Positions 1 through 32,000 of a stretch of 32,000 bases of DNA are shown piece by piece (within the stretch, counting starts at the first letter, position 1; every line of letters starts with the position of its first letter). Source of the stretch: Crocosphaera subtropica ATCC 51142 (lineage in GTDB: Bacteria; Cyanobacteriota; Cyanobacteriia; Cyanobacteriales; Microcystaceae); contig NC_010547.1 in assembly GCF_000017845.1 (NCBI RefSeq), positions 210,001-242,000 on the forward strand. Direction: 5' to 3'. Both the position numbers and the translations under genes were made by a program. The notes under the pieces are model-generated. The model was not told where the DNA came from, searched no databases, and worked only from the letters and a program-made list of their open reading frames with translations.

Positions 1-1
1 C

Positions 2-247
2 CCTATACAGTTTTTCGCCGCCATTGCAGGTTTTTTATTAGGCTACTTAGCCCACGCAAATACAGGAAATATGATTGTCGGAGTTGGGGCTGCTTTATGG
101 GTCTTTTTTACCATCGTTTTAGTCCTGGGTAATCACCACTGGCAGTATCTCAATAAATACCGCAAAGCTACCCCATGGTCGAGAGGGCGTAGGCTCTTTA
201 AAAATCCTTTAGAATCGAGGAAGCCCAAAAATGGGACAAAAAACTAA
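2..247 (+). CDS. 3' fragment of a small two-helix inner-membrane protein, VirB3-like by position (5' end outside the window)
   Basis: The frame is open from the window edge to TAA at 245-247. The translation ..FFAAIAGFLLGYLAHANTGNMIVGVGAALWVFFTIVLVLGNHHWQYLNKYRK.. gives two hydrophobic helices and a basic tail. It overlaps the VirB4 ATG (231) by 17 nt, the slot VirB3 usually occupies. It is absent from the ORF track because it has no start in the window. Confidence 0.4.
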   Translation, partial: PIQFFAAIAGFLLGYLAHANTGNMIVGVGAALWVFFTIVLVLGNHHWQYLNKYRKATPWSRGRRLFKNPLESRKPKNGTKN

Positions 248-3020
248 GAAGAAAAGGATAGAAATCTACGAAGATATCCAAAATCATCTTGATCTGGTAT
301 GTTATTGTTCGTTTGAACGAGGAGATATTAGAGCAGGGGCTTACCTCTTACAAGAGAAAGATGATGGTCCTTATGCTGTTACCTTCGGTTGGAAGTTAAG
401 AGGGATTCACTCTTACACCAATAAAAAAGACCTTTACTACAGTCATGAACGATTGAAGAACGGTCTCAAAGACTTTCCCATGAACGATAGTCTAATGGTT
501 AGGTCTAGGATCACTCCTGATGATAGTAGTAGACAGTGCTATTTACAAAATCTCTGTGAAACAGCACCTTGCGACGAACTTAGTTTCTTTCTTTTAGGAG
601 ATCAGAAACAAGTTCGAGAAATAAGTGACAAAGCACTCCGCGTTATCAAGGAAGATCGAATCTTCGTATCCTATTATGCAGAAAGTGAAAGCGAAGCTGC
701 TGATTGGATGGAGAAGGGGTTACTTTGGGTTCAATCTCATATCATTTCCCATTTCGGAGCCTCTAATAACATCGGTCAAGAAGAACTAGAGCGGGTTTTT
801 CGGTGTGCTAATGAAACCCGATTTCAATGGCATTCCTATCTCACCGATAAGCTTGGATTACAAGTATTTCCCATGTCTCCCGATGAGATGAAGGAATATG
901 CTTGGAAATTATTTAACAGTACCTCTGCCCCTAGTCAGTTTCCACAGCTAATAACCTACGACCATGATGGGCTAAGGCTCGAACAATGGAGTGAGACAAG
1001 CCCTTCTACTTTACTGACTGCTGACCAAGTTCCGCAAAATGACAGAGCTTGGATCTATCACCCTAATACACAAACCTATAGTGCTGTTCTGACATTTCTG
1101 GACAAGCCCTACGCTTGGGAAAACGCAGAAACCCAAATGAGATATCTCTTTGATTTACTGGGTAAAACAGGTATTAAGCACATTGAGTTTGTGACTCAAG
1201 TGTGGAGAGGTGATAGCAGACTAGCGCGGATTAATATGGAAAAATTGATCCGTCAAAGTAAAAATCGGGGAAAAGAAGCAGCTACCAAAGGTGAAGTCAA
1301 TGTAGCAGCCGGTCAAGATTTAGAGGAAAGCATTGAAGCGCAAAAATCAATGATTAAAGGAAGCGTGCCTTTCAATACGGCAGTGGCCATCATTGTCCAT
1401 GCTCCTGACCCTGATACGCTCAAAAAACTCTGTCGAGTTGTACAGAACAACTACCAAGCTCCTGCTGTAGTCAGCAGAGAAAAAGAAGTTGTCTGGGAAC
1501 TCTGGCTACAATCCTTGCCTATTACCAGAAGTAAGTTACTGGTTAATGCCTTTTCAAATCGTACTCTTACTTATCGCAATGAAGAAGTTTTGGCTTTTTT
1601 ACCGCTTTTTACCACCTTAAGTTCAGCAAAACAGGGAGTAGAACTCATTGCCCAAGACAGCAAAATCCCTGTATATCTGGATGTGTTTCAGTACGAAGGA
1701 CGCCATGTGGGTTTCTTTGCTAGTTCACGTAGTGGTAAATCCGTTGCAATTGGCTCAGTCCTCACCACCGCCCTCTCTCAAGGAATTCCAGTGGTGGCAA
1801 TTGACTACCCTGGTTCTAGCGGGCGTTCTACGTTTACTGATTACACAAAATACCTTGATGTGATTGGAGACTATTTTGACGTAAGAGAACACTCGTTCAA
1901 CATCTTCGACCGTATCAATCTCAGCAAGATTAAAAAGGAAAGAGAGCGCAAAATACGCTGGCAATTATACACAGGGTTTCTCAAAGAAACCTTAGTGGCC
2001 ATGGTCTTAGGCGGTAAAGCTGCTTCTCTCGATGCCAGACTCGAAACCGAAGTAAAAACGGTAATTTCCTTTGCGGTTAACGCCTTTTTCAAAAACGAGA
2101 GTATTCTTGCTCGATATCAACGAGCTGAAGCGGGCGGTGTCGGTAGTGAAGCATGGCAAAAAAGCCCAACCTTAAAAGACTTCATGGCTTTATGTAATGC
2201 CAATATCATCCGAGCCGAACTCCCTGAAGAGTTTGTCATGGATGAAAAAACCCTGAACAACACCTTGTACTTTGTTCAGTTGCAATTAAGCTATTGGCTC
2301 AACAGCGAATTAGGAAATGCGATCGGTCGTCCTTCAACAGTCAAGCCCGATGCTATGTTAATGGTCTTTGCGTTGACTGCTCTCAAAGAAGACGAGTCAC
2401 TGATTTTTGCGCTCATTGCCTTTACCGCAGCTTACAGTCGCTCCCTTGAGTATCAAAGAACCCTGTTCTTTATCGATGAATCTCCGATCCTACTAAAATT
2501 CCCTGCGATCTCTAAGATTGTAGCCTCCTTATTCGCCAACGGCAGTAAATCGGGAATTCGAGTGGTACTAAGCGCCCAGGCTCCTAACCAAATTGCTAAT
2601 AATCCCTCTACGGCAGGAGACATTTTACAAAATATGCACTACCGAATGTTAGGGAGGATCGAAGAAACAGCGATTGAGTCCTGTGTCAATATTCTCGGTA
2701 TTCAAGAGGAAATGGTACGGCGATGCACGAAATTTGAGCCCGACAAAGCCAAAGGACGAACACAGTGGCTATTCTTTGATGGCTCTCGATTTAGCTATGT
2801 CAATTACTACGCCCCACCAGTACAACTTGCCACACTGGTTAATAACACAGACGAAGCAGACGTTAGAGAATCCCTCAAGGAGCATTACCCCGATAACGTC
2901 TTCATGGCGTTATACCAATTCTCTGAACTTTTCAGGGAAGCCCACATGAAAGGAATGCCTATCAAAGAGGTGTACCAAGCCCTTTATCCAACTATCGACG
3001 TGGAGAGTAAAGCAGCGTGA
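231..3020 (+). CDS. virB4: Type IV secretion ATPase, VirB4/TrbE/CagE family
   Basis: 929-aa ORF. Walker A is ASSRSGKS (nt 1719-1742) and Walker B is LFFIDESP. Size and position at the head of a run of membrane-protein genes are typical of VirB4. Confidence 0.9.
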   Translation: MGQKTKKKRIEIYEDIQNHLDLVCYCSFERGDIRAGAYLLQEKDDGPYAVTFGWKLRGIHSYTNKKDLYYSHERLKNGLKDFPMNDSLMVRSRITPDDSSRQCYLQNLCETAPCDELSFFLLGDQKQVREISDKALRVIKEDRIFVSYYAESESEAADWMEKGLLWVQSHIISHFGASNNIGQEELERVFRCANETRFQWHSYLTDKLGLQVFPMSPDEMKEYAWKLFNSTSAPSQFPQLITYDHDGLRLEQWSETSPSTLLTADQVPQNDRAWIYHPNTQTYSAVLTFLDKPYAWENAETQMRYLFDLLGKTGIKHIEFVTQVWRGDSRLARINMEKLIRQSKNRGKEAATKGEVNVAAGQDLEESIEAQKSMIKGSVPFNTAVAIIVHAPDPDTLKKLCRVVQNNYQAPAVVSREKEVVWELWLQSLPITRSKLLVNAFSNRTLTYRNEEVLAFLPLFTTLSSAKQGVELIAQDSKIPVYLDVFQYEGRHVGFFASSRSGKSVAIGSVLTTALSQGIPVVAIDYPGSSGRSTFTDYTKYLDVIGDYFDVREHSFNIFDRINLSKIKKERERKIRWQLYTGFLKETLVAMVLGGKAASLDARLETEVKTVISFAVNAFFKNESILARYQRAEAGGVGSEAWQKSPTLKDFMALCNANIIRAELPEEFVMDEKTLNNTLYFVQLQLSYWLNSELGNAIGRPSTVKPDAMLMVFALTALKEDESLIFALIAFTAAYSRSLEYQRTLFFIDESPILLKFPAISKIVASLFANGSKSGIRVVLSAQAPNQIANNPSTAGDILQNMHYRMLGRIEETAIESCVNILGIQEEMVRRCTKFEPDKAKGRTQWLFFDGSRFSYVNYYAPPVQLATLVNNTDEADVRESLKEHYPDNVFMALYQFSELFREAHMKGMPIKEVYQALYPTIDVESKAA

Positions 3021-3868
3021 AAATCAAGAAAAAAGTAGCGATTATTTCAGGTTTAATTGGGGGAACCCTCATAACTGGAATCCCGGCCATGGCCTTCCTT
3101 GGCTTCACTAATTCGCCCTTAATCCGATTAGCCGATCAGTATCTTTTTGGAGGTGTCGTAGAGACAGCAGAAGAAATATTTAACCTGGGAGAAGAGGCAT
3201 TCGGATATGTCGAAGAGGTCTTCAATTCTAACGGTATAACCGTCGTAGAAGAATTAGTAGACAACGCTAGAAATACTTGTAGTAGTTCAGATGTCCCGTT
3301 AGAGATATGCAATGACATTGCTCGAGACGGTGGAAGCATCGTTGAGGCGATGGAAAACAACGAAGGGATTTTAGGACTCCCTATTCCTGAAAACTACCAA
3401 AGAGAAATGGTAGATACTCTACTAAACTCGTCTGAAGAACCCAGTTGGGGATATGTTAGTAACCCTAGCGTGATTGCCGACGATGTGAAACACGCTGGCG
3501 ATCGCGGGTTGGCTTTGCTCAATAGTAATACGATATTGAGTACCCAAGGCCAAGAAGATATGAAAAAGCGTATCGAAACCAACGAGACCATCGCGAGAAC
3601 TTCAATGGAAATGGGAACTCAGGCACTTAGAACCAGAAACGAACGCAAACTACTACGAATGATGGCTCTGATGGAAGCTCAGCAGACTATTTTACAACAA
3701 GGTCAAGCTAACACCGCAGAAATGAGTCGAGTTGATCAACAAATTACCAATCTCAACTTAGCTAATATCTCCAAGACATTAGATAAAGAGCAAACCGAAA
3801 AACAAGTTGAAAAAAGAGTGGTAACAGACGGGCTTATAAGGGCTGTCAATGGTCTAGGAATGTACTAG
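3017..3868 (+). CDS. Membrane-anchored or secreted coiled-coil protein, possibly VirB5/TrbJ-like
   Basis: GTG start overlaps the virB4 stop (GTGA). The N-terminus has a hydrophobic signal/anchor (KKVAIISGLIGGTLITGIPAMAFLG). The C-terminal third is Q/E/K-rich and helical. It sits directly before a VirB6/TrbL-like gene, as trbJ does. The function is assigned from position and architecture only. Confidence 0.5.
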   Translation: MKIKKKVAIISGLIGGTLITGIPAMAFLGFTNSPLIRLADQYLFGGVVETAEEIFNLGEEAFGYVEEVFNSNGITVVEELVDNARNTCSSSDVPLEICNDIARDGGSIVEAMENNEGILGLPIPENYQREMVDTLLNSSEEPSWGYVSNPSVIADDVKHAGDRGLALLNSNTILSTQGQEDMKKRIETNETIARTSMEMGTQALRTRNERKLLRMMALMEAQQTILQQGQANTAEMSRVDQQITNLNLANISKTLDKEQTEKQVEKRVVTDGLIRAVNGLGMY

Positions 3869-3877
3869 GAGGTAATT

Positions 3878-4924
3878 GTGAGCTATTACATCGGTTCGTT
3901 CACCAATATTCTCCAGAATGGTATCAACACGACTAATGACACTGCCCAAGCTTGGGATCAAACCTGGAATAACCTTTTTGCCGGAGGGAATATATCAGGA
4001 GCCACGATATTTGGCTCAATGGTTCAATTGGGAGAATTATTCGCAGTTGTAGCCGTGATTATTGCTGGTCTGTTGACGTTCAAAGACATGAATAATCACA
4101 AAGCACCGCAATTCAACATTGTAATCTGGCCATTGATTGCTATGACAATGTTTGCCGCCGACGGTTTTTTATTAGCCCAAACGGTGTTAGGGCTGCGAGG
4201 AATCATTAATCAAATCTCAGATCAAGTAGCCACCAGTGTCGTTGCCGGGGTGCAATTAGACGAAGCCTTGAAAAATCTCGGTGGACAGGTAATGCTCCAA
4301 CAAACCGTCGAAGATGCTTACCGTGGCTGTCTCTCGATGACAGGAGCCGCTAGAGCAGACTGCCTTCAAAAAGCCGCAGACTATGGTAACGAACTCGCTA
4401 ATTCATTTGGGAACGTCTTCGGAGCAGCACAATGGATTGGAGATATTATAGATAGTTTCCGAAATGCCTCAAACGCTGTACAAAACGGAACAGGTGGGGC
4501 ATTGATCGGTTTGTTCTCTCCAATCTGGGAACCCATTTTATACGCCATACTTTTCGCTCTCATGAAGGCTTATCAGAATATGCTTGAAGCGGTAATGATT
4601 TTGATTGGTCTGACAGCACCCTTAGCATTGGGTGGCTCCTTGATCGGGTTTGGAACTCCGGCCTTTATTGGATGGTTGTCAGGGTTTTTCTCGTTCGGTC
4701 TAGCAAAGATTTTTTTCAACTTGTTAATTGGATTAGCAGCCTCAGTCGCCACTAATGCTGGTTTAAACGATCCTGCATGGTTTGCTTTGTTTGTCGGAAT
4801 TTGCGCCCCAATTATAAGCTTTGCAATGGCTTCGGGAAGTGGATTTGTTATCTGGGGTGCTATGACATCAATGGCAGCATCTGCTACGACCGGAGCAGCT
4901 TCAATGATTACCAAGAAAGCCTAG
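3878..4924 (+). CDS. Polytopic inner-membrane protein, VirB6/TrbL-like
   Basis: GTG start 7 nt after a strong GGAGG. The 348-aa product has at least five long hydrophobic segments (for example FAVVAVIIAGLLTF, IVIWPLIAMTMFAADGFLLA, ILYAILFALMKAY, GWLSGFFSFGLAKIFFNLLIGLAA). It occupies the operon position of VirB6/TrbL. Confidence 0.6.
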   Translation: MSYYIGSFTNILQNGINTTNDTAQAWDQTWNNLFAGGNISGATIFGSMVQLGELFAVVAVIIAGLLTFKDMNNHKAPQFNIVIWPLIAMTMFAADGFLLAQTVLGLRGIINQISDQVATSVVAGVQLDEALKNLGGQVMLQQTVEDAYRGCLSMTGAARADCLQKAADYGNELANSFGNVFGAAQWIGDIIDSFRNASNAVQNGTGGALIGLFSPIWEPILYAILFALMKAYQNMLEAVMILIGLTAPLALGGSLIGFGTPAFIGWLSGFFSFGLAKIFFNLLIGLAASVATNAGLNDPAWFALFVGICAPIISFAMASGSGFVIWGAMTSMAASATTGAASMITKKA

Positions 4925-4943
4925 TACAGAGGAAATTAAGGTT

Positions 4944-5852
4944 ATGTTAGGTTCATTCAACGAAAAAAAACCAAAAAACAAAGAAGAAAACCCCGAAAAT
5001 AAGAGCTTAAAAAGCCTAAAAGGGAAACTGACAAAGCATCAGAATTTAATCGGACTTTGGTTGTTCCTGCTTATTAATGTGGCCGGTTTAGGATTAGTAT
5101 TTGCGCTACAGCTTGTACAAATGGTTCAAATTGGACGGGTTGCTAATAAACCGCCAGCAACTTTAGTAGAAAAGGGAGATGGAACAGGACTTCTAACCGA
5201 CGCCATTCCCGCCTCGCAACGAACCCCCAGAGCGATTCAACGATTTACATCGGATATTCTGACTGCGTTATTCACAGTAACTCCCGTATTAGAAACGCAA
5301 GAAGGGCTAACGCAAGGCGATGGGTTTGACACAGGGATAACGATTCCCCGTAAAGAAGGAAATGTCAATAACCGAGTAACAGTAAATGCCTATGTAGCTT
5401 CAGTCGCAGCCATTGCACCTGGATTTAGAGACCAATTTCTAAGTAAATTGGCAGATATTACCCCGCCCAATAGTTTCAATGGAACCACTCAGGTGTTGTT
5501 CAAAATTGATTTCTTGGGAAATCCCATCCCCGTCGATGGTAAATCAGATGAGTGGACAGTCACAGTCGTAGGGACACGCTACATTATCGAAAGTCAAAGC
5601 GGAGGAAGTCGCAGAAGCCCTGAACCCGAACCCTTCAAACAAGTCATCTATCTCAAATCAGTTAATCCCCAGTTCAATCCCCTCCCTGAAATTTCGACTA
5701 ATATCCAAGAGCGCGTAGCAGATATCACAAAAATTGGCTTGCAAATCACCAAAATGACCCCATTAGACACAACCACTCCCCAAGGGGGAGACTTCCTAGA
5801 GCTTCCTGCTCAACCTCAGCCTCAACCGACTCAACCTACGGAGGAAGAATAA
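4944..5852 (+). CDS. Bitopic membrane protein, VirB8-like topology with a proline-rich tail
   Basis: It has a Lys-rich N-terminus, a single TM helix (LIGLWLFLLINVAGLGLVFALQLV), a domain of about 200 aa after the TM helix, and a C-terminal PAQPQPQPTQPTEEE. Its stop overlaps the next start (TAATG). Confidence 0.45.
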   Translation: MLGSFNEKKPKNKEENPENKSLKSLKGKLTKHQNLIGLWLFLLINVAGLGLVFALQLVQMVQIGRVANKPPATLVEKGDGTGLLTDAIPASQRTPRAIQRFTSDILTALFTVTPVLETQEGLTQGDGFDTGITIPRKEGNVNNRVTVNAYVASVAAIAPGFRDQFLSKLADITPPNSFNGTTQVLFKIDFLGNPIPVDGKSDEWTVTVVGTRYIIESQSGGSRRSPEPEPFKQVIYLKSVNPQFNPLPEISTNIQERVADITKIGLQITKMTPLDTTTPQGGDFLELPAQPQPQPTQPTEEE

Positions 5853-7291
5853 TGGCCGACCACATTCAACAAATTAGAGACACCCTAGGGTTAGATAATC
5901 AATCTGCTCATCAAAACCCCGATGATAACCTGCTCGACAGTAACGGAGAAACCCTCAGAGCAACTGAAAGTGATGTACCGCTCGATCCTGAATTAGAAGA
6001 GGATTTCCAAAGACATTTCACTCAACACACCTTCGCCAGTCACCCACTGAGTAAGTTAGTATTTGTGGGATTAGGCTCGGCTGTAGCCGTAGGAACATTG
6101 GTTGCGATTTATTCTTTAACTCAAACGCCTCAAGAATCAGCCAATTTTGACTCAATTTCATCTGAGGAAAAAAGCGAAGAATTATTCGGAGGAAATCAAA
6201 CAGAAGGAGAAGACGAAAAAGATGAACTGTTAGCACAATTGGCATTAGCCGAACAAAAACAACGAATGGAGCGATTGAATCGCAACCAACCTCAAACGAC
6301 TGAACCCGATGTTTCCAACCCAGAATCAGTAGAAAAGGAAGAAACCCCGGGAAAACCCAAGCCAGCAACTAAGCAAGTGGTAGTCCGTCGTCAACCACCT
6401 ACCTCTACCACTCAACCTGTACGGCGAACCCAAACGGTTGCTCGTAGGCAAACAGTCCCGCGTAGAGTAGAACGTCCAACTACTCACACACAGCCAAAAT
6501 CACAACCGAAGACAAACACACAAACAATACGTTCGACACCACCAGAAAAGAAAATAGATTCAGACAAGCGATGGGAAGAGTTAGCACAAGTAGGTTCATT
6601 TAAAGCATCTGGCAGAGCAGAACCGATAGAACAAATCGACTATGCACAAGAAGATGACGGAGTATTAGTCGCATCGAGTAATGGCATGGTCGGAGCATCG
6701 GCTACTCTGACAACTCAAAGTGTCAAGGCACGGATTGAAGGTGGTATCGCTACCGTTGCTCGCTCTCGCAGTGAAGCTAATACGGTAGCCATGACTTTGC
6801 TAGAGCCTCTAGTCGGAACCGATGGGGAAATATTAATCCCTGAAGGGGCTACGGTGATCGCAGAAGCCACGTTCAATGACTTAGTGGTTTCCCTTAACGT
6901 TACCAATATTGCGTTTGAAGGAGAAGACGACTATCAAGACATTACCCTCAATGGAAATACGATTAGAGTAACAGGTGAACAAGGCCCCGTTATCGCCCAA
7001 CGCCGGGAAATTTCTGAAGATGAAGGGTTAAATTGGGGAGCTATCGGTCAAATGGCGACTGCCATTGGTGGATTAGGTGGTATTGAAGGAGCCGCCGAAC
7101 TTTCTCTGTTAATGAATGCAGCTAACGGGGGAGGTCGCAGAAGAGTCAGCCGTCCTATAGAAATGTACATCGTCGAAGATGGAACCGAGGTCATGGTGCG
7201 AGTTGTAAAACCGACCCCTATCCCGATCGCCTCTGATAACCATACACCAGACCAACAAAAAGAAGTCCCTGAATTTGATTTTGACTACTAA
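5852..7291 (+). CDS. VirB10/TrbI-like envelope-spanning protein
   Basis: The architecture matches VirB10: an acidic N-terminus, one TM helix (LVFVGLGSAVAVGTLVAIYSL), a long Pro/Thr/Arg/Gln-rich linker, and a C-terminal beta-rich domain (..IPEGATVIAEATFNDLVVSLNVTNIAF..). Confidence 0.5.
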   Translation: MADHIQQIRDTLGLDNQSAHQNPDDNLLDSNGETLRATESDVPLDPELEEDFQRHFTQHTFASHPLSKLVFVGLGSAVAVGTLVAIYSLTQTPQESANFDSISSEEKSEELFGGNQTEGEDEKDELLAQLALAEQKQRMERLNRNQPQTTEPDVSNPESVEKEETPGKPKPATKQVVVRRQPPTSTTQPVRRTQTVARRQTVPRRVERPTTHTQPKSQPKTNTQTIRSTPPEKKIDSDKRWEELAQVGSFKASGRAEPIEQIDYAQEDDGVLVASSNGMVGASATLTTQSVKARIEGGIATVARSRSEANTVAMTLLEPLVGTDGEILIPEGATVIAEATFNDLVVSLNVTNIAFEGEDDYQDITLNGNTIRVTGEQGPVIAQRREISEDEGLNWGAIGQMATAIGGLGGIEGAAELSLLMNAANGGGRRRVSRPIEMYIVEDGTEVMVRVVKPTPIPIASDNHTPDQQKEVPEFDFDY

Positions 7292-7299
7292 ATAAAACC

Positions 7300-8139
7300 A
7301 TGAAAAAACCAGTTTCAGTTTTATTAATAACGACTTTAGCTCTAGCGAGCATTGGCCCGAAAACACTGGCTACCAATCAAAATCCTGCTTATTTTTTTAC
7401 TGAGTCTCAAGTTGAGTTACCAAGGATAACTAACACGGGTACGCTCTATGCCGGGTACGAAGTAAATTACGAAGCAAAGGCGATCGCTTCTGGTTCCTAT
7501 CCGACCCTCTCAGTGTGGCCAGGATCGGGATTGACATTGAATTTTACCAAGCTTAACGAGTCAGTTAAACAGGTATGGCTCGACGATCCTTCTAAGCTGG
7601 TCTTAGATTATGCCGGAGAACTGTGTAATTTGCCCTGTCGAGGTGGAGTCAAGGTACTGCACCTAAAACGAGTACAAGGATTGCAGTTCGAGAATCTCCC
7701 CTCGACTCCAATCACGACTTTGACGGTGGTGACGGTAGGGTCAGACGGGGAGAAAATTTATAAGTTTAGACTGACCTACGGTAAAGGGAGTGCTAACTAC
7801 TTGACCATTACCCTGAACCCAACTGAATACAAGCCGTCTCCTTCTATAAATGAGGATTACTTAACGGTAGCACGTCCCAATCCTAAAAATATCAACAAAG
7901 AAAGAATCGAAGTGTTTGAGCAAGGTTTAGCCACTGCCAAGGAAAAGTTAGACGATACCTCTCGAAATCGGTTGATATTTACACGGGTTGAGCTATTTAT
8001 CGCTGATTTAAGGCAAGGATATAGCGAAGCCGATGCCAGAGAGCGGAATCATTTGTCGAAAAATGCAGTGGATACATTGATAGAGATGGGGAAACCGACC
8101 AAGGAGGAAGGCGATGAACGAGCAGCTACTGAACTATGA
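7300..8139 (+). CDS. Secreted protein with a cleavable signal peptide, T4SS-associated (possible VirB9/TrbG analogue)
   Basis: The signal-peptide-like N-terminus is MKKPVSVLLITTLALASIGPKTLA. It lies in the T4SS operon 8 nt after the VirB10-like gene. I recognise no family motif. Confidence 0.45.
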   Translation: MKKPVSVLLITTLALASIGPKTLATNQNPAYFFTESQVELPRITNTGTLYAGYEVNYEAKAIASGSYPTLSVWPGSGLTLNFTKLNESVKQVWLDDPSKLVLDYAGELCNLPCRGGVKVLHLKRVQGLQFENLPSTPITTLTVVTVGSDGEKIYKFRLTYGKGSANYLTITLNPTEYKPSPSINEDYLTVARPNPKNINKERIEVFEQGLATAKEKLDDTSRNRLIFTRVELFIADLRQGYSEADARERNHLSKNAVDTLIEMGKPTKEEGDERAATEL

Positions 8140-8401
8140 TCACACGGTGGCTTTAGGAGAAGCCCTTTATAGCCCTCTTTCGCCGAATTACAGATGGACG
8201 ACTTTCGAGGTGTTTTGTGATGGCTTTTTAGTCTATCAACAAACCATTCAAGGAATTCATATCAATGCCCAAGTCTCCCCAGACTATAAACCCTTAGAGA
8301 TAGTCATTGCATTCGATGGCGAGCCTGTCTTTGCCCTTCGGGGCAGTCAGGTCTGTCTTAACCGTTTAAACCGCCCTTTAATATCGTATACCCCTGATTA
8401 G
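8114..8401 (+). CDS. Small hypothetical protein (95 aa)
   Basis: ATG at 8114 is preceded by a strong AAGGAGGAAGG (8101-8111) embedded in the 3' end of the upstream gene (26-nt overlap). It is co-oriented within the operon. Confidence 0.5.
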   Translation: MNEQLLNYDHTVALGEALYSPLSPNYRWTTFEVFCDGFLVYQQTIQGIHINAQVSPDYKPLEIVIAFDGEPVFALRGSQVCLNRLNRPLISYTPD

Positions 8402-8403
8402 CC

Positions 8404-9339
8404 ATGTTGAACGACCACAATGCAGCAAGGGCTGCGGATGCAACGAAAGAAATGGAGGTCGCCACCGCAGCTTTGATGCTTGAGAGCATCAAACGACTGA
8501 CAGGTACGGTTGCGGACTTAGCCAAACAAGTGCAGGAAATGCGTGAGGCTCAAAAGCAGAAAGAAAGTCAGCAAGAAATGCCAGACTCTCAAAAAGAAAG
8601 TCAGCAATCACCGACGACTGCTCCTACGACAGAAAACCGCCAACCGCTCCCTAACTTAGAAAAGAAGTCAGACCCTACCCCTAATAAAGTAGAAGAATCC
8701 GTAGCAGTTCCACAGCCACAGCAACCTAACACAGAGCAATTATATGAGATGGTAGCTGAGCTAACAAAAGAAGTTAGGGAATTAAAAGCTGGTAAGGATG
8801 TAGAAACACCCGCAAAAGAAGAAACTCCAGTTTTTTCAATGGACGAGCAAAAACCAGTCTCCGTCCTTACTGCGGTGGAGAATACCCTTACTGACGAATC
8901 GCGAATAAACGACAGTGACGTGCGCCTCCAATTTAAAGGAACCACTTCCTTGTTAGACAAGGCCAAAGAAATGGCACAATCGTTGCGGACAAAAATCTCT
9001 GAGGGAATTGCCTCGATTACGGGCAATGACCGCTCCCTTGCAACAGACTTAGACCGCCAGTTCACGTTGACCCAGTTTACAAACTCTTTACTCGATAAGG
9101 GTGGCGTTCAACAAACCGATGGTTCTACCAGGATGAAAGGCACTTCTTACGAATTCAAGAGAGACAAAGAAGGGGGAATAAGCATCCGAGATACCAAAGG
9201 CGATCGCGGAGAAGTCTTTAGTTTGAAGAATGGTGTCATGGAAGACAAACTCACCAAAAAAGACCTCAAAAACTTCGCTGAGGCTGCAAAAGTAATCAAG
9301 CAGAGAGGGCAAACAAAGAGTGCAGGACTACAACGCTGA
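8404..9339 (+). CDS. Hypothetical acidic, low-complexity/coiled-coil protein (311 aa)
   Basis: It starts 2 nt after the previous stop. It contains an internal KESQQ repeat (QKQKESQQEMPDSQKESQQSP) and a Pro/Thr/Glu-rich centre. It is the last gene of the T4SS operon before the repeat block. Confidence 0.5.
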   Translation: MLNDHNAARAADATKEMEVATAALMLESIKRLTGTVADLAKQVQEMREAQKQKESQQEMPDSQKESQQSPTTAPTTENRQPLPNLEKKSDPTPNKVEESVAVPQPQQPNTEQLYEMVAELTKEVRELKAGKDVETPAKEETPVFSMDEQKPVSVLTAVENTLTDESRINDSDVRLQFKGTTSLLDKAKEMAQSLRTKISEGIASITGNDRSLATDLDRQFTLTQFTNSLLDKGGVQQTDGSTRMKGTSYEFKRDKEGGISIRDTKGDRGEVFSLKNGVMEDKLTKKDLKNFAEAAKVIKQRGQTKSAGLQR

Positions 9340-9368
9340 AACCTACTTCCTGTAAGAGCTACACCTAC

Positions 9369-9478
9369 CCGCAGCAACCCCTATAATTCTTATAACGAAT
9401 AGAGCTTGCTGCGGATCAAAAATAATTATCACCCGCAGCAAGCTCTATTATCTATAGCAAAAATAGACCTTGCTGCGG
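9369..9478. repeat. Four copies of a 16-bp element in alternating orientation (two tandem hairpin units), upstream of the coupling-protein gene
   Basis: The four copies are CCGCAGCAACCCCTAT (9369-9384), ATAGAGCTTGCTGCGG (9399-9414), CCGCAGCAAGCTCTAT (9433-9448) and ATAGACCTTGCTGCGG (9463-9478). Copies 2 and 3 are perfect reverse complements. Copies 1/2 and 3/4 pair with 2 and 1 mismatches. Confidence 0.8.
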
Positions 9479-9507
9479 AACCCTACAACCCTTACCGTAC
9501 TTGGATT

Positions 9508-11250
9508 ATGAGTGATACTAAACCGACATCATCTATTCAAACTGCATTGAGTGAATCTTTCCATAATGGGTCGATGGCTAATTACTTTCTGCAACCCGAA
9601 GGGATGATGCTATTAGGAGCCTTGGTAATGATGGCCGTTCTTGCGATCGCTAAAGGTGGAGGCGGGGGCGTTAAGTCCTCTCGCGGTCAGCTTGCTACCG
9701 GGAGATTCGGCGGAAAGAGAGAATTGAATAATGCTAAAAAAGTTGCCCTGTCTCAGTTAAAAGAGAAAACCCGAGCCCCTGTCACGGCCTGGATAGGAGA
9801 GCCGAATAGCAGTTTGTTTGGCACTGACCCAATGTATTTGCCAGACTTAAATCGAAGTGCCTTAGTGTTAGGGGCTGCTAGTTCGGGTAAAACGTTTTCT
9901 TTTATTAATCCCATCGGAATTAGTGCCATTGACCAAGGGTTCCCGATTCTAATGTATGATTTTAAGTTTCCTGGACAAACTTCTCTTTTAGCGACCTATG
10001 CAAGAGCCAAGGGGTATCACGTCGATATCTTAGCTCCTGGTTATGCAGAATCAGGCGTATTAAATCCAATCACCGAATTTATCAAAGATGCTACCAGTGG
10101 TTTAGCGGCATCTCAACTCTCAGAAGTGCTGAATGCAAATTTCAAGAAGCAAGGAACGTCTCAAAGCGAAGATGGTTTCTTTGGACCCTCCGGGAATCAG
10201 CTAACCAAAGCAACACTTCTCTTAGCTCGGACGATGAAATACCCTGACTTGATAACCTGCGCTAAGATTCTCAGCGTCTCTAATTTAGCGGAACGGATTC
10301 TCAAGAAGAAAAAAGAAATGAATCCTTGGATATTTGATGCCTTTGGGCAATTTGCCTCCTCAGCATCTTCCGAAAAGACCGCAGCCAGCATTCAAAGCAC
10401 CGCACAATTGATGTTCAATCGGTTTATTGTACCAGAACTATTAAGCGTATTATGTGGTGAAACGACCATCTCGACGACCTTGACTGGGAAACGAATGCTT
10501 ATCCTTGGGCTAGACCAATCAAAGCGGGATGTCCTAGCACCTTTGTTTGCTGCTTTAATCAACATGATTGTCGATAAAAATATGGCGATGGATCGCAGAG
10601 ATCCTTTTGTGCTTCTTGCTGACGAGGTTCCCACCATTTATATTCCTATGCTTAAGAAATGGCCCAATGAACATAGAAGTAAAGGATTTTGTGGGGTGCT
10701 AGGCGTACAAAACATCACCCAACTCGAAGAAATGTATGGAAAGATAGGAGCCAGGAATATAGTAGGCGCCTGTGCAACGCGGGTTTACCTGAACCCACAA
10801 GATATCGAAACTCAAGAATGGATCGCCAAAGCCCTTCCTGAAAAAGAGGTAGTCCTCAAGCATAAAAATAAGAGTGTAACTTCAGGAAAAACCACTAATA
10901 GTTTCTCCGAAGAGGTTAAGACTAAACCTCTAATGTCGGCAGCTAAAATTGGTCAAATGCAGACAGGGGAAGCGATTGTTATCAATCCGCATTTTGCTAC
11001 AAAAAAAGAAGGGTTTTACCCGATTCATCACCACTTTAAGCCATCAAAGAAATATAAAGACCTTAATAAGTGGTGCGAAGAGGTATGGGAATCTTCGGTG
11101 CGTCCAAGCTTTATCGAGCGATCGCAAAACCGACCCCAAATTACAGCCGATGACCTCACACTTAGACAAGAAACAGTCGATGAGTTGTTTCCTGATTCAC
11201 TTCTCAAAGAAGAGGATAATACTGATGAACTTTTATCTAAGCTTCTGTAA
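9508..11250 (+). CDS. virD4: Type IV coupling protein, VirD4/TraG family
   Basis: Walker A is GAASSGKT (9871-9894) and Walker B is FVLLADEVP. An N-terminal TM helix (MMLLGALVMMAVLAIA) is present. I prefer the ATG at 9508 over the track's TTG at 9406, because that extension reads through the inverted-repeat block. Confidence 0.85.
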   Translation: MSDTKPTSSIQTALSESFHNGSMANYFLQPEGMMLLGALVMMAVLAIAKGGGGGVKSSRGQLATGRFGGKRELNNAKKVALSQLKEKTRAPVTAWIGEPNSSLFGTDPMYLPDLNRSALVLGAASSGKTFSFINPIGISAIDQGFPILMYDFKFPGQTSLLATYARAKGYHVDILAPGYAESGVLNPITEFIKDATSGLAASQLSEVLNANFKKQGTSQSEDGFFGPSGNQLTKATLLLARTMKYPDLITCAKILSVSNLAERILKKKKEMNPWIFDAFGQFASSASSEKTAASIQSTAQLMFNRFIVPELLSVLCGETTISTTLTGKRMLILGLDQSKRDVLAPLFAALINMIVDKNMAMDRRDPFVLLADEVPTIYIPMLKKWPNEHRSKGFCGVLGVQNITQLEEMYGKIGARNIVGACATRVYLNPQDIETQEWIAKALPEKEVVLKHKNKSVTSGKTTNSFSEEVKTKPLMSAAKIGQMQTGEAIVINPHFATKKEGFYPIHHHFKPSKKYKDLNKWCEEVWESSVRPSFIERSQNRPQITADDLTLRQETVDELFPDSLLKEEDNTDELLSKLL

Positions 11251-11454
11251 GGCTGAAAAAATCCCTATGAATACGATTCTTTGGCAAAAGGACTGGGAAT
11301 ACTGACCGAATTACCCATTAATATTGATGATACTCCTGCTAGTAATCCTTGGCAAAAGCATCAGGAAGATTTTAAACAGGGACTCGAAGATAGCAGAAAT
11401 CAAATGTAACGGTTCTGTAAGTTTTTACGTCAAAACAAAGTTAGGTAAAAATCG

Positions 11455-14400
11455 CTAAATAAATTTTAATAATTTTTTTAATCCTATGATTTGTTCATCT
11501 AAGTCTAACTGATAATTAAAACTAAAAACTTTATATCGAGTATGCCACTCGAAATTATCTCGCTGAATTGCATCTTTCTGTTTTTGTTCAGGATTATTGT
11601 GAACTGAACCATCACAAAACACGGCTATTTTTGGGTGTTTATATACAAAATCGGGTTTACATTCAGCATCAGGAAAATAAACTTGAGCGTGATCAGGAAG
11701 AGGAAGACCATGAGATTTAATGGCTTCTAAAACCATCGCTTCGTATTTGGAATTAGGATCACTTTGTTGTAAAAGTTGTTGGTAAGCTTCATCTCTTTGA
11801 TTATCTTGTACAGTATTCAGTTGACTCTCAGTAAGCTGTTCAAGAAAGTTTTTGATTAAATGTCGATTAAGATAAGGATGGTCAAATTGATTTTGATAGG
11901 ATAGCAAGCATTCATAACAAGCTTGAGTACAACTAGGTTTATCTTGCTTAAAGTGACAAATATCGAGAGCTTCTTGAGCTAAAGAAGAAAAAGCTTGCGG
12001 ATTATCAAGAATTTGAGATAAAACCCCTGCGCCTCCCTCAGAAGCTTCCCAGAAAAGAAGATGTTTTCCATCTCCCAATCTTTCAGAGGCTAATTCTTCT
12101 GCTTCTAGCTTGTAGTAGCCTTGAATGGCTTTTAAGAGTGCATACTGCAAAGTAATTAAAAATTCTTGGGTTTGATGTTCAGGTAGCTCTTGCGGTTCAA
12201 TAACCAAAATATTCGAGGTATCAGACACCATAAGATTGACTCCTGGTTGGAGTGTTTGAGAAACATTATTTTGATTAGAATCACTCCATTCTCCTGTTTG
12301 GGTATCTAATTTAAAGCCTTGTTCTTGATTGCGAAGTAAACCGCGATTAATACGTCGAATTTGAGCAGTTTCGCCGTAGCAGATTTTTAAAAGTTCTGTT
12401 CCATCAGCAGCCGTAACCAAAGCTTCCCGACGCTTGTGAGAGTCATATTGAAAGTGAGTGGTCAAATGATAACCATATTTGAGCCGTTCTTCTTCATCAC
12501 AAGTGATGCGTTCCCGTCGTCGGGTAATCATCGTATCGAGAGGGAGAACATAGTGAAGGCGATCGCTTAATTTTGCTCCACAATTACTACAAGTATCCCG
12601 TTCGGCTCCTTGAACACCATCATGGAAATAACCACAATTACTACAGGTACTGACTTTTTCGTATTCAATACCTTTGGGAGACACTCTGGTTTTAGTAATC
12701 TGAAATTTACTCCCTTCATAATAAATAACATTTCTCGGAGCTAATTCCCTAATGGCAACAATACGAGGACGAGCAATAAATTCTCCTTTATCCCCCGCAG
12801 GAATAAAACCACGAACAGGAAGGCGAGGGAAGTTAAAGCCCGGCAAAAAGCCTTCGCTGGCAAAATAGCGGTAAGGATAAAATTCAAACTCACTTTGAGA
12901 ACGTCCCTTGCTTCCTTGCCCCACTAATAAATCTCGTTGACGTTTAGCATCACTTTCTAACGCTTCTGCTGTCTTCTTGTCCTCATCAGTAATAATCCCT
13001 TTCGCTGCTTTATCTATGGTGGCACGGGCTTCATCTAACTGACGGTTCGCATCTTGATATAATCTACGCCAGCGTTCGCACCGTAAATCAAAAACATGAA
13101 GTGCATCAGCCAGCTTTTCTTTAATCCAGTCAGCACTATACCAACTGGTCCGATTAAGATCCGTTTGGCAAAAGATATCATTAAGAATAAGTTGAGCATC
13201 GTTCAGACATTTTCTGAAAGTTTCAGGGCTAAGGGTCAAATTTTGGCGGATTTCATCTTTGAGAGGATACTTCTCTTTATCTAAATCGAGAATTTGGTTC
13301 ATTGAATTCCCCAAATCAACCCCTGTATAAGACAGCCAAAGGGAATAAAGATGAGACTTGACTAAATCAGGGTTGCCTAATTCTAGTTTCGGTGGCACAA
13401 CCACCCCTGATACCATTTGTGCTTGTCGTCTATAAAAGTATTGGTCATGGCCACTACCATAGGCAGCATAGGTAATAACCAAGGCTTCTTGTCCCCCTCG
13501 TCCTGCTCGTCCACTCCGTTGTGCATAGTTGGCAGGGGAAGGGGGAACGTTTCGTAAGTGAACCACACTTAAATCAGAGATATCAATCCCCAATTCCATT
13601 GTCGGAGAACAAAATAAAGCTGCTAAATCACCTTTTCTAAACTTATCTTCTCGTACTTGACGATATTTATTAGGGACTTGTCCAGTATGTTCTCGTCCTT
13701 CCATTTTTTGAATGGTCTGCCCCTGTTCTTCATAAAACTGTTGAAAAAATGAGTTAACCTCTTGAGTGGTAAGATCACTCCCTTGTAGTCGTTTATTATT
13801 GGTGGGATCAATGTCAATTTGATTAACTTTTTGGGCTTTCCAGACCATTGCATCAATGCGTAGCTGGAATTCATTTTCCTCACAAGTAAGGTAGCCACAA
13901 TCACAAAGAACTTTGACCAACGATTCAATTAAGCTGTTATATTCGTCTTCTGTGAGGGAATAACCCCAAATAACATCAGAACGTAAATATCTTGCTACTT
14001 TACTACGGGGTGTTAACTTAACTGTTCGTCCTTTTGATTGTGGGTTATTAGTATAAGTGGCTTTGGGAGCAGGAGGAAGATACTCATACTCATCAAATTT
14101 CCAAGTATCGTTTATGGTTTGAGAAACTTCTCGTTGTATTTCTTTGATACGGTTGGGTTGCAGTAAGGCCGCATCAATGGCTAAATTCTTTCTAAGTTGA
14201 TCTAAAATAACGGTTACAGCTTGCCAACGTTGTTGAAAGGTTGCTTTTGCAAGAATGGGATTAAAATGTTTTTGCCAAGGACTCTGAGCTTGACACATTT
14301 CTTCTAATTCAGAATATTCAATGCTCAATAATCCACATTGTTCTAGATTAGGTTGAACAATTCGCCATCCTCTTTTTAAATCCTCATAGAGACGATATTC

Positions 14401-16800
14401 AATCAAATGTTCAAACGCTCTTTCATTCTTCGTTTTCCCAAATCCAAAATCCGACGGTTGTTTAGCATAAGCTTCTTGAGATAAGCCCATTTCTTGGACA
14501 ACAGTAGCGGCCAGTTGTTCATGGGTTAAGGTTCCCTTTTGTTGCAAGGCTTTATTTAAACTGGCTCTCAGGAAAGAGGTTTGTACGAAGTCATTAAAAT
14601 GACCTGCTTGTAAGGAAGCATCTTGACGATTATCGGTAAAACTGAGAATTTTCGCTGCTGTGGGCTTAATATGAGGGTTGAGTTTGAGACGATTGACGGT
14701 TGATAAGCAAAGTAAGGTAGTGGCGGTACTGCGTCCTTCACTGCTGAGACGGGATAATTTACGGTATTCGGTGGTTTTTCTATCATAAACCACACCACAG
14801 TTGAGGCAAGTTAAGAAGGGTTTAGGAATAAACCAACAGCGAACAGGTTGAATAGGATCGTTTTTGCTAACGGCCCCTGTGGGAATCATTCCATTAGGAT
14901 AAACATATAATTCTTGGGGAATAAATTTAGCGAATTCTTTCTTAATTTTCCTTCCGCTTTTATTGTGGCGAAACCAATTATCGGGTAAACGATCTTCGTC
15001 ATCAATGTCCCATAAATCCGTTTCATCTAAGGTTAAATAACCTTCGGTAATGTCTTCGTTATCTTCGTTGATGGCTGTGGGTAATAATGGGGTAATTTGA
15101 TGTTTTTCAGCATCATGCCGTACAACATAATAATCTTGTCCACATTCCCGACAGAAAACAAGGGGAAATAGTAAACGATCTTGGGTAGTTTTATATTGTC
15201 CTTCTAAGGTTAATTTTCTGTGTTCATGGGGTTGCAACGTTGCATAAACGCTACCCCCTTGAGAGATAAATTGATGTAAACGGAAGGGCAACCCTTTCGT
15301 TGTTTTGTCCTTGGTTTTTTGGGCAGTCAGTTGACTACTCCAGAGCAACATCTCCCGTAAAATGTCTAAACAGTTTTGAAAGTCATGATTCGTTAGTTCG
15401 GCCAGTTGACTGGCCCCATCTTTCAGTGAGATGGGAGTACGCCGTTTCAGATATCCCTCTTCTTCTTCTAAACCAAAGGTCATCTCTATCCAAGCACTCA
15501 AAGGATGCTCTTTAAAGGCTGTTTCGGTTCGTTCTGTTTCTGGGGGGAGTCCTTGCTTTAAGCACTGTTGCAGTTCGGAAACTGTGGGATAAGGACGAGC
15601 GATCGCTTTTTCTAAGGTTTCATCAATCACCTGCTCTGATTTAATTTCTACCCCAAAAAGTTTACTAGCAACTTCTGCGACGGTTTGTTGACGGTTAGCG
15701 CGAGTGCCTTCGGTGGACATGGTAGCCGAAGTTCCAATACACAGTAAAGGTTTACCGCAGCGTTGTTTTAATTTACGAATGACTAAGGCGACATCAGCCC
15801 CCTGGCGACCTCGATAAGTATGTAATTCGTCTAAAATCAAGAATTTTAGGTCAGGAGAGGCTACCAGTTTATCTTCATGGACACGGGTAAGCATCAATTC
15901 CAACATGACATAGTTAGTCAACAGAATATGGGGCGGGTTATTCTGTATATCGGTCTTATCGGATAAGTTTTCTTGTCCTGTGTATTTGGCGACTTTGATA
16001 TGAGTGTTAGGGACGTTTTCTAGAAATTTCTTGAATTCTTCTTCTTGGGAGTTAATCAGAGCATTCATAGGATAGACTAAAATGGCTCTAACTCCCTTAA
16101 GATGGGGATTTTTCAATAAGTCGTTAATGATGGGGACAACGTAGGTTAAACTTTTTCCTGACCCGGTTCCTGTTGTCACCACATAGGGTAAATTTTGCTG
16201 TACGAGTTGAAAGGCTTTTTCTTGGTGGTCGAAAAAGTGGAAATTAGGAAAATAGCGATCGCAGTCTGGATGCAAAATATTGCTTTGAATCAGTTGGCTA
16301 ACGGTAGCACTCCGTTTATAGGGTGGGTTGAGTTGGACGAGGGGATCTTTCCAGAGTTTTTCTTTGTCTAATTCTTCTTTTACAAAGGTTTTGAGGCGTG
16401 AATCTTTTATTTTGAGGAAACTTTCGATATAACTACGATAATCGTTGATAACTTCATCTCTCAGGGTAAAAATATCAAATTTTTGCGGTTGATCTGGTTT
16501 ATTATCAGGGGTTTCTATTACCTCAGTCGGAACAACTTGCACCCCATTACGTTGATTAACGTAGCTAATTAAATGATGGGCGAGAGATTCGCTCACCGTT
16601 GGCTCATCAAAGACTTTTTGAGCTAATTGGACAAAATCCCATTCTTCGGGAATCCCTGAAAAAAGGGCTTCTAGTTCCTCGTTAGTGAGACTGTCTACTC
16701 CTGTGGTGTCCAGTTTTTGGGGGTACATTTCCATCCCAATAAGGGTACTGGTGGAGGCGATCGCACTTTTTCCTTTAGCGAGGAGGTCTTTGAGCTTCAT
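11455..16800 (-). CDS. Giant DExH helicase fused to a DUF1998 (MrfA-type zinc-binding) domain and a C-terminal Vsr/DUF559-like nuclease-fold module; DrmA+DrmB-like or DruE-like
   Basis: 1781 aa. Helicase motifs are I TGTGSGKS, II DELH, III SAT (GTSATMS) and VI QRSGRAGRGG. Cys clusters are CRECG, CLNCG and CSNCG..CSNCG (about nt 12575-12655). The DUF1998-type signature CTQACYECLLSYQNQFDHPYLNR is present. The C-terminal KPDFVY..IAVFCDGSVHNNPEQKQKDAIQRDNFEWHTRYKVFSF (about 11455-11700) resembles DUF559/Vsr-like PD-(D/E)xK domains. Confidence 0.85.
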   Translation of the reverse strand: MKLKDLLAKGKSAIASTSTLIGMEMYPQKLDTTGVDSLTNEELEALFSGIPEEWDFVQLAQKVFDEPTVSESLAHHLISYVNQRNGVQVVPTEVIETPDNKPDQPQKFDIFTLRDEVINDYRSYIESFLKIKDSRLKTFVKEELDKEKLWKDPLVQLNPPYKRSATVSQLIQSNILHPDCDRYFPNFHFFDHQEKAFQLVQQNLPYVVTTGTGSGKSLTYVVPIINDLLKNPHLKGVRAILVYPMNALINSQEEEFKKFLENVPNTHIKVAKYTGQENLSDKTDIQNNPPHILLTNYVMLELMLTRVHEDKLVASPDLKFLILDELHTYRGRQGADVALVIRKLKQRCGKPLLCIGTSATMSTEGTRANRQQTVAEVASKLFGVEIKSEQVIDETLEKAIARPYPTVSELQQCLKQGLPPETERTETAFKEHPLSAWIEMTFGLEEEEGYLKRRTPISLKDGASQLAELTNHDFQNCLDILREMLLWSSQLTAQKTKDKTTKGLPFRLHQFISQGGSVYATLQPHEHRKLTLEGQYKTTQDRLLFPLVFCRECGQDYYVVRHDAEKHQITPLLPTAINEDNEDITEGYLTLDETDLWDIDDEDRLPDNWFRHNKSGRKIKKEFAKFIPQELYVYPNGMIPTGAVSKNDPIQPVRCWFIPKPFLTCLNCGVVYDRKTTEYRKLSRLSSEGRSTATTLLCLSTVNRLKLNPHIKPTAAKILSFTDNRQDASLQAGHFNDFVQTSFLRASLNKALQQKGTLTHEQLAATVVQEMGLSQEAYAKQPSDFGFGKTKNERAFEHLIEYRLYEDLKRGWRIVQPNLEQCGLLSIEYSELEEMCQAQSPWQKHFNPILAKATFQQRWQAVTVILDQLRKNLAIDAALLQPNRIKEIQREVSQTINDTWKFDEYEYLPPAPKATYTNNPQSKGRTVKLTPRSKVARYLRSDVIWGYSLTEDEYNSLIESLVKVLCDCGYLTCEENEFQLRIDAMVWKAQKVNQIDIDPTNNKRLQGSDLTTQEVNSFFQQFYEEQGQTIQKMEGREHTGQVPNKYRQVREDKFRKGDLAALFCSPTMELGIDISDLSVVHLRNVPPSPANYAQRSGRAGRGGQEALVITYAAYGSGHDQYFYRRQAQMVSGVVVPPKLELGNPDLVKSHLYSLWLSYTGVDLGNSMNQILDLDKEKYPLKDEIRQNLTLSPETFRKCLNDAQLILNDIFCQTDLNRTSWYSADWIKEKLADALHVFDLRCERWRRLYQDANRQLDEARATIDKAAKGIITDEDKKTAEALESDAKRQRDLLVGQGSKGRSQSEFEFYPYRYFASEGFLPGFNFPRLPVRGFIPAGDKGEFIARPRIVAIRELAPRNVIYYEGSKFQITKTRVSPKGIEYEKVSTCSNCGYFHDGVQGAERDTCSNCGAKLSDRLHYVLPLDTMITRRRERITCDEEERLKYGYHLTTHFQYDSHKRREALVTAADGTELLKICYGETAQIRRINRGLLRNQEQGFKLDTQTGEWSDSNQNNVSQTLQPGVNLMVSDTSNILVIEPQELPEHQTQEFLITLQYALLKAIQGYYKLEAEELASERLGDGKHLLFWEASEGGAGVLSQILDNPQAFSSLAQEALDICHFKQDKPSCTQACYECLLSYQNQFDHPYLNRHLIKNFLEQLTESQLNTVQDNQRDEAYQQLLQQSDPNSKYEAMVLEAIKSHGLPLPDHAQVYFPDAECKPDFVYKHPKIAVFCDGSVHNNPEQKQKDAIQRDNFEWHTRYKVFSFNYQLDLDEQIIGLKKLLKFI

Positions 16801-16897
16801 GGGTGGTTTAAGGCTAAGTCGTTGCTTTTAAAATGCCCAATTTTTCTAGAATAGTTCACAGTTACAATAGAATGAAGTTTATTCAGTAACAAATTCC

Positions 16898-17161
16898 ATG
16901 CAAATCACGATTGAAATACCAGAAGACCTTGGTAATATTCTTGAAGTCAAATGGGGGAATCTCTCTGAACGTACCCTTGAGTCTTTAGCTGTGGAAGGAT
17001 ACCGTAGTGGGATATTAACCAGGGGACAAGTCAGGCAATTACTAAATCTTGCTTCTTTCTATGAAGTTGAACAATTCCTAAAAGACCGAGGGGCTGATTT
17101 ACTCTATAGTGAAGAAGATTTGGAACAAGATATTCAAATTGCCCACGAATTAACTAATTGA
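16898..17161 (+). CDS. UPF0175-family antitoxin-like protein, apparently orphan
   Basis: The 87-aa product ..LAVEGYRSGILTRGQVRQLLNLASFYEVEQFLKDRG.. matches my recollection of cyanobacterial UPF0175 proteins. These normally precede a DUF3368 PIN-like toxin; here only five codons follow. Confidence 0.55.
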   Translation: MQITIEIPEDLGNILEVKWGNLSERTLESLAVEGYRSGILTRGQVRQLLNLASFYEVEQFLKDRGADLLYSEEDLEQDIQIAHELTN

Positions 17162-17175
17162 CAGTGATCGTTTAA

Positions 17176-17613
17176 TTAGGTTACTAATTTAATCCAGCTA
17201 ATTTGATTTTTAACGGTATTATATAAACGTTTGTCTCCTGTATAAAAGTCACAATTTAGATGTTGTGCTAATGCTAGATAATGAGCATCATAAGAAGCAG
17301 ATAAATTAAACTGATTAGCTAATTCAAACGCAGTCTGATGGAAATTTTGTAATTCTTGATGTCCATAAAGAGTAATATTAAAGCTGAGGGCGTCTAGTAA
17401 AGCCTCTTTTGCTTGTTCTGTTGTAATTTGTCCTGCTTTACTCATACGATAAAGTGCGTTGGTTACTTCATAATAAAATAAAGTAGGGGCAACAACAGTT
17501 ATTTGATTGGCTTGCCATTCTTCCCATAAGGTAATCAAGGTAGAATTAGGAACTTGAGTATTAACTAAACGAACAATAAAGTTAGCATCAACACAGACTA
17601 AATGATTAGTCAT
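17176..17613 (-). CDS. vapC: PIN-domain ribonuclease toxin, VapC family
   Basis: The four PIN acidic positions are in context: VCVDANF, YYEVTNAL, SASYDAHYLALA, FYTGDKRL. The start overlaps the upstream antitoxin gene by 8 nt. Confidence 0.8.
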   Translation of the reverse strand: MTNHLVCVDANFIVRLVNTQVPNSTLITLWEEWQANQITVVAPTLFYYEVTNALYRMSKAGQITTEQAKEALLDALSFNITLYGHQELQNFHQTAFELANQFNLSASYDAHYLALAQHLNCDFYTGDKRLYNTVKNQISWIKLVT

Positions 17614-17887
17614 TTTCTTCCTCTTTAACAGTCTCAGGAAAACAAGCTTGCATTAATTCTTCACTACGTTCTTCTCGCATTTGATAAAAAATTTCATCAA
17701 TAGAAGGTTCTAGTGGTTTTCCTCCTCGTTGTTGACAAATCTTCTGATTTCGTTCGAGAATTCGCTTTTTAGTCGTTTCCCAATCTTGTTGGGGATGTAA
17801 TTCAGATTCGAGTAAGATTCGTTCTTCCTCAGATAAACTTTTAATAATTTGAGCTAGGGTTTTGACTAATTGAGTATTCATGGTCAC
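17606..17887 (-). CDS. VapB-type antitoxin
   Basis: A 93-aa acidic protein immediately upstream of vapC and overlapping it. Its N-terminal LxxIIKSLSEEER motif is shared with the antitoxin at 18330-18548. Confidence 0.65.
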   Translation of the reverse strand: MTMNTQLVKTLAQIIKSLSEEERILLESELHPQQDWETTKKRILERNQKICQQRGGKPLEPSIDEIFYQMREERSEELMQACFPETVKEEEND

Positions 17888-17915
17888 TTGTATTTATCCA
17901 CTATTTAAGACACTT

Positions 17916-17968
17916 CTAATATTCCATCATATCCCATGCAGCTAATACTAATCTTTGGGTACAATATT
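17916..17968 (-). pseudogene. Remnant copy of the last 16 codons plus stop of the methyltransferase gene
   Basis: The 53 nt match 19204-19256 at 48/53 positions without gaps. It translates as YCTQRLVLAAWDMMEY*, versus YRTQRLVLAAWDMMGY* at the true methyltransferase C-terminus. An in-frame TAA lies immediately upstream. Confidence 0.75.
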
Positions 17969-17985
17969 ACTTCTTTGGGTTTAAT

Positions 17986-18330
17986 TCAAAGTTGAAAAGT
18001 ATTTTTTAATCTATTATTCAAAGTTTGTAATAAACTTATATTTAACTCCCCGAGTTTTCTGGTTATTAAATTTCGTTCAATTGTTACTATCCTAGAAACT
18101 CTAACTTTAGAGGTCATTTTTAGTCCTGTCTTAGAAAATTCAGGATGTGTTGTCTCTATTAGAAATTCTTCAGCACCGAGATTATTAATATTTTGAGAAG
18201 AAATAAAACAAACTGTAATATCTATTCCCGACAAATCAACCCATAATACGACAGCAGGACGAAGTTTTGTTGTACTTAAATCGGTAAAAGGAAAGGGAAC
18301 TAAAACAATATCACCTTTTTTTAGAGACAT
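17986..18330 (-). CDS. mazF: MazF/PemK-family endoribonuclease toxin
   Basis: The N-terminus KKGDIVLVPFPFTDLSTTKLRPAVVL is the hallmark MazF/PemK/CcdB-fold start. The product is 114 aa. Its start shares one nucleotide with the upstream stop (TAATG). Confidence 0.8.
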   Translation of the reverse strand: MSLKKGDIVLVPFPFTDLSTTKLRPAVVLWVDLSGIDITVCFISSQNINNLGAEEFLIETTHPEFSKTGLKMTSKVRVSRIVTIERNLITRKLGELNISLLQTLNNRLKNTFQL

Positions 18331-18548
18331 TAAATAGGTTCTCCATCTTCTAGGGTATAAATATCTGGTTCATCTTTGAGAAAATCAAAAGAATGACTTT
18401 TTTGTGCCAAGTTCATAATATCCTGTGTTGTAACTAAAGAATCGTCAAAGAATAATTTTTGTTCAAAGATTTGGCGTTCTTCATCGGACAGTGATTGAAC
18501 GATTGTGATTAGGGAGTCAATTAATTTTTGATTCATGGTTAACTTCAC
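18330..18548 (-). CDS. Antitoxin partner of the MazF-like toxin
   Basis: A 72-aa acidic protein translationally coupled to the toxin gene. It carries the N-terminal LITIVQSLSDEER motif. Confidence 0.6.
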   Translation of the reverse strand: MKLTMNQKLIDSLITIVQSLSDEERQIFEQKLFFDDSLVTTQDIMNLAQKSHSFDFLKDEPDIYTLEDGEPI

Positions 18549-18586
18549 AGATTAAGTGTTCTAATATTTGATAATATCTCAAGCAG

Positions 18587-19036
18587 CTAAAAGCTTTCCC
18601 ATAAAAAAGGATAACTTTCAGGGTTATCAGTGTATTTTGCCTTCACTGGATTTTGTTTAATATATTCCCAAGTATTAAGAAACTGTTGACGATTTTTGAT
18701 TAATGTATCATAGCGTCCATCTTGCCAAACTTTGCCGATATGTTTCATTACTTTAGGAATTTGTTTAGAACTATAGCTTTTTATACTGTGTAAAAAACTA
18801 CCAATTGACCAATATTTATTATCTGATTTTTGATAGGGTTTAATTAATAGATGAACGTGATCTGACATAATCACAGCAGTATATAAATAATAGCGTTTGT
18901 CGTGAAAATATAGGCAAGCATTTAGAACAATTTTTCTCGCTTCATTATTTAATTCTAATCGCTCATAAGTGTTGAAGGTAATGAAATAAATTCCTCCTTG
19001 AATTTCTAATTTCGGCAATGGTTTTTTGTAGGGCAT
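18587..19036 (-). CDS. REP-associated tyrosine transposase (RAYT, IS200/Y1 HUH family)
   Basis: The HUH motif is SDHVHLLI, the catalytic-Tyr region is HSIKSYSSKQI, and the C-terminal YIKQNPVKA is present. At 149 aa it is a single domain. Palindromic repeats flank it on its upstream side. Confidence 0.75.
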   Translation of the reverse strand: MPYKKPLPKLEIQGGIYFITFNTYERLELNNEARKIVLNACLYFHDKRYYLYTAVIMSDHVHLLIKPYQKSDNKYWSIGSFLHSIKSYSSKQIPKVMKHIGKVWQDGRYDTLIKNRQQFLNTWEYIKQNPVKAKYTDNPESYPFLWESF

Positions 19037-19064
19037 AATGGTTTATAAATCAATATTTTTTTAG

Positions 19065-19200
19065 GAGTGCGAGCATCTTGCTCCCTAAACCTTCAATAAC
19101 TCCCTAAACCCTCAATAGCGAGGGAGAAGCTCACACCCCTTTTCTTGGGAATGGGAGCATCTTGCTCCCTAAACTTTAAACAGTGAGCGAGACGCTCACA
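19065..19200. repeat. Cluster of REP-like palindromes of the (G/T)GAGC-NNN-GCTC(C/A) family
   Basis: Copies are GCGAGCATCTTGCTCCCTAAAC (19069-19090), GGGAGCATCTTGCTCCCTAAAC (19153-19174) and GTGAGCGAGACGCTCAC (19183-19199). A hybrid copy lies near 19121-19135. A tandem CTCCCTAAACC-N-TCAATA pair lies at 19081-19118. Confidence 0.8.
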
Positions 19201-19203
19201 TTC

Positions 19204-22200
19204 CTAATATCCCATCATATCCCAAGCCGCTAAAACTAATCTTTGGGTACGATATTCGCCGTATTTCCTCATCTCATTATTCTTGAGAACTCGGAAAGTT
19301 TCAGAGGGAAAATCTTCGCCATAAACATCAGCAGGATCTAAAATATAGCGTAGTTCATCACGGGTTAAACCGTAAAGTTTGGCAAATTTAGCATCAAGTT
19401 CTGCTCTTAATATAGCCCGTCTATCTTCATCCCAAATAAAGGGTTCTCCACTGTATCCCATATCCTCCGCAAAGGGTTTCATATCATAAGCAGTGTAAAC
19501 TAATTCTAAGACTCGACTGCTGATAAATTCGATGTCTTCTTCTGTGTACCAGTCTGGGGGAATAACGGGGAGTTGTTTTACAATGAAGAAATTTAAAGAT
19601 GTTCCCCCCATCTTTTGTCTCACTACAAAGTCAAAACATATACTGTTAAGATAAGCATAAAAGCAGCTTAATAAATTAATATTACTTTCACGGCTTATTA
19701 ACAAAGGAGCTTTATTACTGATGGCTGTTTTAGGTAAAATGCTACTAATAAAAGTTCGTTCATCAGTTGATCTGCAAATATCTCTAAACCCTATTAACCA
19801 TTCCTTATCCCACTTTCCTGCTAACTTATTTTCCACCTCAATTTTATCAACCCAATAACGAGGTTGTACGGTGCGATCGCATTCCATTTTCTCTTCTAGT
19901 TTCAAGTCATGGGTATTACCTTGATCATCATAACTTGCCCAACGATGATCAAATTGATGAAACATCTTTGCTTCATATAAAGGCACTAATCCTTCTCCTG
20001 CTTCACTTTTAAATAAATGACTATCATTACTCATGTGAAACATTGCCATAAATGAAATACCCCAAGGATTATGACCTGTCGCTTGGTGCGGATAATCTCC
20101 GAGGGAACCTCGGAGTTCCGCATCCGCTTTTTCGTTTTCTAAAACAGGAACACGCTGATAAATTTTCTTAGTTAATTCTGCATCAGCTTTTGTCCGAAAA
20201 ACAGGACAAGTTAAAGTATTCGGATTCATTAACTTAATGTCTTGTGGTGATAATTGAAAGACTCTATTTTTATCTTCAATTTGTTTCGCTTGAGTTAGGA
20301 AAAAGGAAAAATTAGTATTTTGAGTTGCTTTACCGCTAATTCCTAATAAAGAAAATTTCATACGACTATCAACAGCAGAAAATAACTTTTCTCTATTCTC
20401 AAAGTCATAAAGACTACTCAAGTTTTCTTGTTGAATTAAATCACCGAAGAAATTTTGATAAGTCGCATCCGTTGCTATTCCAGTAGGAATAATGACCCCG
20501 ACTTGCCCATCAGAGTTAATTAATTTTCTAACTGTTTCAGCAAACACAGCATAAGTATTAATATCTCCTTTACTGGTTAATAAAAATCGTGCTGATTCTC
20601 TAATAAATTTACCCTGTGCATCAGCATCATGTTTCGCTTCTTCAAACGCTTGTAATAATGTAGGATTAGTGTGTGCTAATTGCTTAATTAACTTAGTTCT
20701 CGCTGCCTTATTTTTAGCTGTAGCGATCGCTTCATCTTTAGAAGCAAAGAATTCCTTTTCTTGCAACTTAATTCGTTCCCAAGGAGGATTACCCAATACA
20801 CAACTAAATCCACCTTCCTCAAACACTTCGGGAAATTCTAAACACCAATGAAAAAAGCGTTTTTCTTGCGCTAATTGATTAGCTGCTTTAACCACTGAAG
20901 TTGTCGTTTTATTCCCTTCTAATAATCGATGTAACGCTTCTGTTGTGGGAAGTAACTGTAAATTATTTTCTGTTAAGGGCATAAAAAAGGCTGCCGTCCA
21001 CAAATTACAAGCCGAATAATCACGCCACCATCCCTCATTTTTATCACTATGACGACTTAAATATTGTTCCTTTTTCAACTTAACATCATCGGTATTATTT
21101 TCAGGAATCTTCCCTAATGCTTGCCAATCTTGAGCATACTTTTCTAAGCTAATTTCTAAATTATCAAACAAAGATAATTGATGACTTTCAATATTTTTTC
21201 TTTCCTCTTTATTACGCTTTTTAAACGCAGTCGCCCATTTTTTTTCATCTCCCGTCACCGCTTTAAATGCACCATCAGGAATGCCTTCTTTTAACACAGA
21301 AATATCCAACACACCCACCAAAGAATTACCGCATTTAATACGATGATCCAAGAAATTTAAAGGATACCCTTTACAAAAACCTTCAATCCATAAAGCCACT
21401 TTACACAGATCCACACTCAAAGGATTATAATCTACCCCATAGATGCAATGCTGAATGACATCCCGTACCGCTTGACTCAAGGGTTCCGGGGATGGGTGAA
21501 CCTCTCCTGTGCGAATTCGGGCTAATTCCTTACCAATACGCCTTGCTGCTGCTAATAAAAAGTGTCCACTCCCACAAGCGGGATCACAAACTTTAATACT
21601 TAATAAAGCTGCTTCTTGCTGTTGTTGAAGACTCAGGGGTGGGAGCGTCTCGCTCCCTAGATTATCTTTGTTTGTGCCTAGATTATCTTTATTTTTCCCT
21701 TTTTGGGGATTAGCGAGCAGGATACTCGCACTACTGCTGCTGCGGCTGACTTCTGCCAATTTTTCGGCAATGACAGGTTCTAACGCAGACTTGATCAACT
21801 GTCCTACTAATTCAGGAGGAGTATAATAAGAGCCAGTGGTTTTGCGATCGCTTCCTGTCACCAATTTAAAGACATAAATTCCTTCATAAGTGACAATTTT
21901 GGGCGTAAAATCAAGCAAACTTTCATAAACACTGCCCAATTCTTCCACATCCAAGGCCGCATAATTGACCCGTCGTAACTGACCCCGATTCTCGTAGAGA
22001 GAAAGATGACGAAGGGCTAAGAGCAAGTCATGATTATCAATGGCATAACTATCCAACGTTTCTAAGGATTTTGAGCCAAATAAGTCCCCATTGAGAGGCG
22101 ATAACCCCAATAATTGACCGCGCCAACTCTCATCAAATAAACTAAACGTTACCCGTAACCCTTGCCAAATATCTTGAAACCCTTCCCGACGATAACTTTT

Positions 22201-23016
22201 ACGTTCCGCCAACGCCCTTAAACGATTAATACTGTAATATTCCGTGTAAATTCTTGCTTTATCAATATCTTCCCCGTCTAACAATAAATTACGAGATTCA
22301 GCCACCATTAAAAACAATAAACGGTAAATCATCAGTAATAATTGACGATAATAGTCTTGTTCCGATAACTCCCCTCTCATTACCGCTTCTCGTAACTCCT
22401 CATTTTGAGGATGTTGCAGAAACCCACTTCCCAATAACTTTAACGCTTCTTCGACTCCATCCCGTAGGCGATCGCGTACCCGTCCCCCTTGTTGCAAAGC
22501 CTCTTGATGATAGAATTCCAAGAGACAACTATCGACATCATCAATGCCATCTGGTAAACGAGTCCGGTGAAAAAGACGATAAAATAAGCCAAATTCCGCA
22601 AAATTTTCGTTATTAAAGATTTGCTCTAGATCAAACTCCACAAACGTTAAACGAGTCATCAAAGAACAATCTCGTAATAACCGCCACTGAAACCCATTGG
22701 TAACAATGCCCCATAAATGCTCTGTGCGGTTAAGATATTCTTGTAATAAGCCATGCGCTGACAGTCTGGGACGACCGGACGGGGAACGTTGTTCTAAGGA
22801 TAACTTACAGCCAATGACGTGCAGGGGAGGAGAGGGGTTAATGTCCTCAGAAGACGCTATTTCCTCGGCCCGATGGGAAATAGCAAAGGTTTGACCGTCA
22901 ATGACTTCTGCTTTGACTTGTAAAATCGGTTCATATCCCAACAGTTTCAGTAAAGGAACTGCCCAATATTCCCGTGTTTCGCTGGTTCCGGTCTCTTCTT
23001 CCCCGACTCGTTCCAA
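19204..23016 (-). CDS. Gamma-class N6-adenine DNA methyltransferase, Eco57I/DrmMI/PglX-like; main body, 5' end interrupted (likely pseudogene)
   Basis: The GSYYTPPELV motif, the SAM-binding motif DPACGSGHFLL (about 21559-21592) and the catalytic NPPW (20779-20790) are all present. The track start is a TTG with no Shine-Dalgarno. The frame stays open and protein-like upstream to 23181 with no start codon. Confidence 0.85.
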   Translation of the reverse strand: MERVGEEETGTSETREYWAVPLLKLLGYEPILQVKAEVIDGQTFAISHRAEEIASSEDINPSPPLHVIGCKLSLEQRSPSGRPRLSAHGLLQEYLNRTEHLWGIVTNGFQWRLLRDCSLMTRLTFVEFDLEQIFNNENFAEFGLFYRLFHRTRLPDGIDDVDSCLLEFYHQEALQQGGRVRDRLRDGVEEALKLLGSGFLQHPQNEELREAVMRGELSEQDYYRQLLLMIYRLLFLMVAESRNLLLDGEDIDKARIYTEYYSINRLRALAERKSYRREGFQDIWQGLRVTFSLFDESWRGQLLGLSPLNGDLFGSKSLETLDSYAIDNHDLLLALRHLSLYENRGQLRRVNYAALDVEELGSVYESLLDFTPKIVTYEGIYVFKLVTGSDRKTTGSYYTPPELVGQLIKSALEPVIAEKLAEVSRSSSSASILLANPQKGKNKDNLGTNKDNLGSETLPPLSLQQQQEAALLSIKVCDPACGSGHFLLAAARRIGKELARIRTGEVHPSPEPLSQAVRDVIQHCIYGVDYNPLSVDLCKVALWIEGFCKGYPLNFLDHRIKCGNSLVGVLDISVLKEGIPDGAFKAVTGDEKKWATAFKKRNKEERKNIESHQLSLFDNLEISLEKYAQDWQALGKIPENNTDDVKLKKEQYLSRHSDKNEGWWRDYSACNLWTAAFFMPLTENNLQLLPTTEALHRLLEGNKTTTSVVKAANQLAQEKRFFHWCLEFPEVFEEGGFSCVLGNPPWERIKLQEKEFFASKDEAIATAKNKAARTKLIKQLAHTNPTLLQAFEEAKHDADAQGKFIRESARFLLTSKGDINTYAVFAETVRKLINSDGQVGVIIPTGIATDATYQNFFGDLIQQENLSSLYDFENREKLFSAVDSRMKFSLLGISGKATQNTNFSFFLTQAKQIEDKNRVFQLSPQDIKLMNPNTLTCPVFRTKADAELTKKIYQRVPVLENEKADAELRGSLGDYPHQATGHNPWGISFMAMFHMSNDSHLFKSEAGEGLVPLYEAKMFHQFDHRWASYDDQGNTHDLKLEEKMECDRTVQPRYWVDKIEVENKLAGKWDKEWLIGFRDICRSTDERTFISSILPKTAISNKAPLLISRESNINLLSCFYAYLNSICFDFVVRQKMGGTSLNFFIVKQLPVIPPDWYTEEDIEFISSRVLELVYTAYDMKPFAEDMGYSGEPFIWDEDRRAILRAELDAKFAKLYGLTRDELRYILDPADVYGEDFPSETFRVLKNNEMRKYGEYRTQRLVLAAWDMMGY
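21643..21705. repeat. REP-like palindrome plus 21-bp tandem duplication embedded in frame in the methyltransferase
   Basis: The perfect palindrome GGGAGCGTCTCGCTCCC (21645-21661) is followed by CTAGATTATCTTT twice (21658-21670 and 21679-21691). It is translated as KNKDNLGTNKDNLGSETLPP. The layout (hairpin, then CCCTA(A/G)A.. duplicates) matches the intergenic copies at 19065-19200. Confidence 0.7.
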
Positions 23017-23124
23017 GCGACGTTGAAAAATCCGCCATTGATCCTTAGCTTCACCCCAAGCAAAGGCAATTTCATCCTCTAATTTAGTGGATTTTTCCAG
23101 CCCAAAATGAACATTATTTTGACC

Positions 23125-23313
23125 AAAGATTGGAGATTGCCGATTGGAGATTGGAGATTGAGTAAAAACAAGCCTTTGCTTTCAAGCATTGGTAAATCTA
23201 AAATCTATCCTCAAAAATCAACAATTAATCTAAAATCTACAATTTTTAATCCCAAGCCCCTGTCTTTTAAGCAGGGGTCAATCTGCAATCTTCCCTCTGT
23301 AATCTGCAATTGC
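23125..23313. mobile_element. 189-bp MITE-like non-autonomous insertion with a TTGACC target duplication, interrupting the methyltransferase 5' end
   Basis: The inverted ends are AGATTGGAGATTG (23127-23139) and CAATCTGCAATCT (23279-23291), 12/13 as reverse complements. Internal features are GATTGGA heptamers, AATCTAAAATCTA twice, and the hairpin CCCCTG-N9-CAGGGG (23257-23277). Direct TTGACC copies lie at 23119-23124 and 23314-23319. There is no coding capacity. Confidence 0.65.
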
Positions 23314-23403
23314 TTGACCTTTAATATCTCCTGATGCTAGTTCAGTGGTGAGATCAGAAGCAAGAAGATTTCCAGCAATACGGATAGCAGTAGCAGTGTT
23401 CAT
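23278..23403 (-). pseudogene. Detached N-terminal 41 codons of the methyltransferase
   Basis: ATG at 23403 opens MNTATAIRIAGNLLASDLTTELASGDIKGQAIADYRGKIAD*. It is in the same frame as the main ORF (387 nt = 129 codons apart). The last roughly 11 codons and the stop are supplied by the inserted element. Confidence 0.6.
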
Positions 23404-23445
23404 GGTAATAAAAAAAGATTCAGGGTTGAATAGAAACTAGGGAGT

Positions 23446-23526
23446 GTGAGCATCTTGCTCACTGAATTAGAAATATGAGCATCTTGCTCACTAAGAGGAG
23501 ATAATGAAGATGAGCATTTTGCTCAC
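23446..23526. repeat. Three REP-like 17-bp palindromes between the SNF2 and methyltransferase genes
   Basis: Copies are GTGAGCATCTTGCTCAC (23446-23462), ATGAGCATCTTGCTCAC (23475-23491) and ATGAGCATTTTGCTCAC (23510-23526). Each has 6-7-bp arms and a 3-nt loop. They belong to the same family as 19065-19200. Confidence 0.8.
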
Positions 23527-23550
23527 TGACAGAAAAAATGAGTTAAATTG

Positions 23551-26436
23551 TTATTCAGGTAGGAGAATATAAAGACCCAAAACATCCATCGGTAACTGAG
23601 GTTCAACCTTCCGGAAAGTCCCTTCCTTAGTGAACTTTCTGACACGACGATGAGAAGTTAATAAATTCTTAGCCCGTTCTTTGGCGATCGCCTCTAAACT
23701 AGGCATCAAATCCTCTAAACGGTTCAGGACTTTTTCAATCCATCGTTGCTTGTCTTCATAGTCCAAATCCCCAGTAGGAACAGTATTATCGAGTAAATTA
23801 AGGGTGTCAGCTTGGGATAACCATTGAGGGGCATTAGGGGTTCCGGTAAACCCTCTCACTAAACACTCTTCAGCTAATAAGGGTTGAGTATTTTTTCCGC
23901 CCAATAAATAGCGCAACCGCAATGAAAGAATGATGGTGGGTTTGGTGACAGCATCCGTTACCGTAACCCCACAACGAGAGGCGATAGGATCTTGCCCTTC
24001 TAAGGCTTCCTCGAACAAATAACGGGCTAATCCTTCGACTAAAGGATGATTCCGTCCCACATATTCAACTCCTTCCGAAACAGGGGTTGTAAAAGCAATT
24101 TTGCGGGGCTGGTTGCCAATAATAGGTTGTAAGCAGGGAGGAATTGTCTTTAACTCATATCCTTGTTTCTTTTTAATCAGGGAAGTTCCCAATTGATCAC
24201 AAGCATTTTTAACAAATCGCTCCACATCCTTCTCATTACCCAGAATTTCATCGGCTTCGGTTAATTCTTGTTGCACTTCTTCTGGTTTAATGGAACGTTG
24301 AGCAAAGCGAGTACGATTTTGTTTTTCTCGTTCTACTGCTTTATCCCAGTGATGATGAACTTCTTTGAGAGAAGCATCTTCTTGTAAGTCTTCAAATAAG
24401 CTTAATTGACGGGCTGTGACGGTATCAGAATGTTCAAATAGGGATTGAAAGACCGCTTCTTGTACCGTCGTGCTATCCATTGGTAACGGAACAGTAATTC
24501 CCAGACTGCGGTGAATTGTCACTGCTTTTCTGAGCAATACTTGTAAAATTGCCCCATCAACGGGATTATCTTGACCATACAAGAGAATACATTTAACATC
24601 AGGGTTAGCCTGTCCATAACGGTCAATTCTTCCCTCGCGTTGTTCTAATCGATTAGGGTTGAAGGGTAAATCGACATGGCAACAAGCATTAAAATGTTCT
24701 TGAAGGTTAATCCCCTCACTTAAACAGTCTGTGGCCACTAAAACCCGTTGAGAGTAGGATTTTAATTCATCTAGACGAATTTCCCGTTCATCCTCAGATA
24801 ATTCGCCTGTGATAGCAATAATCCGCACTTGGCTATTGCGTTGCTTCTCTAAAACTTCTTGCAACGCTTGAGCATAATAGTTAGCAGTGGCGATATAACG
24901 ACACCAAAGAATGGGGTTATAACCTTCTTCTAACAACTCCTTGACTAATTTAATGGTCTGTTGCAGTTTTTTATCTTTTTTTCCTGTGAGTTGTTCAGCA
25001 ACCTTAACAAAAGCCCTTAATTTGCGTTTTTCCCAGTCTTGATAGGCTTTTGTTCCCTCTTCAACCACTGCGGTTGGAACAATATCAACGGATTTTTCCT
25101 CTTCCGTTGCATCACAGACATAAGGAGACGCTAAGTGATCGTAATTGACTCCTAATTCTTCACTTAACTCACTGGTTAATTCCTTAGTATCAGCATCTTT
25201 TTTAACCTGTCTCGATAAGGTAGCGATCGCTGCTGCTGGAGACGACATCACACAACGAATAATAGCTAACGCTGACCAGTATCTTCCCCGTTTTTGAGCA
25301 TGAGTTAAACTATCATCAACCGATTGAACTAACCCTCTGGCAAAATCATAGACATCATCTAATAAGTCTCGATATTCTTTTGATAACTGGTAGGGATATT
25401 CTAATGCCTCACGTTTCGGAAAGGGCGTTTCTTCGTCCATCCAATTCTGTACATCAGCCCTTCGTCGTTGAATAAAGTGCTGTGCGAGATCAATGCGTTG
25501 CTGTTCACTGAGGGCATCTAATTGTAAATGACTAAAATCAGGGTTTAAAAAGCCCAAAATGGAGAGAAACGAGGCTTCGATCCCACTGTGAGGGGTAGCG
25601 GTTAGTAATATTAAATGTTGCTTGGGATTTTCGGCTAGTTTACTTACTAATTGATGGCGTTGTTGGGTTTTGCCTTCCTTTCCATTGGCCGCCGTATGAA
25701 CTTCATCTACAATCACTAAATCAGGACAATGGGTCAAAAAACTAGCACGACGGCGTTCTGACTTAGCATAATCAAGACTGACAATAATATGGCGATAATA
25801 ACTAAAGATATGGTGATCGCTTGACGGTAATTCTCTCTCTAATTTAGCCACCGTTCCGGAACGAATGACCACCGCATCAATGTTAAATTTTTGCTTTAAT
25901 TCTCGCTGCCATTGATCGCATAATTGAGGAGGACATAAGACCCCTATACGTCTAATTTCTCCTCTATCGAGTAGTTCACGGGCAATCAAAGCAGTTTCGA
26001 TGGTCTTCCCGATGCCTACGTCATCTGAAATTAATAGGCGAATAACTTCTTGCTTTAACGCCATCAATAAGGGAACTAACTGATAGGGACGAGGACGCAC
26101 CGATAAACGACCTAAACAACGAAATGGCCCTGCCCCACTGCGAAGACTCAAACGGGCTGCATCAAGGAGTAGTCGCCCTGCTTCATGATTGCGTAAATGA
26201 GTGCCTTGAGGATGGGGAAAGGTTGCTGGTTCTATCTTTTCTCCCAAGATTGTGTAGATTCCGCAAACTTGTTCTTCACTTCCTGATAAGGGACGTAAAC
26301 GAATAACCTCTTCCTGCTCGGCTGGTAAAACAACCCACTGCCGATTTCGACATGAAACAATAGACCCCGGTGTTGGTGGCGAAGTAACTACAGAGAGAGG
26401 AAGAACCTGATTTTGATTAGAAACGACAGCAATCAT
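23551..26436 (-). CDS. SNF2/RAD54-family helicase, DrmD-like
   Basis: 961 aa. Motifs are I DDVGIGKT, II DEVH (25697-25711), III LLTATPH and VI QREGRIDRYGQ. It is co-oriented directly upstream of the methyltransferase. Confidence 0.85.
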   Translation of the reverse strand: MIAVVSNQNQVLPLSVVTSPPTPGSIVSCRNRQWVVLPAEQEEVIRLRPLSGSEEQVCGIYTILGEKIEPATFPHPQGTHLRNHEAGRLLLDAARLSLRSGAGPFRCLGRLSVRPRPYQLVPLLMALKQEVIRLLISDDVGIGKTIETALIARELLDRGEIRRIGVLCPPQLCDQWQRELKQKFNIDAVVIRSGTVAKLERELPSSDHHIFSYYRHIIVSLDYAKSERRRASFLTHCPDLVIVDEVHTAANGKEGKTQQRHQLVSKLAENPKQHLILLTATPHSGIEASFLSILGFLNPDFSHLQLDALSEQQRIDLAQHFIQRRRADVQNWMDEETPFPKREALEYPYQLSKEYRDLLDDVYDFARGLVQSVDDSLTHAQKRGRYWSALAIIRCVMSSPAAAIATLSRQVKKDADTKELTSELSEELGVNYDHLASPYVCDATEEEKSVDIVPTAVVEEGTKAYQDWEKRKLRAFVKVAEQLTGKKDKKLQQTIKLVKELLEEGYNPILWCRYIATANYYAQALQEVLEKQRNSQVRIIAITGELSEDEREIRLDELKSYSQRVLVATDCLSEGINLQEHFNACCHVDLPFNPNRLEQREGRIDRYGQANPDVKCILLYGQDNPVDGAILQVLLRKAVTIHRSLGITVPLPMDSTTVQEAVFQSLFEHSDTVTARQLSLFEDLQEDASLKEVHHHWDKAVEREKQNRTRFAQRSIKPEEVQQELTEADEILGNEKDVERFVKNACDQLGTSLIKKKQGYELKTIPPCLQPIIGNQPRKIAFTTPVSEGVEYVGRNHPLVEGLARYLFEEALEGQDPIASRCGVTVTDAVTKPTIILSLRLRYLLGGKNTQPLLAEECLVRGFTGTPNAPQWLSQADTLNLLDNTVPTGDLDYEDKQRWIEKVLNRLEDLMPSLEAIAKERAKNLLTSHRRVRKFTKEGTFRKVEPQLPMDVLGLYILLPE

Positions 26437-26623
26437 AAGAGGAAATACCAGATAAGTAGGCTTCAGTGAGCTATACTCAGCATTCCCTCCTAGCTATTTC
26501 TACGATCTCTGTATTTTCTCGGTTCTTTTACTTCCTAACACAAAGAATTCGGTACAATCACTACTGCAAAGTTATTAATGGAAGTCTCGAAAGAAATAAA
26601 AATATAGATTTTTGTTTTCATGT

Positions 26624-27751
26624 TTAGTCAAGTTCAAACTCAACTTTAGGCTGACGAAAACGGAACCAATGACAGAGAAAATTCCCTTGTGAACAAGCAG
26701 CACCATCGGGGACATTAACCCCGAATATCAATCCCAAAAATAAGCCAATAACAACAATAAGCGTAATAGAGATACCTGAACCAAGCCAAAATGAAATTTC
26801 TTGGTGCATAACCCGACGAGATTTTAGTTTCTGCTCAATTTCCTCTTCTTTAAGTCTTTTGGTGTCTTCACGAACCTTAATAGCTCTTTCATTTTCTTGT
26901 ACAAAGACAATAAGTTGCTGAATAACCAATTGACGGGCAACATGAAATTCATATTCCTGGTTGCCAATAACGTCTTTGGGCATCACATTTTTGGTTATGG
27001 CAGCTTGGAACTGTTGTCTAAATTCTTTGCTTTTGACAATGTTAACTAAGTTTTGGCGAACTTTATCTAAGATATGGGTAGCAATTCTTTTTCGTTCAGC
27101 TTGGGTAACACTAGCAAGATCCTGGAGAATGGCTCTGGTAATCTGTTGAGAAAAATAGTCCAAATGCTTGTTAAGCACTTCAGTCGGAACTAAGCCGTTA
27201 AGATCGAGTTCTAACTCTTCAATCAAATCATCGCTAGAAAACTTAACCTTTGAGAGGTCAATGGTTGTTGTTTTCTGTTTAGTTGAGTTACTCTGACTAG
27301 ATGATGATTCTACCTTTGTCGAATTAGTTGACTTAACGACATTTCCTTGTGAAGAGTTTCCTGCATCCTCATCATCAACAGTAATGGTATCAGCTTGTAA
27401 GGCTAAAGATTGAGATTGAGTAGATTTCGGTTGTTGATTAGTCGTTTTTTTCTTAAGCCCTTGATCTTGTGATTGCTCTACTTCATCATCATCAATGGTA
27501 ATAGTGTCGGCCTCGATTTTCAACGACTGAGATTGACTTATTGGTTGATCATCAGCAACTGCTAGACCTAATGAAATTGCATCATTGAAATCTTTGTCCT
27601 CATGAAGCAGACAACAGACGGTTTCAAACTGTTTAATCTGCTTAGGGTCAATATTATGAGGATTTTCTATGTTTAACTCATCTAATATTGATGGCAGTTG
27701 GTCAAGTTCGATGGAATAGTTATTGGCGATGCTAGTTAGTTTCTCATTCAT
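26624..27751 (-). CDS. Hypothetical membrane-anchored protein, long paralogue of the 27807-28451 product
   Basis: The N-terminal (MNEKLTSIANNYSIELDQLPSILDEL..) and central (AERKRIATHIL..EFRQQFQAAITKNVMP) modules align with the neighbouring gene. There is an internal duplication, QSQSL(K/A)(I/L)(E/Q)ADTIT(I/V)DD(D/E). It also has a coiled-coil extension and a C-terminal TM helix (GISITLIVVIGLFLGLIFGV). Confidence 0.65.
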   Translation of the reverse strand: MNEKLTSIANNYSIELDQLPSILDELNIENPHNIDPKQIKQFETVCCLLHEDKDFNDAISLGLAVADDQPISQSQSLKIEADTITIDDDEVEQSQDQGLKKKTTNQQPKSTQSQSLALQADTITVDDEDAGNSSQGNVVKSTNSTKVESSSSQSNSTKQKTTTIDLSKVKFSSDDLIEELELDLNGLVPTEVLNKHLDYFSQQITRAILQDLASVTQAERKRIATHILDKVRQNLVNIVKSKEFRQQFQAAITKNVMPKDVIGNQEYEFHVARQLVIQQLIVFVQENERAIKVREDTKRLKEEEIEQKLKSRRVMHQEISFWLGSGISITLIVVIGLFLGLIFGVNVPDGAACSQGNFLCHWFRFRQPKVEFELD

Positions 27752-27806
27752 ATAGATATAGCTTATGCCCCACCCCGTAATTAGAGTGGGGTATAGAGTA
27801 GTTCAG

Positions 27807-28451
27807 TTAGTTTCCAGGGAGGGTGAATTGAATTTTAGGCATCCCTTCTAATAGATGAGGGGGAACAATATCCTCAGTGAAAATATCCTGAAATTGTTGT
27901 CTAACTTCAGGACTTTGAAGAGCTTGATCGAATCTTTGACGAGACAAAGCTAAAAACTGCGCGATGACTCGTTGTCGTTCGGCATAACCAACCATAGCTA
28001 AACTTTGGATCAAACCCTGGACTTGTTGCTCGGAAAGAATAGCAATTTGCTCATCAGTCATGCCAAGTTGTTTAAGATCCACTTTCGGCTTAGACTTGGC
28101 GGTTTGATCTCGATTTTGTCGTGGCTGTTCCTCTTGAGTTGGCTCAGAAGTCTTTTGTTCGATATCAGTTTCGTGGTTGTCTTCGCTTTGTTCAATGGTA
28201 GTGGTCTGTGGTTCAGGTTGAGGTAGAGAGTCATCGGAAGGAGTTTGATTAATAGCCTGATCGACCACAGAAGCGATCGCATCATCAAGGGTTTGTCCTT
28301 CTTCGATTGCCATACAAACATATTCAAAGCCTTCGAGTTGCTTATCAGTTAAATGCTCGACATCTTTAACCTTGAGTCCCTCAAGAATAGCGGGGATTTG
28401 GTCGAAAGCAACAGAATATTTAGCAGCGATGGTTTGAAGTTTATCGTTCAT
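27807..28451 (-). CDS. Hypothetical soluble protein, short paralogue of the 26624-27751 product
   Basis: 214 aa. It has the N-terminal module MNDKLQTIAAKYSVAFDQIPAILEGL.., an acidic Q/E/P/T-rich linker, and the C-terminal module AERQRVIAQFL..EVRQQFQDIFTEDIVP. Confidence 0.65.
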   Translation of the reverse strand: MNDKLQTIAAKYSVAFDQIPAILEGLKVKDVEHLTDKQLEGFEYVCMAIEEGQTLDDAIASVVDQAINQTPSDDSLPQPEPQTTTIEQSEDNHETDIEQKTSEPTQEEQPRQNRDQTAKSKPKVDLKQLGMTDEQIAILSEQQVQGLIQSLAMVGYAERQRVIAQFLALSRQRFDQALQSPEVRQQFQDIFTEDIVPPHLLEGMPKIQFTLPGN

Positions 28452-28517
28452 GATTCACTCTTTGTAAGTTAGTTGACAAATTAGTGAGGAGTAAAAGAGA
28501 AGAGTAATTATCAGTTG

Positions 28518-28901
28518 TTAGAGGTCGTCATCTTCGACATCGATGTATTCTTCGGGATCTAACTCAGCGTTAACATAAGTGGGGGGTAATTCTTTGATAG
28601 AAGTATCATGCCCGTTATGACCATTCGGAGAGATAGCCTCACTGAGATGTTCTTCGCAACGATTAAGGGCCATTTGCATCATGGACTCAAATTGATTACG
28701 AGAAAGCATAATTTCTCGTTCAACGTCTTGACGAGAATAACCCAGAGCAGCTAACCCCACCGGTGCGTACACACAAGAGAGCGCATTAATCAATCCGATT
28801 CTCAGTTCAGTTTCAGGAGATTTAAGATATTTAGTGGCCACGCCGGAGCGTTCAGATACACAAAAAGTGGTATCGATTTTGAAACGGATTCTTTTGGTCA
28901 T
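28518..28901 (-). CDS. Small DNA-binding adaptor candidate, ParR-like (ribbon-helix-helix start, acidic tail)
   Basis: It lies 6 nt downstream of the actin-like ATPase gene. The N-terminal KRIRFKIDT is beta-strand-like and is followed by helices. The C-terminal tail is strongly acidic (DPEEYIDVEDDDL). The assignment rests on architecture and position. Confidence 0.4.
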   Translation of the reverse strand: MTKRIRFKIDTTFCVSERSGVATKYLKSPETELRIGLINALSCVYAPVGLAALGYSRQDVEREIMLSRNQFESMMQMALNRCEEHLSEAISPNGHNGHDTSIKELPPTYVNAELDPEEYIDVEDDDL

Positions 28902-28907
28902 GGTGAA

Positions 28908-30038
28908 TTAACCCCCCGTTTGAACTAAAGTTTCTTTTTGAAGTTTTGCCACAAAGGTTTTGTAATAACTAAAACAGTCAGCAAAACGATGAGACAGTTG
29001 ACTCCTTGCCGATTCTTGAATATCAAACTTCTGGATAAATTCGTCCATTAGAGAAGTACACCATTCAAGTTGAACGCCTTTTAACTGCTTGAACAATTGA
29101 TTAAGTTCCTTGGAGAAATAATGAGCCGTTCCTCCACTAACTAAAATTTGCTCAACGTCAGCCAGAGATTTGAACTGATGTCGTCGATCGCTCCAATATT
29201 GGGATTTAGCGTCTTTAATGGCTTGTTGCAGTAGTTCTATTTCTTGCTCACTCTTAGTCTGGGTAAGTTGGGCTAACACCTTAGACTTAAGATTGGGGCC
29301 AGCCTCATAAATGGTTTTGGCAGCTAATAATTCATGAGTAATGGGGAAAGGGAGTTCTTGCAGAAAATCGTGCATTCCCGTTTCTGGTAAAGTTTGGGAT
29401 AACTTTAAGTTCATTTTTCCCTTGTAAAAATATAACCAGCTTGAGTCGCTATGACCAATGATGAGAACCCCCGTAGGTTTAAAGGATGACGAATGTTTGT
29501 AAATCCCGTAACCTTCTGGCTTACAGTCAATTTTCTTTAACTGAATATTGTTAACTGGTTGGCCATTGTAATTAAACCCCACAGTGGGTTGAAGCAATTC
29601 TCGTAACCAACTAGCTAATAATCGTCGGTCTTCAAATTCGTCCCAAGGAAGTAAGATCCCTAAGTCTAATTCCATCAATTCTTGTGGATCTACTTCCTGA
29701 GTGACAAGATATCCGAGAAATCCTAAGATTTTAGCCAATAGATTTTCACACTTACGATCGCTTACTAATAAAGGCCCCGGACGAGTAGCTGTTTCCCCTA
29801 CATCCCAATAAACAGGCTCTTTATCAGAGGGGTCAACATAAGAAACCACTCCGGATACTCCCCTAGCGTCTTCAGAAAATTCTAGTTGTGAGCGATAACT
29901 CCTTGAAGTTAATTGTCTAACCGATGGATTAACCACAAAATACTTTTCAACCACTTCAAAGGGATATTCCACCGAACGATAACGAGCAATAATCTTACTT
30001 CCACTCGTTCCGGCATCGAACGAAACAATAGTCCGCAT
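28908..30038 (-). CDS. Actin-fold (ASKHA) ATPase, divergent ParM/StbA-like plasmid segregation protein
   Basis: Phosphate-1 is SFDAGTSGSK, the adenosine motif is ILVSGGTAHYF, and phosphate-2 is divergent (LIIGHSDSSW). At 376 aa it heads a minus-strand operon next to the relaxase gene. Confidence 0.55.
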   Translation of the reverse strand: MRTIVSFDAGTSGSKIIARYRSVEYPFEVVEKYFVVNPSVRQLTSRSYRSQLEFSEDARGVSGVVSYVDPSDKEPVYWDVGETATRPGPLLVSDRKCENLLAKILGFLGYLVTQEVDPQELMELDLGILLPWDEFEDRRLLASWLRELLQPTVGFNYNGQPVNNIQLKKIDCKPEGYGIYKHSSSFKPTGVLIIGHSDSSWLYFYKGKMNLKLSQTLPETGMHDFLQELPFPITHELLAAKTIYEAGPNLKSKVLAQLTQTKSEQEIELLQQAIKDAKSQYWSDRRHQFKSLADVEQILVSGGTAHYFSKELNQLFKQLKGVQLEWCTSLMDEFIQKFDIQESARSQLSHRFADCFSYYKTFVAKLQKETLVQTGG

Positions 30039-30101
30039 TTTTCCTCCTGGTATGGGTTCTTCTATAAGGGTTATGGGTAGTGAACCCCTAAATCGAACGG
30101 G

Positions 30102-30123
30102 TTTGTAACGAAATTGTTACAAA
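30102..30123. promoter_or_regulatory. Operator-like palindrome TTTGTAAC-N6-GTTACAAA upstream of the parM-like gene
   Basis: Perfect 8-bp arms lie at 30102-30109 and 30116-30123, 64 nt upstream of the parM-like start. The half-site TTTGTAAC recurs at 30362-30369 upstream of the relaxase. Confidence 0.35.
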
Positions 30124-30164
30124 ACAGAAAAACCCCCTTTTTTGTGGCCTTTATTTTGGAAAAA

Positions 30165-30194
30165 GTTGCTTTGATGTTGCTTTCCAGTTGCAAA
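30165..30194. repeat. Three GTTGC(T/A)(T/A)(T/A) direct repeats phased at 11 bp; parC-like iteron candidate
   Basis: Copies are GTTGCTTT at 30165-30172, GTTGCTTT at 30176-30183 and GTTGCAAA at 30187-30194. They lie in the divergent region between parM-like and relaxase genes. Confidence 0.35.
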
Positions 30195-30419
30195 TAAAAA
30201 CACAGATGGAAAAATTCCTTCGATGATGCAGGTTTTAGCCTTGTTTGCTACAATCTGGTTAACCGCGATTTTTCACTACACCCTTCGCCAAAATAATGGC
30301 TTGACAGAAATTTTTGTCACTACCTTTCTATGTACTACATTTTTGAAGTCTTATATACTACTTTGTAACCTGTTTGAAAGTTTATACGCTACGTTTTCGT
30401 TTAAGATTGTGAGGAGATT

Positions 30420-32000
30420 ATGTTGACCATTACAACGATTAAGTCTGGTATCAGAGAGAAAGAAGAATATTACACACAAGATGAATCTTTAGAACAACAG
30501 CCATTACAACAACAGAATCAACCCCTCAATAGAAACAATAAATTAACTCAGGCGGTTTGGTATGGACAAGGAGCCTCTGAGTTGGGTTTATCAGGCCCGA
30601 TACAACAAGAGGATTTTAAAAGTGTGTTTTATGGTTTTCAACCGAACGCCGATGAAACGATTCGACGTAAAAATAATCGTTTTGGGACAGAGCGTTTAGG
30701 GGATGATTTAACCTTCTCTGCACCGAAGAGTGTATCGATCGCACTTCATGTTGGTAATGATCTTCGGATATTCGATGCCCATACCGATGCCGTCAAGGAA
30801 GTCTTAGATGAAGTGGAGAAACGATATGCCCAAACAAGAATCTCGAAGAAGGGGAATAGAGAGATCGTTAATACCAATAATTTGACCGTTGCCATGATTC
30901 CCCACCATACTTCGAGGGATGGAGATCCTCAATTACACACCCATGCGTTTGTTATGAATGGCACCAAAGGTCCTGATGGAAAATGGCGATCGCTGTACCA
31001 TGAGGGTATGAGTCATAGTCAATGGCTTGGCAGTCTCTACCGTCAGAAACTAGCCACGAAATTACAAGATATCGGTTACGAACTCAGAGAAACGAAAGAT
31101 AGCTTTGAATTAGCAGGGATTAATAAACAACAAATCCAAGGTTTCAGTAAACGATCACAACAAATAATCAAGAGTATTCAGAAACGAGGCTTAGAAGTTA
31201 CCCCATCGAATCGAGATGTGGCAACGTTGACCACTAGGAAGTCCAAACAGAGAACCGCTACTCTCCAAGCCTTTCAGACCCAATGGAAAGCAGAGTCCAT
31301 TAAGATGGGAATAAAAGTTCCCCAAGCTAAGACCTTGAACCCTTCATCGTATCTGGGTTATGGCAGTTCTCAAGAGGCATTAGATTCTGCGATCGCTAAT
31401 CTAGAACAGAAGCAAGTCTCCTTTAGCCGGGAGGACATCTACCGTGATTCTTTTAGTAGGATACAACGATTCGATATTGCCCAATTAGACCAAAGTATCA
31501 ATGGACATGACAAGTTATTAGGAATAGAAGATAATTTCACTACCCTCACTGCCATTAAGAATGAGAGTAACTTACGGCAACAATGGGATGAAGGACAACA
31601 CAGTGTTCAACCCTTATCCCATAATGAGATGAAAGAAATTGAAAATCTTAATCCTGGTCAAACAGAGGCTCTCAGACAAACCTTAGCTTCGGAGGATGCT
31701 TATCAAATCGTCCAGGGGATTCGGTTTAAGCCGTTTATTGGGGAACTGGTTAACCAACTTAAAGATAGTCAAATTAAGGTAGAAGTTTATTCCCCGACTG
31801 AAACTGGGGCTGTTACTCTACAGAAGGGATATAGCATTGATGCTGATACAGTGGACAACGCTGGTGATTCTGATAACTTTGGTAATCATCAATTATGGGT
31901 CATTGATGAAGCTGAAAGTCTTGACTTGAGCCAAATGAGGGATCTGCTTAAACGGGCTAATTCGGAACAAGCACGATTAGTATTAGTAGGGGGGAATAAC
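30420..32000 (+). CDS. MOBF-family conjugative relaxase (TrwC/TraI-like), 5' part; continues beyond the window
   Basis: GAGGAG lies 4 nt before the ATG at 30420, and the frame is open to the window end. The N-terminal Tyr pair is EKEEYYTQDE and the His triad is HHTSRDGDPQLHTHAFVMN. A helicase-type LNPGQTEAL..WVIDEAESL..ARLVLVGG follows. It is absent from the ORF track because it has no stop in the window. Confidence 0.9.
   Translation, partial: MLTITTIKSGIREKEEYYTQDESLEQQPLQQQNQPLNRNNKLTQAVWYGQGASELGLSGPIQQEDFKSVFYGFQPNADETIRRKNNRFGTERLGDDLTFSAPKSVSIALHVGNDLRIFDAHTDAVKEVLDEVEKRYAQTRISKKGNREIVNTNNLTVAMIPHHTSRDGDPQLHTHAFVMNGTKGPDGKWRSLYHEGMSHSQWLGSLYRQKLATKLQDIGYELRETKDSFELAGINKQQIQGFSKRSQQIIKSIQKRGLEVTPSNRDVATLTTRKSKQRTATLQAFQTQWKAESIKMGIKVPQAKTLNPSSYLGYGSSQEALDSAIANLEQKQVSFSREDIYRDSFSRIQRFDIAQLDQSINGHDKLLGIEDNFTTLTAIKNESNLRQQWDEGQHSVQPLSHNEMKEIENLNPGQTEALRQTLASEDAYQIVQGIRFKPFIGELVNQLKDSQIKVEVYSPTETGAVTLQKGYSIDADTVDNAGDSDNFGNHQLWVIDEAESLDLSQMRDLLKRANSEQARLVLVGGNN

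Follow-up and report, generated by a model that had tools for sequence, protein, structure and literature searches.

Identity of the locus

The window (the whole stretch of 32,000 nucleotides of Crocosphaera subtropica ATCC 51142 DNA analysed here) very probably carries an ARMADA Type I anti-phage locus, consisting of three minus-strand genes and held as cargo of a conjugative region. ARMADA is defined by a YprA-like helicase, a BrxHII/RapA-like helicase, and a PglX-like methylase, and was described as a "missing link" that joins DISARM to Druantia (Bell et al. 2025, bioRxiv 10.1101/2025.09.15.676423, PMC12458937). In cyanobacteria its genes are arranged in the order helicase-methylase-YprA, and the YprA helicase of Type I has a C-terminal Vsr nuclease predicted to be active (Bell et al. 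2025, PMC12458937). The 1781-aa protein of the window is 100% identical to ACB54342.1 (cce_4996) of a 429,701 bp (429.7 kb) replicon, and Table S1 of the same study enters this protein, for Crocosphaera subtropica ATCC 51142 (CP000807.1), under the label "ARMADA Type I helicase" (PMC12458937). Because the trio matches the definition and ACB54342.1 is catalogued there, the locus was assigned to ARMADA Type I and not left unclassified. This kind of system is already known, having been described in 2025, and the locus does not differ from it in kind. The initial annotation had proposed a DISARM/Druantia hybrid or an unclassified relative; the intermediate position agrees with the literature, but the locus is neither new nor unclassified.

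The three co-oriented minus-strand genes of the initial annotation were recovered as ORFs, and their Pfam domains agree with those given there. It is established which three genes these are, that their synteny is conserved, and that the catalytic motifs of all three are intact. The locus resembles other ARMADA Type I loci in its three components, the cyanobacterial gene order, the C-terminal Vsr-type nuclease, and the lack of a fourth gene. Peculiar to this copy are the interruption of armB by a MITE-like element, the transposase and toxin-antitoxin cargo, and the position in a conjugative region.

ARMADA Type II (armABCD, E. coli NCTC 12900 / EDL933 OI-172) has homologous ArmA, ArmB, and ArmC in the same order, but it also has ArmD, a GajB-like UvrD helicase with a RelE-like domain, and its ArmC often carries extra inactive EEP and Vsr domains; both features are missing in the window. 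No ArmD-like (UvrD/RelE) gene was matched by Pfam or PADLOC in any window ORF scanned, and the place where Type II would have ArmD, 3' of armC, is taken by a convergent gene for a T4SS coupling protein. The neighbouring ORFs gave no further PADLOC match. BREX is similar in that ArmB is PglX-like, ArmA is BrxHII/RapA-like, and variation is concentrated in one methylase region, but genes for BrxA, BrxB, BrxC, PglZ, and BrxL are missing in the window.

The SNF2 helicase gene armA

The armA gene (cce_5005, ACB54351.1) at 23551..26436 on the minus strand codes for a BrxHII/RapA-like SNF2 helicase of 961 aa with the Pfam domains SNF2-rel_dom, Helicase_C, and ResIII. The protein has the Walker A motif GIGKT (aa 141) and DEVH (aa 244). 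RapA represents the top relatives in PDB, and the protein is 97% identical to that of Crocosphaera MAG L006. PADLOC models, which have no curated cutoff, scored 655 bits for DpdE (PDLC02853), 320 bits for DrmD, and 210 bits for BrxHII. The NCBIfam equivalog DISARM_DrmD (NF038317) reached 367 bits with a cutoff of 610, so that ArmA is related to DrmD but is not its equivalog. DpdE was considered and dropped despite its PADLOC score, as the NCBIfam DpdE model gave 183 bits, far below its cutoff of 500, and dpdABC genes are absent. TGT-like, ParB-like, and DUF328 genes of Dpd were not found among the ORFs scanned with Pfam, and armC gave 67 bits with NCBIfam DpdJ, the cutoff of which is 800.

The spacer between armA and armB contains a tandem repeat of 2.6 copies of a 29-bp unit (23447..23527, Tandem Repeats Finder and sequence), and each unit includes the palindrome GTGAGCAAGATGCTCAC. 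The corresponding 25-bp stretch of L006 aligns at two sites of the window, which may thus have more copies than L006.

The interrupted methyltransferase gene armB

The main part of armB (cce_5003, ACB54349.1) lies at 19204..23124 on the minus strand and encodes a PglX/DrmMI-like N6-adenine methyltransferase (Pfam Eco57I, N6_Mtase, and MmeI_Mtase). The SAM motif DPACGSGHF and the catalytic NPPW are intact. In PADLOC, DrmMI scored 257 bits and type IIG REase-MTase models reached a similar 205 bits; the PglX model of NCBIfam gave 38 bits against a cutoff of 500. The annotated ORF, 19204-23016, has 1270 aa and starts at an internal TTG (23016), because the gene is split by an insertion of 189 bp.

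This MITE-like insertion (23125..23313) is missing from the L006 locus, which is 93% identical to the window at the DNA level, has armB whole, and contains a single GGTCAA where the insertion in the window is bordered by a 6-bp duplication of this sequence (23119-23124 and 23314-23319). It has imperfect terminal inverted repeats of about 33 nt made of heptamer repeats, and an internal hairpin, CCCCTGCTTAAAAGACAGGGGC. No other copy of the hairpin was found in the window or in 14 further loci, and the element is no more stably folded than its shuffled versions (z = -1.1). Its length is a multiple of three and the frame is retained, but four in-frame stops follow codon 30. The first 30 codons (MNTATAIRIAGNLLASDLTTELASGDIKGQ) are severed from the main gene as a 5' fragment at 23314..23403 (minus strand) in the same frame as the main ORF. 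When the insertion was removed in silico, this fragment and the N-termini of four methylase homologues proved colinear. The uninterrupted gene is expected to code for about 1334 aa, and the intact homologue of L006 has 1307 aa. Both this interruption and the 2.4-kb cargo inserted downstream of armB were overlooked in the initial annotation.

Two further differences from L006 were found in armB. An in-frame expansion in a linker (…NKDNLGTNKDNLGS…) at 21621..21763 (minus strand) comprises 143 bp, compared with 29 bp in L006 (blastn gap and translation). A variable region at about aa 900-1200 (19615..20514, minus strand) has 41-74% protein identity to the Crocosphaera MAG in windowed comparison, against 89-100% elsewhere in the protein; at the DNA level the region is 81% identical to L006 and its flanks 93%. 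In PglX-type enzymes, changes of specificity map to variation in one methylase region. The variable region is presumed to be the target-recognition part of ArmB.

Activity of the system in ATCC 51142

The ARMADA system of ATCC 51142 is probably silent, because armB is split and contains stops and because deletion of armB abolishes the defence of Type II. It is possible, but rather doubtful, that the system is fully active with an ArmB started at TTG 23016 or at another restart and lacking about 66 N-terminal residues. Such an enzyme would come from an unbroken ORF of 1270 aa with the SAM-binding and NPPW motifs kept, the frame is not shifted by the insertion, and armA and armC are intact, with 95-97% identity to the copies of the MAG. 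On the other hand, the four stops lie within the insertion, the lost N-terminus is conserved in the homologues (many positions of aa 1-67 do not vary), no ribosome-binding site is evident by eye before the TTG, and the Type II defence needs armB.

Cargo between armB and armC

The ARMADA trio is not contiguous, as a gap of 2.4 kb with six unrelated small genes parts armB from armC; for this reason, co-transcription of the two genes is not assured. Next to armB is a gene for a REP-associated tyrosine transposase (RAYT) of 149 aa, IS200-like Y1 (18587..19036, minus strand; NCBIfam REP_Tyr_transpos 99 bits with a cutoff of 80, Pfam Y1_Tnp). It is followed by a MazF/PemK toxin gene (17986..18330, minus strand; Pfam PemK_toxin, 4.9e-14), which is overlapped upstream by an ORF of 72 aa (18330..18548, minus strand). 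The latter has no family match, and its position and the ORF layout point to a putative antitoxin of a MazEF-like pair. A PIN-domain (VapC-like) toxin gene (17176..17613, minus strand; Pfam PIN, 2.7e-9) is overlapped upstream by an ORF of 93 aa (17606..17887, minus strand), and their ORF layout is that of a VapBC-like pair. A UPF0175 family protein of 87 aa is coded on the opposite strand (16898..17161, plus strand; Pfam UPF0175, 4.7e-19).

Between these two toxin modules, a relic of 55 bp (17914..17968, minus strand) is 91% identical in blastn to the armB 3' end of L006. From this alignment, it is an earlier end of armB, and since it marks this end, the block from 17969 to about 21620 was probably acquired by recombination.

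The slot between armB and armC is filled with different cargo in all 11 cyanobacterial loci examined, while armA and armB stay tightly linked. Its contents across the loci include MazEF, VapBC, BrnTA, and PIN/AbrB pairs, Uma2 or Rpn nucleases, a conserved membrane-like ORF of 149 aa, and an ABC-ATPase/dynamin-like GTPase cassette of 8-9 kb. The RAYT of the window was compared with the ORF of 149 aa that Nostoc plasmids have in this slot; the two are unrelated, and their equivalence was rejected. It can be proposed only tentatively that the armB-armC junction of cyanobacterial ARMADA Type I loci is a dedicated exchange slot.

Genomic context and synteny

The locus sits in a conjugative region, with the coupling-protein gene on one side and the relaxase gene on the other. 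A T4SS coupling protein, TraG/VirD4-like, is coded convergently with armC at 9406..11250 on the plus strand (Pfam TraG-D_C, TrwB_AAD_bind, and T4SS-DNA_transf), and a VirB4/HerA-like transfer ATPase of 929 aa at 231..3020 on the plus strand, with weak matches to Pfam DUF87 and TrwB_AAD_bind. On the armA side, four ORFs with no family match precede a TrwC-type relaxase with the start of a helicase domain (30420..32000, plus strand; Pfam TrwC 6e-82 and AAA_30), the ORF of which exceeds the window end. A placement between transfer genes and maintenance genes had been suggested earlier; it holds for the side with the VirB4-like ATPase and the coupling protein, but the far flank is again a transfer gene, the relaxase.

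The three-gene set recurs in other cyanobacterial loci (L002-L006, L010, L011, and L014). The sample of loci was obtained from a genome-contig scan with a single protein, which yielded two close relatives, and otherwise from plasmid BLAST and exact-protein look-ups; in L012 and L013, the fetched stretch covers just armC and the final part of the methylase gene. In all nine loci that show both genes, armA is directly upstream of armB. Distant cyanobacteria have kept the trio, some on plasmids and some on chromosomes, and its neighbours there are unrelated.

This conservation bears on whether the trio is one system at all. It could instead be a set of unconnected parts: a methylase, either orphan or type IIG-like; a helicase of SNF2 type that serves the conjugative element, for example in establishment or anti-restriction; and a repair helicase of the MrfA type. 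The matches of the methylase to type IIG REase-MTase models, the position within a transfer region, the unrelated cargo that parts armB and armC, and the role of MrfA as a repair helicase would all fit such a set. It is nevertheless very improbable, as the trio persists in distant hosts on both kinds of replicon amid unrelated neighbours, armA and armB are tightly linked in every locus showing both, the Type II homologues are individually required for phage defence, and the helicase belongs to the defence branch of the YprA tree and not to the repair branch (Bell et al. 2025, PMC12458937).

The helicase-nuclease ArmC and its relation to DISARM and Druantia

The armC gene at 11455..16800 on the minus strand codes for a YprA-family DExH helicase-nuclease, the 1781-aa protein named above, with DEAD (aa 191-363), Helicase_C (aa 1027-1103), and MZB/DUF1998 (aa 1551-1632) domains in Pfam. 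The chain has the Walker A motif GSGKS (aa 213), DELH (aa 324), and CxxC pairs at aa 550, 665, 1386, and 1404, of which the first two fall in an insert of about 660 aa between DEAD and Helicase_C. ARMADA Type I helicases have BrxA-like, beta-barrel zinc-binding, and MarR-like inserts between RecA1 and RecA2 and a coiled-coil HTH after RecA2; in ArmC, the CxxC pairs at aa 550 and 665 are a hint of such inserts at the sequence level. Inserted domains between RecA1 and RecA2 are common to ARMADA and DruE helicases (Bell et al. 2025, PMC12458937). ArmC is 60-61% identical over the full length to the helicases of Planktothrix and Chroococcidiopsis plasmids; the closely related NIES-204 helicase BBD57063.1 and an entry of Chroococcidiopsis thermalis PCC 7203 on CP003598.1 are also catalogued (PMC12458937). 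A second, truncated copy of the helicase is cce_4793.

The last approximately 100 residues of ArmC (about aa 1680-1781; 11458..11763, minus strand) are predicted to form a nuclease domain of the Vsr/DUF559 clan, based on Pfam matches of homologues and on invariant residues. In ArmC itself, MTES_1575, DUF559, and Vsr matched below threshold (E 0.007-0.02). When 21 C-terminal domains excised from homologues were scanned with Pfam, MTES_1575 was matched in 17, DUF559 in 12, and Vsr in 2 (best E 1e-5), so that the Vsr/DUF559-like module of the initial annotation was borne out. Residues E1687, D1717 (in KPDF), D1730 (in FCDG), and H1734 are invariant in 41 sequences. The isolated 125-aa C-terminal domain was modelled in AF2 with pLDDT 90.5, but its Foldseek matches were weak: the best (E 0.012) was a mitoribosomal protein, followed by PvuRts1I, I-Bth0305I, TnsA, and McrC with E 0.16-0.9, several of the matches being restriction-type or transposon endonucleases, and Vsr itself was absent among the matches. 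A C-terminal model of 381 aa (pLDDT 80) found MrfA alone, via its DUF1998 part, and nothing on the nuclease. A search of PDB sequences with a profile of the 21 domains gave nothing meaningful, and a single sequence likewise found nothing. The C-terminus is a predicted Vsr-type nuclease, with which the fold search is weakly consistent.

In profile searches, ArmC has a clear affinity to DruE and not to DrmA. PADLOC models of DruE scored 214-318 bits (DruE3 318, DruE1 295), with partial matches at aa 124-766 and 1059-1680, while DrmA scored 45 bits in a match confined to the Helicase_C core. DruE (9tu7) is the best solved relative in PDB, and MrfA (6znp) is another. ARMADA helicases form a clade with Druantia, beside it and not inside it, and apart from DISARM (Bell et al. 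2025, PMC12458937).

The initial annotation read the locus as a variant of class 1 DISARM (drmD-drmMI-drmA-drmB-drmC) in which drmA and drmB are fused and the PLD gene drmC is swapped for a Vsr domain. The resemblance is real: an SNF2 helicase and an N6-adenine methylase, DrmD-like and DrmMI-like in PADLOC (320 and 257 bits), stand in class 1 order upstream of a DUF1998-bearing helicase of the YprA type, no NCBIfam model fits the SNF2 protein better than DISARM_DrmD, and the overall logic of helicase, methylase, and nuclease is the same. The locus is, however, hardly a DISARM system. The DrmD match stays under its curated cutoff, the large helicase scores far less with DrmA than with DruE, and its clade is apart from that of DISARM (PMC12458937). 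In DISARM, the helicase, DUF1998, and PLD nuclease are separate proteins, while in the window there is one chain ending in a Vsr-type domain; the defining separate DrmA and DrmB genes and the PLD protein DrmC are both missing. The absence of a PLD gene was noted correctly in the initial annotation, as Pfam found no PLD domain in any non-overlapping window ORF of at least 100 aa. The fusion itself was argued in the wrong direction, since a single chain is the rule in the YprA family and no derived state, and DISARM is its one consistently split branch (Bell et al. 2025, PMC12458937). The class 1 DISARM reading is largely refuted.

A Druantia system in which the SNF2 helicase and the methylase are new accessory subunits would agree with the DruE models and DruE 9tu7 as the best PADLOC and structural matches of the large helicase, but it is scarcely credible, as the partners in Druantia are DruH or DruA-D/M/F/G and no SNF2 or PglX-like protein, none of DruA-D, DruM/F/G, or DruH has a homologue in the window by PADLOC, DruH-like and DruA-D-like partners are missing in all 11 loci examined, the DruE matches are only partial, the Vsr-type C-terminus keeps its catalytic residues while that of DruE is PLD (type III) or inactive Vsr (types I/II), and the clade has been set apart under the name ARMADA (Bell et al. 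2025, PMC12458937).

Proposed mode of action

For the ARMADA Type I locus, a mode of action can be outlined by analogy. ArmC would load on single-stranded or forked DNA of the invader and translocate as do MrfA, DrmAB, and DruE. DruE is an ssDNA-binding 3'-5' helicase (type III-A structure 9TU7), and among these three, movement in the 3'-to-5' direction was shown for DruE alone. DNA would then be cut by ArmC through its predicted Vsr-type domain, with ArmA and ArmB as its presumably obligatory partners. ArmB probably reads a DNA motif via the variable target-recognition region and probably marks host DNA by N6-adenine methylation. The functional data on ARMADA come from Type II, which has a fourth gene. 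In that type, every gene and the NPPW motif are needed, protection is of the non-abortive kind, and no gene varies as much as armB; a ΔarmB mutant was built, and it grows and is defence-negative, so the cell is not killed. The outcome in Type I may likewise be direct, non-abortive clearance, as was measured for Type II.

Implications

The connection of DISARM with Druantia, published in 2025 under the name ARMADA, was re-derived here independently from raw sequence, which adds no new kind of system. ATCC 51142 is a much-used model diazotrophic cyanobacterium, and its methylase gene is annotated as intact yet is split by a MITE-like element, which matters for the interpretation of its methylome and of barriers to its transformation. 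Together with Crocosphaera MAG L006, it forms a natural intact/interrupted pair for studying ARMADA Type I. The idea of an exchange slot is absent from Bell et al. 2025 (PMC12458937). If it is true, then together with swapping of the recognition region of armB it would make ARMADA Type I loci modular; if the cargo of the slot is functionally coupled to the system, for example as an abortive back-up or by an addiction effect that stabilises the locus on mobile elements, these loci would be nested defence islands. The always-filled slot between armB and armC and the hypervariable segment of armB suggest a route by which ARMADA diversifies.

Identity and Family Placement of the Locus

The defence locus of Crocosphaera subtropica ATCC 51142 is an already catalogued ARMADA Type I system, known before this analysis. 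Its large helicase ArmC is 100% identical to the C. subtropica ATCC 51142 protein cce_4996 (ACB54342.1; WP_009546245.1), coded on a contig of 429,701 bp, and the SNF2 protein and the methylase are cce_5005 and cce_5003, respectively. Table S1 of Bell et al. lists this very protein as an 'ARMADA Type I helicase' and also contains a Planktothrix NIES-204 helicase and an entry from a plasmid of Chroococcidiopsis thermalis PCC 7203. ArmC was 60-61% identical over the full length to the helicases of Planktothrix p4 and Chroococcidiopsis pCHRO.01. No ArmD (GajB-like UvrD and RelE) was found at the locus, and a convergent coupling-protein gene lies downstream of armC; this arrangement fits ARMADA Type I and not Type II. 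The DISARM class 1-like core proposed in the initial annotation came close to a system already in the literature, but the locus is no novel DISARM variant or hybrid.

Three large co-oriented ORFs are present on the minus strand where they were first described, and their domains were found by Pfam. The armA gene (23551-26436) codes for an SNF2 helicase of 961 aa with SNF2-rel_dom, Helicase_C, and ResIII domains. The armB gene (19204-23016) is a methylase ORF of 1270 aa with Eco57I, N6_Mtase, and MmeI_Mtase domains, and armC (11455-16800) codes for 1781 aa with DEAD (aa 191-363), Helicase_C (aa 1027-1103), and MZB/DUF1998 (aa 1551-1632) domains. Catalytic motifs are present in ArmA (GIGKT and DEVH), ArmB (DPACGSGHF and NPPW), and ArmC (GSGKS and DELH). 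In agreement with the reported lack of a PLD gene, the domain scan detected no PLD domain in any non-overlapping ORF of the window of at least 100 aa. No further defence-family matches were obtained in the neighbouring ORFs of the locus.

In the PADLOC search, ArmC matched DruE3 with 318 bits, DruE1 with 295 bits, and five more DruE models with 214-244 bits, whereas the DrmA match reached only 45 bits and was confined to the Helicase_C core. The large protein thus falls, as expected at first, among the DrmA/DrmB/DruE families, but as a DruE-like helicase and not as a fusion of DrmA and DrmB. The best solved relatives are 9tu7 (a 2108-aa helicase), MrfA/YprA (6znp), and 9wae (a 1970-aa helicase), of which 9TU7 is the E. 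coli Druantia III-A DruE, an ssDNA-binding 3'-to-5' helicase. The single-chain ArmC is the norm of the YprA family and no derived fusion. About 52,000 helicases of this family were analysed by Bell et al. 2025 (PMC12458937), who described ARMADA operons as consisting of a YprA-like helicase, a second helicase resembling BrxHII/RapA, and a PglX-like methyltransferase. ARMADA was called a 'missing link' there, because its helicase is closest to that of Druantia, while the other two components are shared with class 1 DISARM. A C-terminal 'predicted active Vsr-type nuclease' was reported for the helicases of both Type I and Type II (Bell et al. 2025, PMC12458937).

ArmA is RapA/BrxHII/DrmD-like, and its score of 367 bits on the curated DrmD model is below the cutoff of 610. 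The PADLOC v2 'DpdE' model PDLC02853 gave a full-length match to ArmA of 655 bits, which far exceeds the scores of the DrmD models. DpdE identity was rejected, as the score on the curated NCBIfam DpdE model was well below its cutoff. Mislabelling of ARMADA ArmA proteins as DpdE is probably to be expected in annotation based on PADLOC-2023.

Predicted C-Terminal Nuclease Domain of ArmC

The last approximately 100 residues of ArmC gave only sub-threshold matches, all of them to Vsr-type families (MTES_1575, E 0.007; DUF559, E 0.02; Vsr, E 0.023). When the C-terminal domains of 21 homologues were excised, MTES_1575 was matched in 17, DUF559 in 12, and Vsr in two, with a best E-value of 1e-5, and no match outside these three families was obtained for the 21 domains. 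Precomputed PF04480 or PF18741 matches exist for several full-length homologues, some of which are named 'helicase/very-short-patch-repair endonuclease' in JGI. All 41 sequences compared share E1687, D1717 (in KPDF), D1730 (in FCDG), and H1734; these residues align with E25, D51, H64, and H69 of E. coli Vsr, respectively. On sequence-family grounds, the C-terminus was accepted as a predicted nuclease of the Vsr/DUF559 clan.

The AlphaFold model of this domain is confident (pLDDT 90.5). Only weak matches were returned for it by Foldseek, several of which are endonucleases such as PvuRts1I, I-Bth0305I, TnsA, and McrC, and Vsr itself was not recovered in that search. A profile search of PDB sequences with the C-terminal domain was also negative. 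Evidence from the modelled fold is only suggestive of a Vsr-type nuclease.

Conjugative Context and Synteny

Genes for a VirB4/HerA-like ATPase (231-3020) and a TraG/VirD4-type coupling protein (9406-11250) are located on one side of the locus, and a TrwC relaxase gene (Pfam TrwC, 6e-82) on the other, running past the window end. With transfer genes on both sides, the ARMADA locus is carried as cargo within a region for conjugative transfer; the far flank, first read as maintenance genes, carries a transfer gene. Six plus-strand ORFs between the ATPase and the coupling protein (3017-9339) had no Pfam match, and the three of them scanned by PADLOC gave none either; presumably they represent divergent cyanobacterial T4SS components. 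Four co-oriented minus-strand ORFs of 375, 214, 127, and 376 aa between armA and the relaxase gene (26624-30038) matched nothing in Pfam, NCBIfam, or PADLOC.

The trio of armA, armB, and armC was recovered on Planktothrix plasmids (L002 and L004), Chroococcidiopsis pCHRO.01 (L003), Nostoc punctiforme pNPUN02 (L005), and a Nostoc NIES-2111 plasmid (L014), and in a Crocosphaera MAG (L006, the same as L009), a Microcystaceae MAG (L010), and Limnoraphis (L011), which bears out the anticipated synteny. In a 5.6-Mb contig (L012) and in Myxosarcina (L013), the end of the methylase gene is followed by the helicase gene, the armA region lying outside the fetched stretch. Neighbours of the trio are unrelated across all these loci, and the three genes thus form one conserved unit. 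Two of the related loci reside on plasmids that were classed as conjugative. At eight of the nine loci with a visible armA-armB junction, the genes overlap (one locus) or are up to 115 bp apart; in the window, the ninth, the distance is 147 bp because of a 29-bp tandem repeat. This repeat (2.6 copies, 23447-23527) has the palindrome GTGAGCAAGATGCTCAC in each unit, and two window positions align with a matching 25-bp stretch of the Crocosphaera MAG copy. The repeat may serve as an operator or as a terminator-like element.

Interrupted armB Gene

The interruption of the methylase gene was overlooked at first. Upstream of the annotated TTG start, a 30-codon ORF (23314-23403) lies in the same frame as armB, followed by 189 bp with four stop codons (23125-23313), after which the methylase frame resumes. 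When the insertion was removed in silico, the N-terminus aligned along its length with those of four homologues, and the two parts joined exactly at KGQ. The Crocosphaera MAG copy, 93% identical to the window locus at the DNA level, codes for an intact methylase of 1307 aa whose start is 27 bp downstream of armA. Precisely those 189 bp are missing from the MAG copy, and at that site GGTCAA occurs once, against twice in the window. From this alignment, the doubled GGTCAA is read as the 6-bp target duplication of an insertion. The element has imperfect terminal inverted repeats of about 33 nt made of heptamer repeats and an internal GC hairpin, and it resembles a small MITE of cyanobacteria. In a Logan short-read assembly, a contig with this sequence (L001) terminates within the element, possibly a sign that the element is repeated.

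In ARMADA Type II, deletion of armB or mutation of NPPW abolishes defence, and ΔarmB strains were constructed and grew. Since armB is broken here, the comparison with Type II favours, with some reserve, a system that is silent in ATCC 51142. Alternatively, an N-terminally truncated ArmB could be produced that still works.

Other Differences from the MAG Copy and Cargo between armB and armC

Protein identity to the MAG copy is 97% for ArmA and 95% for ArmC. In ArmB, identity is only 41-74% within aa ~900-1200 (19615-20514) versus 89-100% in the remainder, and a linker is expanded in frame (143 bp in the window, 29 bp in the MAG copy). This divergent segment suggests that the target-recognition region has been swapped and that specificity differs between the two copies, in line with a published account in which armB varies most among the genes of the E. 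coli ARMADA II island. A 55-bp relic of the armB 3' end, matching the MAG copy, was found at 17914-17968 between the mazF-like and vapB-like genes; it suggests that the block from ~21620 to 17969 (armB 3' part, RAYT, and MazEF) came in by recombination. Outside the window, the same 429.7-kb replicon carries cce_4793 (ACB54141.1; 1030 aa), identical to ArmC residues 752-1781 in 1029 of 1030 positions, which is a truncated duplicate of the ARMADA helicase gene.

The space between armB and armC (16801-19203) contains genes for a REP-associated tyrosine transposase (NCBIfam 99 bits, cutoff 80), a MazF/PemK toxin and a PIN (VapC-like) toxin, each with an upstream partner ORF, and a UPF0175 gene on the strand opposite to the arm genes; G+C content falls there to 30-34%. 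This slot is filled in all 11 cyanobacterial loci (the window, L002-L006, and L010-L014), with different content each time. Elsewhere it holds BrnT with a CopG-like antitoxin; CopG/DUF2281/DUF6883-DUF4926 small ORFs; Uma2; DUF2887 with Uma2; DUF2513 with Rpn and PIN/AbrB; a 187-aa ORF; or, on two Nostoc plasmids, a conserved 149-aa ORF (87% identical between them). L012 and L013 have a cassette of 8-9 kb with DUF3800, an ABC-type ATPase, and dynamin-like/DO-GTPase-like proteins, with a UvrD helicase in L013 only. The slot is not discussed by Bell et al. 2025 (PMC12458937). Possible readings are a hotspot for integration within the locus, a nested island of defence genes, or simply a gap between two transcription units that tolerates insertions.

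Proposed Mechanism

Gene content, intact motifs, synteny, and family placement were observed here, and the other parts of the mechanism are drawn from relatives. ArmC would probably load onto single-stranded or forked invader DNA and translocate like MrfA, DrmAB, and DruE, among which 3'-to-5' movement was shown for DruE only, and its Vsr-type domain would cut the DNA. By analogy with Type II, ArmA and ArmB would be obligatory partners of ArmC. ArmB would probably provide motif recognition and self-marking by putative m6A methylation. The outcome would be non-abortive clearance, as measured for Type II. To this known family, the locus adds modest new points: the interruption of armB by a MITE-like element in a model strain, a hypervariable segment within armB, and the slot between armB and armC that is occupied at every locus examined.

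Follow-up and report, generated by a model that had tools for sequence, protein, structure and literature searches.

The gene cce_5003 is annotated in GenBank as a normal protein, and the question raised by this locus is whether it is complete or is the larger remnant of a methyltransferase gene that was split near its 5' end by a small mobile element. It lies on a 429,701-bp contig, which we take to be the linear chromosome of Crocosphaera subtropica (Cyanothece) ATCC 51142, and a 32,000-nt stretch of this contig was analyzed (hereafter the window, to which all positions refer; Table 1). A preliminary description had proposed that a MITE-like block of 189 bp interrupts the gene and that its precise excision restores one long reading frame.

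The 1270-codon ORF corresponds exactly to ACB54349.1 (cce_5003), for which GenBank gives the TTG at 23016 as the start. As had been described, a 41-codon ORF on the minus strand, from the ATG at 23403 to the TGA at 23278–23280, was found in the frame of the 1270-codon ORF, and its peptide up to the first stop reads MNTATAIRIAGNLLASDLTTELASGDIKGQAIADYRGKIAD. The 5' piece of the gene as it stands thus continues into the element before the TGA is reached. Four in-frame stops lie between the two gene pieces, the last of which begins at 23184. The first in-frame start past these stops is the TTG at 23016 (residue 65 of the reconstruction), which is preceded by GGCGGATTTTTCAACGTCGC and has no SD sequence, confirming that the sole start near the beginning of the main ORF is a TTG of this kind; the earliest in-frame ATG after the stops is at 22659 (residue 184). 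The sequence TTGACC occurs at 23119–23124 and 23314–23319, with no further copy in 23051–23450. Deletion of 23125–23319 (195 bp) produced a single ORF of 1334 codons with the terminal stop only and a junction reading ...AAAGGTCAAAATAAT..., which reproduces the joining proposed for removal of the element plus one TTGACC.

Table 1. Positions of the gene pieces, the inserted element and the neighboring genes in the window
Feature	Position	Strand	Basis
DEAD/DEAH helicase with MZB (DUF1998), 1781 aa, intact	11455–16800	-	61% identity to the 1789-aa Planktothrix partner, colinear, alignment shown to approximately residue 1480
Methyltransferase 3' piece, codons 31–1334 and stop	19204–23118	-	cce_5003; Pfam and PADLOC matches
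Downstream flanking GTCA, second target copy	23120–23123	-	Family flanks
Inserted element proper, 191 bp, A...G, non-coding on the gene strand	23124–23314	-	17 complete family copies aligned with flanks
Right heptamer array (CAATCTN), in inverse orientation to the left one	23124–23162	-	Repeat comparison
Second stem-loop, degenerate here; left-type module in direct orientation	23173–23192	-	Family comparison, folding
Left stem-loop CCCCTGCTTAAAAGACAGGGG, framed by GATTGA...CTTG	23257–23277	-	RNA folding, covariation
Left array of GATTGNA-type heptamers	23278–23313	-	Repeat comparison, family alignment
Methyltransferase 5' piece, codons 1–30 (MNTATAIRIAGNLLASDLTTELASGDIKGQ)	23314–23403	-	N-terminus colinear with homologues; G29 and Q30 invariant (54 sequences)
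Upstream flanking GTCA, within the Gly29–Gln30 codons GGT CAA, target tetranucleotide	23315–23318	-	Family flanks
SNF2 helicase, DrmD/DpdE-like, 961 aa, intact, directly upstream	23551–26436	-	65% identity, full length, to the Planktothrix partner

The reconstructed protein was compared with its homologues. A search with its first 439 residues returned 908 relatives, mostly cyanobacterial N6 methylases with 60–73% identity, whose N-termini follow the pattern MxTxTxxQIEGNLIxxDLTxELxxGxxKGQxxxDFGLxKxxKLEDEIA. The reconstruction, ...GDIKGQ/NNVHFGLEKSTKLEDEIA (KGQ/NNVHFGL, with the slash at the junction), aligned with these N-termini without a gap at the junction. G29, Q30, and F35 were invariant across an alignment of 54 sequences, and the junction sits directly after the invariant Gly29–Gln30 pair. 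Since both residues are invariant and the alignment is gapless, the GGTCAA of the Gly–Gln codons was sequence of the target gene. The insert unit was accordingly placed at 195 bp (191 + 4 bp), the sole length compatible with a gapless protein alignment. The intact 1346-aa methylase of Planktothrix agardhii plasmid p4 aligned with the reconstruction from end to end (1–1346 to 1–1334, 64% identity). The colinear N-terminus that the preliminary description had called for was therefore found, and the homologues carry an equivalent of the 41-codon segment rather than starting near LERVGEEE. The exact 1334-aa protein was absent from a collection of 15 billion proteins, and no intact allele was found: the closest homologue of the N-terminus was 73% identical, and none of the homologues of the N-terminal 439 aa exceeded 76% identity.

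The methyltransferase matched Eco57I, N6_Mtase, and MmeI_Mtase in Pfam and DrmMI and type IIG in PADLOC, and its catalytic motifs were located at approximately 530–830 of the reconstruction. A PDB search with the single methyltransferase sequence gave no matches, and a profile search of the PDB reached only the methyltransferase domain of MmeI. A fold search with the N-terminal model (439 aa) gave weak matches to type IIG/IIL enzymes (DrdV, E = 0.03; BpuSI, E = 0.8).

The block described at 23125–23313 was present, but the element proper, as delimited by its relatives, is 191 bp and not 189 bp long. All three frames of the gene's strand are closed in it, with 2 to 5 stops per frame and four in the gene's own frame. 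One frame is open on the opposite strand, which is not general across the family, and a protein search with it returned two metagenomic matches only. Inverted arms pair 23126–23139 with 23279–23292 (14 nt, 93%) and, over a greater length, 23129–23161 with 23278–23310 (33 nt, 79%). The outermost 4–6 bases of the element are not inverted, and the inverted arrays lie just inside the ends; the inverted ends claimed earlier thus hold for the arms and fail for the extreme tips. AATCTAAAATCTA and AGATTGGAGATTG each occur twice in the element. The other internal features reported before, namely the duplicated 13-mer, the heptamers, the in-frame stops, and the hairpin at 23257–23277, were all present.

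As RNA, this hairpin was predicted to fold with −11.5 kcal/mol (z = −2.07). The sequence of the left stem-loop varies across the family while its pairing is preserved: 85% of cells are paired, and both sides were changed in four of the six pairs. The observed covariation score was reached in 0 of 500 shuffles, and controls slid along the alignment were at most 53% paired. A terminator composed of the second stem-loop and a T-run was considered and rejected because it is weak here (−5.8 kcal/mol, z = −0.33). A terminator scan flagged REP-like palindromes only and not the element stem-loop, and Rfam gave no match for the element.

The block falls into a repeat family that is dispersed among cyanobacteria, with full-length relatives (73–87% identity) in plasmids and genomes of Nostoc, in Trichormus, in MAGs of Crocosphaera, and on many metagenome contigs. 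BLASTN against plasmids yielded 13 records, including full-length relatives on five Nostoc plasmids: two of Nostoc sp. UHCC 0870 (80 and 75% identity) and those of TCL26-01, C052, and N. flagelliforme; plasmids of Crocosphaera or Cyanothece gave no match in this search. A genome scan with an internal 38-nt pattern, run on a collection of one genome per species that did not return the window's own copy and thus lacks ATCC 51142, detected 22 loci, many of which lie at contig ends. They belong to Nostoc, Trichormus, cyanobacterium SU3, and two MAGs of Crocosphaera, and one Crocosphaera MAG carried at least seven of them. The nearest complete copies, 87% identical over the full length, came from the Crocosphaera MAGs and cyanobacterium SU3. 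Scanning metagenomes for the left end gave 116 stretches. The copies are dispersed at unrelated sites, and their flanks differ. The window itself holds one family copy only; the repeated copies anticipated for the block were found in related cyanobacteria outside the host, on plasmids and in genomes and metagenomes. Together with the colinear reconstruction, this family membership upholds the earlier proposal that a MITE-like block splits the 5' end of the methyltransferase gene.

The family has a common layout. On the left, GTCA is followed by A, two variable bases, and several GATTGNA heptamers in an array; next comes a stem-loop that is rich in GC and framed by GATTGA...CTTG; and on the right an inverted array of CAATCTN heptamers ends with ...G, followed by GTCA. 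Long forms contain a second array-plus-stem-loop module in direct orientation, and short forms of 107 nt consist of a single array–hairpin module.

Several variants of this layout were observed. A left end of GTCAA-NN and GATTGNA heptamers also heads a wider set of elements in metagenome contigs, whose stem-loops are of many kinds but all lie within a GATTGA(C)...CTTG frame (e.g., stretches L042, L046, L066, L047, L078, and L088). Some copies of this wider set lie in GC-rich contigs that look non-cyanobacterial by composition alone, and in two GC-rich contigs (L051 and L076) the element lies within another palindrome and has near-perfect inverted ends, GTCAACCGATTGC / GCAATCGGTTGA. In some family copies (L005, approximately 260–300; L014; L015), the left heptamer array contains a nested insert of about 29 nt that reads AGCGTAGCGTTAGCGACGTAGGAGCGTCT or a variant of it, which is reminiscent of the very small dispersed repeats of heterocystous cyanobacteria. 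On plasmid unnamed1 of Nostoc sp. UHCC 0870 (L001, 301–495), a family copy lies inside the CDS of the CyRepA1 replication protein, and its bottom strand is read through without a stop, adding 66 codons. A paralogous CyRepA1 gene on another plasmid of that strain was examined as an empty site and discarded, since it diverges to the left of the insertion point. The idea of a translatable MITE, similar to the RPEs of Rickettsia, was also abandoned because the bottom-strand frame is open only in some copies and the lengths are not consistently multiples of three.

The flanks were compared across copies that had been detected by the internal pattern, independently of their ends. On the left, GTCA was present in all 24 copies, in one orientation relative to the element; on the right, it was present in 14 of 17, with GTCT in one of the remaining copies and GTAA in two. 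The bases beyond GTCA vary between copies. Since only GTCA is common to the flanks, the family-wide repeat is 4 bp long; in the window, the conserved bases with which the element begins (A) and ends (G) happen to lengthen the match to 6 bp. The TTGACC duplication described earlier is therefore present at both sites as sequence, while the flanking repeat shared by the family is the orientation-specific GTCA. A true 4-bp duplication and a GTCA borne by the element's end cannot be separated by sequence alone.

A non-palindromic target, a fixed orientation, and non-inverted tips are unusual for a DDE transposon. The element could instead be moved by a strand- and sequence-specific enzyme, such as an IS200/IS605-type or RAYT-type HUH Y1 protein or a recombinase with a GTCA core, in which case one GTCA would belong to the element and excision would be seamless. 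We consider this unlikely, although a real candidate. The constant orientation of GTCA at the left and right flanks is in its favor, as are the element tips, ACTGATTG... and ...CAATCTTCTCG, which are not inverted repeats of each other, and the covarying stem-loop, a feature of elements recognized as single-stranded DNA. Moreover, the methyltransferase stop is followed, at a distance of 170 bp, by a Y1 (RAYT) gene, and no transposase-bearing relative with these ends was found in approximately 140 loci. The long inverted heptamer arrays are nevertheless typical of MITEs. The stem-loops of the element lie 37–60 nt from its ends, whereas those of IS608-type ends lie much nearer. The four bases 5' of the stem-loops also differ (TTGA versus TTTA, TTAT, or TTTT) despite GTCA at both flanks, and the neighboring RAYT has its own, unrelated REP palindromes. 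An autonomous parent with matching ends was sought in a limited search of the same approximately 140 loci, which revealed no end pair at a transposase-sized interval; long-distance "right ends" that had appeared as parent-element candidates were regex artefacts. Because of the distant stem-loops, the differing 5' bases, and the lack of a parent element, the classification as a MITE whose parent was not found was retained.

A broader and more speculative idea, which we regard as improbable, is that GTCAA, a GATTGNA array, a stem-loop with CTTG, an inverted array, and GGTCA define a large cyanobacterial superfamily moved by a strand- and GTCA-specific non-DDE mechanism, for instance an HUH Y1 enzyme or a recombinase. 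With seamless excision, the insertion in cce_5003 would then serve as a reversible off-switch for the modification gene of a DISARM-like system.

With a probability of roughly 85%, we conclude that a 191-bp MITE-like insertion split an N6-adenine methyltransferase gene of about 1334 codons, that it did so recently, and that the result is most likely a null allele. On this reading, a non-autonomous element of 191 bp, which now sits in codon 31, inserted at GTCA inside the Gly29–Gln30 codons (GGTCAA) and left GTCA on either side. Because the gene is read along the stop-rich strand of the element, a ribosome that starts at the true ATG terminates after 41 codons. For the other 1304 codons, neither an ATG nor a GTG is available close to the beginning, and a ribosome-binding site is lacking. 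On these grounds, cce_5003 is most likely a null allele. The insertion looks recent because the flanking repeats are perfect and both pieces form one clean open frame. Identity to the Planktothrix partners was 65% for the SNF2 helicase, 64% for the methyltransferase, and 61% for the DEAD/DEAH helicase; that the methyltransferase is no more diverged than the helicases, together with the perfect flanks, also speaks for recency. Another possibility is that the 3' piece is still expressed and under selection. Were the element lost between the two 6-bp direct repeats, the gene would be restored exactly, and the palindromic arrays of the element may favor such loss, to judge from how palindromic inserts between repeats are known to behave. 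The sequence thus shows the insertion, its family membership, the colinear reconstruction, and the intact neighboring genes, and from these we infer loss of function, recency, and the possibility of reversion by element loss. Intact chromosome copies may also exist beside the assembled one, as the host is possibly polyploid.

The insertion would be less damaging if translation restarted at the TTG at 23016 or downstream and gave an active enzyme lacking at least the 64 N-terminal residues, which is the truncated product annotated in GenBank. In favor of this, the 1270-codon ORF is uninterrupted throughout, the catalytic motifs are encoded well past the lost segment, and the divergence of the methyltransferase from Planktothrix does not exceed that of its neighbors. 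SD sequences are, besides, often absent from cyanobacterial genes. However, the sole nearby start is a TTG without SD that lies inside a helix, and a restart would need internal initiation on the mRNA downstream of the stops and of a stable hairpin. The segment that would be lost (residues 1–64) contains the invariant G29, Q30, and F35 and ten near-invariant residues, and it was predicted by AlphaFold to form a confidently structured beta strand and three helices, with mean pLDDT values between 67 and 98 for ten-residue blocks. Furthermore, none of the 60 N-termini listed belonged to a homologue starting at the position of the 1270-aa protein, and the shorter ones were fragments, some from contig ends. 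An active restart product is thus doubtful, and the null allele remains the preferred reading.

It is hardly credible that the block arose as an error of sequencing or assembly, or that it belongs to the normal gene of this lineage: two independent short-read assemblies with an identical upstream helicase gene do stop before the element (at 23387 and 23437), but the block is a genuine family member with exact family ends placed precisely at GTCA, it contains four in-frame stops, no homologue examined has extra sequence at this position, and an assembly error would not yield flanks specific to the target within a pair of codons. These two Logan assemblies (SRR26036489 and SRR26036488), which share the identical SNF2 helicase gene, stop 68 and 118 nt before the element is reached, in one case within a REP-like cluster, and they neither confirm nor contradict the insertion.

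The methyltransferase gene is the middle member of a three-gene set whose order, SNF2 helicase, methyltransferase, and DEAD/MZB helicase, is conserved in Planktothrix. On plasmid p4 of Planktothrix agardhii (stretch L030, 1852–15142), the 1346-aa methylase likewise has an SNF2 helicase on one side and a 1789-aa DEAD/DEAH helicase on the other. Both helicases of the window are full length relative to these counterparts, in agreement with the earlier statement that the helicase genes remain intact. The conserved set spans 11455–26436 of the window, with a methyltransferase of about 1340 aa and an MZB (DUF1998) helicase of about 1785 aa. A literature search on cce_5001 to cce_5004 found no mention of these genes.

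Other repeats and mobile genes were noted around the set. REP-like palindromes of the form (A/G)G(T/G)GAGCAAGATGCTC(A/C) form two clusters of three, at 23447–23527 and 19070–19198, which bracket the methyltransferase gene (six matches against 0.07 expected). They are probably the GTAG-type REPs that have been reported for Cyanothece strains (PMC3733652). The cluster on the 3' side lies directly upstream of the RAYT gene cce_5002 (18587–19036), which encodes a Y1 protein matching NCBIfam REP_Tyr_transpos with 99 bits (cut-off, 80). A 53-bp stretch of the methyltransferase 3' end, including the stop codon, is directly repeated (17916–17968 and 19204–19256; 48/53 identical). The two copies bracket a cassette of approximately 1.25 kb, in which the RAYT gene and the REP cluster are accompanied by a small ORF and a gene for a MazF/PemK toxin (17986–18330). 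This cassette looks like a second insertion event at the methyltransferase gene, and the equivalent gap in Planktothrix holds a different cargo, an Uma2 endonuclease. At the other side of the set, a few kilobases away, a TrwC-type relaxase gene (1053 aa) extends from approximately 30420 to 32000 and runs off the end of the window (it is also seen in stretch L006, 2856–6017). Four ORFs without a family match (26624–30038) lie between the defence locus and the relaxase gene. The nearby relaxase suggests that this region belongs to a mobile segment, either integrated or derived from a plasmid.

These results bear on the annotation of a widely used model cyanobacterium, in which cce_5003 is recorded as an ordinary 1270-aa protein and the insertion is hidden. 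The gene is better recorded as one interrupted by a mobile element, with a true product of about 1334 aa. The locus would then represent a natural knock-out of the modification gene in a DISARM-like three-gene system in which both helicases are intact; either this system tolerates the loss of methylation or the locus is silent. In addition, the orientation-specific GTCA flanks and the covarying stem-loop provide a concrete lead to a cyanobacterial mobilizing enzyme.

In its gene content, the three-gene set resembles class 1 DISARM. The SNF2 helicase matches NCBIfam DISARM_DrmD, the large N6-adenine methyltransferase has DrmMI as its best PADLOC match, the DUF1998/MZB domain is present on a helicase, and the same gene order is found in Planktothrix. 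In contrast to class 1 DISARM, the ORFs that were scanned yielded no PLD (DrmC) gene, and a single protein of 1781 aa combines the helicase and DUF1998 domains. The DrmD match reached 367 bits against an NCBIfam cut-off of 610, PADLOC scores the SNF2 helicase higher as DpdE, and the large helicase scores best as Druantia DruE.

The element was also compared with PATEs and REPINs, which derive from IS200/IS605 and depend on Y1 HUH enzymes. It shares with them a fixed tetranucleotide in a fixed orientation, conserved stem-loops, and the lack of a true terminal inverted repeat at the tips, and a RAYT gene and REP-like palindromes occur in the same locus. Unlike them, it has long inverted arrays and stem-loops far from its ends, and the guide-like bases 5' of its two stem-loops differ even though both flanks are GTCA. 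The local REP palindromes (GGGAGCAAGATGCTCCC type) are unrelated to the element stem-loop, and no Y1 enzyme is linked to the family.

The closest resemblance in overall design is to cyanobacterial MITEs, which are abundant in this phylum (PMC11602168). In Anabaena sp. 90, where the 147 MITEs are of type II and have no matching IS, 15 of them lie in ORFs, and pseudogenes have been created in this way (PMC3542288). Nezha, as well as MITEa–e of Anabaena PCC 7120, are further cyanobacterial MITEs, and MITEs inactivate mcy genes in Anabaena, both as cited in PMC3184786 and PMC10969869. Like these elements, which are small, non-coding, and 100–300 bp long, the insertion described here (191 bp) combines inverted repeats, of which group 1 of Anabaena sp. 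90 has three sets, with internal stem-loops. Direct repeats of short length at the flanks, many dispersed copies, and pseudogenes formed by landing in ORFs are shared as well, and the absence of a matching IS corresponds to the type II MITEs of Anabaena sp. 90. The in-frame, read-through family copy in the Nostoc CyRepA1 gene is similar to the ORF fusions known from PCC 7120. By published descriptions only, the strictly oriented GTCA flanks, the tandem-heptamer ends, and the non-inverted tips set the present element apart. Since pseudogenes made by MITEs are already known in cyanobacteria, the insertion in cce_5003 is unsurprising in kind, although solid.
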